A program made the position numbers and the translations under genes. A DNA stretch of 64,000 nucleotides from the NCBI GenBank assembly GCA_905178155.1, contig CAJINV010000017.1, forward strand, positions 612,722 through 676,721, written 5' to 3'. Of this stretch, positions 1 to 64,000 are shown one piece after another; positions within the stretch are counted from its first letter, which is position 1; every line of letters starts with the position of its first letter. The notes under the pieces are model-generated. The model made no database searches and was not told the DNA's origin. It worked only from the letters and a program-made list of their open reading frames with translations. Source of the stretch: Amoebophrya sp. A120 (Eukaryota; Protista; Dinoflagellata).

Positions 1-28
1 GCGGCTCAGTTTACCCTGCCTAGGTTGG

Positions 29-719
29 CCTGTCTCTCGCGCCTCGACAATCCGCGAAAGCGGTGCGTTGGCTCCGAGTCTCTCGTTCTCGGTGTTCGGT
101 TTCAGGGCGAGCTCGACGCGTCGGCTCTTGGGCAACATAAACACCACAATCTTTAAGATCGAATAAAATTATGGATTTGAAGCAGCGCGCAGTGGTGCGT
201 ATGAAGTCCAATTTTAAGAAGTGAATTAGATTGTGGTGTTTCTGTTTGAGTGTTCGTTCGTGTTCGCACCGGGGTCTGGTCCACGCATCCGGTATATAAA
301 TCACGTGACCACAATATTCGTATTCTAATCTATTCGCGATCGCTATTCCTATTCCTATTCTAGTCTTATTCGATTATTCCTACTCTTATTCTACTCCCGG
401 TACTCTATTCTTNTACTCTATTCTTCTTTTTTCCCGCCCTCCCGCACCTCGGCTTGGGCACCTATTCGGCGCAAGCCGCTTTTCGTTGTTTATCTTTCGT
501 TTCTTCATGTTTCAACGCAATCTAATTCATCGATCCGTCACGTCCCCTCGCCCTGCCCGTTGGTGCTAGTGACACTCACCTGTCTCTCGCGCCTCGACAA
601 TCCGCGAAAGCGGTGCGTTGGCTCCGAGTCTCTCGTTCTCGGTGTTCGGTTTCAGGGCGAGCTCGACGCGTCGGCTCTTGGGCAACATAAACACCACAAT
701 CTTTAAGATCGAATAAAAT
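29..719. repeat. Perfect 141-bp direct repeat (29-169 and 579-719) flanking a spacer with a TATTC-like low-complexity tract
   Basis: CCTGTCTCTCGCGCCTCGACAA...CTTTAAGATCGAATAAAAT is identical at offset 550; degenerate (TATTC/TACTC)n at ~315-425. Confidence 0.9.
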
Positions 720-2255
720 GAGGCCTTTCGCTGTTTCAACGCCGTGAACATCCGCGGCAGGCCGTACTTGCGACTTGCGGAGCTGCACACCGCACTGCAA
801 GCCGTGTCCGCCAACCCGGTTTTCGATCAACTCCGGTCGAAGAGTCACAGCTTCTTCCTATGGATTGCAAAAATGTCTTGCAACTTGTCATGCTGTCTTT
901 GGATTCCAAAAAAATCTGTATTGCGTGACCAGCAACAGGACTCCAGTTTGTGTTACGCGGAGAGGGCATTTCTCATGCGGAATAGGCATCAGCAAGCCCT
1001 GTAAAAATCTGTGATGCTAGATCATGCATTACATGCGTCGTGGATCATACGAAAGATGCATCACAAATTCCGGAATCTTCCAGACCCAGACTACATTTTT
1101 ACACTCGATACTTCCCCTTGCTGTGCAAGGCGTTTCTGAACGCGTCCGCTAACCGGGACCAACAGTGCTCCGCAGCGGACTTCGAATCCTTGTTGGAGTC
1201 CTTGTCCCTGACCCAGTTGGACGCCACGAACATTTTCCGGGCGTTCGTGCAAAACGACTTTGCGAGTCTGGACGTGTGGAGCTTCATCAACTTGATCCTC
1301 GGAGCTTTGTGTCCGTCGTTAATCCTGGAGGAGTTTCTGAACAACGATTTGTTGTGTGAAACCCTGCAGAATTTAGCCACCTGGTACTACAAACCGTTCA
1401 ACTTTGAGGAGTTTTTGAATATGTGCCAAAACTGTGGGATTTACGACAAGCGCGCGGTCCAGCTTTGCTTTTTGTTTCTGGACGTGGACAACAGTGAGCA
1501 GGTGTTTGCGCGAGAAATTCTCACCGCGTTCCACATCAAGCGGCAGCTGGCGCCGGGCGGCTCGGAAAAGAGCAGTAGTAGCAGGAAAAGACAGGGTACT
1601 TGCCGACAGTTGAAGGAAGTTGTTTTTTCTTATTTGAATGACAGAAAATCAGGCAGCACTATACATAGGAAGTTTTCGAACCTCGTTGTGTGCAAAGAAT
1701 GCGAAGTCCGGTAGTTCAAACTGTGCAGCTCTGAATAACTGCATTAAATAAACCTGCTCAGGTCAAACCAACCGCGCACGGCAGATGATTGCCGAGTCGC
1801 TAGGCAAACAATTTGCCGGGTGTTTTGCCAAGGCGGATCTGCTGAAACGGGTGGTGAAAGCGCCGTGGTCTGCTTCGGAGCAGGAAGCGGTGCAGGGCGG
1901 TTTCAAGACGCTTAAACGAATCCAGACCGGAATTCCCGTACCAAAACCGAAGAGAAAGGACGAGGACGAAGACGCCCCCCCGCCCAAACCCGGGTTCCGG
2001 AGGCGCAGGAAACTCGCCCCGTCCTCCGAGAACGCACCCGCGCCGGCGCAAAGCACCATGAGCAGCAGCGAACCCTACCTTGGGAAAGTGGAAGCGCTGC
2101 CCGCGGAGCTGCTGCACAGCGACCTCATTTTCAATCTGGAGGAGTACGCGAGATCGAAAAACGTGATCCAGAAGCAGCACACGTCGTTAATAACGGAGTG
2201 CGGGTCCAGGGACATGCTGGAGCTCTATTTCTTGGGCAACAAGCTGCGGACCTGA
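717..2255 (+). CDS. EF-hand-containing protein (5' end probably upstream of the window); exons ~717-858, 1116-~1595, ~1762-2255
   Basis: EAFRCFNAVNIRGRPYLRLAELHTAL and FLDVDNSEQVFAREILTAF resemble EF-hands; ORFs 744 and 1040 join in frame (SHSFF-PLLCK) after removing 859-1115. Confidence 0.6.
859..1110. mobile_element. Introner, family A (left TIR partly deleted), TSD CTTCC
   Basis: TATGGATTGCAAAAATGTCT ... CTTCCAGACCCAGACTACATTTTTACACTCGATA; CTTCC at 854-858 and 1111-1115; 257-nt removal restores the frame. Confidence 0.85.
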
Positions 2256-3358
2256 AAAGCATGAAGTGCTGTTCCTTCGCTGACTTGCGGTCGTGAGAAA
2301 AAGTGCTGGACTTCTTATTTGTGTGTATCTGTAAATGTAGACCACCTGGTCTCCGTCGGTACAGAAGTACTTAACGGGATGGTACTACCACTACTATGCT
2401 CGTACAGGCTAAATAAAAGTATGTACAATAATGTTTCGGTTTCATCAACATCCGTGCTTTGTTTAGTACTCAAAACGTATGCAATGAACTAGAACTTGTG
2501 CTGCTTGCGAAGAAATCAGAACGAGGTTTCTTACCCCTAAGCTAGGCAACAGTTATCTTCACCAAGACCAAAATTGTAACAATCCAATCTCAAACACAAA
2601 GACAAACTCAATCTCTTCAAGAACCAAGACCAAGATTACTATACCAATTCGTAGACCCGATGCAAATTCTGGACTGGATTTTTGACGATAATCCGTAAAC
2701 TCCAGAAGTAGTTGCTGCAAGACATCGCAGACAGCAGCTTTTGCTTACGAGGGAACTAAACTTACTTACATCGACCGTGCTGCTCCGCACGCCACAATGC
2801 TGAACTGATAGCGACATACATTTTAAGCCTGAACGTTACTCTGCCGATGACCGGCACTGCGCACGGTCGCCGCGGACTCCACGTTGGATAAGTTTTCTGC
2901 AAGAAACAAGCATTTTTTTGTCCAGCCTCTTTTGAAATTTCGTCTTGTCGTGTCCGGTGCTTTCCTTGTTGAGCGACACGAGTGGCAGTTGTTGAGTGAA
3001 ATGGATTGGCCTCGGTTTGTTTCGAGATCTCGTTAACACTGAGGATACGAGGGACGGTCGTTTCAATATGCCGTAAGAAGTGCAGAAGTTCAGTCGGGAG
3101 TGTTATTGAGCCAGAACGTCGCAATTTAGGCAGACGATACAATCCAAATCCTGCCCTGTGAGATCGAAATACATCACAGAGAACCAGAAGCAGACACAAG
3201 AGCAGAATAGTGCAGCTAAGTAGGGGAAAAGCAAAGGCAGCAAAACGCTATGGCCGTTTCCCCGCGGCAAGTAGATGTAGAACTACATTCGTTAAATAGA
3301 TGCATCCGCTGCCGAGCAGTAGAGAACCACTTTCAAGAACTACGCCTCGTCTTCGCGC

Positions 3359-6300
3359 ATGGGCAGCATTAAACACTACAACACACAACAGCGTCCACCG
3401 ACACCACCAGCATGCCACCTGCTGGCTCTGCTCCTTTTGGCCGCCCTAAGGTCCGCTTTCGGCGAGCAGAAAAGATACGGGCTCCGTGGGAGTGCCGCGA
3501 AAGGGGAGGGTGCATCAATACCGGCAATCATGGGGGATGGCGTCATCTCTGGTGCTGAGCAATCAGCTGCACAAACAGAAAATGAGCTCTCAGCCGCCTT
3601 CACGCAACAAGACCACGGAGCGACCGGTATGAACAGTGGTGGAGGCTCGTCTGCCACCGCTTTTGACTTCGTAGATGAGGCGAAACTAGTACAAGGAGCA
3701 CCAGCAATATCACAAACTTCAACATCTCCTAATCCCTCCCTGCGGGGTGCTGGGCGGCGGCAAACGACCACACCTGCGGTGGAAAGTAGATCAAGCGCAG
3801 CTGATGTAGAAGCGGAAGATGCGACTCTGTTCGACGCGGAGGCGGCCATCGATCCGGCGTCCTCGTTTTTGCTTACGGGGGTACAAGAGGAAGAAGTAGC
3901 GCAGAAGCTGGAACAAGAGCAAACTACTTCGGAAACACAACTACAAGCAGCAGCGGCAGCAGCTTCGACTAAAGCGGGACTGGGTCTCGAGATGAGCCAA
4001 GAGCAGAAAGAACAAGAGGAACAAGAACATATTCGAGCTGCAGCTGCTGCAGAGGCCACAAGTCAGGAGCAACAGGAGCAGGAGAAAATTATAGCCAAGA
4101 CATCGGAAGAACGAAATCATCTCGATACCAGTGAAATAAAAAGTAGAAATGAAGCAGAAAAATCCGCAGCAGACGTCGAACACCTCCCAGCATCGAGCCA
4201 TCTGCAAAAAACGGCGGAAACGCCAGTACTGAAAAGCGGTTTCACTTCCGGCGACGACACGGGGTCCTGCTGTTACGGCCACGAATTACTCGGCATCACT
4301 TTATTGAAAGGCGAAATACTACTTCTTACAGCTAGTCTCTGATGAACACATCAGGCGTTCTTGTGTAGTAAGTTGTGAGAGGCTTGTAGTACATGTTGAT
4401 CATGATAGCTGCAAACTTGGGTCGTTGCAATCGCAAAGATCTCAACTATGTATGCATGAAGCACCGTGCCAGCTTGTTGCGTCCGCGTTGACCTCCTTCG
4501 CCCTTGACTTTGACAGGGGGAAAGTTAATAGAAGTTTCATTTTCCCAGCGATACAATGCAGAGGATAGGAAGCGGCAACAAGTTGCTCTGCAGTCACTGG
4601 GAAAAGCAGGGTCGGGAACCGGAAAGAAGACAAGCCAGAGGTACTGCTATGTTGTATACGTACATTGATGACATTGGTAAATTTGTTGCCATTGACGAAG
4701 CATTTTCAATTTCATGGATGCTTTTTGGAATCCCAAGCTGTCGTGCGCAGAAAGTTTGCTAGAACAAGCGGGCATCATGAACGCAAGACTCATTGAAAGA
4801 ATACTACTTACAACTAAACTCAGGTGTGCCAAGGAGCGTCTGGACCTTCCGTGCGAATACAAGCTGACGTTCCCGCAGCGGAACCCGAAGGACCCCGACT
4901 ACAGCTGCTGCAAGCTACAGGGTAATTCGAAGACATGCTATCCACTGCATTATTGATTATGTCTGGGTCTTCTATGCGACGCAAGGCGAGCATGGTTTTG
5001 TATCGATTCGGTTAGCATGACTGTCAGGTCTGTCGTGTACGTCACGCAAACGTACGAAAAGCTCCCAAAATTGTTTGTCATGCAGACGCTACAGTTTGTC
5101 ATTGTTCTGCAGACGCGTAGCCGCCTTCCAAAACTTTATATTTGTCCCACTTCATCCCCCCTGACCCTGAGCGAGTTAAAGGTCTGTTCTTGTGCTGCTC
5201 GTGCCCGCAGCACAAGTTTTCAGAGGACCTCCTATGACGTAATTTTTGCAGTTGATTAGTGCGTTCAGAACCCGAAGATTTCCGACGCTGACGAAGCCAC
5301 ATGCCGCATGAAAAGGATAAATCCCCACGCCAGGGTATTACAATGAAAAATGCCCCCACCCCCGAACTTGAAAGCATTTGTATTGCAAACCTTTCCAAAT
5401 GAAACATTCGCCCTTTTGCATGTATTAGCATCACAGATTTCCGATCGTGAATAGCAAAAATTTGTATTGCAAAAGATCCCAGCAAGAGCTGTGTTTGTCA
5501 TGCAAGCGATGCGAAACACGACTAGACTCTGCATCAGAAAGATTCATACTCCTTTCATGCATGACAAAAAGTTTTCATTTGGAAACTTCGCATCACATAA
5601 ATTTTTGCAAGTTTGGGGGTGGGGGGCACTTTTCACTGTAATACAGGGCGGACTACGAAGCGTATTGGTGGTGGATAAAGTACTATCCAAGAAAAAAAGG
5701 TTGTTAGTGTAAATTTGTGATGCGCAAAATGCAAATTGATTGCGCCTGTCATGCTGTGCCTGCATTGTAGGGTCTATTTAGCGGCGTTTTCCCGTACTAT
5801 CTGCGCATGACAGGTTTCTGCTGTCGTGCGAGAGATATTTGTCATGCTAATCCTCCAAGAAAGTTACACCCACAATCTTTTTTTTCTGGATCATAAGTAC
5901 GGCATCGGCGACGACGCAGAAAAGGAACGGCTGCAGAAATTACGGGAGCAGCTGAATAAAAAGTGCAAGGTATCGTGAGGAAGAATTAATCCCCGCTGCC
6001 ATTCTGAAAAGGGTATAGCTTGTCTTGCGGATTCGCGTAGAAGTCCACACAATAAAGGCCTCTCTCTAGTTGCATCCTGCCGCTTTTTGCAAGACAGAGC
6101 TGAATTGTGCGCAAAACAATAAATAATTCCGGATATACTTTACTCAAACGAAATTTCCTTTTCAAAAAATGTGGAGCGCCGGGTTGCTTTTTTTCACTGG
6201 TATACAAGAAAGAGGCCTTGGACATAACGTGCGAGTACAGATTCTATCTCGAAGACTACGAAGCGGAGATCGACAAGAAGTGCTGCTACGAAAATCACTC

Positions 6301-8649
6301 GGGCACCAGGAACGCGAGTTGTGGGGCTCGGAAGGAGTTGCCGCCAAAGATACTGGAGGAGGTAAGTTAAGTACAGTAATTTTTTTGATGTTTTGTTGCA
6401 GGGAAGAACAAGAAGTATGCTAGCGCCTGCTATGCCTGTCGTGGTTCTTGTAGGGAGGTTCTTGCATGTATGTTCGATGAACCGAAGATGATACAACTTT
6501 CTTGCTCGTGTTGGATGAAAAGAATAACTCTATAATTTCGTGCTACTCCTGCAGTGCGTCGAAGTGGGCCCCAACCCGAATCCTCCCGACCCCGAGGCCT
6601 TTATCCCCGGAAATAGAAAAAAAGTCGCGTCAACAGATTAAATGAATCGTGAGTAGTTGTGACCATGAAGTATACTCCTTGCAACAGAAGTGCAGTATGA
6701 AGTATACTCCTTGCAACCATGAAGTATAGTACCCCGTACTTTATGCATGGAAAAAATTTGTTCTTGTTCATCTTCGCTGTTGTGCTGTCTCTCGGGAACA
6801 AGATGATCATTCAGGTAGCTGCGGCTCTTTTATTTCCTCCATACCCTTACCCGAACGCCTCCGTCCAAGGTCAACGCCATCGCCTAGGTATGATAGATTT
6901 GATGTTGTCAGATAAACACGAAATTCATATTAATACTTACTTACAGCTCCGTTCAGTTGTATTTTCATACGTCAATATGATGATGATCGCCTTTTAAGAT
7001 TCAGCATTCTATTTCACTGCACCGCAATAAATTATCAGCCCCACCACGCCGTCAGGGGGAGATATCGACGGGCTTCCAGTATTCCAGTACGCAACTCTCC
7101 CTGTCCCTCGTTTGGCATGCAAAACGCGCAAAAATCCTGTCTAGGCCGTTTCTTTGACCGTGATCTTTGCATGACGACTTCTGGAAGTACTAGCCCAAAC
7201 AGCACTATACATGCCGAGCGTGGAAGATTTGTCTTGCAAAAAGACTTCATAATTCATCCTCCTGTTGCTAGGAACGCACCCACTGAAATTGAAGTAACAG
7301 GGAGGGGAACTTGTGCAGTCTCATAACAGGACCGGCAAAAGGATCCCGATCCGGACGACGGTGATTCGGGGAGTGCCGAAACCTCGGCAAGTATCATGTG
7401 CAGAAACCGATACCCATACCCTAACTTCTGGGTCAGACAAATGCAAATCCAGAACTTCTTCTGGGACTCCTGCATGACGAGTTCTTTGGAGATGCAGTGT
7501 AGAGCAGGTGCACCAGGGGCATCAGAATAAAGGAATCGAATATCATCTTATCCTGATCAGGGCATGAGAACCTCCCGAGCAGATGAAGTAAAAAATAAGG
7601 TCTTTTGATGGTGAGCAACCGCATGTTCACGAGAAATTTTCTTTGCATGATGCGCATCCATAATTTGCATGACGAACAATACGGGCTGAGAAGTACCAAA
7701 GTGGTTTTTGCACAGGATAGAAAGTTCCGTCGAAACGTCGGACCCGGAGGGAACCGACCCAGAGACGGAGTCGGAAGAAACCTGGAGTGAGTCGGAAGAG
7801 TGGGAAGACACGGACTCTTCGGACGGGGAAGCCAGTTCCTCCGACGAGCAGCAGATCGTCGTGAAGGTCACCACGGTCACCGGAGGTGGTATGGGAGTGT
7901 CAGAATTGAAATCCACAAAGTTGAAATAATCTGTGACGCATAAAACGGACACCACTATTCGCCTAGTTTCCAAGTGGCGCATGACAAATTTAGGTAGAAC
8001 CGAAATCCAGTTTGTAATGCTGTTTGGGTAAGGAAGACGCCTTTTGTCATGCTACTTTAGCAGCTCTATCTCTACCCCGCAACAGGCTTACAATCTGCAT
8101 CCCATGCGTCCTCTGCAATAGAGGCAACTTCTGTGTTGCATTTTATGCATGACAAATTATTTCAACTTTGAGGATTTCGATCCTGACGCTTCCATAGGTG
8201 GAGATGGTGCAGGTGGTATGGACGCAACGCAGAAAATGCTGACCGCCGGTATGACCCGCTCAAATGTTTCAATCTCAAACGTTACAATAGAATCTGGTTT
8301 TTGTATTGCATGATGAGCATGACAGACCCGCACAGCGTTCCAATTTCTGCATTGCAAATATCGCCAGATTGTAGTGGGGTTTAGGGCTCCGCAACTTGTC
8401 ATGCGCAATCATATGAGAGTTGGCTAGATCATGCACCTCTTGCATCACAGATTTCCATATTCTATTGTGACGTTTGAGATTGTAACGCCTGAGCGGGTTA
8501 TAGCCGGCAAAAGGTCTCCGGTGACCAGTGGGAGTCCAAATGTCCAAATCACCGGGACCGGGAAAGGCAACGTGAAGGTGGTTGGTGACGGCCACGGCGG
8601 CGACGACAGTTACGACGGTTCGGATTCGGAATCTGCTGCCGCCGCTTAG
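3359..8649 (+). CDS. Secreted/surface protein: signal peptide, Glu/Gln/Ala-rich region, Cys-rich modules, acidic Ser/Gly tail; at least 10 introns, mostly non-canonical
   Basis: Hydrophobic LLALLLLAALRSAFG; exons chained in frame by introner removal (GNSKTC-VQNPK, PHAR-ADYEA, WIKY-GIGDD, ETSAS-SVETS, VTGGG-DGAGG, LTAG-KRSPV); some 5' junctions unresolved. Confidence 0.6.
4939..5258. mobile_element. Degenerate introner-like intron
   Basis: Imperfect IR TATCCACTGCA / TGCAGTTGATTA; TGC repeated at both junctions; removing 4939-5262 joins the frames. Confidence 0.55.
5336..5643. mobile_element. Introner, family B, TSD CAGGG
   Basis: TIR TATTACAATGAAAAATGCCCCCACCCCCGAACTTG / TTTGGGGGTGGGGGGCACTTTTCACTGTAATA; homologous copy at 42692-42996. 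Confidence 0.9.
5684..5895. mobile_element. Introner, family F, TSD AGTAC
   Basis: TATCCAAGAAAAAAAGGTTGTTAGTGTAA / TTACACCCACAATCTTTTTTTTCTGGATCATA; same terminus as 31076-31260; frame restored. Confidence 0.85.
7080..7325. mobile_element. Degenerate introner-like intron
   Basis: TAT...ATA ends, weak IR (CTCCCTGT/ACAGGGAG), CAG repeated at the junctions; removing 7080-7329 gives STGFQ-DRQKD. Confidence 0.45.
7392..7719. mobile_element. Introner, family G, TSD GCAAG/GAAAG
   Basis: TATCATGTGCAGAAACC / GGTTTTTGCACAGGATA (15/17 IR); 333-nt removal is in frame. Confidence 0.8.
7890..8196. mobile_element. Introner, family D (~55-bp TIR), TSD GGTGG
   Basis: TATGGGAGTGTCAGAATTGAAATCCACAAAGTTGAAATAAT... 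/ ...ATTATTTCAACTTTGAGGATTTCGATCCTGACGCTTCCATA; related TIR at 61100-61405. Confidence 0.9.
8250..8502. mobile_element. Introner, family E, TSD GCCGG
   Basis: TATGACCCGCTCAAATGTTTCAATCTCAAACG / CGTTTGAGATTGTAACGCCTGAGCGGGTTATA; 258-nt removal is in frame. Confidence 0.9.
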
Positions 8650-9965
8650 GAAAAGAGCTTCCTGTGAATGTGCAACATCATTGACTTGTACGGAAAAAGT
8701 GAAAGAATAAGAACTTGTATTAAGTTATTTTCCTGTACCTCCTACGGACGACGACGACTCGATTGAATTGCAATTGATGATCAAAGTTTAATAAATACGT
8801 TTCATTGTAGGGTCTGAAAACTCGTCTCCGGCCTCCTCGACGGACGACTCACTGCAGCAGTACCCAAAAAGTAGTGATAAGACCGTTGTTAAGAAGACCA
8901 CGACTTTTGTTGCACAGTTGCTTTTCCAAGAATACTAACTCATCAGTTTTTTGCGAAACTCAACTACAAATATTACAGAGCTAAAAACGATGCGTCCTGT
9001 ATGATATCCAACATTGCAAGATGAAAAAGAGTTTCAGCTACAGTAGATTCGCTTTGCAAAAACAGCTGCTTCCCGCTTGTACTAAGACTAAAAGAGATAG
9101 AGAGCGAATACTGGTGAGGTCAAGAACCTTCTTGTATGATAGCTCCGACCAGCCGTCTCTGTCTCTGTGCCCCCCACCCCAGGCATGTACATAGGTGAGA
9201 CTGAATTTTTGTAAAGTGGAAAAGACAGTGATGAATGCGCTAATATTCTAGGCTGGTCCCGGAAGAGGGGCGAATCTCAACCGGGAAGAGTTTCTCGTGT
9301 TGAATCTCGGCTTGTTATTGTTTACAGCCTGCTCATGATTCTTGTTTTCTGAGCATATCGTCGTGAAGAAGATGTCTTTACTCGACATTATCGTCATCGT
9401 TTTTGCAGCGCGCCGTCGGCAAGTGACCCGGTTTTTGACACTGTAGTTGTTTGCAAGGCAGCAGCTCATACGATCTATCATTTCGGCTTCGGTACTGGTT
9501 CGTTTTCTGCTCTTCTTAATTGCGGCTTATTCCATGTCGGTGATGCTCTAAGTACTTCGTGCGATGGAAACGTAATCTTGCGTCTCGTCTTTACTGTTTG
9601 CGTCCAATCCCCCATGCCGGCTGCGGAGCTCGGTTTCGTTCGTCCTATGGTGTACGTAGTTTTATTCTTCGTAGGATAGAAGGACCTGCAGTTCCATTCT
9701 TTGAAATCGTCCGCAGCTGACAGTCATTGTTGTAGCGGCACAAGTAAAATTTAGGGCACGTACCCATATTACCCACCAGGCTGAAAAGTAGGACCCAAGT
9801 GAATTAGCTGATTCACAACCCCAGCGGATTAAATACGGTTAGAACATACTCTAACTTTGACCGCATTCGACCTGCACTAGCTGAACATAAAAATTTTGAT
9901 CACTCGGCAAGGAACAAGGTGTACTAGATGACTTTTTGTTGAAAGTAACGCAAAGAATACAAGCC

Positions 9966-10769
9966 ATGCCCCGGTGCTCCCGATTGCCAAGAGCGGTCGG
10001 CTTCAGCAAGGCGCTGTTAATAGCCGTCCTCTCCACTTCCGTCACATTTGTGCACCAAATATCCGCTTTTCGCTTCTTGATGCAGAGAAACATCACGAAA
10101 GCTGCGACATCGGGGCAACTGCAGCGAAACAAGATAGACCATAGAAAGATGGAAAAGTCCGAACGACAGACGGAAGCGGAGGGCATGGTGAAGATGACTT
10201 CGCGACACGAAAAGATTGGTGTGAAGAAGAGCAACAAGCGGAGTAGAGGTACAATGAGCGGAACTACATCACGAGAGATGGAAATAGAACAAGAAAGGCT
10301 GCAAAAGGCTGCAATAGCAGAGAGCCACGAGGAGGGCAGCAAATTGCTGGAAACAAGACAGCAGTTTACTTCTACAACTTCTTCACGGGAGATAAAACAA
10401 CAATCCGGAGGACGAGCACTTGCGGAGGCGAGAAGAGCAAGGACGGAAGAGAAAAAGTCCATGCAGGAGCAGTCTACGTCGTCGGGACGAGAAGAGAATT
10501 ACTCTGCTGCTTCCCAGCATTCAGAATCACAACTAAATAAGGAAAATAGTGCCAAAACCCAGGAGCGCAAAGACGTCGCCAACACCTGCTTCGGGCACAC
10601 GGAGGACAGTTTCGGAAGTACGTGCGAGGAGCGAGAAAAAATCTACGAAGGCAGCGGGTGTTGCAAAACCACGCAGCACTCCATCACTTGCTGTCCGTTT
10701 CAATACCGTTTACTCGAACAGCACGGCTGCGGGAACCCGTGCGCGAGCTGCGGGTGCGGGGGTTGTTGA
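9966..10769 (+). CDS. Putative secreted protein with Cys-rich C-terminus
   Basis: Signal-like KALLIAVLSTSVTFVHQISA; charged linker; ends CCPFQYRLLEQHGCGNPCASCGCGGC. Confidence 0.6.
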   Translation: MPRCSRLPRAVGFSKALLIAVLSTSVTFVHQISAFRFLMQRNITKAATSGQLQRNKIDHRKMEKSERQTEAEGMVKMTSRHEKIGVKKSNKRSRGTMSGTTSREMEIEQERLQKAAIAESHEEGSKLLETRQQFTSTTSSREIKQQSGGRALAEARRARTEEKKSMQEQSTSSGREENYSAASQHSESQLNKENSAKTQERKDVANTCFGHTEDSFGSTCEEREKIYEGSGCCKTTQHSITCCPFQYRLLEQHGCGNPCASCGCGGC

Positions 10770-11284
10770 GAAGCTAAAGTGTAGGCACATTGTCTCATTG
10801 CTGTCGTCGTGTGGGTGTGTTGACGAGGGTTGTGCTGCTTTCGAAAAAACAATAGACAAGAGGTTGAGGTTGAAGATTTTTCCAATTGATCTCCTTTTGC
10901 AAAATTTGGCGGCTTCAAACAAAGCTGACTTTTTGGCACGCTTCTTTGTTCAACCACGGTCTCGGTCTCCACGTCTACAGACAGCGAGTAGAAGTTGTGC
11001 TAGGAGTGAGAATAAATGTCGTTGCACCTGCTGCGTCGGCTGTTCATCCGGTTTCACTTGTTAATAACGCACTTAACGATAGAAGTCTGTCACAGGGACA
11101 GGTGGATGTGAAGAAGGTAGGATCCTTCAAGCGAGAGATGAGGATGACAGAAGGAGGAAGCAAAATATGTTTTGGGGTACATTTCTCCTCACACTTGCTT
11201 CGAATAAGTAAGTAGTTGCAGCCGTTGTACAGAATCAGAAGAGCTTCGCTCTCGGTACCTTTGACGTGTTGGCAAAAGAAGGAA

Positions 11285-11833
11285 ATGATGGCTGCAAGTT
11301 CGAAAACGCTCCAGGCAGTGGTCGGTAACCAGAAGCAGATGGCGAAAACTGCGTCTGGAAGTGCCTACGGGGCGTTGCGTAGCATTTCCTGCGCACTGCA
11401 GACTGGGTTCTTTCCTAGTAGTACCCAGAAACGAGCGCCAGCAGCGGTCCCAGTACCGGCGTTTGGAGGAATGCTCGGTACGACAGGAAAAACCGATTTT
11501 TTGCCAGTTCGCCCTGGCGCGCGACCGGGAACAAAGGTGTCGACTCCGAGTTCATTGCAGCAGAAACAAAATCTATCACCACCAGCATCCTTCCAACACC
11601 AATTCGTCACTCGTTTCTGTTTCGGCAGCGGGGGTGCACAGCGAACTGCGAACTTCAAGCGCGTGAGGGAAGAGCAGCTTGCCAAGATGAAACGGTTGCG
11701 CATTCAGCAGGAGGAGTGCGTTCGGCACGCAAAGTCTGAGGGAAAGGACCCCAAGGACGCGAAGTTACATTTTCAGAAGTCGGAGAAGAAGTGTGTCGGG
11801 ATAAAGGGCCTGAAGAAACCGAAAGGGTTCTGA
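11285..11833 (+). CDS. Small basic hypothetical protein, possibly mitochondrion-targeted
   Basis: Acid-poor Ser/Ala/Lys-rich N-terminus followed by a Lys/Arg-rich helical C-terminus. Confidence 0.45.
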   Translation: MMAASSKTLQAVVGNQKQMAKTASGSAYGALRSISCALQTGFFPSSTQKRAPAAVPVPAFGGMLGTTGKTDFLPVRPGARPGTKVSTPSSLQQKQNLSPPASFQHQFVTRFCFGSGGAQRTANFKRVREEQLAKMKRLRIQQEECVRHAKSEGKDPKDAKLHFQKSEKKCVGIKGLKKPKGF

Positions 11834-12660
11834 TTTATTTCTGGCAGGAATTTCGACCTTTTGCTTGTTTTCGAGGAGTCAAGAAATATGTTCAGCGCCT
11901 TGTACTTGAAGCAGTGGTTGTCGTTTTCTCGGCATCACCAGCATGGGTTTCGTATTGATAAAAAATGAATTTCTGACCCGCATTAAATTCATTTTTGCTC
12001 CTTTGTTCAACAGTATCTATTCCTTCGAGACTGAAGCCACGGAATGATCGCAAGTTTTTGCTATCGCCGATTTTTGGATGTGCAAGTTCGCAAGAAAAAG
12101 ATTGTGTATGGCATATGGTTGTTCGCAAAAGGCTGATGTACTAATTCCTGTCGTTCGCATGATTAGTTGTGTTTCGTCGAAATCTCTATCCCTCTCGTGG
12201 CTATACCGACCACTCTGGTTCTTGCCGACTAAGGTCGTGGCTTTTCGTTTTTTCCTGTCGTTACGCTTTCAGTCTCGTGCACGGACATCCACTGATATCG
12301 TCGTCCATCACTGTAATGTCGTGCTTGATCCTCGTCGCTTCTGTCGTCCAGCAGGTTCTCCCTTGACACGTTATGTCCGATTCGTGCTTTTTCTCACACA
12401 GAAGTCCTTTCCTGAAAAACACACGGTGCAATCTGATAGTCATACTTGTTGGAAACGTGCAGCAGTTTACTTCTCTCACACCGCGGATGACAACGTTTGA
12501 GCTGTAGTCAGATACCATTTCGATTGGCTCGGTTTCTTGGAAAAAGTTCTTGCTTCAGCATATCTTCATTCAACCTGCCTGGATAGAAGACGAGTTCGTT
12601 CTTTTTATCTTCTTGCAGCATACAATGGGCATCTCCCTCACCTTCGATGTGATTCGAAAG

Positions 12661-14368
12661 ATGTCCTCTATTCTAAGGCCGCTATTATTCTTTGCTATTA
12701 CGACGACGTTGGACCACAACACCACAAGTCATGCCTTTGCCGTGGTGAAGAAAAGTCTAATCTCGGGAAGAGCAAGAAGACAGCAGCGGCACGGGCAGAA
12801 GCAACATGTTTCGAATACCGCGCCGGACGAGAAAGCTTCTGCCAGATTTCAGAGTCAAAGCAACAACCAAAAAGATGAAGACCTCCGCGCAGCCGCCGGA
12901 TTGTTCACTACGACCTCTAGTGAACGAGATGCGACCTTGATGACAGAAGACGCACGACGCCAAGAACTACATAGCGGTCGTATGTAGTGAGGTCACCGAA
13001 CGGTTCTAACCGGGGAGTTTTTTTGCCAGCCAGACAGCAAAACGGCCGCCAGTTTTCAAGCGGGCGAAAGTGTTTTTGGACATAAAAAATTTTCAATTAT
13101 CAAGCGGCCCTGGCTGACCTGGCACCGAATCGCCAGCGGATTCTATCGATCGCCGCTGGGTAAAACGACGCAGAGAAGCCAGCAAAAGGGGCGCCCTTCT
13201 GAGGCGCCCACCGGCTTGATTTCTGGCGGTTTGGGGCGCCCAAAAGGGCGCCCGAGAAAAACGCACCCAAAATCAGAACAGCGAAACTGCATGGCACGGC
13301 CGCGATTTCGGAGCATTTTGGGCGGCCGCGAAAGCGGCCGCATTTTCGCCGGTTTCAGAGGCCGGGAAGCTTTGCAAAAAGCGCCGGCGAGAAAAATAAA
13401 AACGCAAAAAAGCAAAAGCGCGCCAGACGCGCAAAGCCAATCCGCATGCTACGGGCCCGATTTTTCTTCGCTTTTTGGGCGCCCCCCGTGGCACCCGGAT
13501 CGACCTCATAGCATGGGGGCTGGCTTTCGGAAAGGAATATCGGGAATTTGCCAAAATTTGCGACGTTTATCACGCGGCCGCCATACCGTGCGGCCTAACG
13601 TTACTCACGGCGGTACGGCGAGCCCAGAGAAAGCAAAGCAGCGGCCAAGGCGACGGCCGGCAAGAAAACGCCCACGACCTCACTACCTCCGCCCCGGCGG
13701 CTATATTTGGCACTTCTAGGCTCGACGACCTTGAAGATGTTGCAGGAAATACCCGAGGTGTGCTGTTGAGTCGCGGCCGACATCCACCTGATGTGCCCCA
13801 GTCGAGCTCCAACTCCGACTCATTGTTGGATTTAGGGGAGGCTTATGCGAAGACAAGAAGGCGCGAAGAGTTTCTTCTATACGAGTTGTCAACTTCACCA
13901 GCATCTAATACTTCCTCTGCTCCTTCTTCGAGAAGCGCGAACGCTACAGCGCCTTCAGTGTCGGTTTCGTCTACGTCTGACGAAGAGCCAGTCTCTGTTG
14001 AGTCCGACCAAATGCCGTGGTGGCCGCGCACGAAAAGCGAAAACCAGTACATGACGAACATGCTGGGCGGCTCGTCGGCGGGGAACACGACCCGGGGCGA
14101 CAATTACATGCTGGGTAGTTCTTCTTCATCGTCGGCTGACGACGACTTTGACTACAGCTCGGGCGAGCCCCAAGCGGGATGGGTGCCAGACGATTGCGGG
14201 CCGGCCTGGGACAACTACCGTGCGGGGAATTGTTGCAGGTTCATGTGCACAAATCTGGCCGCCATCACCTCGTTTTCCGCCTCCGACGAGGAGTGTGAGC
14301 GGATGAAACAGACGTATGAGTACTACCTGTGCGAAGATCCCTGCCCGAGCACGGGGGGCGGTTGCTGA
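12661..14368 (+). CDS. Putative secreted Cys-tailed protein interrupted by a ~735-bp repeat
   Basis: MSSILRPLLFFAITTT N-terminus; C-terminus YEYYLCEDPCPSTGGGC; removing 12981-13713 would join ORFs 12550 and 13475 in frame. Confidence 0.5.
12980..13714 (+). mobile_element. GC-rich dispersed repeat copy 1 (asymmetric subterminal IR, Helentron/HINE-like)
   Basis: Colinear with 55957-56691; GTAGTGAGGTC (12984-12994) / GACCTCACTAC (13676-13686), then a short CCGCC-GGCGG palindrome; no clear TSD. Confidence 0.8.
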
Positions 14369-15216
14369 GGGTGAACAGGGCAGCAAGTGTAGGTCCGGAA
14401 TACCTGAAGTTTTAAGTTTTTCGTAATTTGTTTACTTTCCTAATTCATTGGTTTCCTAGTAATTCTGTGCACGCCTGAAAAGGATTTATCCTCGATGCTC
14501 AGAATGAACAAGGGTGAAGATGACTGCTACTTGGGTAATCTTTTTGAAAACGAAAATCACACACGGAGAATCCGTTTGGAACAAGGAGCGAGAAAGATGC
14601 ACATGGCAACAATCTCGGGGCGTTCCGCTGAATTTTTCTTCTAAGTACCTCTTCTATCCTTGGTGTTGCTGGCCAAGATCTGCATACTCGTTGTGCAGAG
14701 CCGGTGCTTCATCGTCTTGTCCTGTTTACCATTGTGGCATCGTTTCATCGTGCAGCCCGTCAACACGACCACAAGGCTCTCGTAGTTTTCAGCATTTTTG
14801 TTGCTGCACGGCGATGGCAATAAGTCAACGATTGAAATAAATAAAACAAGCACAAAGACCACAGCGTCCTGGTGCTCTAACTATTTTACGTGGTCGTCCC
14901 CGTCCTCGTCGTCCTGTGTGGCGTCTATTTATGCCGTTGTCGTTACAAGCGTGCGAAGATCGAAATAATCTCTGCTGTGCCCCTGTCGTCCGATCGTTCT
15001 GAAATTCTTTTCCTTACTTCGTGTCGTTTCACATTTCATGTTTTTATCACCAAGCTCATGTGTAAGAACTGCAGTCACTACAAAATACGTCAACAGTTCC
15101 CAACGAACCCACAGTGGTTGCGTGACGTTGAGCTTGAGAAACTAGAAGCAGCTTTGTGTGTTTCTTTCAGGAAATACAAAAGCGAGGCAATATCCTTTGT
15201 TGCATCAAAGATGGTC

Positions 15217-15865
15217 ATGAAGATGAAGAAGATTGCGCTCGGCGCCACCGTCATCTCCTCGGGGGGGGGGTCGTCTGCGGAGCGAAGGTGAAGGAAGATA
15301 AGTCTTTGTCGACGCATTCCTGGGAGGGAAATGAACTGAGCGGCAGCTTTTTGCAAAGGGATGCAGGGAAGGTTGGGTTACGGTGTAAGCCTCCTGAGGC
15401 AAAATGCTCGGAGGAACTTAACGCCCGCGCGAGCAAGGAGATGATATCAACTCCCGACTTGTATGATTGTGCAAAGTGGGCGTCGGATTGCCAGCTACGC
15501 GCGTGTACATTTTCTGCCCGTGCCTTCGGGTCGACGTGCGAACAAGACGTTCCATGGAACGAAGAAAAGAGAAACCAGGGTGGTATCTCATTGGAAAACG
15601 CCGGACTACTAGGTCTCCCGTCTTTGGACTGCTGTAATTACGCTTCACTCGTAGTAGGGGTGTAAGTAAGAAAAACAGTGTTTATGTTCATGCCTATTCT
15701 TTCTAAACGTAAACATAGTCGTGAGCGTTCCTGCGAGGTGGGGGAGGCCACGACCCAGATGATATCTTTATATTTGCCTCAAAAGAGGTGTCTTTGCGGG
15801 TGAAGCAGACGTATGAGTCCTACCGTTGCGAAGATCCGTGCCCGAGAACGGGAGGCGGGTGTTGA
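15217..15865 (+). CDS. Paralogous secreted Cys-tailed protein with a frameshift at a G10 run (or pseudogene)
   Basis: MKMKKIALGATVISS, then a frame change at G10 (15261-15270); last exon KQTYESYRCEDPCPRTGGGC matches the upstream paralog. Confidence 0.55.
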
Positions 15866-16736
15866 TCTAGAGCACCAGAGAATTAACCAAAAGGAGCCTA
15901 TAAGTGTTTGTACTACTTCGCTAACCTCTGAGAAAAAGCAGATAGCCCAATCTATTCAATCTATTTCTGTACCCGACAAAACCCCACTGTTGTTCATGAG
16001 CAAGGAAGTTACGATCTAAAAGCTCTACCCACTAAAGATTAGCTAGCATCTTTATATTTTGTTTTAGTTTGCTTCAAATGCAAAATTGATGTATTTCTAT
16101 CGCTGTACCCGACCAACACCCCGAGAAAGAAAAAATCTCAACTGCGGCCGCCCTGTTTTCGACGCAGGTGCGCGAGGCGGTGAGAAGCGCAATTTTATTG
16201 CACGTTCGAAAACGCAAAGCTGGGGGGTTGTTCAATTCCTTTGAAAAGCACCACTAGAATCCGTTTGGAACAAGCGGAGAACGATAAAGACACAGCAAAA
16301 ATTTCGTGGAATTCCGGTGATAGATATTGTCGCATCTGCTGTCGTGAAAATGTATGCATTGAGTAGCGATCGTCAGTTTCGTTTTTTCGAGTGCACTTGC
16401 ACTTGCTCTAATGTTCCGAGCGAAATCTTCGAGAGTGGCACTTCATTTGCTGCTGCAGAGCTTGAGCGCAACAAAGAAGAGGTCCTTGGCGCTCCTGATG
16501 ATGCGCAAGAGTAGGAAGAATGTTGTGAAGTATCGGAGAGGAAGATCGTTGGATGCGGTATCCCAGAAAAAAACCGTAGCACCGAAACAAAGGTTGCTCC
16601 AGCTCGCTGGCTTATCATTAGATTGGTAGACAAAAGATATATCAGTACAAACTTTTGCCATTGCAGAGAACTTTATTCTCACGATCGCGCAACGTCTGTG
16701 GATCATCCGGAACAACTACAACCTTAGAACACCAGG

Positions 16737-17841
16737 ATGTTTCGTGCCGGTGACCTAGTTCTCCGGGAATTGGAGGGGATCTGTTTCGAAGCCGTCATTC
16801 TGCGCTCCTCCCCGTCCCCAGTAGACGACAGCGAGTGTTTTGACATCTGTTTCGCGGACGATCAGTCGATCGAAACGGAGGTCGATGCTGCGGAGCTGAA
16901 GCTGAAAAAAGCGAAGACAGTGAATGGAAAAGCAGCAACTGAAAATCCACTTGCCGACAGTAAGGCACCACCAGACTCGGCCGAAAAAATCGCTAGCGAC
17001 ACACCCTCTAACAGTGACGAAGTCGACGTCGAAGCAGTGCTCCAGAAGGGGCTGCGGAAGCTCTTCCTTTGTAACCCGGGCGAGCAGACGACCGTCGTGA
17101 GATGCAGTAAACGAAACTACGACGGGAGGGCTTTATTGGATAGTGAAGGGAACTGTCTAGTGAAATGCTCGCACGGCGATGATCCAAGTGCCTGTGCAAC
17201 GGACAAGAAAAGTGAAACGGGAGTTGGGAAGGAGAAGGTAAGTGTGAGAAAGTACTTAACTCCTTGTCGGCACTGCATGGAAAGAAACAAGTCAACATCG
17301 GATAACTGTCGCGGCACTGGCCTGGGAACGGGTTGTTCGTTGTTCCATTCTCCAGCCCAGTGCGATACGTACTCATCTTCATCATGGCAATGGCTCTACA
17401 AAAAAACAGGAGCCAAGCATTTCCCAGTCCGCCGCCGCCCTGGGCGTGATGTTTGACGGAACCGCAGACGCGTCTTCAGGTCGTCTGGAGCCGAGCCCGC
17501 GAAAGAACGCGTACCTGAAAACCCGGCTGTCGAGAGAAGAACCGTCCGTCGATGTGCTTGTCCCGAGCAGTAGCAGCACCTCTATGGGAATAAACGCACT
17601 GGATCAACATGACAAGGAGAGTCAATCCGCAACGGAAGCCAGCACAACGGAGGGGGAGGAAGCCGAGCAATCCGCGGCTTCGGACGAGGACTCCTCTTTG
17701 CAGCAGCTGCAATCGGGTGGTGAAGTGCCGATCGGGGTGCGCGGAGTGCGAATCATCAAGCAGAGCAAGGAAAAGAGTAGTATGCACGAACTTCTGTTCG
17801 TGCAGCCAGAGAGCGAACGCCCAGCAGGAATGGGTAGGTAG
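16737..17841 (+). CDS. Hypothetical protein with a Tudor/SH3-like N-terminal domain; GT-AG intron ~17238-17410
   Basis: FRAGDLVL...FEAVIL...FDICFADDQSIETEVDAAELK resembles a Tudor fold pattern; GTAAGT donor. Confidence 0.5.
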
Positions 17842-18561
17842 CAGCAGGTGAGGCGTGTTGTCGTGTATCAAAGGCGTTGAGGTTGTAGATCTTCGAGATC
17901 TTGGTCGACAGATGGATCGAACTTCCTGCACATTGCCAGGCTGTTGTGGAGTGCGTCTTCTTGGCGCAAGAAGTGAGGAGCAAAACAAGAAGAAATCGAT
18001 TTGGTGCCGCTAATTGTGTGGGAGAAAATTGACGAAGGCCGCTTGTTCGTCTTTGTGTGTGTGTGCGCTGTCGTGGCATTTCATCCAGCACAGGATCATC
18101 TTTCTCACGAATATGCGGGTCAACAAGTAGAGAGTAGTCAGCAAATTTTACTCGTATTCTACATCACAGTAAGTTTCTGTTGTTTTCTTGGTATTCAGCA
18201 TGGTTTCTGTTGTTTTCTATGTCACCAATCGTGCACAGCCACAGTTTTTGATCGAGCACAAAAAAAAAGTTTCGTTCTCTGTCGTACTACGATCATGCAG
18301 ATTCAGGAATCGGTCGCGGTGCTGGGCTTTTGCTGCTCCTTATTTCGTGTTCTTATTGCCTTCGGTTTTTACGAATATTACGTTCCCACAAGCCGGACTC
18401 TTACGTGTCGTGGGACGACGACAACGGAATTACTTACTTTGGAGAACTTTTTTACAACTGAACTGCAGGTCACATGTTTAACAAGCCGCATCAATAAGTT
18501 TTTACAAATCATCTGTTTCTGCATCTCCCCGGCCTCGCTGGCGGCCCACGCTGCGCCCAAG

Positions 18562-21500
18562 ATGGACTGGACCTACGAGATGCTGCGCTACGCCTTCAGC
18601 TGGAACGAAGAGGGCTATCAAATGCAAAAATGTCTGGGTCTGGAAGGTTGGAACTTGTGATGCTAACTTTGGACTCTAAAAAAATTTGTATTGCATGACC
18701 AGCAAGAGCAAGACGAGTCTGGTTTGTGCTACGCGGGGAGGGCGTTTGTCATGCAGAGTCGGCATCAGGAAGCCCTCTAAAAATCTGTGATGCTAGGTAG
18801 TGCATTACAGACATCCTGGGTCATCCAAAATATGCATGACAGGTCTCAGAATCTTCCAGACCCAGACACTTTTGCATTTGATAAGGGCGGACAGAAAGCG
18901 ATGTACTACGTGGCCGAGTGCAAGGGAAACAGCGCCAGGCTGCAGCTCTGCGACACGCTGTTGCTCTTCTTGCTCACGGAGAAAGACGAGGGGGACCGTA
19001 CTTTGGCCCTGATCTTCCTGGAAGAACACGCGCAAACGCTGTTGAGCAGCAGCACTGGAACTACATCGGGAAATACTTACAGTTTGATATCCAGCACGAA
19101 CTCCACCAATGGAACCGGAGTTGCAGGACCAGGAATTAGATCCGATCCAGCCAGAACTACTTCTACTCGCAGCGGCGGCGGCCACATGATCCACGGAGAT
19201 CTTTCATCGCCAACCAGCACACCAACAGCAAGCAACAGTGCTGGCCAACAAGACGCGATGCTGCAGAAGGTTTTCTCGGTGCTGGAGAATTTGCTTTCGG
19301 TCCCCTGTGGGGAAGAGGACGAGGACGATAACATCACCTCGGGCGTCCACAACACCAGTCGCAGCTCCGCGACGCAATTGCAGCAACAGGCGCAGCCGAC
19401 GACGAGTAATTACAATGGCAATAATGGGCGGCGCGCAGTGTCGTACAATTTAAAATGTCACGTGGTGACGACCTATGCGAGTTTGCTGTTGCAGTTCGAC
19501 CGCTTGCACCATGATCCGCACCGGGTGGAGCAGTTTGTTTCTTTCCTTGTCGACATCATTGCCGATGTAAACCACGGACCAAGTAGAATGCTCCGGCTCT
19601 ACGCCTGCGAGGCCTTGCACGAGCTAGAGAGCTGGTACGTGGGCCTGCTGTTTCCGTTTCTGGGGGAAGAGTGGATCTCCTTCCACGTGGGGATGTGCCA
19701 GGAACATTCGGCAGCTCGGCATGCTTCTAATGCGGTCGCCTCGTCAGGAACTACCATGCAGCAAGGGCCTGGTTCAACATCTTCGGATAGAAATATCGAA
19801 ACTCGAGAAGTTCTTACAAAGGGCATGCAGCATCACCAGGCCGGTAGTTCATCTACGAGCGGTATTAACGAGACAGCAGCGGCTGCTTTTCAACAACAGA
19901 ACCGACCCACTCTGTCCGCGTTTGTCCATGAGGAAAGGTTGCACATAACGGAGGCTTACTCGCGACTATTTTTCTTGACCTTCTATCACTTTACCACGGA
20001 AGTCCTCAGGAATTACTGCTTGCCGTCGACTTCGCAACACCAACGGAACAAGAACCGAGGCTCAGCGGGCAGCAAAGCGACCAACAGCGAAGCGGCCAGC
20101 ACTGCGCCGCCAACGCCGAGGGAAGGCGGGTCGTTCAATAGAGGCGGTGATCAGGGCATGACCCAACACTTGGCTCAGGATAATGCTTGGCAGACCGGGC
20201 GGCCTTCGTTCCGACAGACCACAACTTCTCAAGTAAGTGGCAAAAATCATTTTACGACCTCGAATGTCGGACCCGCCCCTTCACATGAAACGCACAGGAA
20301 CTACATTGATAGCACCGCTACGACAGTAGAACATGAAGTAGGTGGTGGACCAAATGCAAGAGGATCGTCCTCCTTGTCCCATGACAGAAAGTATAACGCG
20401 GCGCCCGGATCAACAGCAGCAACGCTCCAGCATGAGGCAGCGTCGGCACACTACGCAGAACACGATGAAACATCATACAGTGACGCAGACGGATTGCATC
20501 AGCCACCCCGGTTCTCGGATCTTGCCTCTGTCGCCTCAAGTGTCGTTTCGATGGACGCGAGTTTTCGGCAGTACATTCAGGAAGACCAACGGATTTTGCC
20601 GCAGGACAAAGACGACTTTTTCTTCACCAACACAGCAGCAGCTCCTGTTGGTGCTGGTTCATCTTCCGGGGGGTTGCAGCAGCTGGAAGAAGAATCGGGT
20701 GGTCCAATTTTGCAGCGAAAGAATGGGCAAATCCAGCGAGCAGGGAATGGCACTACTACCACAACTATGCCCGGGCTCCTTCCAGACGGAACGGCGCCAT
20801 TTGATGAATCTGCGGCAAGAGAAAGTGCACAGGTGGGAGAGCTGCAGCACGGTCGAGGTAGGCAAGAACACGAGCAACTACACTTCAGTCACACTAGTTC
20901 TTCGTCTGAGGACGAGCAGCGACTGAGGACTGACTTTCAACAAGGAACATCATCATCATCATCGAATAGGATACGACGCGGGGACGAAAATGAGGATTTT
21001 TTGTCCGGCGGGCTACTGCACTCGGAATCACACGCTTCCGACGCAGAGGACGTGGGACGACGTCGTCGAGTGGGGTCTTCGTCACGATTGTCGACCTCGG
21101 AGCAGCTCCAGCCGCGAAGAAGACGGGGCTCTTCGTCGAATGAGGAACTTCTGCGCAGCCAACACCATCGTACAAGCGGCGGTGGGACCAATGTTAATTT
21201 GCGGGCAGAAGTCGGAGTGCTTCCTCCTGAGGAACATTTTTATCCCGCGGGGGCATCAAGCAGCGAGGAGCAGCAGCAAGCGCTGGATCATGATCGTGGC
21301 ACAAGATTGAACAGAGCTCGAACGGCCTCATCGACCATGGGACAAGACGAACAGGAGCAGCAATGCTCATCAGACCATGAGACGAAAGTGAATGGAACGG
21401 TGGGAGGGTCGGCGTCGGGGTCTGCAACTATGCTAAACATACATCGCGACATGAAAGGTGGTAGTCAGCAAAATGCAGCGCGCATAAGGAGAAGCAAAGA

Positions 21501-24500
21501 GACCACTGGTTTGAGCAAGCCCGCATCCAGCACTTCGTCTTTGCTGCAGCAACAGGAGCAGCACCACCAGAAAGGAGGTCACACGACAACTTCGGTCAAC
21601 GGAGTTCTTTCTGCTTCCGGTTCGAGCAACTCCACTTCGTCCCGGAATCTACAACAACCTGCGACTTCAAGCCAGGCGATCACCGATCTGGTGCAATCCG
21701 CACTGTACGGCCGATTTGCGTACAAGATTCCCTCCTACACCCGCACTTATGTGGAGGACCAGAGCGAGGATTGGTTGAATGATTTCGGCACGACAAAATT
21801 TGTGTCATCAGCAGGTGGTGGTCTTGATAACATGTCGAAAATGAGTACAAATTTTCAACAGCAACTCCCGAGACGGCTGATCCGGCTGCTCACCCGCGCG
21901 GTCTCGCTTGTGTTGGAAACCATGCCACTCTCTTCCTCCTGGACGAAAATTTACTTCGCGGAGCGCCTGCCTTTCTTCTCCCTCCAGCTCCAGCTCCCGA
22001 CCTCCGTGATCTACCACCACTTTCTACCCTTGCTCCATTCCAGCTCCGCGGCGCTGCTGCATGCCTTGTTGGTCGTCACCAAATCGTGGTGGAGCCTGAC
22101 GGACAGCACCAGCGTCGCGATCCTCGACCGGCTATTTTCGTTGGTGCAAGACACGATCCTGGACCCTTTTTTCCGCGGGTTGTGCATCCAGTGGCTCATC
22201 TCCTTGTGTGACTCCAGCCCCATGTGCCCAAGGATCCTGGAGCGGTACTACGAAATCGCGCCCAGGTGGCAGGATCCGCTGGAGCTGAAGGTAAGTAGTG
22301 GTGTTTTTTGTTGTACTGATGCAATAAATTTACGGTAAGAGAAGTAAGTAGCTTGATGTTGCGACAAAAGCACCGACAAATCATGTAGTGCGGTACACAA
22401 AAAAAATAGCAGGAAATTATAACATCATCATGACCTCCCGAATCTAATTGAAGTCCTGTGGCAACGAAATGTTTCTGAATTCATCTCACACTGAGTTTCA
22501 CTATCTGAAACACGCAGGAGCTGAAGCTTCAGTTTATCCTGCACGCACTGGAAAAGCGGGGCGCCGTGCCGAAGAACCTGCTGGTCGTACTTGACGCGCT
22601 GTCTGAGTTCAAATCGGAATGGATGCACCTCGAATGGTCCGACCCCTTCTGCGCGCGCGCCGTCGGGGCGCACCAGGTCGTGTTTCGGTTTCTACTCCGC
22701 GTTTTGATCCGCTTTCCGGAGAAACTCAGTTACCTCCAAATCCCGGAGTACTTCTGTGACTTGCTCCGCAGCCATCCGCAGTTGATGCCGAGCGTGCTGG
22801 CGGTTATTCGGTACGTCCCCCACGCCAGAATCCAACTTCAGCTGCTGGAAACCCTTGGCCAGTGGATGACGGAGCTGTTGCCCACCGCGAAGATCTATGG
22901 ATTGCAAATATCCCTGGATGTCTGGAAGATTGCAACTTGTCATGCTAATAAATCTGAATCATGCAAAAATCTGTGTTGCATGAGTGCCAAAAGCTGTGCA
23001 CTTTCGACCAAGTTGGGAGGGGATTTCTCATGCAGGATAGGCATGCAAGAGACTTCACCGAGTCTGTCATGCTAGGCCCCGCATTCCAGACCTCATGGGT
23101 CATGGAGAACCTGCGTGACAAGTTTGCTCTCTTCCAGACCTCCAGGGATATTTGCACTTGATAAAATCGCGAACTATTTGGGTTTGTTACTCGTTCTCGC
23201 TATGGTGAAGGAACTGAGCCCGAGCTATGTGCTGAAAGCGCTCTCGCGATTGTTGAAAGGGACGGAGTACTACGACGCGGCCAGCAGTGGCTGCATTTAC
23301 CACCGCAGTTCCGCGAACTACCATGGGACGAAAAAGAGCAGAAACAAAAAGAACGCCGCGACTTTTCACCACACTAATCTCAGCACAGGCCTTTATTACA
23401 ACGGCCACGGAACGGGAACAACAACATCAACCGCCGCCACAGCGCCCTCCGTGTCTTTCTCCCAGCACAACCAGCATAACAACACGTGCACCACCACGTG
23501 GGCGCTCGGGATGAAAGTGCTCGGAATTTGCCGCGCGCTGATGATCCACCACCCGCAAAACGTGCTGTACGAGGAATTGGGCGCGTTGCTGCACTATTTG
23601 TCCGAGTTCCACACGTGCGTCGACGTGCGGGACCGGGCGGTGTATTACCTCCGAATTCTCTACTACGTCGGCGCCGCGCGGATGCGGGAGCTGCTGGAAA
23701 AGAATCCGGACAATTACGAGGAACACCACGCGGCCAACATGGCGGACGAGTTCAACTTCAACACGATTTCGCAGATGGACATCGAGGACTTTCGCGCGAA
23801 TTTAGTCGTGACAGCAGGAGCTGGAGCGGGTTCTCACAGTTCTCAAAAGTCCTCGCATCCGCACAGCCGCGCGGAGCAGGATAGTATTATACAGCACGAC
23901 GTTCTACTCACAGGGTCATCTTCTTCTACTTCGCTAGGACACCACCACGCAGCAGTTGGAGTTGCATCTACAACTTCTACATCCGCCGACCTGCAATTGC
24001 ATCTGCACGAGGCAGCTGGTGGTGGGAGAAGAAACATCAATACCACGGGGGACCACCTTCACAACTACAACATCAACGGTCATTTCTCGGACACGCACTC
24101 CGTGGTTTTGCCGAAAACCATAACCCTCGCCGGCGGTCCCGTGCCCTTTCTGTCCTTTTACAAGAGTCTGAGTGAAAGGAGACACTTGGGGCTGTTGGAC
24201 GGACAGTGCGCGATCTTTCGGACCAAGGGACAACGACATAGTACAAATACTGCAGGAGCTCTTCATGCTCCTGATCTACAACAACTTCAGGGCGGCCAAA
24301 AAAACCATTCCAACCTTATTTCTACGGCCGCACAGGACCTAGCTGTTTTATTGGGGGAGGATGGAGGAGAGGACGATGAGGATGATCAACACCAACAGCA
24401 CAAGAATCCAAAATCCGAACCGCTTTTCACCAACATCAAGACCCTGAAAGAGTACCGGAGAATCTTAGGGGGCCGCTCGACGAAAATCCGCTTGCCGTTT

Positions 24501-25811
24501 CGGTTGCAGATTTTGGAGCACGTGAACAGCTCGATCAACAATAGTACAAAAACTACTGATCATCAACATCACCACTTGTTTCCGGACGAAATCTACTCCC
24601 TCGAGCTGCGATTCGTTGGGGGCAACAGCTTCGTACCGCTCGACGAGCTGCACGTTCCCTATATGGCGCGGAGGAGCGTGGGAGCGAGAAAGAACGCACA
24701 AAGTGCAGGCGGTGGGGGTGGTCGCAATGGGAATGGTAAAGTGAGAAACAACCACGTCGACAAGAGGAATACTATTAAAACTGCAGGGAGAACAACCCCT
24801 GCAGGTCCGATTAATATGGGTTCTACTTCTCAGGAGCAGAATCTTCATCCAGTGCAATTATCACGCGAACAAGAACAGCTACAGCCAGAGACCACCGACG
24901 ACGAGTTTCCCCACTGCTACAAATTAGTTTTGAAAATTGAGGTCCGCGAACCGGTGCTGCAGATTCTGGACGTGAACTTGACGTTTTCCGACCGTTCCGG
25001 GAACACGTACTTCGGCGCGTTGGAGTCCTTTGCGGTGTCCTTCCAAGATTTGTTTCTGCCGGTGCCGAGCTGCTTTGACCTGAAGCAGATTTTCCAGCTC
25101 TTCTGGGCGGCGGACGAGTTGTTGAGCGGAGACCTACACGGGCGGGGGGACGATGAACACGAGCGCCATGGTGGAAAAGGACGAGAGCAGCAGAACAAAT
25201 CACATCAAAATTATGGGGCAGATGATTTTCATGACAAAGACTTTGATCTCGTGCAATCGGTGAAGATCCTGTTCGAGCCGCGGGCCCACATCCACCAGAA
25301 ACTTTCCGCCTTGCTTTGGCCGTTTCTGGTGCCGGACGACGTGGCGGAGACCTTGGTGCCGGAAGACTTTGATTTCGAACAAGAACAGCACTTTGTGATG
25401 AACGAAGAGGCAGAGAAGGAGAAGGAATCTTTAGTACAGGGGAGTAGACATCATCACTCAGCGGCGCCCGGGGCACAACATAATAATGCGCATAGTGGTT
25501 CTACTTCTCATCCTCATGGACAGCACGACGGGCATGAACATCAGGGTCTTGTTCACGACGAGAAAAATGATTTCAACAGTCGCGGTCGCGGTGCACCGCA
25601 AGACCAGAACTTTTCCAGCAAGAATTTGAATTTGGAAACTAAATGCGTTTTGATCTTCATCCCACCGCGGTACCATTTGGCCCTTCGGTTTACCATCTCC
25701 GAGCATACCACAGTGTGCCGGATTCGCACGGACAGGTTCAAACTGTTGAGCTATCTGGACGCATTCTTCTGGGGGGACTTTTTGTCGCCGGCGGTGAATT
25801 TGGTGGGGTAG
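18562..25811 (+). CDS. AP5B1: AP-5 adaptor complex subunit beta-1 with long low-complexity insertions; exons 18562-18615, 18889-22290, 22518-22895, 23169-25811
   Basis: Adaptin motif VDVRDRAVYYLRIL, DPLELKELKL and C-terminal IFIPPRYHLALRF...RIRTDRFKLLSYLD resemble AP5-beta; all three junctions are in frame. Confidence 0.8.
18616..18883. mobile_element. Introner, family A, TSD AGGGC
   Basis: TATCAAATGCAAAAATGTCTGGGTCTGGAAG / CTTCCAGACCCAGACACTTTTGCATTTGATA; 273-nt removal gives WNEEG-GQKAM. Confidence 0.95.
22896..23163. mobile_element. Introner, family A (CCCTGGATGTCT TIR variant), TSD AGATC/AAATC
   Basis: TATGGATTGCAAATATCCCTGGATGTCTGGAAG / CTTCCAGACCTCCAGGGATATTTGCACTTGATA; gives PTAKI-ANYLG. 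Confidence 0.92.
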
Positions 25812-26630
25812 TAAAGAAAGATGATGCCTTTGCTTTGATGAGTACTTGATAGAAGTAGAATGGGTCTGGATTTCGATTTTGCACTGCTACATTTTGCTGT
25901 TAAGAAACAAGGTCGCGCAAACATACAGCTCTTTTACGCTTCAACCGATTTTTTTGACTTCTTCCAAGAATGAAAATAAAGTCTGTAGTTATAGCTGAAG
26001 GCAAAACAAGCCCGTAAAGCATGCACTCATCAACCATGGGAGTTCCTCCAGTGCTGGCCCGACTCAGCACTGGGACTGGCAACTTGAAGAAGTGCTGTGG
26101 CCTCCATCAAAGTGTTTTCTAGGACGATCATTTTCAGTAGTCTGTTTGATGTACAAAATGATGATACTCGCCTTGTCCTCTTCGAAGTCGTAGGCAACGA
26201 AGCACGCTCTCCGTCATGTGTCAATGAAGATATTCCACGATCTGCGACAGAAGATCATTTTTTGGAACGTTCCTGCCATCGGTCGGCATGAAGATGATCC
26301 GCCCCAAAAAAAAGGATGGAGCGATAGTCCTTCGGAGATTTTTGGATCAGTTAGAGTACCTTTCCATTCATCCTTGTATGTAACCTTCCCGCGACTACAT
26401 TTTTTGCAAGTAGATCTGTCTACATGTTAACCTAAAGGCGCTTTTTCATTTACTTTTACCACCGGTAGTACAGCGACGCAAAAAGAACGCCACGAGTAAC
26501 GTAGCCTTTCGTAAGTATTTTATCTTTTACCGAAGATGTTGAGTGTATCTGGATGCGTCTCGTAGCCCCCTCCGAGGCCTTCTGATCGATTTTCTCTTTG
26601 CACTCTTTTGGTAGTAGCGCAACTTAGAAC

Positions 26631-27346
26631 ATGGCACCGAAACCGCTCCGAAAGGGGGGCGAAGGAGGCACGTCAAAAGATGGTAAGGCTCGGAATTGGA
26701 TCATGCATGACTTAGAGTTTTAACTTGATGCTCTTCTTGCACCTCTACGACAGAATCTCGACATTTAAAAGGGTGTGCATTTTTTATTTCTTTGAAGCAA
26801 GAATTTGTTTCGCAAGAACGCCACATCAAAGCACAAACGTACAACCCAGGTGGCGAGCAGGGCAAGGCAAAAGCGCAGCAGAAGGATGAGGAGCTCGTCC
26901 TGACACTGATGCTGCAGAAAAACACCATGGCGCTGGGCTACGTGAGAACGTACAGCGGGATCATGGCCGGGTCGGTCGCGGGCCTCTGCAGGGCCGGGGG
27001 CATACTCGGGATAATAATATTCCTGCTTGTCAGTCTCGCGGCGTCGGGGTTTGTCTACTTGAAGGTCGGCGGACAAGTGAAAAAATATTTTCTGAAGGAG
27101 ACCGACCCGCTGCTGAGCCAAGCATTTGGAGGGTTGATGGTATTCGGAGTTTTCGGCTGAGTTCTTTTTTCATGTGGGTAGAAAAATTGATTTGCTAATC
27201 ATACATCTAAAAAGCGTACCGTACGTAGGGGAGCCTATTTTTTGTCAACATGTGAGTATGGAAGTGTATTAATGAAGACACAAAATCTAAAACAGACCTT
27301 CTTGCTCACCTGGATAATGGTGTACGATGTGGTGCACTTGTTTTAG
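26631..27346 (+). CDS. EMC6: ER membrane protein complex subunit 6 (Rab5-interacting family); 3 exons, GT-AG introns
   Basis: LQKNTMALGYVRTYSGIMAGSVAGLC...KYF...FGGLM-TFLLTWIMVYDVVHLF is typical of EMC6. Confidence 0.85.
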
Positions 27347-27864
27347 AATCGGAACAACCCCAGCGGCGACATCGTGCCAGGCACAGCACCAGGGTGGAAC
27401 AGCAACCGGACCGCGGCATAACGGAATTTTCGGGCGCACCGCCGTCGGAAGGACGCACACACAAGCTAGCAAGTCCGAAAAGAATATAGCTTTACGACCC
27501 ATGGCGACACTTTTACCTCCGACATAGGTGGTACTTTTCACACGTAGGAGCACAACACATTCTCGCATATGACGACAACACTGAAAAATATCTGCAGTTT
27601 ACTGCATCACAAGGCAGAAAAAGAGCGACTGCGCGTCTAGAGGCATTTGACACACAAAGTGTTCTCGTCGTGGTGGGTGTCGCCCAAATGCAAAATTGCA
27701 TCTCAACATGAACTTTTATCGTTCGAGGTTGGCGGCTTGTGGTCTTTTCCGTCCTGGATCGCATTTTGTTGTCTTTCTCTTTGCCGTGTTTGATTTCCGT
27801 TTTGGTCATGGCACTACAATAAACATAGACAAGTACACTATGTGAAATTTGAATTTTTTTGAAC

Positions 27865-30800
27865 ATGCCTCCTCCGCCCGCTCCTGCGCGCAGCAGCGCG
27901 GCAAAGATGCGTAGCAGGCCTTATCGGTGCGCCGGTGCAGGTGGTGCCCCCGTTATTAACTCGTTTCCCTGCTCGTCCGCATCCGCAAGCGAACGCGTCG
28001 CTCCAAGTGCCCTCTGCCCAAACCTCTTCCTCTCCCAGCAACAGCAACACAGGTCTATCATCGTCATTGCGAAGAAGCGACCGTCGGAAGACGACGCAAC
28101 ATCAAATCTCACAACACACCCGGTTTTGGAGCACGCCGCGGTGACGAACCGGCCGTTGGCGGAGTTTCTGTACGCTGCGAAAACTGTGTATGACGCGTCC
28201 CGCCCGGAACTGCTGCATTTGTGGCGACTGCTCGGAAGGCTGTACGGATTGAAACCGGCGCCGGGAGAGGTAGACGGAGGGCGGGGTAGTTTTGAAGATG
28301 ACCATGTAGCTAACATTTCATCACGGCAGGTGGACCAGCTGGGTTTTGGGAGGACAGGCGTGTACAACTCTTCCCTCGCAAATTCATCATCATCATCATC
28401 ATCCACTTCGAGTAGTAGTAGCAGCAGTTCAAGAGTAAATGTCAACGGGCACAATTCGTCCCATCAGCCACTCGATCCGGACGTGGATTTCGCACTGAAC
28501 ACGTATTGGCACGACCTCGCGGAACAGACAAGGGAGATGCACCGCTGTCTGGTCCCTTCTGATCTGGTGTTGATTTTCCGCGTTTTGGCCTGCGCGAACG
28601 GAGATCCTGCCAGTTCTGCTGGTCAAGCAGAAGTAGATCCTTCTGCCAGCAACAGGCAAAAATGTAGTTCTCCTGCCAGCCGAATGAAGAAAGGTGAAAA
28701 TGATCATCGGAAAACGAAACTCGACAGAGCGCTCGACGCCCAGGAACACGCGCGCTCTTTTCCGGAGTTGCTGCTGGTCTTGCATGCGCAGACGAAACGG
28801 CTGTACTGCAATTTCGACTTGGACGAACTCACGGAGATGGTGCGGGCCTACAACATGCTGAATCTACGCACCAAATCGAATTTGCTGTTGCTCACCCGGA
28901 AATTCAATTCCGTCATCCGCGACCCGGACGTCTGGCGGGAAAACGAGGTCAAGGGACGGCACATCCGCACGTTCATCGGGACGTTTCCGAAACTGGGGAT
29001 AACGAACTGGGCGGAGGAGAAGAATGTGTTCATGACGCCTGAACTGAAAAACCAGTTACCGGAGAACCATTTCTCGAAGCAGAGAAAGCTTCTCTGCCGG
29101 GACCCGGCGGACATCAACTACTGTGCGGTCGCGGACTTGTTTTACCTCGTGGCGGAAAGGTTGCCGATGATTGCTAGTGGGTTGGACCTCAAGACGTTTT
29201 CCGTGGTCTTGAACGCATACGCCAAGGTTGATGCATTCGCGTTTCGCGGATACGAAACGATGCTGACGGGGCTGTTCGAGAAGTGCGGGAATGTGATCGC
29301 GGCGAAGCTTGCCTTGCTCTCGCCAAAGGAGAAGGAGAAAGTCATGGAAAGGCAGAGGAGAGAACGACGGAAGCAAGAAGCAGCATTTTCTGCGAGCGGA
29401 AACGAGAAGGCCGCTGAGAGAGAAGTAGCGGACGACATGGACAATTTCAGCCGCGACGCCTCCGGCGATACCAACAAACTCGTCAAGCTCGAGGATCTCC
29501 TGCTCGCGCAGCCTTCGCTTTTGCTTGCTGGGAGCAATCACGCAGTACCAACGTCTGGCAGCAACACTGCATCTTCGTCGGCCTCTTCTGGCACACGAGA
29601 ATCAGGCACAGGTCAATTCCAAGTAGACCTTCATCGCGACGCCCCGCCCACCGCAAAAGACCTGAGCCTGATCTGTAACAGCTTTGCCAAAGTGAATCGG
29701 CGGATGGCGGCTTTGCCCATTTTGCGAGCGATAGCGGAGTACGCGATGCCTTTGTATGTGCACGGAACGCTGGAACCGAAGTTAACAAGGTTTTTAAAAG
29801 AGAAAGAGCAGAAAATGATCGGGACTCCTGTTGAAACTCTTCAACTACACAACGATCCTTCTACGCGCAACCTGTCCTCGTCGTTCTCGCCCCTCGACTA
29901 CTGCCAGAATGTGGATGCCAAATGTGAAATTTTTCCCTTCACGAAGGGTGAGGAGCAGGCCATCCCCATGCTGTTGAACGCGTGCGCGAAACTCGACATC
30001 TTCGAGCCGGACATTTTCGAAGTGCTCGCGATTCCCATCGCGGAGAACGTCACGCAGTTTTCGCCCCAAGGGGTGTCCCAGATCTGCTACAGCTACGCGA
30101 AGTTGGAAATCCCCAACCCTGTTTTGTTCGAGAAACTTGCGCAATTCTCGACGCGGATCTCCGATAAGCTCACCCCGCAGGGCATCGCCTGCATTTGCTA
30201 CGGGTTCGCGAAGAGCAACGTGAAGCACGATTTGCTGTTTTCCCAGCTCCGGGACGAGATCATCTACCGGGGAACGGTTGGGAGAGAGAAGGGCAAGCGG
30301 AACTACGCGTTGGAAGCGCGGAGGGAAGCGAAGTTGGATACGCTGCAACTACGAACGGGGCCGAACAGTGCGCGGAAGTTGTCCCGATCGCAGCAAGAGC
30401 TGTTCACCTTCTCTGTCCGGTCCTTGCAGCACATCGCCAGAGCGTACGCGAAATTAGGATACAATGACCAGCGCTTGTTTTTTGTCCTGTTTTCCTTACT
30501 AAGATCCGAGGTGGAGGGTTTGAAAAATGCGCGGGAAAAATTGCAGACGGAGAGGATGGAAAAAATCCGGAAAGAGTTGGAAAAGGCCGCGGTTTTGAAG
30601 TTGAGGAAAGCGAAAATGGATGCTGCGAACAACAAAGGACCACAGAATTATGCTGGACAAAATAAACCCGCGACGGCAGAACAGAAGAAGCAAGAACGGA
30701 ACCGCATTGCCCAGCAGGTGGACAAGCAGATGAAGCAGTTGCAATTATCGACAGGAGCTACAACATTCGCAGCGAATACTGGTTTCTCCAGAACATCAAG

Positions 30801-33271
30801 AAACAACAAGAACTCGACCCTGTCCGGTGAAGCGGTATCTTCTCTTTTACTCTCGTTTGTCAAGTCGAACATGCCGCTGCAAACTTTTCTCCGGTGGATG
30901 CAGAAACCGCTGAAGCACCTGCACGGCAATTACACGTCCTACCAACTCGCATTGCTGTGGTCCGCACTGGCGAAATTGAAAACGAAGAACAAGCCACTGT
31001 TTAAACTGCTCCGGAAAGAGGTCAAGCCGATGATCCCGCAAATGTCGTCGAAATCTTTAATCATCCTGGCCTCCTTATCCAAGAAAAAAACTGTGTTAGT
31101 GTAAGTCTTTTGGGAAAACTGCATCACAAGTTCGCCTGCCATGACAAAAACTTGTTATGCACAGATAGTAAGGGAAAACACATAAGAAGCGAGCCGATCA
31201 ATAACTGTTTTGCACTTTCTGCATCACAGATTTACACTTACACAGTTTTTTTCTTGCATACTCCTCCCTCGCGAAAACGAACAATTACGATCGGTTTCTG
31301 ATGCGGCAGATTTCCAAGATGTGCCAGATCAGACTGCTAGATTTCGAAGCGGTTGATTTGATGCAGTTGTTGACTGCGTTTTCCGAGCTGCAATTCCGCG
31401 AGGCGAAGTTTCTCCGGATGCTGGCGGTGACTTTTCTGAAGAAGATGCAGGACCAGGGGAAAGATTCCTTCCCGCCGGGAATGATTTGCGCGTGTGTCCG
31501 CGCGTACGCGAACCTGCGGGTGCGGCACCCGGACTGGTTTTTGACCTGCTTGTCCTTCGTGAACGAGAAGGAAAATTTGGAGAAACTCACGGAAAAGGAA
31601 GCGGTGAATTTGTTGCACGCCTTGGCGTTGAATTTGATTTCCGACCAAGTTTACGTGCAACATCTGGAAGCGCACAGTGCGCAGTGGCAAGTAGTAGATA
31701 AAAGCGAAGGTGGTGGCAGTAGACACTACAAAAGCGGCGCAACATCAGATCGTGAAGTTGACCACGACAGCGAAGAGGGTAAAAGAAGAGGGCGGCACAG
31801 TAGTTCTCAAAGGACCACGAGCAGAACAGACGTCAACAATCTGCTCAAGAATGCTTCGTTTGTGGCGAAAAACCGGATCCAGATCACGAATGAGAACATC
31901 ATCCTGATCAACAACTTGCTGCACAAAGCCATCGAGCACCGGAAGAAGCTGAAGTACCAGTCGATCTTCCAACTGCAGATTTTCGAGCTGTTTTTCAAGT
32001 ACCTTTGCGACGAACACCACTACAAATTCGATTTAACCTTCGAGGCGAAGGAGTTTCTGCGGAAAGCCCGGCACGTCCAACTCACCGTGGATGATTACCT
32101 TCCAAACTCCTCCAAAATGCACAGAACCGTGTCCACGTACCTGCAGCAGGTCGGGCTGCCGCACCGGTCCGAGGTGCAGTTGGGGCCGTACGCGTTGGAC
32201 ATCGTGATTGGAAAGCAGTTCGTTTTGGAGATCGACGGGCCGAGCCACTTTTTCCGCGAGACGAACACGAGATTACCCGGGTCCTTGCTGAAACACTCCT
32301 TGTTGAGTGTCTTGGGCTTCAACGTCCGCCACCTCGCTTGGCAAACGTGGTTGCAGTGCAGCTCGAAAAAGCGAAAGTTGTTGTATGCGGCGTCTCTGTG
32401 GCGGGAGGTGCTGAAAAGTACTGGTGGGGGTGAGGTTTTGAGGAAAGTGAGAACAGCGCCACCAGCAGGAGTAGAGACGATGAATAGTAAGACCCTCTCG
32501 TCGACGTCGGCGAAGGCGAAAGAAGAAGGTCCATTTGTTGAGCTACCTCTGGCCATTGCGTCCTCCGCAGATCTTCCAGCTTGTGCGGACAATGCTGCGG
32601 AAGGAAACTCAGATGAAGATGATCCAACTGACGAGGTGGTGTCCGAAAGAAAAGTAGACGGATCCTCGTCGGCACACTTCTCATCTTCTAGTGCGCTGCA
32701 GGTCCACGACAGTGAACTTCAGGCCCTTTATGATCCTGTTGCGGGCGACGAAAAAGAAAGTGGAACTGAAGATTTTCCAGCACAAGAACTTGCAACCAAA
32801 GAAAAAGAAGAAGACCTTCAACTGGAAAAAGTGAAAACGACGAGATCCGACACGAAGTTGCTCAGACCAGACGGTATGTTCAGCCCTGAAGATGTGAACT
32901 TTCTGCAGTCCCCAGAAATGACCGATGTTTTGGATTTGGTGAACCAGCAGCGGCAAAGCGAAATCGGGGAGATCATTTTAGGTGCTGACAGTAGCAGCAG
33001 ACTAGGAGATTGTTGTACCAGTTCAGGTCGGAAAAGAAATTCGGATGTGGACGAACAAGAAAAGCAGCTGTCCGCACAATTGCTCAGTTTGAAGAAAGGA
33101 CGACTTTTCGACAAAGCCGGCGACTACGCTGCGAAAAAGCGGTTACCGGAAGCGACGGCAACCAGATTGCAGTCGGTTGTTACGGATATGCGAATTTTGA
33201 ACGAAGACGCGATGGAGGAGGAGATTGAGGATCCCTTTGCCGGGGCGGATAAGATAGCTGGTCGCGTGTAG
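27865..33271 (+). CDS. Helical-repeat (OPR/HPR-like) RNA-binding protein with a C-terminal RAP domain, likely mitochondrial
   Basis: Repeats FSPQGVSQICYSYAKL, LTPQGIACICYGFAKS; RAP motif SEVQLGPYALDIVIGKQFVLEIDGPSHF...KHSLLSVLGFNV; ORFs joined by removing 31076-31265. Confidence 0.85.
31076..31260. mobile_element. Introner, family F, TSD CTCCT
   Basis: TATCCAAGAAAAAAACTGTGTTAGTGTAA / TTACACTTACACAGTTTTTTTCTTGCATA; 190-nt removal gives ILAS-SLAKT. Confidence 0.92.
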
Positions 33272-34046
33272 CATTGGCACTTCGGAACTTCAAATCTAAC
33301 GACAGACATAGACACGCGTCTCCTTCTTGCTGAAAAGTACATCTAACGAAATGAACCGGCAGCGCACGCGTTTTGAAAATGAACAAGGCTGAGCTTGCAT
33401 TCCGAAATCAATGCGCTGTGGCAGAATGACCATCCTTGGTTCGTTTGCGTTTTCAGTGTAAAAATGTTTTGAGAAGCCAAGTGAATTTGTCTTGGATGTA
33501 AGTCGTTTTCTTGCTCCCGGTGCGTGTCTGTATCCACGCATTGAATAATACTGCCAGTCGACGTTTGATGGACATGGATCATGTCGGTCGGATTCATTCC
33601 CCGTGTGCTTGTGTTTTTTGACTTTGTCTCTCTAGTAATTTTTCGGTCCAGCTCGGTCTTGGTTTGTGTGTTTCTTCATGGTCTCATTTCTCGTCGGACC
33701 TGGAAATAAGCTTTGTTCGGTCGATGCAAATAACCGATCCAATGATCATAATCATCGCAAGAGCCTAGCGAGGGTTTTGCTTTGGTGGGGCTGGCAGTCG
33801 CAGGTGGGCTTTTTTTAGGCTTTTACTTCGCACATAGAGTTATGTAGTCGGCAAGCATGCTACAGGAATGCCTTCTTCTTCTCGTAATTCATACTTGTAG
33901 TTTTTGACAAGGGCTTGGGCTTCGGCTTACAAAACGCAACACAAGCCGTAATAAATTGCGATAGAGCTTCTACCGCTCCCGTTGATATATCGTCTGTCGT
34001 TCATTTCTGCTTGCCCTGGCACCATTATGCAACACCCGCAGCACCC

Positions 34047-37000
34047 ATGGCTGCTTTCTCTGAGGAGCTGGATATGCGCCGCAAGAGCGGAAGCTCTCGC
34101 TACTTGGACACTGTGGGCGCCACGACTGGCTTCGAAGCCAGCTCTCCTCTCACTCTATCGATGGCCATGCGACGGTATATTGATAAAGTGGCTGTTGATA
34201 GAGATAGATTGGTGTAGTTGCATGAAATTTATTTTCACATTTTTTCTCTTCAAAAAGGAAAAACGGATTGCGACATTTCTGATGGAGTATGAATATGCAT
34301 TCCAGGTACAACGCAAAGCGCGGTTCCGCCCGCATCGATGAGCCCGGCTCTGGCGGCGCGTGGATCACAACCTCAACAAACACCCACTCCACGAGTCGCC
34401 GGCTGATGGAGGCGGATTTTGCGAGCAATAGACGCACTAGCATGACGGCGACGCGGGCCAGTCTAAGCTCCATCGGGGAAATTGTGCCCCCAAGTGTAGT
34501 ACTTAGCGAGGAGGAAGATAAGCAGAATCAAAGAGTAGAAACAACATCAAGCAAAAACTCCGATGAACATCAGGCTGCTCCACCGAATAATTCGAGTTCG
34601 TTACTGCAGAGCAGCATGAAGAAATCCTCGAGTACGTCCAGCGGTGCGAACAATAGTATGAACAACTCCACTAGCGGCGCAACAATCAAACCAACGCCCT
34701 TATTTCCCCAAACAAACAAGGGCTCGAGTCGAAGGAGCAGCAGCTCTTCGACCGACCGCATAGCTTCTTCTTTCAGCAGCGGGCGGGGGGAGATGAACGA
34801 CAAAAATTTGTTTTTGACGAGCGCGGGCAGTGTCGTGCAGGAGTCTCTTCCTCTGCCATTCAAACAAGATTCGAAATCGAAAAATGCCTCGTTCTGTAGA
34901 AGTTCTTCTGCAAGAGAGGAATATGTTGAAGGTGACCCTGCAGAGGTGGAGAATTTAGAGGAAAGTCGAAGCAAAACGCCGAGTCCGACGTCCTACCGTA
35001 GTGCGGACTTCGGGCTCGAGGATGATGACGAAGTAGAGGAGACTTTTGACCAATCGGAAGACGTTGTGAGAAAAACTAGCGCAGCGAAGGAGGTGGACAA
35101 AAGTAGAGCCATTGAAGAACTACCCTGCTCGACGGACATGAAAACAACGGCGGGCACCACGCTTTCTACGAAGAACATCCTGACGAAAAAGGGGAAGACG
35201 AAAAGCAAGGACAGAACTGTGCTCCGACGAGCCAGCGTTTCTTCTTCGGAAGTGAACGAAAGTAAGATGCAGGAACTCAGGATATTAAAGCTGGGCGGAG
35301 ATGATGAAGAAGCTCTCCCCGCGGCGGCTCATGGAGACGACAATATTTTTGTAGCTGATCGTGTAATACAAGTAGGTGGAGGAGACGAGACAGCACAAAA
35401 TAAGACTTCCTGTACTTCGCATGAGCAGCAACACCATTGTGGCGAAAGGAAACCTTTGACCACCCCGCGCCCGGAAGACCACGACCCGGTATTCACAGTG
35501 CAGCATTTGAACACCTTAGAATCAACCACCACCGGCGGTGTAAATAACTCTTCGATGAAGTTCCGGAGAGGAAACACCGTGGATCTGCTTTCCCGAACGC
35601 GAAACCGACCGAGATTTAACACGGTAGATTTGCTGGGGGTGGCGAGGAGGATGAGGACTTTAGCTCTAGGCGGAAATAATAACAGCGGAATTGCAAGTGC
35701 GAATGCAGTATGGATTGTAAAAATGTCTGGGTCTGGAAGAATGCAAGTTTGTCATGCTTGTCTGGGATGACTCGAGAATCTGTGTTGCATAGGCACGAAA
35801 AGGCCCTCTTGTCTGTCATGCAAAAACGCAGTTTGCCATGCGGAATACGTAAGACATTGGTAGCCAAAAAATTTGTCATGCGTAGCTGCGTATTGCAGTG
35901 CGTCTAGCATTCATTTTTAGCATTACAGGTTTCCAGACCCAGACATTTTTGCACTTGATATGCAGAACGAGATAATGACGACGAGAACATGAATCACATC
36001 GCGAACTCGACCAGTACATCAGGCGGGAATTCGCCAGGATCTATCAAAGGAGCAAGTGAATCACTTTCAAAAGAGTCATAGGGTCGAAAAAAAAAAAATT
36101 CGGAGCGTCCCCAACTTCCGTAGCGCCTGCAGCTTTTTTCCCCGCGCCAGACACAGCTGGTCGGTAGATTGCAGTGGGCGAATGCTTGAGAAGGCTACGA
36201 CCAAAAGCCCCAGGCGTCGCATTTTGGTAAGGAGAAGGCTGCGAGATGTAGTGCGCAGAAGATGCCATAGAAGATACCCCAAGACCAGCCCCAAATCATC
36301 ATACCGTGGTGCATAATGCTACCCCGCATGGTGCTACTGGCGCACTATTCTTACTTTTGCCCTACTCTACTGTTACCAAGTGGCAGAAATGGAACAGTGG
36401 AGGTGTAATCACTTGAGATGTGCAGCCTGTTTCAGACGAAAAAAAAGCCAAACCCACTTGATATCTGCTAGGGTGATTTGACGCGAAAAAGACGTGTTTC
36501 GGGCATCAATTTGATGCCAAAAATCGCGGCTTTTTGCAGGGGTGATTCAAGCAGATACTAAGCGGGAGGAGTCAAATGAATCATAGGGCTAATTGATAGC
36601 TACAAAACGCAAGGTGATTACACCTCTTTTTTTGCTTCGAAAAAGATGAATTTTTGGCAAAAATTGAGCTTTTTTCAGAAAATCCGACACCCTCGGGACG
36701 CTACGCCCGACGGTATGGAGGTGTAATCACTTCATTTTTATGGTGTCGCTTTTCCTATCTTTAGCAATGGGCTTGTGCTTGGTATTTTGGGTTGCGAATG
36801 CTTCCCCCGAGTTGTTTGCAAGCTATTCAGGCGCGATGGCCCCAGCGTCCACTCATGGCCATTGCGTTCGTCCCCCGTAGCCACCAACCAAATAGCGCAA
36901 ACCTTATCGAGAAAGGCGCGACCTTCCTGAGGAGCGTCGCTGTGTTTCAGGTTATTTGGTTGTATATATTGGGCGCTTCCTTATGCGTGCGAGCCGGGCC

Positions 37001-40000
37001 ATGCACTGCGGTACTTGGAAAGTTTTTTTTTTCCGTATGGTGATTCATTTGCAAGGTGATTCATTTACCCCTGTGATAGGATCAGGCAACGTAAACAAGC
37101 AGCTCACAGGACAACAACTACAGCACGAGCAACCTACGGGGAACACACCAAGGGGCAGTCCGCGGGACAACTACAATTTTGCGCGGCACAGCTTTGAGGG
37201 ATTCGCGGTGCGGAGTACAAAGGGAGATTTTGTGGAATCGCTGCACGAATTCGAAATCGACCCCGATGAGGCGACGGAAAGCTCCAGGCTGCTATGCTTA
37301 TCCCCAAGAAGCGGGAACAATTCCTGTAGCTCCTTTGACGACGGTAGTTGTAAAAATGCAGCAATATTAACTGGGTTGTCAAGTAAGGAAGCGTCTGAAC
37401 TGAGGAAGTCTACTGCGTTTAAAAACAGTAGCACCACCACAACTTCTACGACAACCCGGTTTCTCAATAAGCGCGCATCGCAGCTGTTGCAGCAGACACA
37501 GGAGACATTGAACAACTTGCGGAAACGGCGGAACATCCAGACCACACTCACCTCCAAGGATATCGAAGTTCATGTCCGCGACGCGTTGCTCTACTCACAC
37601 ACCATTTTCACGATCATTTGGGTGTTTTTCTTACTAGGTTTCGCGAGCCTACTGTACGAGGAAGACATCGTCACCCACCGCTGCGAAGACGGGTCGGTGC
37701 AGCTGTTCCTCGAAACAGCAGACGCGGGGAAGAAGTTCACGATTTCCACCATGGGAAGGCACGGCGGATTTTTGTTCCCGGGGTTCGATTTACTAGCCGA
37801 AATTTTGTTTCTCTTTTTGGCCGGGCCGTGCAGGTTCTACGTGTCCATCGTGGACGCCCGGTTCAACAAGGAGTGGAACAGCAGGGCGACTGTGGCCTTC
37901 CGCACGTGGAGGTCCGTCGGGTTTTACCTGGATTTAACCTCCTTTTTCGTCGGCGGGTTACTACCCTATCTGCTAATCCCGGTTTACTTCTACAGTGGCC
38001 CCGCGGAAGACAAGTCTTTCGTTTTGAACCCAGACGAGAACTGCAACACGGCGAATCCTTTCGCCCACGGCTACAGCTGCGTCCTGGATCACTGGATGTG
38101 GAAGTTGCTTCTCGCGGTGCGGTTTCTGCGTTGCTACCGTCTGTTCACCTACGACTCGTCCACGTTGGCGTCCAATGTCCAACTGCTACTGAATGAAAGT
38201 ACGACAAGCAAAGTGATAAGCGGTGGGACCACGACGAACAAGTTTAACATTGGAGAACTGCACCGGGAGGGGGACCAACCCGGGAAGATAAATAGTACAA
38301 GTAGGAGCAATTACAACAATCCTAGTAAAAATGCTCGTGAAGATACAGCTCACCGTCCGGAGGTCCCGGTAGGAGCGGAAGGCGGGGAGGTGAAGAGCGA
38401 TGCCGGTGTCTTAAATGGAAGCAAGTCCTCGCTCGTGGCCAGCGCAACCGCGATCGATCTCGAAATTGACGACGAAGAGGAGGAGGGGGAGCTGCCGGTC
38501 AAAGAGAAAAGCACACCACCAGCAGACGGAAAAGCGCACTGGTTCTGGCCAAGCACACTTTTGAAGTCCTTTGCGATGGATGACGAGAGTGTACTACGTC
38601 GCAAAACAAATAGGAAAAAACAGCTGAGAACAATAAAATCGGACGGAGCTGCTGCAGCTTGTTCTTTCAGGAAACATCAAGAAGATGACGACGACGATGA
38701 ACGACTTTACCGCGGTTACAATTTCCACCGACGTGAAGAAAGCGACGGAGATGATCATGGTGTTGAACACAATAACAAACTACATGACCACCAAGAAACT
38801 AAAACCGACAGAATATCGCGTTTGATCACGTCAACCACATCTTGGAGACACAGAATCAAATCCGTTTCTGCGAAAAAATCTGTGCAAGCGAAGGACCTCG
38901 CGAAGACCGCGTCGCATAAACTCTTTATAAAACCGGCGAGACTCCTTCGCGACTCCTTCAGAATTTTATTCCTCCGAACCGTCGGGGCGATGGCGGAAAA
39001 CACGCTGGGAGCGTTTGGAACCTTGATTCTCTGGTTCTTCCTGATCGCGCACATCATGGGCTGCGTGTGGTTTCTAGTGCTGGAAAACTCGTTGCCCAAC
39101 ACGGTTGCCAACGTATCCCACGCGGCAAGATACCGACAGTCGCTGCTCTTAACCCGCGCGTTCTCGCACTTTCAGAGCTACAAGTATCTGGATTTGAGCG
39201 AGAGCACGCTTGTGGTACCAATGAAGATGGCGATCTTCGTGTTTGATGTTGATTTCGATGCTGATTATTAGAGGAACGAAGTTGTGCTTTTCGCTTTGTT
39301 TTGCATTTTCATGCCCAGATGATTTTTCTGAAAAATTAACATATCAAATCAGGAAAACGGCACCACCCTCCCGACCGGCACGATGGACGGGCGGGATTTG
39401 TACGTTGCGGCATTAGGCCAGCAGTGCCAGGAAGTTTCCTTTCTGCCCTACGTGTACCTCTGGGCTTTGAATCGCGCCATCATCATTCTTACCAGCATGG
39501 AGCCGCAGGGCAGGCCGTACTCGGTGGCGGAGCAATGGTAAGCTCCCAACTTGCCTCCATTCTAGATTTCGCTGCCAGAAGGACGCTGTTTTTTTGTCAT
39601 TCATAGAGGTAAAGGTAAAAGTAAGAACAGCTGCACGACTACACCAAAACCATAAATGAAGAAACGTTTTTCATCCCTGACTCCAGGTACCTCGCCCTCG
39701 CCTGCCCTTTTGCCGTGATTTTCATGAACTTGGTTCTTGCCCGCTGCCTCGCACTCTTCCGCACCATGACCCTGCTGGAATCCACGACGAGGGAGTCCGC
39801 TGCGTTAGTCGCCTCCGCGATGGGAAAGCTGAACTTACCCCCGTCTCTGCAGTTCCGCATTAACCGCTACCAGAGGTTTTTGTCCATCGAAAGAAACTCC
39901 ACCGCCCGCGACGCTTTGTTCCGCGATTTGAGCCCGAACTTGGATCTGGAGCTAAGATTATCAAATGTAAAAATGTCTGGGTCTGGAAGAATGCAGCTTG

Positions 40001-40840
40001 TGATGCTGAATTTGGATTCCAAAAAAATCTGTATTGCATGAGCAGCAAAGGGAGTGCAATTTTTGCTACGCGGAGAGGGCATTTGTCATGCGGAATAGGC
40101 ATCGCGAAGCCCTCAAAAAATCTGTGATGCTAGGGCATGCATCACAGACATCATGGCCAATGCAAAACATGAATGACAAGTCTCAGAATCTTCCAGACCC
40201 AGACATTTTTACATTTGATAAAGATTGATCCTGTACAAACAATTGATCGAGACGGCGCCGTTCTTCCAGGAGCTCCGAAGCTCCGCCGTCGGCGCGGTCG
40301 TGAGCGGATTTGACGAAATTGTGGTGTGTCCGGGGGACATCATCATCCGGAAGGGGGCGGTTGGCAGGGAGATGTTCTTCATTTTGAAGGGCAGGGTGGA
40401 AGTTTGCGGCAGTGCCGATGGGTACCCGCTGTACGCGACAAAGTCGCAGGGGGAGTATTTCGGTATAGAAGTGGGCTACTAGTAGTTCCTGCGTGATTGA
40501 GTATTTCTGTGCTCATGTTGCGATATTGAAATAGAATTGACGTCTTCGCATATTATGATCTACTGATGCAGTAGTTCGAACGAGTAGACCAAGCGCAAGC
40601 ACCTCTACTCTGAATAAACACCACAACGTTCTTTCATCTCCAGGCGAAGCCGCCCTCCTGATGGACACGTTGCGGTCCGCGTGGGTTCGGGCGAAGACGT
40701 TTGTCGTGTTGGCGCACCTGACAAAAGACAAGTTCAATTTCATCATGGAGGAGTGTCCGGACGAGAAATTCAAGATGCTCCAGGAAATTGACGCGCAGAG
40801 GATTGTCCTGGAAAGCGATGGGGACGACAAGAAGAAGTAA
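34047..40840 (+). CDS. Cyclic-nucleotide-binding-domain (KCNH/HCN/CNG-like) cation channel, multi-exon
   Basis: TM segments, S4-like AVRFLRCYRLF, S5 WFFLIAHIMGCVWF, C-linker LPPSLQFRINRYQRF, CNBD PGDIIIRKGAVGREMFFILKGRVEV...GEYFGEAALL...RSAWVRA. Confidence 0.88.
35709..35960. mobile_element. Introner, family A (subfamily A3), TSD TGCAG
   Basis: TATGGATTGTAAAAATGTCTGGGTCTGGAA / TTCCAGACCCAGACATTTTTGCACTTGATA; open frame continues after removal. Confidence 0.93.
36052..37052. mobile_element. ~1-kb TIR element acting as an intron (distinct family), probable TSD AAGGA/AAGGT
   Basis: GCAAGTGAATCAC / GTGATTCATTTGC (12/13 IR); internal repeats of GAGGTGTAATCAC in both orientations; removal restores the channel frame. 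Confidence 0.7.
39959..40220. mobile_element. Introner, family A (A1), TSD AAGAT
   Basis: Perfect 32-bp TIR TATCAAATGTAAAAATGTCTGGGTCTGGAAGA; gives LELRL-ILYKQ in the channel C-linker. Confidence 0.95.
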
Positions 40841-41022
40841 TTAGGTGGGCCGAGGAGCTGAGCCGGTAGTCGTAGCGGACGAAGATAAGTAAATTTTTGC
40901 GTCGTGACCACTTGTGTATGATTCTTCTGTCTGTATACTTCCAGAAAGACAAGAAGACAATCTGACAGATGACATTCATGATCAAAGAACAATTTAGTTG
41001 CAGTCCACTAGATAGTCCAACA

Positions 41023-41932
41023 AACCTCCTGTGAAGGCCGTCGCCTGAGGAGATCTCCCGGTCGTAACGTGGGGAGAAGCAGGCCGCATGCTTATCAGGG
41101 CAAGCGGTTAGTGGATCTGGTTGAAAGAGTGGCCCCAGTGAATGAGGGCCGCCGCCTCTCATGATGCCACCTCGTAGACCATATATACGCGTTGGCCTTG
41201 TTGTTCTACGGAGAGCTAGCAGCAAGCAGCTCCTTGGCCCATGCGCTTGCGCTGCTGCGCAGGTTCGCAACAAAAAGGCACGCCGCCGCTGTGCTGTTTG
41301 TTGCCTGCCACCCGGGTGCCGCGGCTGCGCCTCGCGCGTCCACGGGACGCGACGGGGCAGCAAGCCGCGCGGCACCACCGACGAGCGCAGCTGCGCTACC
41401 GTTAGGGGAGCGCAGCCACCCAGATGGCTGGCCACCCCACCCTCCCGGATGCCGCCCCTTATCCGAGCTCGGCCAAGCCCATACCGAGAATTATAGCGCC
41501 GACCGTTGATAGTGCGCGGCCACCCGGTTGGTCGGTACTATGAAGAGCGCGCCACGACAGGCGAGCCCTGTGGCACCACTGAAGCGGCCACACAGCAACA
41601 CATTGGCGGCGCACAACCGCCCACGAGTTGAGCGCCCCCAGACATGCAAATGCTTGCTGTAGCTACGCAGTGCAATACCAAATCGGACGAAAATCAACGG
41701 CAGTCGTGGGGAGGTGTTGGTGTTCGTGAGGCACTACGTCCGACGCGCCTCCGAGCCGTGAGGGCACTCGGAAGGGTAGGAGAGAGGGACCGAAAGTGCA
41801 CCTACTCCGGGTGCGGGAGATCCTGGCGAGACAGATCCCACATACAATGCACTGAGACCCATCCGTCCCCTTGTACGTGCGATGTTTGTGCACAGTGGTC
41901 GGCATCACCTGTGGCTTCGATAATAATAATAA
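41023..41932 (+). mobile_element. 5'-truncated non-LTR retroelement (LINE/SINE-like) insertion
   Basis: 14-bp TSD TAGATAGTCCAACA (41009-41022, 41933-41946), (TAA)4 3' tail, GC-rich body, Cys/His-rich 3' ORF. Confidence 0.75.
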
Positions 41933-42554
41933 TAGATAGTCCAACAGCATCAAATAGCTTTAAAGTAAAGTGAAATCGAATACGTGAGCCATGGAGTAAG
42001 TCGAATTTCTAGTACCAGCATGCAGTTTTAACGCAAGCACACTTATACGAAAACAAAATTTCAAGCAAAAGTGCGTCGAATTCTGAATAGTGACCACATT
42101 TTTTCATCACTTTCCCATGAGCTTTTCTAATTCACAAAGTTGCGAGAAGGAGCACCTACGTAACAGTTTCATGCCAGTACATCATACCGAATTTGGTTCT
42201 GCTGTCGATGATTTTTCGAGCATAGACGCGTCTGCATCTTTAGCGATGCATTATTTAGGCGGTTAGCATTGTAAACTTCCACGGAAGTTAGGTGAGTTTC
42301 TATTAACACACCGCAGATATTAGTCCTGTTTCTACTTTGGTGTGTGTGGAAAAGAAGCCGTGTTCTCCCTAGATCCGTACCTCCGTCGCCCGTTCTCTGA
42401 GAGACCTTCCTGCTGCACCGGCGAAGGAAAAAATGCCGATGGTCTTGATGCAGCAATTCCATTGTGGCATCCTTTATACCTTCCTCGTAGAACACAGCTC
42501 ACCGTCACCTTACCTTTTCTTTTCCCCTAGAAATACCTACTTGTACAATCCCAG

Positions 42555-44742
42555 ATGGTAGGTCCCCGCACTCGTTCTTTCGTTTTCCGCGCTGCCGTCG
42601 CAGCGACTGCTTGCGGATTTTCATCCACCGCATTTGCTGCCGATGTCACCTCCGGCGCGAAGACGAGCAGTAAAAAAGCCACTACCTTCCGTATCACAAT
42701 GAAAAACGCCCCGACCCCCGAACTTGGGAGCATTTGCATTGCAAACCTTTCCAACAGAAACACTCGCCCTCTTGCATCTAGCAGCATCACAGATTTCCAA
42801 TCGTGAATAGCGAATATTTGTATTGCAACAGATCCCAGCAAGAGCGGCGCTTGCCATGCAAGCAATGCTATATACGCCTAGACTCTGCATCACAAAGATT
42901 CATATTCCTTTGATGCATGACAAAAAGTTTTCATTTGGAAACTTCGCATCACAAATTATTGGAACTTTTGGGGTGGGGGCATTTTTCATGGTAATATTCC
43001 GTCTGCTGAACAACCCGGAGCAGAAGGTCAATTCGCGGATCAAGTCGTTGCAGGAGCTGAAGCAGCGGCTGAAGGCGATGACCGACCAGAAGCTCCTGGC
43101 GGACCAAAAACCGCACTTGCAAGTCGTGATTACGAAAATTGACACGGCTTTGGAACAGAACAAGAAGGAGAACTCGGCGGGGAAGGAAAAGCTTTCGAGC
43201 GAGGAACAACTGAAGGAACTGAACAAGGTCGCCAAGGATGTGCAGCAGGAAGTTGAGGGGTTGAAATCCGACCTGATGAAGAAGGCGATGCAATTGGCGC
43301 AGGAACAGCACGACCTGATGGCGAAGCGCTTTCAGAACACGAAAGTGGTGGAGGAGCAAAAGACGGCGGAGGAAGCGTTTGAGAAGTTGATGGACGTCCA
43401 AGACTCGCCGTTGCAGGAACAGGTTTGGATAATAAGTAGTATGTTCAGAAGTAGTTTCTGCGCAAGGATGAACTTCTGCTCACCCGATATCCGCAACATG
43501 AAGCGTTTTTGTCAGGCATGAAATAGAACCTGAACTCCATGGACAACCATTAAAAACCACAGCTATCCGTCCTGGAAAAGTACAAATCCGACGAATTTGT
43601 CGCCCAGTTTCTGAAATCCGAGAAGTTCCAAGAGGGCGAAAATTTGGCAATGAAGCTGGGGCAGGCTTTGGACAACCGCAAGGAAATCGAAGCGAAAAAC
43701 AAGGAAGCGAAGGAGCTGCAGGTATACAACTTACTACAGCTGTTTTTTGTGGAGCACAAGCATGCGTGAGAAGAGGACTCTGTTTGATGTTTGTAAAGCA
43801 TGTATGTCAAAAAAACACGGATAGAACAATGCCAATATCCCCGCCTGCACAGGCCCTGCAGTCTGGTGCGCACCTGTCCCAGGATCAAGCCAAAACCCTG
43901 CTCCCCATCCTGCAGAAGGTGCGGGAGCATTATTGTGAGGAAAACTCCCCCCTCCCCATATCACAACGAAGTTTCTGATGCTGGACTTGCGTACACAAAT
44001 CAGACTTCGCTTGCAGAAAGTGCTTGGCGGCATTTTCCGAGCCTGTTTGGTTATGCAGAAGGCTAGCAGTTACGCATGACAAACAGGCTTGCAGTAGTCA
44101 AAAGCGCATGACAGACTGGTGTGGACTGCGCAACATGACAGACTGGTGTGGACTGCGCCACGTGGCTCCTATTGTCCTATAGGCAAGACAGAGACGATTT
44201 GTGAACACAAATCAGCATCACAAAAAATTTCCATTTCGATATGGGGAGGGGGGATGTTTCATTCTGATAAGCAGAAGCGGTTGAAGCAGCGGCGGTTGAA
44301 CCATATCAAATGTAAAAATGTCTGGGTCTGGAACCAAGCAACTTGTCATGCTAAATCTGAATCATGTAAAAATCTGTGCTGCATAATTACCAAAAGCTGT
44401 CCACTTTTGACCTAATCGAGAGGCAGTTTCTCATGCAGGATAGGCATGATAAGGATCTGGCAGAATCTGTCATGCGAGGTCCTGCATTCCAGACGACATG
44501 GATCATAGAAAATATGCATGACAAATCTAGAAATCTTCCAGACCCAGACATTTTTACAGTTGATAAACCAGGTCTCGAATCAGCTGTCCAAGTTGGAGGA
44601 CCAGGCCCGCGTGTACCGCAAACGCAAGGCGGTCTTGACGAAGGAGGAGCATGTGCTGAATGACGCGGTGGACGCCATCCAGCACGGCAAAATCGATCGG
44701 TTGACAAAAGCAATGGACACGCTGAAAGCGTTGCAGCCGTGA
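42555..44742 (+). CDS. Signal-peptide coiled-coil protein; three introners plus GT-AG introns
   Basis: N-terminus FVFRAAVAATACGFSSTAFA; heptad-like K/E/Q/L-rich body; junctions TTFR-LLNNP, KVREH-KRLKQ, RRLN-QVSNQ are in frame. Confidence 0.75.
42692..42996. mobile_element. Introner, family B, TSD TTCCG
   Basis: TATCACAATGAAAAACGCCCCGACCCCCGAAC / TTTTGGGGTGGGGGCATTTTTCATGGTAATA; colinear with 5336-5643. Confidence 0.92.
43931..44269. mobile_element. Introner, family C, TSD AGCAT/AGCAG
   Basis: IR core TCCCCCCTCCCCATATC / GATATGGGGAGGGGGGA; internal tandem CATGACAGACTGGTGTGGACTGCGC x2; frame restored. Confidence 0.85.
44304..44565. mobile_element. Introner, family A (A2), TSD AACCA
   Basis: TATCAAATGTAAAAATGTCTGGGTCTGGAA / TTCCAGACCCAGACATTTTTACAGTTGATA. 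Confidence 0.95.
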
Positions 44743-45473
44743 ATGGGATCATGGCTTGAAGATTGAGATTCATTTTCCCGGGGGAAATGAAAAAGACCAA
44801 AGTACTTAAACAAAAGCAAATTTCTTTTCCGAAGAAGCGAAAGGAACGACGTCACAGAGAAGTGACAGAAAGAACCTTTTTTCCGTAGAAACAAGAAAGA
44901 AGAGAAGCTGGAAGTAGAGGAGGGCGTCTCCTACGCCTGGGTCTGAATATGACAATTTTGCCATGATTGATGTTTTATTCCGCGATAGTACAAACTGAAA
45001 ATCACATCGGTGCGACGAGAAAGCGCGCTGTGCACACCTCGGTTTTTTATTTCGTTCTTTGCGAACGAACTCGTCAAAAATGCGTGTCACGTATTCGCGA
45101 TCGAGATCGGTTTGTTTGTTTTAGATTTACGTGTACTCTACACGCGCCGAAAAATCGGTTTGTTTGAGCGATTTCCCGACGAATCGGTTGAATTTAATGT
45201 ACAAGTACTTATCCACGTCTTCCCACTTAACCTTGACATGTGCTTATTAGGCTTTTTGTTCTTCTCCGTTGATTTATATCAAATGTGTTTCACTTACACT
45301 GTCACTGATTCATCAGGCTCGCTCGTGTGTCATCTCTACCCCTTTTTTGTAAACAAAATCACAATCATTATTTGCCTACCCTTCCCTACGTATACATGAG
45401 TTTGCTACTTGTTTTTGACCCGCCGCCTTGTCGCCTTTGCTTTACTCGTCTCCCCTGAAGACGACCACTCGTC

Positions 45474-48400
45474 ATGATGAAAGTAAATTTCAGAAACGAT
45501 TTTGTCGCGTTGGACTGTCTTCGGCTTTCCGGAGAAGTGATCACGTACATTGTTGACCCGGAACTGATCCAGACCGTCCAGGATTTCAAGGTCTACCTGA
45601 ATTACCTCGAAGGCATCCCCGTGTCCCTGATCTCCGTGTTTCATGTCAAAACGGCCACAGCCGGAGGAGATGAATTATCTGGCTCTAAGGTTGGGAGTTC
45701 TTCTTCCAGGAGACCGTCGAAAGAAAGCAACGCTGTCGGTCCTCCAGGAGTAAATTTCCAAGCGAGCGAAAGCGGTTCGGCGTTCGAAGAGGAGGACCAA
45801 GCTGCAGGCGATGCCACGAATCCACTTCAGACTTGCTCGAAATCCACCGCAGGAGGAAATGGTGCGGCTTTGACGGAGGAGCTTCTAGAAGACAGCATTC
45901 TGCTCTCTGAGCTGACGCTGAATTCGCAATTAACGTCGCAGCAGCATCCGGGGTCTAGTACAACAAGTTCTTCCGACAGCTGTGTAATTCTGGTCACACC
46001 ACGAAACATCAAGGCTAACGCTAACGCATCTTCTTCGCAGCAAGCCCTCGCGGCCGAACTTCACTCCCGAGTCCAGCTCCGACTCATTATCAACGGGGTT
46101 GCGTTTCCGAAGGAAGTTAACTCCGATTTTTCCTTCCTCAACCAACTGGGTTTGGAGAAGTGCCGGCAGTGGGTTTTCTTGGAGGCTTTCAAGGACTGCC
46201 ATATGAAATGCAAATATGTCTGGGTCTGGAAGATTCTTACATTTGTCATGTATGTCTGACATGACTCGAGAATCAATCTGTGATGCATGGGCACGAAAAG
46301 ACTCTCCTATCTGTCATGCAAAAACGCAGCTTCTCATGCGGAACACGCAACACATAGCAGCTCAAAAATTTGTCATGCTGGGCTGCGTATTGCAGTCCGG
46401 CTATCATCCACTTTTTGCATCACAAGTTTCCAGACCCAGACATGTTTGCATTTGATATGCCAGTTGTACGAGCAGTTGAAGGACAAATCCGCGTTTTTCT
46501 GCCGGGTCTGCAAACAGCACCGGGAGGCGGGGAACGTGATCCTAGCGCTGGCGGAGTCTCCGAAATTGATCGAGTTTTTGGATTTCCGAACCGAGATGCC
46601 CGTGCTGAACGCGGAGGTCATGCCGGGGTATTACTACGTGGAGCAGGGCTGTACTGCTAATATTTTTTGCACTGGGGAAGAACAAGGAAGGAACGTTAAA
46701 GGTAGAAGCACCAGCGTAATTGCCATGAACGCGACCAACAGGAACCCGAAGGACCCTGCGGGGGTGCACGATACAGCTGAACACGACAGCACTGAGGAAG
46801 TAGTAGACCATCCAGCAGCAGCCACTGCTGCTGCTGCTGCAGAAAATAAGCCAGTACAACATCAACAGCAAGCGAGTAGAAAGACCACTCGCCGCGGGTT
46901 GACCACCGGTGATCTCATCCACAATCGGACCAGTGATGTTGGAGAAGGTGAGAACCAAACACCGGAACAGGCCCTGTATTCTGTTCTGGAACAACTCCGG
47001 TTCCAGAACAGCGGGATGATGCAGCGGGATTTCCTGCCAGCCACGGCGAGCAAACGACCATTAATCGTCGGTGCGGATTCGTCCTTTGAGCATCTGGTTC
47101 AGGCTGCGCGGAAGCCGAATAACAGTGGCGGGTCGTCTGCATCTACTACTAATTCGCCGGTGAGTAGAACTGCAGCTCTACTTTCGCCGGACGACCCGAA
47201 TTGGACTAAGGAGACGCTGAAAGACAGTGATGTAGAAGCTGTTTTGGAATTGGAGGATGAGAAAAATGGTATTCACGATGATGCAGGACGAGGAGGTCGT
47301 GCTCTCCCCGGAGGGGTCGGGGAAGCACGAACCATCGGACGCGAGATCAGAGGGGTAAGGCCGGCCCAAGACGAGGCCGAGCCAGAGACATACAACCTCC
47401 CGCAAGTTACCGACCGCTCTCCCTGCGCAGTAACTGGGTACTGCCCCCTTTTGCACAGCAGGTCCGCGATTTTGGGAAACACCGACCCGGAGATAGTACT
47501 GGAACAGGAGCGCGCAAGTCTTCTACACCAGGAGAGCGCCTCCAGGAGCGACTTCTCTAATGAGCGCGGAGCAGCACAAGCACGACTACAAGAAGAAAAC
47601 CTAGAAACCCAGCCGGGTTGTACAACTGCTGCAAAGGCATCAGATGACGTTGATGCTGTAGTTTCATCGGCGCACGATACTGCCACGGAGGACGATGATG
47701 TGCTTGATGTCCCAGCGGGACGAGAAGAAGAGCCTAGAACAAATGCAGGGGTCCCTAGAGGACCGCCGGCGCATCAACAGCCGGAGGGTGAACAGGTGAA
47801 TCCGAATACCGGGTCGGAGACAGAGGTTTATGACCCGCACGTGTATTCCTACTACACGTTTCTCTACGATAGAGAGCGATCGTCAGCTGGGTCACAAGAT
47901 TTTTCAAACAAAAACCATGCTGGAACGGAAGTACAAGACGACTTCAAGCTGAACGGTGACGCAGCACAGGATCATTTTCAACGAAACGGGAATGTTGACG
48001 CTCTACTTCCTGAGGATTTCGGCAAAGGAAAGACCGGCGGCTTATGCTTACCCTCCACTTCGCGTTCGCAACAAGCGCTCCAACATCTGCCGAGAAACGA
48101 CCACTCGTTTTGCCTCAGCGAAGCTGAAGACCGGAATGCGCCGGCCTCGGGTAAATCTTCCGCGACCTTCTGTCCGATTGCGTCGCATTCCCTACTTTAC
48201 ACCATCTTCAACGAAGCCGAAAACGCATTTTTTAGCTCGGTGAAGGAGCAGTCCATGCCCTCCAACTACAAGAGCGGTACAGCAACAACGCAACATGCCC
48301 TGAAAAGGACGCAGAGCTCGGAATCCTGTTTGAAACGGAAAACGACTGCAGTCTCGAGCGATAAGCAGCCGGCAAGATTGCCCGATGCTGAGAAAAACAG

Positions 48401-50504
48401 CCATTTTTCTCACGACGTACTGCAACACTCAGGGGGCACGACTTCTAGCAGTGATGCAAAGACGGCAAGAGAAGGCGAACTCCCCTGGGGGTACAACACC
48501 GGGTATCATGTGTCTTCTCCTTCGCAGTGGCACCGTCCTACTACCCTCTCCCCGGCCGGCCTGGGACCATCGAACTACAGAGTTGTTGTAGATGAACACT
48601 CGACCTACCGCTCGCCCAATTTTGGGGGGATTTTCCGCCGGAGGAAAAGGATGAACCGGATGAGCTCCGCGACCGACAAGCAACTTCTGTACCAAAAAGC
48701 GATCGCCATGTACTATGAGGAGCAGCAGCACGCCAGTGGGAGCTCCGCATCCAGGCTTTTCTGCGACCCCGAGCTGCTTTATTACCAGTCGGAGCCAGAG
48801 GACCTGGAAACAAAGTCCTACGACTTTCACCCCGTTTCGCGGGATCACCATCACATGCTCTTCCGCCATCAAGGCGGGTTTGGGAAAAAGACGGCATCAG
48901 GTGGGGTCGTACAACTGAACAATCAGGGCGGGAGTGCTACAACAACACCGGCAGGAGGACATCTTCATACCGGAAATAAATCGAGTGTATTTCATCTTTC
49001 GGCACCATCGTCGACGAAAAAACCGGTTTCCAAGTCAACGCACGTTGTGGAGTTGCTTCGAGAGGAGCACAGTTCGTTTTCCCCTTCGGACGATGAAGAC
49101 AAGCAGTTAGACGCGGACATTCAAGTCCAGAAAGTGCTAGAATTGGGCATAAGACAACACAATCAACATCATCTTCATCACAAGAAAGTGAAAGAGGATG
49201 CACAGGTGGAGCACAATTCATTTTCGAAAAAACTGACGGCAGCAATGGAGGCACAGAAGAGCCCGAAAATTTTCAGCCGGACAGAATTTGAACTTGAAAA
49301 TAACGGAGAAAATCATCCAACAGCGGACTCTTACAGCGTCACTGTCTTCCAGCACGAAGAAAAAGTTGAAAATATTTGTCACCCGACCAGTAGTTCCGCA
49401 ATACACTTACACGCCGAGATCATGTCAGCAGACCGAAGGGAAGTAGAGGCCGCGCAAGAAATGAATTACCTTGGAGAACAAGAAACTACAACAAGTCAGC
49501 CCCCGAATACAACAGCAACTACCGAGATTTACCACGGTCCCATGACGCTGTCCGAGTACCTGAATTACATCAATAGCACGTCCGGGGAAGATGACACCAG
49601 TCCTTCGGGATCCGACCCGACCACCGCCTGTCCGCTGACCAGCAGTGAACAGCAGAGCTCGCTGGGCAATCTCAGTCCCAGAAGCACAGTCTCTCCTGTC
49701 CTCGGGGGTGGGGCGGCAGCAGCAGCATCTTCCGTGGCAGCGGTCACAGGAGCAGGTGCAAGTACAACTAGCTGGACTTCTAACAATATCCTCTCTCCTA
49801 CATTATCACCAGGAGCTTCTCCGTCCTTGTCCACACGAATGGCTTTAGTGGAAGACGAAATCTCCGCCGCATTCGAAAACCGCACGCTGTCCACGCCAGC
49901 GAGAACAAGTCATGTCGATAGCAACAAGTTCGACACAAGTAGCTCGCACAGAGACCACCATAGTACTCATTTTGCGGGAACATTAAACACCAACCACGAC
50001 AGCTTCGAGCAAACCCTGCAGCAACGGACGCAACTGCTCTTTGAGCACAGCACGCGATCCAGCAATACAACTGCAAATCCGTCCCTACAACAACACAGTA
50101 GCACGAAGTACAAGCTCCACTACGACATGCTGAACTACGTGGATGACACGGGAAGAACCCCTTTAGCCTGGCTCCTCGTCTGGAAACACGAGCAGGCGGC
50201 GACCAGCGTAATCCGGAGGGCGGACTTTGTCAACGTAAACACGAAAGACAAGTGGGGCGGGATGCTGTTAACGCTCGCCGTGCCGCAAAACCGGCTGTTT
50301 TTGGAGATTGCGCGGAGGAGAGCAAAGGATCTGTACCTGCAGTCGATCGAAGACGTCTTGCAAAGCGGATTGCCGGCGTTCCGACTGGCGGTGAAATTAG
50401 GACTGGCGGAGAAGCGGGAGCACATTCTGAAATCGCAAGAAAAAATTTTGTCCTTTCTCTGCGACCGGAAGCGGGCGCGGGAGGAGATGGCGAAGTTGGA
50501 ATGA
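45474..50504 (+). CDS. Large low-complexity protein with a possible ubiquitin-like N-terminus and C-terminal ankyrin repeats
   Basis: LNYVDDTGRTPLAWLL...VNTKDKWGGMLLTLAV is ankyrin-like; ORFs joined FKDCQ-LYEQL after introner removal. Confidence 0.65.
46202..46457. mobile_element. Introner, family A (A3), TSD TGCCA
   Basis: TATGAAATGCAAATATGTCTGGGTCTGGAA / TTCCAGACCCAGACATGTTTGCATTTGATA; 261-nt removal is in frame. Confidence 0.95.
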
Positions 50505-51283
50505 AGGAAAGATGTTGACAATTTTGAATTTTCATTTTGGAGCTAAGTACTCTGTTTTGAATCGTTTTCGTTTTGACGTGTGCGTTTTGAGTTTGATATG
50601 AGGACGAAAAGAAAAGGATCTTGCCTTTCTAGATATGATAATCTTCTTGTCCTAGTGTGAAAATAAGAACAGTCTGGTCGTGCCTCGCCAGGCCGCCGAA
50701 TTAGTTCGTGTGTTACATAGAAGCGCTTTCAAGGTGAACTTCATTTATCGAAAATAAGAAAGCTCCTGATCTGTCTCTGTGTCATTCTCATTCATTTTTC
50801 TTTTTTCTCGCAACTACAAGCACAACCTCCCGTGCACGTAAACGATGGAACGCATATTGCTACGCTGAAAATCTTGATTCCATTGCACGTTATTGCAAAA
50901 AGAAGCAGTTTTGCTTCTGAGTCGGAGCTACGATTAACGAACATCGTCCGGACGAATCCTGCTTATGGGCACGTACGGCCACTCGTTCTATTTGGTGGAA
51001 AGGCTGAAGATGTTCTATTGGGTGGGTGTCCTTTGCTTGGTGCAGTGTGAGAGTACGTTCTTTGCGTTGGCGTTCGCCGAGGGAGCTGTTTCATGTTAGA
51101 GTGCTTTATGCCATCCGCGGGCGCACAAAAGGATGGGGTAAATTTTTTGAGACGACGAGTGAGTGCCTACAAAGTCGCACACCTCGGAAGACTTCTGTAC
51201 TCTCATCACTTTGAGATAGTTCATCGGAGCGGTCGCGCGACCACGGGGTTACATCGAAAGGCCATGGCCGAAGGTCGACCGCG

Positions 51284-53906
51284 GTGAAGACTGGCTGGGC
51301 CGCGCAAGGTCGTCGCGGCATAGAAAATAACCTTCGGCGTGCCCCCGGGAAGAGCATACTTAACGACGCAGTAGACCCGATCCCTCCGACCCTTTCCGCG
51401 AAAGAACACGAGGCCGAAAAAATGTTGCAAACTACATCAACCGAGCGGTACATTTTAACGCAGTTTCAGACGTTTCTGCAGCAGACCGCCGGGACTACGG
51501 AGCTCTTCTCCCCGACCAATGTGGAGGCGCAAAACTTCGGCCTGCTCGTCGGCTTTCGGGAGCTAGGGGACCGGTCGTTCTTCCTCCTGGTTTTGCTCTC
51601 CGCGCTGTTTGGCAAAACGTTGAGCTGCCACTTGGTCACAGCGCTGGTGTTCGCGTTCTTGTTGCAGGTTGCGGTAGTGCTGAGTTTGGCCAGTTTTAAG
51701 AATGAAGGAGCACAACTACCAGGAGGCGCAGCGGGGGCTTCCGGAAGGGAACCAGCAGCTCATTCCGCACACTCGTCTGAAGTCACGAGTACCACCAGCA
51801 AAGGCAGCGCAATCTTCACATCAGGTCCCTACGACAATGCCAATTTTGACTTTCGCACCGTGTCCACCCACGCGCAGATTGCCACGATTGCCTGCTTTTT
51901 CTTCCTGACGCTGAAAATTTTCTTTGTGGATTTAGCGAAGGCCGACAATGGTTGGGGGCTGTGCGGGGGTGGTAGTACAACAGGGAACTACGGCAACGAG
52001 TCCGCCGCGGGGTTTGTGGAAGAGGACGAATTTGAAGAAGACGAGGACATATCAAGTGCAAATATGTCTGGGTCTGCAACATAGCAACTTGTCATGCTAC
52101 GTCTGAATCATGCAAGAATCTGTTTTGCATCAGTATCAAAAGCCGTCCTTTTTTGACCAAGGTGAGAGAGTTTCTCATGCAGAATAGGCATGATAGAGAT
52201 CTCACAGAATCTGTCATGCTAGGTCCTGCATTCCAGACCTCATGGGTCATCGAAAGCCTGCGTTACAAATCGCGTACTTACTCTACCAGACCCAGACATA
52301 TTTGCATTTGATAGGACGCGGTGGACGTCGTGTACTTGGACGCGTCCGGGCAGATTGCGCACAACGCCGGGGTATCAAATGTAAAAATGTCTGGGTCTGG
52401 AAACTTGTGATGCTGGGTGGCGTCTCATGATGAGGCCACAAATGCTGGATCAGCATGACAAGTTTCTGAGCTTCTAGGTGTTGCTTATTCTGCATGACAA
52501 ACTGCGTTTCTGCATCACAGAAAGATGGGGCTCTTGGGTAATGTGCATGACAGATTTAAGGGTCATGCCAGACAAGCATGACAAACATGCATTCTTCCAG
52601 ATCCAGACATATTTGCAATCCATACGGGGAGATGTACCGAAACGCGGCGCAACAGGATGAAGATTACTACAGCGACGCCGGTGCGACACCCAGAAATAGC
52701 AATAGTCGGGCGTCTGTGGGTATATTGGCGAGGGTTTTTTCTTCTCTTTGCATAGAAAAGCTAGGACCTAGTAGTTGTGGAATTCGAAACAAGAAATTCA
52801 GGGGTGATCACATTGACAGCAAATAATGATTCAGCACACACCAACATGTACATGAAGCGCAGTTACTTTTTTCAATTTGCTTTTGTTGTCTATTGCATGC
52901 TTGATGGACATGACTTTCCCATGAACCGGATCAGGTAGCTCCCGCGACATCGAAACCGGAGAGGCCGACGGTCTGCTTTCAGCAGGTCGTGGAGACGAGC
53001 AAGCGAGATTAGCATCGCAGTCCTCAGCGGCCTCGAGCGGACGATCACACGAGTACACGACGTCGACACCCTCTACGAGGTCTTCTTCCCCCGCTACTGA
53101 GCCTCCCGCCCACATGCTTGTTCAACAGCGCAAAGCGAGCTTCACCGGTTGCGGAACGAGGGGCTGGGGTAGTAGTTCTTACAACTACCGTGGAACAACC
53201 AATTTCTACACGACCGCGTTTGCCAAAAACGCCCTGCCCACGCATCAAAAATACCAACAACTGGTGCAGCAGCAGTACCAAAGCACGGGGAGTTTCATGG
53301 AATGCTTCGAACAGGGGTCCTACGTGTTCGCACTAACAACTCTGCTCTTCTTGCTCCATTTGGAAGATCGGGGACAGCAATTACTGTCGGAGCGAATTGA
53401 GGAAGAATTTCTTGTCGGGGAGGTGCGCAGGTAGGAGTCGACACTTTTTGTTGCTGTGATAATGGAGGTCTGAGTGTGCTGTAAGATGATTTTCTATCAC
53501 TCCTCGTGCACGCGCTCGGCTCTTGCAGTGGTATTTATTTGCGCAGTTTCATTTTCACTGTCTACACCAATCCCAGGTATTGTCAAATAAATTTCACGAC
53601 ATTCACAGCTGGCAGCTTCTGACGATTGGCACGTCCGTGCTTCTCCTTTCCCGGTTCCTCGCTGTTTGTGCAGGCTTCGTCCTGCAGTGGATGCTGACGA
53701 GACGAGCCGTGATGGTGCTGTGCATTTTGGCTTTTGCGGGATTCGTGCTTTCCGAAGGATGTACTGCCGCAGCGGAAAATTTGGAATCAAATTCCATAGG
53801 TCATGCAGAGAGGACGAGGAGGGGTAGCTCTTTATCTTTTGGCACGGCGTTTCGTGCTGGGAGGTCTGCCCTTCAAACAACGCCGTCTTCTTCAGGGGCT
53901 TTTTAA
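51284..53906 (+). CDS. GDT1/TMEM165 (UPF0016)-like cation antiporter, divergent; start uncertain
   Basis: Signature ELGDRSFF followed by TM helices; degenerate second repeat LHLEDRGQ; acidic central loop. Confidence 0.65.
52050..52313. mobile_element. Introner, family A (A2), TSD GGACA/GGACG
   Basis: TATCAAGTGCAAATATGTCTGGGTCTG / CAGACCCAGACATATTTGCATTTGATA. Confidence 0.92.
52373..52624. mobile_element. Introner, family A (A3, inverted relative to 35709), TSD CGGGG
   Basis: Reverse complement aligns with 35709-35960; gives HNAG-EMYRN. Confidence 0.93.
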
Positions 53907-54565
53907 GTACCTTCAGGCGCACTGAGACTCTTACTTAATTACAAGCAATTGGGCGGTTTTGTTAATAGGAAGCACAAGCAAGTGTGTAGTGGACACGAGA
54001 CGGGCACAGTGGGCCTCAAGGTTGTTGTTTTTTTCCGAAAATTTATTTGTCCACATGAAAACGAAAACGAATATGAAAATCACCAGGCGTTACAGAGATT
54101 CCCTCGCAATGAAACAGCATGCGTGAAACTTACAGACAGTCGAAGATGAAAGAGCAGGAGTTCGTTTTTCTCGTGCTAATACCATCGTTGGGAAGTTGTA
54201 CTTAGATAGTTGTACTTAGATAGTTGTAGAAATAGAAGAAGTTGGAAGAACAATTCGATGTCGTCGTAACTGTCGTCTGGTCGTCGCCATGTGTTGAAGC
54301 CTTTCTGATTCGTCGCTCCGCGTAAGTAGTAAGTGCACTCTATTTATTCGTGCTCTTCGCGTTATCATGACATAAAATTTCTTTTGCTTCCACAAAAAGC
54401 GTTATGAAGCTTAATTCAAGTAGAGAGGCGTCTTGTTCCCAAGAAGATCTGAAGCCTAGATAGAAGCCAGCACGGGTTTTTTTCTTGAAGCACAAGAAGA
54501 GTAAGGAGTAAGTGCCCGATCTTGTTGTTTCTTGTGCCTGAAAAAGAAGTCTTCTTTTCTTCAAA

Positions 54566-57500
54566 ATGCCCGCCCCCCACATATGGCTCGACTCCATTCG
54601 GGAGGCGCGGGCCAACCTGCAGCTCAGCGGCGCAGTGATGGTAGGAGGCGAAACGGAAGATGGGCAAAGGCTGCTGGCGGAGGCCAGGGCGTATTTTTTG
54701 TTTTTGGGAAGATTTGAATTTTGTTGCTCTGCTCGTGCCTCTAGTGCATGACAGACATGACTGGAAATCCCTGTATCGAAACATAACAAATCCTCACAGG
54801 ATCATGGCGCAGAAGCAGGAGGCGAATCCGCCAATAGTCGTTCCGCGTAAAGCACCGGATCGCGTTTGCGTGTGGAGGCCGGGAAGGTTATGGAATGTGG
54901 ATCTGCAAAACCCACGTGCTGTGGCTGGGATGTAATGCTGTAAAGATTTTTAGCGTGGTGCTGGTCAAACAATTCTCTCTGCATTTGTTCAGGGTCTGGC
55001 AGAAGATCCAGGATTGCAGGATCACATCATCTTCAGTGGTGCCCATCTTCCAAACACAACGCTCCGTTGTATCGCGAACACAGGCTGACAGCCACAGTTT
55101 TTGTTTTGCGGCTTGCATTGCATAAGTTCCTCGGGAAAACTTGGTCGACTTGCGGTACTACGTGGATAACGGGAAAGGGCGGGTAGCAGTGTCCGAGAAC
55201 CCATCGTGGTACAGGATTCAACGTCAAATTTTGATGGTTTGTGTGCTGCATAATCCACATTAGGCCTTCAGCATGAGAGAAACCTTTTTTCATGCTCAGT
55301 TTTGCATAGTAGATTCAGGTTGCAAGTACGCAAATTCGAATGTGTATGAGGTACCCCGGCGTCTCATTCAAGAACGGTAATGGCATGAAGCAGGTTCGCG
55401 CAAACAAGCAGGCTCGTGACCTTGACAGTTGGTGCGTCTGCTGGGCGACGAGGGACGAGGAAGGGAAGCCACTGCGACTGGCGCGCCACTTCTACGTGGG
55501 CCAGTTTTACACGAAGAACGACCAGAATTACGATCACGCGAAGAGACGGGCGAGGCAGTTTGCCATTGAATTCCGGAAGGCGAAGGTAAAATGTTGGATA
55601 CGATGGTTTATTTTACCCACGCGGTCGCGATGATATTTATCGTTTTCGAATAATTGTATACGCAGTTGCATAGTGGTAGCGGAGGTGTAGGGCGTCCAGT
55701 TTGTGGACCACCGGAACTACAAGTGGTGAAAAAATGAAAAAAAATTGCAAATACCAGGTAAAAGAATACGACGAAATGACACGAGAAAGGGATTTATGAA
55801 ATCATGAAAAACAACCCCACGATTGGATGTTTCACTGCGATCTCGACCGATGCAGATACTTACATAGTTGCATGCACGAGAGAGACAGTTCCTGTAGCTC
55901 TTCTTCAAGAAAATGCCTGTAAGTCAGCACACTTCGAGAGGCATGACCATCGGTTAGTATGTAGTGAGGTCACCGAACGGTTCTAACCAGGGAGTTTTTT
56001 TGACAGCTACCCTGAAAAACGACCGGCAGTTTTCAAGCGGCCGGAAGCGTTTTTGCACATAAAAAATTTGCACTTATCAAGCGGCCGGGGCTTTGAAGTC
56101 AAACAAGCCCGGTGGAAAACTATCGATTCGCACTTGATAAAACGACGCAGGGGAGCCGGCAAAAGGGGCGCCCTTCTGAGGCGCCCACCGCCTTGATTTC
56201 TGGCGATTTGGGGCGCCCAAAAAGGGGCGCGCAAAGAACGCGCTCAAAATCAGAACAGCGAAACAGCATGGCACGGCCGCGATTTCGGAGCACTTTAGGC
56301 GGCCGCGAAAGCGGCCGCCTTTTCGCCGCTTTCAGAGCCTGGGAAGCTTTGCAAAAAGCGCCGGAGTGAAAAATAAAAACGCGAAAAAGAAAAAGCGCCC
56401 CAGACGCGCAAAGCCAATCCGCATGCTATGGGCCCGATTTTTCTTCGCTTTTTGGGCGCCCCCCGTAGCACCCGGATCGGCCCCATAGCATGGGGGCTGG
56501 CTTTCGGAAAGGAATTTCGGGAATTCGCCAAAATTTGTGACGTTTCTCAAGTGACCGCCATACCGTGCGGCATAACGTTCCTCACGGTGGTATGGCGAGC
56601 CCAAAAAAAGCAAAGCCGCGGCCAAGGCGGCGGTCGGCAAAAAAACGCCCACGACCTCACTACCCCCGCCCCGGCGGCTATATTTCGTACTAGAAGATAC
56701 AGAGGCATGTTGAAGACAAGAGATGAAACTCGTTGACACGACCATTGACAAATCCAAAAAAGTGAAACAACACGTAAAAGAAAATTTCTACTTCCCGTCC
56801 ATACCCCCGGCTGAATTTCGAGCGGCTCCGGGCCCTGGACAAGTTACACCAGTACCGCGCGCCGAGAAACCGCGTCGCCGCACGACAATCCGGGAGGCAG
56901 GGGGTAACGTGGATGAAAACCAGCCAGTCCTGGCAGGTACAACTACGCGTGTGGGATCCCGCGTTGCGGAAGTCGCGCGTGATGAAGCAGTGCCACGTGC
57001 GAATCGCGTTTCCCGACGGAACCACGCAGGAAGACGACGAGGCAATAGAAGCGGCCGTGGAGAAAGCGAGGTTACTGGCAATCGAGATCAGGAAAGAATG
57101 GGAGAGAAGGTAAAGTGAAGACTGCAGTCGTGGTTTCTGCAGCGTGCAAAAAATGTTTATACATTTAAATGCACTTAATCTTGTTTTGATTGTCTCGCGC
57201 ATTTTTGACGCTCCTAGTGTTACAGAAATGAAATTTCCAGAATTATTTGTGATGGAAAAAGCGCTTACACAAACACAACAGGTATCGTGTGTACACGGTG
57301 AAGCACTACGCCCTTCATCCGAGGTATGACGAGAACGGAAAACTGATCGAGGATGAACCGTATGAATTGCAAAAATCCCTGGATGTCTGGAAGAAAGCGC
57401 GATTTGTCATGCTGCTTTTCCATGACCCATGAGGTCTGGAATGCCGGACCTAGCATGACAGATTCTGCGAGACCTTTCTAATGCCTAATATCCTGCATGA

Positions 57501-58350
57501 GAAACTACCTCCCGACTTAGTCAAAATTTGGCGACTTTTGGTAATCATGCAACACAGATTTTTGCATGCTGCAGATTTAGCATGACAAGTTCCTACCCTT
57601 TTGCAAGTTCGATTTTGATTCGTTATTTCTTGTTTTTTAAGATGATGATGATACTTTCTTCTGGTTAGCCCGTCTAAAAAGGGTAATGATCCGCTCCCGC
57701 AGGCAAAAAATTTAGCATGACAAGTTGCAATCTTCCAGACCCAGACACTTTTGCATTTGATAAACCGGAGAACGACCCAGAACACGTGCCCGAAGAATAC
57801 GACCAGTACGGGAACCCGAAACGTCCTGCACAGCAACAACTATCAAATGTAAAAATGTCTGGGTCTGGAAGAATGCAACTTGTGATGCTGCATTTGGATT
57901 CCAGGAAAAATCTGTATTGCGTGAGTACCAGAAGGAATGCAATTTTTGCTACGCGGAGCGGGCATTTGTCATGCGGAATAGGCATCAAAAAGCTCTCAAA
58001 AAATCTGTGATGCTAGGGCATGCATCACAGACATCAGGGCTCATGCAAAACATGCATGACAAGTGTCAGAATCTTCCAGACCCAGACATTTTTACAGTTG
58101 ATAACAACAAGAGCAAGACTTTGCGGAGGCTGAGGCACAAATGAACCTCTTGTTTCCGAACGTCGGGGCCAACTTCATCGCGGACGAGGGAGATCTGCTG
58201 CCCGAGGAGCTCGATGGGTTCGCTGAGGAGGATTTTGAGGACGTAGAGGACGACATTCTGGCCGACGATAATGAGCAACTGGATGGTGCTGGGTTTATCA
58301 GCGAAAGCGATCCAAGCAACCAGGACGCCGATGGTGATGTGATCATGTAA
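54566..58350 (+). CDS. Protein with two AP2-like DNA-binding domains and an acidic C-terminus (ApiAP2-type factor)
   Basis: YPGVSF...DSWCVCW...RHFYVGQF...ARQFAIEFRK and QSGRQGVTWMKTSQSWQVQL...ARLLAIEIRK; exons chain in frame. Confidence 0.7.
55957..56691 (+). mobile_element. GC-rich dispersed repeat copy 2, within a predicted GT-AG intron (55586-56822)
   Basis: Colinear with 12980-13714; GTAGTGAGGTC 55961-55971 / GACCTCACTAC 56653-56663. Confidence 0.8.
57361..57762. mobile_element. Introner, family A (A2 inverted, mixed TIR types, internal insertion), TSD AACCG
   Basis: TATGAATTGCAAAAATCCCTGGATGTCTGGAAG / CTTCCAGACCCAGACACTTTTGCATTTGATA; gives EDEP-ENDPE. Confidence 0.9.
57841..58103. mobile_element. 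Introner, family A (A1), TSD ACAAC
   Basis: Close relative of 39959-40220; gives AQQQ-QEQDF. Confidence 0.95.
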
Positions 58351-59236
58351 AAAGGGACTTTAAAGTTGTCCCGGCCGTCTTCGGCAAAAGGCGTCTGTTC
58401 TTTTCAACACTGCGGAACAATATTACAGAGTTCTTGTTTCTGATTCCTTGAAGATGCGAGTTCTTGTTTGAGAATACGTAGAATTGCGATACTGATGTGA
58501 CCGGAGATGAGACGAGTTTGTTGTACAAAACCCTGATGTACCAAACACACAGCTGTTTCTCGCACGAGTTGTAATAACCATAGCAAACGGTGTACAAACT
58601 GCAGGGGGCGGAGCAATAACACCCGGAGGAGCTGCATCGACGTGGTAGGCCCCGTGTGTAAAAAGTGCAAAATATGAGCACCCTTATGGATTCCATCAGC
58701 AAGAGCAGTGATTCCATTGATCAGGGTACGATGTTCCCTTGTAGCAGTCGTGTTCAGCTTGATGGTCACAGGGGCTGTAAAACACCCGAACTGTGGTTGG
58801 TTTGCCATTTTTTCGCAGCCACTATGTCGGTCCAGATCAAATCGATTGCTGGTGCGATGATGCAAATCATTTTTCTGAGGAGTAAGTACACCGAAAGAAA
58901 AGAAGTATTGAAAAAAACTCCATACTCGGTGAAGTCAAACTGACACGTTTTCAGTGGCTTGCAGGAGGCGTATTTCTCAAGATTCGATTCCGACAGAAAG
59001 GATACTTACCCCAATGTGAAATATCTACGAAGGTATTCGTATTCTACTACTTTCTACTTCGTCGAAAGAACGTGGCCGCCCGCCCCGTCACACCGTAGTA
59101 CTACTAGACCAGATTTCGAAGTTGCAGACACTCGTAGTACCAATCAACAAAATTATCCTCCTCAATACATTTTTCTAAGGTTATTTCCCGCCTTCTTCCC
59201 TCAACATCTACATCTACTCTTCCAAACAAAGTCAAA

Positions 59237-62076
59237 ATGCAGTCGCCTCGGAAAAAGAAGGTTATGGTCAACACTTCTCCGATGGTTTTTCATCATCTCT
59301 GCAGCTCTGTCGCACTGACGGCAACTGTGTGGCTGAGTGCAAGTCCAACCTCGACTTTAATCTCCGCAACGACCTCCTCTTCCTCTTCCAAACGAAGGCC
59401 TGCTTCCAAATCCGCCACTTCTCGAATTCTGCCCAACCCCCTCCAAGAGCCGGAGAAATGTGGGGCGATCAAACAAGGCTATCGGGTGTGCGACCTCGAT
59501 GGGCTGTTTCACCCGATTGAGTTGGAGAGGGTGCAGCACGCAATCACCGTGGCGAGTGGGAAGCCTGGCGCAGATGGTGGGAGGGACGAAAAGGGAGGGG
59601 ACACGAATAAGGGAGAAGATTCTCAAGCCCCCGCTGCCGGAGTAGATCATGCGGCCGACGCAGCTGGTGCCTCGTCATCTGGGGCGGGTAAGGCACCACC
59701 GGACGGGGCAGATGCGCGCAAGGAGGGAGATGCTTGTATCAATCCTTTTCCTCAGTTTATTTTGTCATAGCTTTGTCTCGAACATGTTGTACAAACGGTT
59801 TTCTGGCCGTCCTTTTATCTTTTCACAAATACGAAGAGCCTTTGCATTTTTGCCCTACTCCGAAAACAAACTTGAGGTCGCGGCGTGGAGCTGGCCATCG
59901 CGGTGAGAGAATACGAAGAGGATGCGTCGACCGCCTGCCGGCAAACCATGGACTCCTGGCAGGTCGGGGACAAGCACTGCCAGAACGGCGTCCTCATCTT
60001 TCTCGCGACGAAGTCCCGGCAAGTGCACATCTGCACGGGCAGGGGGGCGAAAAAAACCGTGTTGCCCGACAGGAAGGCGGCGAAGGTGGTGGAGTTGATG
60101 AAGCCTTTATTAAAAGAAGAGGAATACCCCAAGGCTTTGGAGGCCGCTTGCGGCCGGATTTGGCGTTACGTCTTGGATCAGTCCGTCGATGGGAGTAGTC
60201 GTGGTAGTAGTTCTACCGGGGTGGACGAAACCGGATCGGAGGACGAAGATGACAATTGGGTGTTTCTCATCGGGATTTTCTTCTGGGTTGCACTGCTGAT
60301 CTACCGGCACTTCCAGCAGAGCCGGCTGAAGTCGAGTTACGACTTGTGCAAAAAGAAACTGTCGAAATTGCAGCAACAAAGAGCAGAGGCAAATGCGAAG
60401 AAGTAAGTACTTGGTTTAGTCGGTTTTTGTCCTTCATCTTTTCATACTTCTGTGTACTACAATGAATTTTTTTTGCCAACCAGAAAACGTTCATCGATCG
60501 TATCCTGGTCGTGCGATCAGCACTAGTAAGCTATTGAAGATGTTTCTTCATGTCATCATCATCATCATCATCAACCCTCTCAGGTTCGACACGCTGAAGG
60601 GTTCCTGCCCGATTTGCCTGGAAGAGTTCAAAACCGGAAGGAGGACCAGAAAAAAGGGACGACCTCCAGCTTCGACCCACGAGGAGGAGCAGGAACCAAT
60701 AATACAGGAGCTCGACGACCCGGTTGATGTTGAAGGCACCACCAGCACCGCAACTGTGGTCCGCAAGCGGCAGACCCCGGAGAAGAGAAGGAGGAAAAAA
60801 ATCACGGCGGACGTATGGCGTTCTCAAACGTTTTTACATTCTCAACTGTTGCATGAGTTTGTATATGCAAGAATAGCATTGGTGAGAGGGGGAACCTTGC
60901 GCGTCTTGCATTACAGATATGGTGCGAGTTCTAATGCTATTTAGCCCTCCGAGAATTTGTCAATGCGAAGCAGCTGGGTCGTCTGGTGGCTCGTGGTCAT
61001 TTTGCATGACAAATCATGTAACAGCTGAGCGCGTAACATTTGAGAGCCCCATAGGACGGCGACGAAGTGAATGTCGCGGACTACGACAGCGACGACGACT
61101 ATGGATGTGTCAGGATCGAAATCGACAAAATCGAAAAACTTGTGATGCATAAAATGCAGGGCACTCAAGCCCTGTGTTGGGGAGCAGGCAAATGAGACCG
61201 ATTGTGAGCCTGTTTAGGGGTATGCAATGTGCTGCCAGAGTAGCATGGCAGGAGCAGTCTTCTTTGCCCAAACAGCATTACAGACTGGATTTGGATGCTC
61301 CCGAAATTTGTCATGCGCCGCTTGGAAACTGAGGCCCCAACTGGTATCGATTTTATGCATCACAAATTTTTCGACTTTGTCAATTTCGATTCTGACACAT
61401 CCATAACGACGCCTATCTCGTAGAGCCCGAAGACGCGGCGAATGAGGAGGAGGAGGAAGGAAGCCATCAAAGTGTAGGAACTAGTACAAGCAGTGGTGGA
61501 CAACGACAAGGGCACCAGCACGATGCAGACGAGGACCCAGAAGATGCCTCGGATGACGCAGCGGACGAGATCAAAATTCTCACCTGCGGTCACGCGTTCC
61601 ACGCGGCGTGTTTAGACGGGTGGGAGCGGAGCTCTTCCCTCTGCCCGGTGTGCCGCGCCCCGCAAGAGCAGACCTTAGATGCGACCACGGGGCAGCAGAT
61701 TGCGGTGCGCGATACAACTGGGACCACGAGTTCCTCTTCTAGCTCCACGCCCGCGGACATTCTCGCCGGCGCGGTCCCGCAAAGTAGGCAAGTATCGCTG
61801 CACCGCGACTACCTGTTCCGGATGAACCGGTTGCGATTGATGTACCCAGACTACGTCACCACCTCGTTAGTCGACCGCTGGACTGCGCCAAGCTTTTCGG
61901 GAAGCCCGTTGGCAGATGTGGATTTCGTCCGGTCGCAGCCGGGGTTCAACAGCGGTGGGGGAAACAGTAGCAATTTCGGGACGGGGGGAGGAAGTTCTGG
62001 GTCCTGGATGTCGTCCTCGAGCTCCTTCGGCGGGGGGAGCTCGTTCGGCGGCGGCGGGTCGGGAAGCTCGTGGTAG
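59237..62076 (+). CDS. TPM (TLP18.3/Psb32/MOLO-1) domain + TM helix + RING-H2 + Gly/Ser-rich tail
   Basis: TPM-like SWQVGDKHCQNGVLIFLATKSRQVHICTGRGAK; TM WVFLIGIFFWVALLIY; CPICLEEF ... LTCGHAFHAACLDGW...CPVCR; tail SFGGGSSFGGGGSGSSW. Confidence 0.85.
60814..61053. mobile_element. Introner, family E-like, TSD GGACG
   Basis: TATGGCGTTCTCAAACGTT / AACATTTGAGAGCCCCATA; frame restored. Confidence 0.85.
61100..61405. mobile_element. Introner, family D, TSD ACGAC
   Basis: TATGGATGTGTCAGGATCGAAATCGACAAA / TTTGTCAATTTCGATTCTGACACATCCATA; frame restored into the RING C-terminal half. Confidence 0.93.
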
Positions 62077-63363
62077 AAGATTAAGATGGTAATGAAAGAA
62101 TGCTGCAGTTGTGTGCTGTTTTCGAAATCGAAATCAACAAACTCCGCTTCGAGGAGCCACGACGTCTCGTCCCACGACCTGTATCTAAAAAAATAGCGAC
62201 TCATATTCCGGCATTGAATTGGACTGCTTACGGAATCTGTTATGCCCGAACGTCATATGTTACAGAAACATGTTGGGCACCAGATTACCGCCAGCTAGAC
62301 CAGCGAGATGAAGACGTCATTTATCTCAAAAGAGACAGCTTGCTCAAGAAATAGCTCTTGTCTTGCCCGTTTATTCAGTCACGAAACACTGAACAGACTG
62401 CACAAACAGTGGGTTCGTTTATACCCGAACTCGATCTTGACCTTGAACCGAGTTCTTGGGTTGTTCGTGGATCCCCTTGATACCAAACTGTTTGCAATAA
62501 ATCTCAATGTCGTGGCTGCCAAATGTCGGAATCACGCATGCGTTGTGAGACGAGCGTCCGTTTTTACGAAGAAGTGGTCAGCAATCCACAAAAAACCCGA
62601 TCACTAGGAGGTAACGCTACCTTTTCCTTCCGTTGCCGCTTCAAGTTTCTGTAGGTTCTGCCTCCCGGGCGCTTTGCAGGCCCAGTTCTAGATCCCTGTT
62701 GAGATTTTTCCCTCGGAATGTCGGTTTTTTGTGTTTACTTTCATCCTTTCACACAAAAACGGACGTGAAGGTTGACGACTTTCTTTCTTGGGTACTAGAT
62801 ACCGAGCTGCTTCGCTATCAACCACAAGAAACCCTTTACGCATAGCTACTAGAATAGGATCATTGAATTTGAAGCACACCTTCAGGAAAAGAGTATATAT
62901 AATCTCGTCAGAAAAGATAAAGAAAAAGATGAAAACGCGGCGGCTCTCTGTCTCTCCCCCGAGAGCCAAGCGGAAAAAGCGCTGAGGCGTCTTCTCTTGC
63001 ACAGCTTTGCCTATCTGCCAGCTTTGCTGTTGCAGGAAAGATCAGGATTTCGATCTTGCCTCGAGACGGGTTTTTTCCCTCGCAGCTTTGGGCCATCGAT
63101 TAAAGCTGGTTTTGTCCTGCAGTGAGGAAGAGCAAATTTGGTTCTGCGTGCAGGAAGAAAAGCCGGCCACTTAGACGCGAAGGGCCCGCCGCACTTGTTA
63201 TCTGAGAAAAATGGGCATCCTCTTTTCAGCCTTCTCCGGCGGTCGCCGCAAGGACATTCAGCTGCCAGAGTACTGATGATTTGGTTTGTTTCATTAATTT
63301 GTGATCGTGTGATAGGTACATTCTTTGAGTATATGATATCATGCTGAAGGTTCTACTCGAGGA

Positions 63364-64000
63364 ATGGAAACACGAACACCCAGCATCGAAGATGTTCTGA
63401 CCCCCTACTTACCTTTACTAAATTTGTTTCCTCTCCACGACCACAGGGTGTCCGCTCTTCACCTGGAGCTGCTGTCCCTGTACGCGTCTACGGTAACGGA
63501 AATGATGGGACTTCTCTTGCCACTCCCACTAACAATACCTCAAGCTGCCGGGGCGAACAGCAAAAATTCCCCTAACGAGGACACCGACAGTTCAACATCC
63601 GCTTCGGAGAGCGGGGGTAACAAGGGTGGAATAAAGACCAGTACAAACACGACAATACAACAAGCACAAAAACAAATTATCCCGGTCGGCAAGGCGGTGA
63701 AGCAAATTGGCGAGCGCACGTTGAAGCGCAGCGAGGTTACGAATGACAGCGAAGTGTACCGGTTTTTCCACCGGACCAACCGACCACACCTGATCTTCGT
63801 CTGCCACAAAATCCAGGGGCAGCGAACGCCGCTGTTGGATAGCAAAGGCTTGTACACGAAATTCCTCGACGCGGCGCTGAACGTTTGTGAAGTAGTCTTC
63901 TTGCTGAGTGCCGTGCCCTCGGTGGAGTACTTCCACAGACTGTTGTCGGAGCAACCAACCCTGAACTGGCTGTTTCAGAGGAGGAGAATCATACCCATAT
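63364..64000 (+). CDS. Hypothetical protein, runs off the window end
   Basis: Open frame METRTPSIEDVLTPYLPLL... with no stop before 64000. Confidence 0.55.
   Translation, partial: METRTPSIEDVLTPYLPLLNLFPLHDHRVSALHLELLSLYASTVTEMMGLLLPLPLTIPQAAGANSKNSPNEDTDSSTSASESGGNKGGIKTSTNTTIQQAQKQIIPVGKAVKQIGERTLKRSEVTNDSEVYRFFHRTNRPHLIFVCHKIQGQRTPLLDSKGLYTKFLDAALNVCEVVFLLSAVPSVEYFHRLLSEQPTLNWLFQRRRIIPI

Follow-up and report, generated by a model that had tools for sequence, protein, structure and literature searches.

The 64-kb stretch of Amoebophrya sp. A120 DNA analysed here (the window) carries short elements that begin with TAT, end with ATA and lie between 5-bp direct repeats (Table 1). A sequence-only reading had listed 21 of them, of 185-402 bp, and all 21 are present where it placed them: 11 belong to family A, 7392 and 43931 stand singly, and the others form pairs. 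That reading gave every element a 5-bp direct repeat, and the repeat is perfect in 17 of the 21 but agrees at only 4/5 positions in 7392, 22896, 43931 and 52050. Five further elements had been overlooked: one of 1037 bp, recognizable from its sequence (36042), and four decayed elements that were revealed by RNA joints (4939, 5971, 6602 and 7080).

A perfect 5-bp repeat combined with terminal inverted repeats (TIRs) of at least 15/30 was found in 18 TAT..ATA pairs of the window, compared to 0-1 per Markov shuffle (n = 20); the 5-bp repeat criterion by itself is weak (22 in the window, 4-15 in the shuffles). Among candidates with a perfect repeat, we dropped 5139-6137, which spans other elements; 6928-7251, which contains an exon seen in RNA-like contigs (defined below); 54044-54374, which has a weak TIR and is entered by an RNA-like contig; and 56121-56375, which belongs to another repeat. 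An Rfam search of the window gave 0 matches, and the family A TIR pattern had 0 matches in viral contigs.

Table 1. Elements of the window, with their direct repeats (TSD, left/right copy where these differ) and associated observations
Position	Strand	Feature	TSD	Observations
859..1110	+	element, family A	CTTCC/CTTCC	
4939..5257	+	decayed element (end ATT)	CATGC/AGTGC	RNA skip 324 = 319+5; left copy kept at positions 1-2
5336..5643	+	element, pair with 42692	CAGGG	RNA skip 313 = 308+5
5684..5895	+	element, pair with 31076	AGTAC	RNA skip 217 = 212+5
5971..6204	+	decayed element; GT-AG intron 5970-6208 in 1+4 register	CAAGG/CAAGA	right copy at position 5 in RNA
6602..6843	+	decayed element	GCCTT/CCCTT	RNA skip 247 = 242+5; position 1 from left copy
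7080..7325	+	decayed element; GT-AG intron 7079-7329 in 1+4 register	TCCAG/ACAGG	left copy at positions 1, 3, 4
7392..7719	+	element	GCAAG/GAAAG	RNA skip 333 = 328+5; position 2 from left copy; also unspliced in a minor contig (7363-7751)
7890..8196	+	element, pair with 61100 in opposite orientation	GGTGG	RNA skip 312 = 307+5; GT-AG register exists
8250..8502	+	element, pair with 60814	GCCGG	RNA skip 258 = 253+5
18616..18883	+	element, family A, AP5B1-like gene	AGGGC	
22896..23163	+	element, family A, AP5B1-like gene	AGATC/AAATC	RNA skip 273 = 268+5; position 2 from left copy; 1 contig, depth 3.8
31076..31260	+	element, pair with 5684, RAP-domain gene	CTCCT	
35709..35960	+	element, family A second subfamily	TGCAG	
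36042..37078	+	long element, 1037 bp	GGATC	longest ORF 92 aa, without Pfam match
39959..40220	+	element, family A, directly before cNMP-binding domain	AAGAT	perfect 33-bp TIR
42692..42996	+	element, pair with 5336	TTCCG	RNA-like contig piece begins 42997, 155 more letters ahead of piece
43931..44269	+	element	AGCAT/AGCAG	register predicts right copy (G) at position 5 in RNA
44304..44565	+	element, family A	AACCA	
46202..46457	+	element, family A second subfamily	TGCCA	
52050..52313	+	element, family A	GGACA/GGACG	absent from RNA-like contig; position 5 from right copy (piece end 52043 + length arithmetic)
52373..52624	+	element, family A second subfamily, reverse orientation	CGGGG	absent from same contig as 52050 (arithmetic)
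57361..57762	+	element, family A, reverse orientation, internal insert	AACCG	
57841..58103	+	element, family A	ACAAC	
60814..61053	+	element, pair with 8250, TPM/RING gene region	GGACG	
61100..61405	+	element, pair with 7890, upstream of RING domain	ACGAC	

The placement of elements in conserved genes stands in part: Pfam finds AP5B1, RAP, RING and cNMP-binding domains downstream of elements, but no Pfam match is shown to span a junction. The claim that deleting an element together with one repeat copy rejoins the frame was examined in 22 elements by comparing removal of the element plus 5 bases with removal of the element plus 0, 3, 4 or 6. Removal of +5 gave the longest open frame in 17 of the 22, but was tied in three and lost in two; RNA-like joints show four of these five as +5. 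All three frames contain stops in 20 of the 22 elements, and the remaining two shift the frame. The asserted lack of any GT/GC-AG register is true for the repeats CTTCC, CTCCT, AACCA and ACAAC, but a GT-AG register exists in 7890 and a GA-AG one in 36042, 52050 and 60814, and the decayed 5971 and 7080 are GT-AG. Among the elements of the window, GT/GC-AG ends are confined to these last two and to one register of 7890.

Copies in overlapping loci

Our wider sample comprised 372 copies in overlapping loci of a second assembly (573 kb). A 5-bp repeat flanks 281 of the 372 copies and 238 of the 298 copies with strong TIRs, and no 6-bp class appeared among the repeat-length patterns of these 298. 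As had been claimed for the window, the repeats of the 372 copies show no target consensus. Both orientations occur within genes (43 vs. 26). Element copies (n = 337) form 54 clusters; A occupies positions 11-13 in 86%-94% of these copies, and an internal motif, YTGTSATGC, is shared by 42 of 48 TIR-selected clusters. The summed contig depth in element bins lies far above that in unique bins, a figure that is not a copy number.

We found no transposase or autonomous element in the window or in the 573 kb of overlapping loci. The long copies (36042, L021, L027, L030, L054 and L055) have no long ORF (longest ORFs 85-238 aa among long copies), and three ORFs of 36042 and L021 had no match in Pfam. 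Derivation from DNA transposons, as first suggested, is supported by the anatomy (TIR, fixed 5-bp duplication, short length, many copies), and the elements are likely non-autonomous DNA transposons.

RNA joints and the cut register

Evidence from RNA comes from contigs of four runs with one sample label, which we call RNA-like since their RNA status is a software guess and no listed run is recorded as RNA. Two raw-read runs yielded 59 and 7 matching reads, almost every one a partial match within an element core. RNA-like contigs omit the element plus 5 bases at 10 of the 15 listed joints, so that removal is precise and takes exactly one repeat copy, as had been predicted; two more elements are absent by length arithmetic. 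In the contig that lacks these two, 52050 and 52373, 890 genomic bases between the pieces correspond to 149 in the contig, and the difference of 741 equals 269 + 257 + 215. The joints unite one gene into a 330-codon open frame. Seven of the listed joints (4939, 5336, 5684, 6602, 7392, 8250 and 22896) have no GT/GC-AG register at all, and at no joint seen was an element retained or a nearby GT-AG pair used instead. No joint for 18616 was among those listed from RNA-like contigs. We took a joint of 18646-22964 (side 20) to reflect cross-matching of two copies of family A rather than a splice.

Perfect repeats carry no information on where within the repeat the cut falls. At the RNA-like joints whose repeat copies differ (n = 7), mismatches at positions 1-4 always show the letter of the left copy, and the two at position 5 show that of the right copy; the sole cut compatible with all 11 joints examined (seven informative) is after repeat position 4. 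Thus, the intron is likely N-TAT...ATA-NNNN, with the cuts 1 base before TAT and 4 bases after ATA. The non-GT-AG junctions by themselves permit a cut after position 2, 3 or 4; the lower bound comes from a single GT-AG intron, 7080, whose repeat agrees at 2/5 positions and whose junction may have shifted. Mismatch positions in 29 copies known from DNA only (10/6/5/10/11) are uninformative on the register, and G at position 5 showed no left-right bias.

Two ordinary-looking GT-AG introns, 5971 and 7080, are old elements in the 1+4 register. From end to end, 7080 can be aligned in register with other elements; none of six ordinary introns matches any element. Among GT-AG introns shown by RNA, four of eight begin GTAT, and two of the eight also carry ATA at -7..-5 (P ~0.008, from ATA frequency).

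Candidate routes of removal

Our preferred reading, to which we give an even chance, is that the elements are TIR transposons kept in DNA, cut at the 1+4 offset and removed by the host spliceosome, with a predicted terminal hairpin, not GT-AG, as its guide. Insertion, without target preference and with a 5-bp duplication, would be the work of a transposase supplied in trans. Transcription in either orientation gives a UAU 5' end and an AUA 3' end, as the sequence shows; pairing of the TIRs is predicted to bring the ends together, and cuts would fall 1 and 4 bases from the base of the stem, the net +5 being observed and the register suggested by the seven junctions. Since 1 + 4 equals one duplication, the message would be restored whatever the target. 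Catalysis would fall to a U2-type spliceosome relaxed at G+1 and the 3' AG, using U+2 and A+3 of the element.

The 1+4 register gives introns that begin NUAU, with U at +2 and A at +3 as in host GT-AG donors; together with the two GT-AG elements, this agrees with a relaxed spliceosome no less well than with non-spliceosomal removal. Terminal pairing is predicted (mean probability at least 0.64) in 22 of 25 elements and rises above 0.1 in one of six ordinary introns; 6602 (0.44) and 52373 (0.41) are removed with weak predicted end pairing, which counts against hairpin guidance. PMC7789003 describes U2, U4, U5, U6 and 83/89 spliceosomal proteins in A120, and in its Table S4 all nine predominant non-canonical pairs have the donor xT, which may reflect sliding of introns by the aligner. 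Reported spliceosomal removal of TIR/TSD introns in Fritillaria (PMC11282704) provides a precedent.

Against the spliceosome, the stem would hide +2..+4, and 131 oriented copies of the overlapping loci show no selection for splice dinucleotides: GT-AG in the 1+4 register occurred in 5 (~4 expected), and G at intron +1 in 45 of 131 (flank background 28%). A DNA-only search of 88 decayed candidates found GT-AG conversion in 3 compared to 2.2 expected. No branch point or lariat was seen, the latter being beyond what contigs can show.

A somewhat less probable, still serious contender is a non-spliceosomal route, in which an endonuclease and a ligase of its own would read the hairpin base of the same elements with the same ruler, an idea put forward for euglenid nonconventional introns. 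The lack of a dinucleotide requirement at either end in the 131 copies and the occurrence of both orientations favor such an enzyme, as does the report that U1 was not found in A120 (PMC7789003). The geometry resembles the Euglena N3-CDG...CH'G-N5-6 with its required pairing (PMC12501133), and euglenid introns are described as leaving as circles without lariats (PMC11282704). However, U+2 and A+3 coincide with those of host GT-AG donors, and in this register two elements make complete GT-AG introns, a weak objection because hybrid introns exist in Euglena too; and the literature consulted on these introns reports no such enzyme from Amoebophrya. We think it rather unlikely that UAU...AUA hairpins are cut 1+4 by a dedicated, sequence-blind non-spliceosomal machine that evolved independently of the euglenid one; if so, the equality of 1+4 with the 5-bp duplication licenses a YTGTSATGC-marked transposon lineage to enter any exon, in either orientation, harmlessly.

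A further reading has a cut that floats within the repeat and differs between elements or families. The Fig. 3 legend of PMC7789003 does call the sites variable or unknown, and our informative junctions number only seven; all seven, however, share one compatible cut (left letter at all seven mismatches within positions 1-4, right letter at both of those at position 5), and we consider a floating cut improbable.

Excision from the DNA of an active life stage, as happens to the internal eliminated sequences of ciliates, we hold very improbable. The DNA evidence is a single run of unstated life stage, with 15 of its 628 joints listed, but in that run contigs pass from unique flanks into elements at unique-DNA depth, and no empty-site joint is among those 15. 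Unspliced contigs occur in runs with zero depth in some intergenic bins, and the unspliced form of 7392 is minor among RNA-like contigs (depth 6.3 and 5.8, compared to 268 and 152 for the spliced contigs). Transposase excision of DNA normally leaves both repeat copies or a footprint. Of the two levels first suggested, removal thus occurs at that of RNA.

A hairpin between direct repeats is the classic anatomy for a template-switch artefact, and all of the evidence is cDNA-based; reverse transcriptase might thus have made the joints while the RNA retains the elements (RT-made non-canonical joints are the subject of PMC2923612). We give this the slightest chance of all, because the spliced form predominates at 7392, where the repeat is of 3-4 bases and the fold unremarkable (z -0.28), because nine elements are absent together from one contig with the frame restored, and because of the stops and frameshifts within elements described above. 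Ribosome hopping between matched codons of the repeats was dropped, since RNA-like contigs lack the elements.

Relation to other introns

The suggested link to Amoebophrya introners is borne out. The A120 introner elements described by Farhat 2021 (PMC7789003) are TAT-started inverted repeats with 3-5-nt direct repeats, and the class, TAT start included, is already published. Their inverted repeat reads TAT, seven weaker bases and then a run of A (at least 3), as do the window ends; they likewise have 5-bp direct repeats, ~240 nt, many families of repeated copies with no transposase inside, RNA-supported removal, GT-AG introns mixed in the same gene and co-oriented genes, and we found no separating feature. 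The main text of PMC7789003 has no match for "subterminal," "ATGC," "lariat" or "template switch" and leaves the cut position open, and the removal mechanism is stated as open both there and in a 2024 review. What we add to that work is the register deduced from mismatches, the count of orientations and the internal motif common to most clusters, although its figures S19-S25 may already show the register or motif. Our full-text literature search, judged by titles and abstracts, turned up no apparent lariat test in Amoebophrya.

Euglenid nonconventional introns (Nomura et al. 2025, PMC12501133; PMC11282704) are similar in lacking GT-AG and in having paired ends (here predicted, 22/25), set spacers from the stem that are longer on the 3' side, border-blurring direct repeats and a proposed MITE origin. 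Unlike the window elements, they have CAG/CTG rather than TAT/ATA, spacers of 3 and 5-6 rather than 1 and 4, and an exon-start purine (PMC12501133), where we see no exon preference and the 131 oriented copies show no purine bias; the Euglena code N3-CDG...CH'G-N5-6|R is absent from the window elements, the lineage is separate, and circles have been shown there (PMC11282704). The non-canonical introns of Fritillaria borealis (PMC11282704; PMC13326754) share TIR, TSD, MITE origin and removal by host machinery, but prefer AG-AC/AG-AT ends and a TAC target, whereas the elements here show no preference for either; their removal is reported to be spliceosomal, which here is a proposal.

Introners of Micromonas, Aureococcus, Symbiodinium and Florenciella (PMC9860276; PMC12130899) are also non-autonomous DNA transposons that lose one TSD when spliced; their reliance on GY-AG sites, carried or co-opted, makes them target-dependent, unlike the elements here. 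IS3EU/GingerRoot DNA transposons, whose enzymes are integrase-type, share TA..TA termini, but their TSD is usually 6 bp rather than 5 bp (PMC10045372); integrase-like ORFs have been reported from one A120 family of TIR introners (PMC12130899).

A fixed 1+4 register makes exact predictions, namely the first and last base of the excised RNA, primers for a lariat or circle junction, and synthetic introns. It would also account for the TAT/ATA ends and 5-bp duplication common to dozens of families that insert without target preference.

Elements in the window and in a second assembly

We scanned the window for TAT...ATA stretches flanked by identical 5-base repeats, with a second pass that tolerated one mismatch. 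The perfect-flank scan yielded 22 candidates and the second pass added four with clear inverted ends; four candidates were dropped from the set, and the remainder comprised the 21 elements named in the sequence-only reading plus one of 1037 bp. The 5-base repeat on its own was not distinctive (22 in the window vs. 4–15 in Markov shuffles); combined with a terminal inverted repeat (TIR) of at least 15/30, a perfect repeat was found 18 times, compared to 0–1 in each of 20 Markov shuffles. In an all-against-all blast, which recovered 3/4 element pairs, family A (n = 11) split into two subfamilies.

With the element and one 5-bp repeat copy taken out (element+5), the open frame was longer than for the other removal lengths compared in 17 of 22 cases, equally long in three and shorter in two; 20 of the 22 elements contain stops in all frames. 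The exons that follow elements carry Pfam domains of AP5B1, RAP, RING and cNMP-binding types, as well as TPM. The elements and the conserved host genes of the sequence-only reading (TPM was not among them) are borne out, as are the rejoined frames in most cases. That reading's intron system was a correct observation of a class already described: the accessible text of PMC7789003 depicts A120 introners as TAT-started inverted repeats with an A run and direct repeats of 3–5 nt, counts 29,850 copies in 1,954 families, and gives the removal mechanism as unknown. The window elements match this class in their anatomy.

A search with a degenerate family A end matched at least 160 stretches, and those listed all came from one other metagenome assembly; from them we took 153 loci (573 kb including overlaps), which have no overlap with the window's unique DNA and, given the end that was searched for, over-represent family A. 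The loci of these listed matches contain 372 different elements; the 5-bp repeat is perfect in 281 of them, and strong-TIR copies showed no repeat length other than 5 bp; 337 copies fell into 54 clusters. For 195 long-flank copies among the matches listed, the best frame was +5 in 98, +4 in 28 and +6 in 34. Orientation was assignable for 131 of 360 copies among the matches listed; in these 131, repeat bases mirrored flank composition, GT-AG was not enriched at any register (5/131 at the best one), and 69 were attributable to one of the window's families, with 43 lying one way round and 26 the other.

Features and stretches of the window noted alongside the main element set
Position	Feature	Observation	Reading
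29–178; 579–728	150-bp direct repeat	97% identical; flanks single N at 413	Possibly an assembly join
4822–8649	Gene	11 joints give a single open frame of about 330 codons	
4939–8502	Introns of one gene	9/11 RNA-shown introns are elements, several separated by just 35–73 coding bases	Insertions are locally clustered
12980–13714; 55957–56691	735-bp intergenic repeat, other than TAT/ATA type	88% identical; loose ends of RNA-like contigs fall at its borders; no Pfam match for overlapping ORFs	
13845–14368; 15200–15865	Small cysteine-rich C-terminal coding stretch	Two diverged copies, also resembling the end of ORF 10537–10769	
36042–37078	1037-bp element	About 15x unique depth in DNA run; poor fit to common motif; no match among the second assembly's loci	Candidate larger deletion derivative
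41024–41709	GC-rich stretch	DNA-run depth raised; diverged copy in an RNA-like contig; overlapping minus-strand ORF without Pfam match	
44340–44382	Element core	About 50 raw reads (run X9) match 42 bases, then run into other sequence	Related element of another strain, or chance
55209–55355	GT-AG intron candidate	5-base direct repeat; weak match to an element interior	Possibly another decayed element
57574–57726	Internal insert of about 140 bp in 402-bp element	Bounded by direct repeat	

Elements in DNA and in RNA-like contigs

We compared the window stretches 4701–23700 and 35001–55000 with contigs of four runs (X1–X4), all under one sample label, which we took as RNA by their behavior: GT-AG introns are skipped, several intergenic bins have zero depth, and there is one poly-A loose end. 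None of the eleven runs listed is recorded as RNA. Of the 21 elements of the sequence-only reading, the two stretches cover all but six, and five of those in the second stretch carried no information on removal. In 4701–23700, 15 of 16 joints were listed, and of these 10 remove element+5, four remove ordinary GT-AG introns, and one is a cross-match between copies. Precise removal, as the sequence-only reading proposed, was seen for six of its seven elements here, which are exactly skipped, while 18616 (elements are named by their start) had no joint among the 15 of 16 listed. Four joints revealed decayed elements, at 4939, 5971, 6602 and 7080. At 7392, contig depth was 268 and 152 spliced, compared to 6.3 and 5.8 unspliced. 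One RNA-like contig within 35001–55000 spans 149 bases vs. 890 genomic, a difference that by length arithmetic matches the loss of both 52050+5 and 52373+5 together with a GT-AG intron of 215 bases; these two elements sit in opposite orientations.

Contigs from the DNA run pass from unique flanks into elements at depth 22–28. As to whether removal is from RNA or DNA, the elements are present in DNA and absent, with one repeat copy, from RNA-like contigs. Either orientation is used, a target consensus is absent, and imperfect repeats are tolerated.

Position of the cut

Since identical repeats cannot place a cut, we used junctions with differing repeat copies. The left copy is retained at repeat position 1 in 4939, 6602 and 7080, at position 2 in 4939, 7392 and 22896, and at positions 3–4 in 7080; the right copy is retained at position 5 in 5971 and in 52050, the latter from a contig piece end at 52043. 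All junctions are compatible with one shared cut, placed between positions 4 and 5, so that the intron is likely N-TAT...ATA-NNNN; leaving out the GT-AG cases 5971 and 7080, cuts after position 2, 3 or 4 are all compatible. That these two are probably old elements is supported because ATA lies at -7 to -5 in 2/8 GT-AG introns (P about 0.008) and because blast gave matches to other elements, with 7080 matching end to end in register, compared to 0/6 ordinary introns.

In the accessible parts of PMC7789003, Table S4 gives nine predominant A120 splice pairs, all with an xT donor, and the position given in the text for the most frequent repeat is four bases upstream of the 5' end. Both fit this register, yet both could be products of the aligner. 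A literature search, with figures outside its reach, returned no work fixing the register or testing excision chemistry in Amoebophrya. To the published picture we add a cut register that can be tested, along with a shared motif; the basis is few junctions from a single sample.

Origin and removal

The motif, YTGTSATGC, occurs in 42/48 clusters picked by TIR alone among the matches listed, often 30–50 bases from an end; in the window, TGTSATGC is found 68 times within elements and twice outside. It may be a transposase-binding site common to one lineage. ORF and Pfam checks found no autonomous element in the window or in the second-assembly loci among the matches listed. The available text of PMC7789003 reports no transposase found in A120, and that of PMC12130899 traces A120 introners to several types of transposon, including one in which integrase-like ORFs lie between the TIRs.

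We favor the host spliceosome, at about an even chance, as the catalyst, since U+2 and A+3 align in register with host GT-AG donors, since elements grade without shift into GT-AG introns, and since A120, in the accessible text of PMC7789003, keeps U2, U4, U5 and U6 while U1 was not found. Another Amoebophrya has GT-AG introns and U1, according to the available part of PMC12005148. More tentatively, a separate enzyme might remove the elements instead, as suggested by the lack of visible selection for G+1 or AG and by the likeness of the 1+4 spacing to the Euglena spacer code (PMC12501133, available part). An RT artefact as the source of the joints and elimination of the elements from DNA are both unlikely.

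Terminal pairing is predicted in 22/25 elements, and we infer that paired TIR ends would set a ruler, with cuts at distances of 1 and 4 bases from the stem. Whichever way round an element lies, its TIRs give UAU and AUA; as 1 + 4 = 5, any insertion would then be erased from the message.
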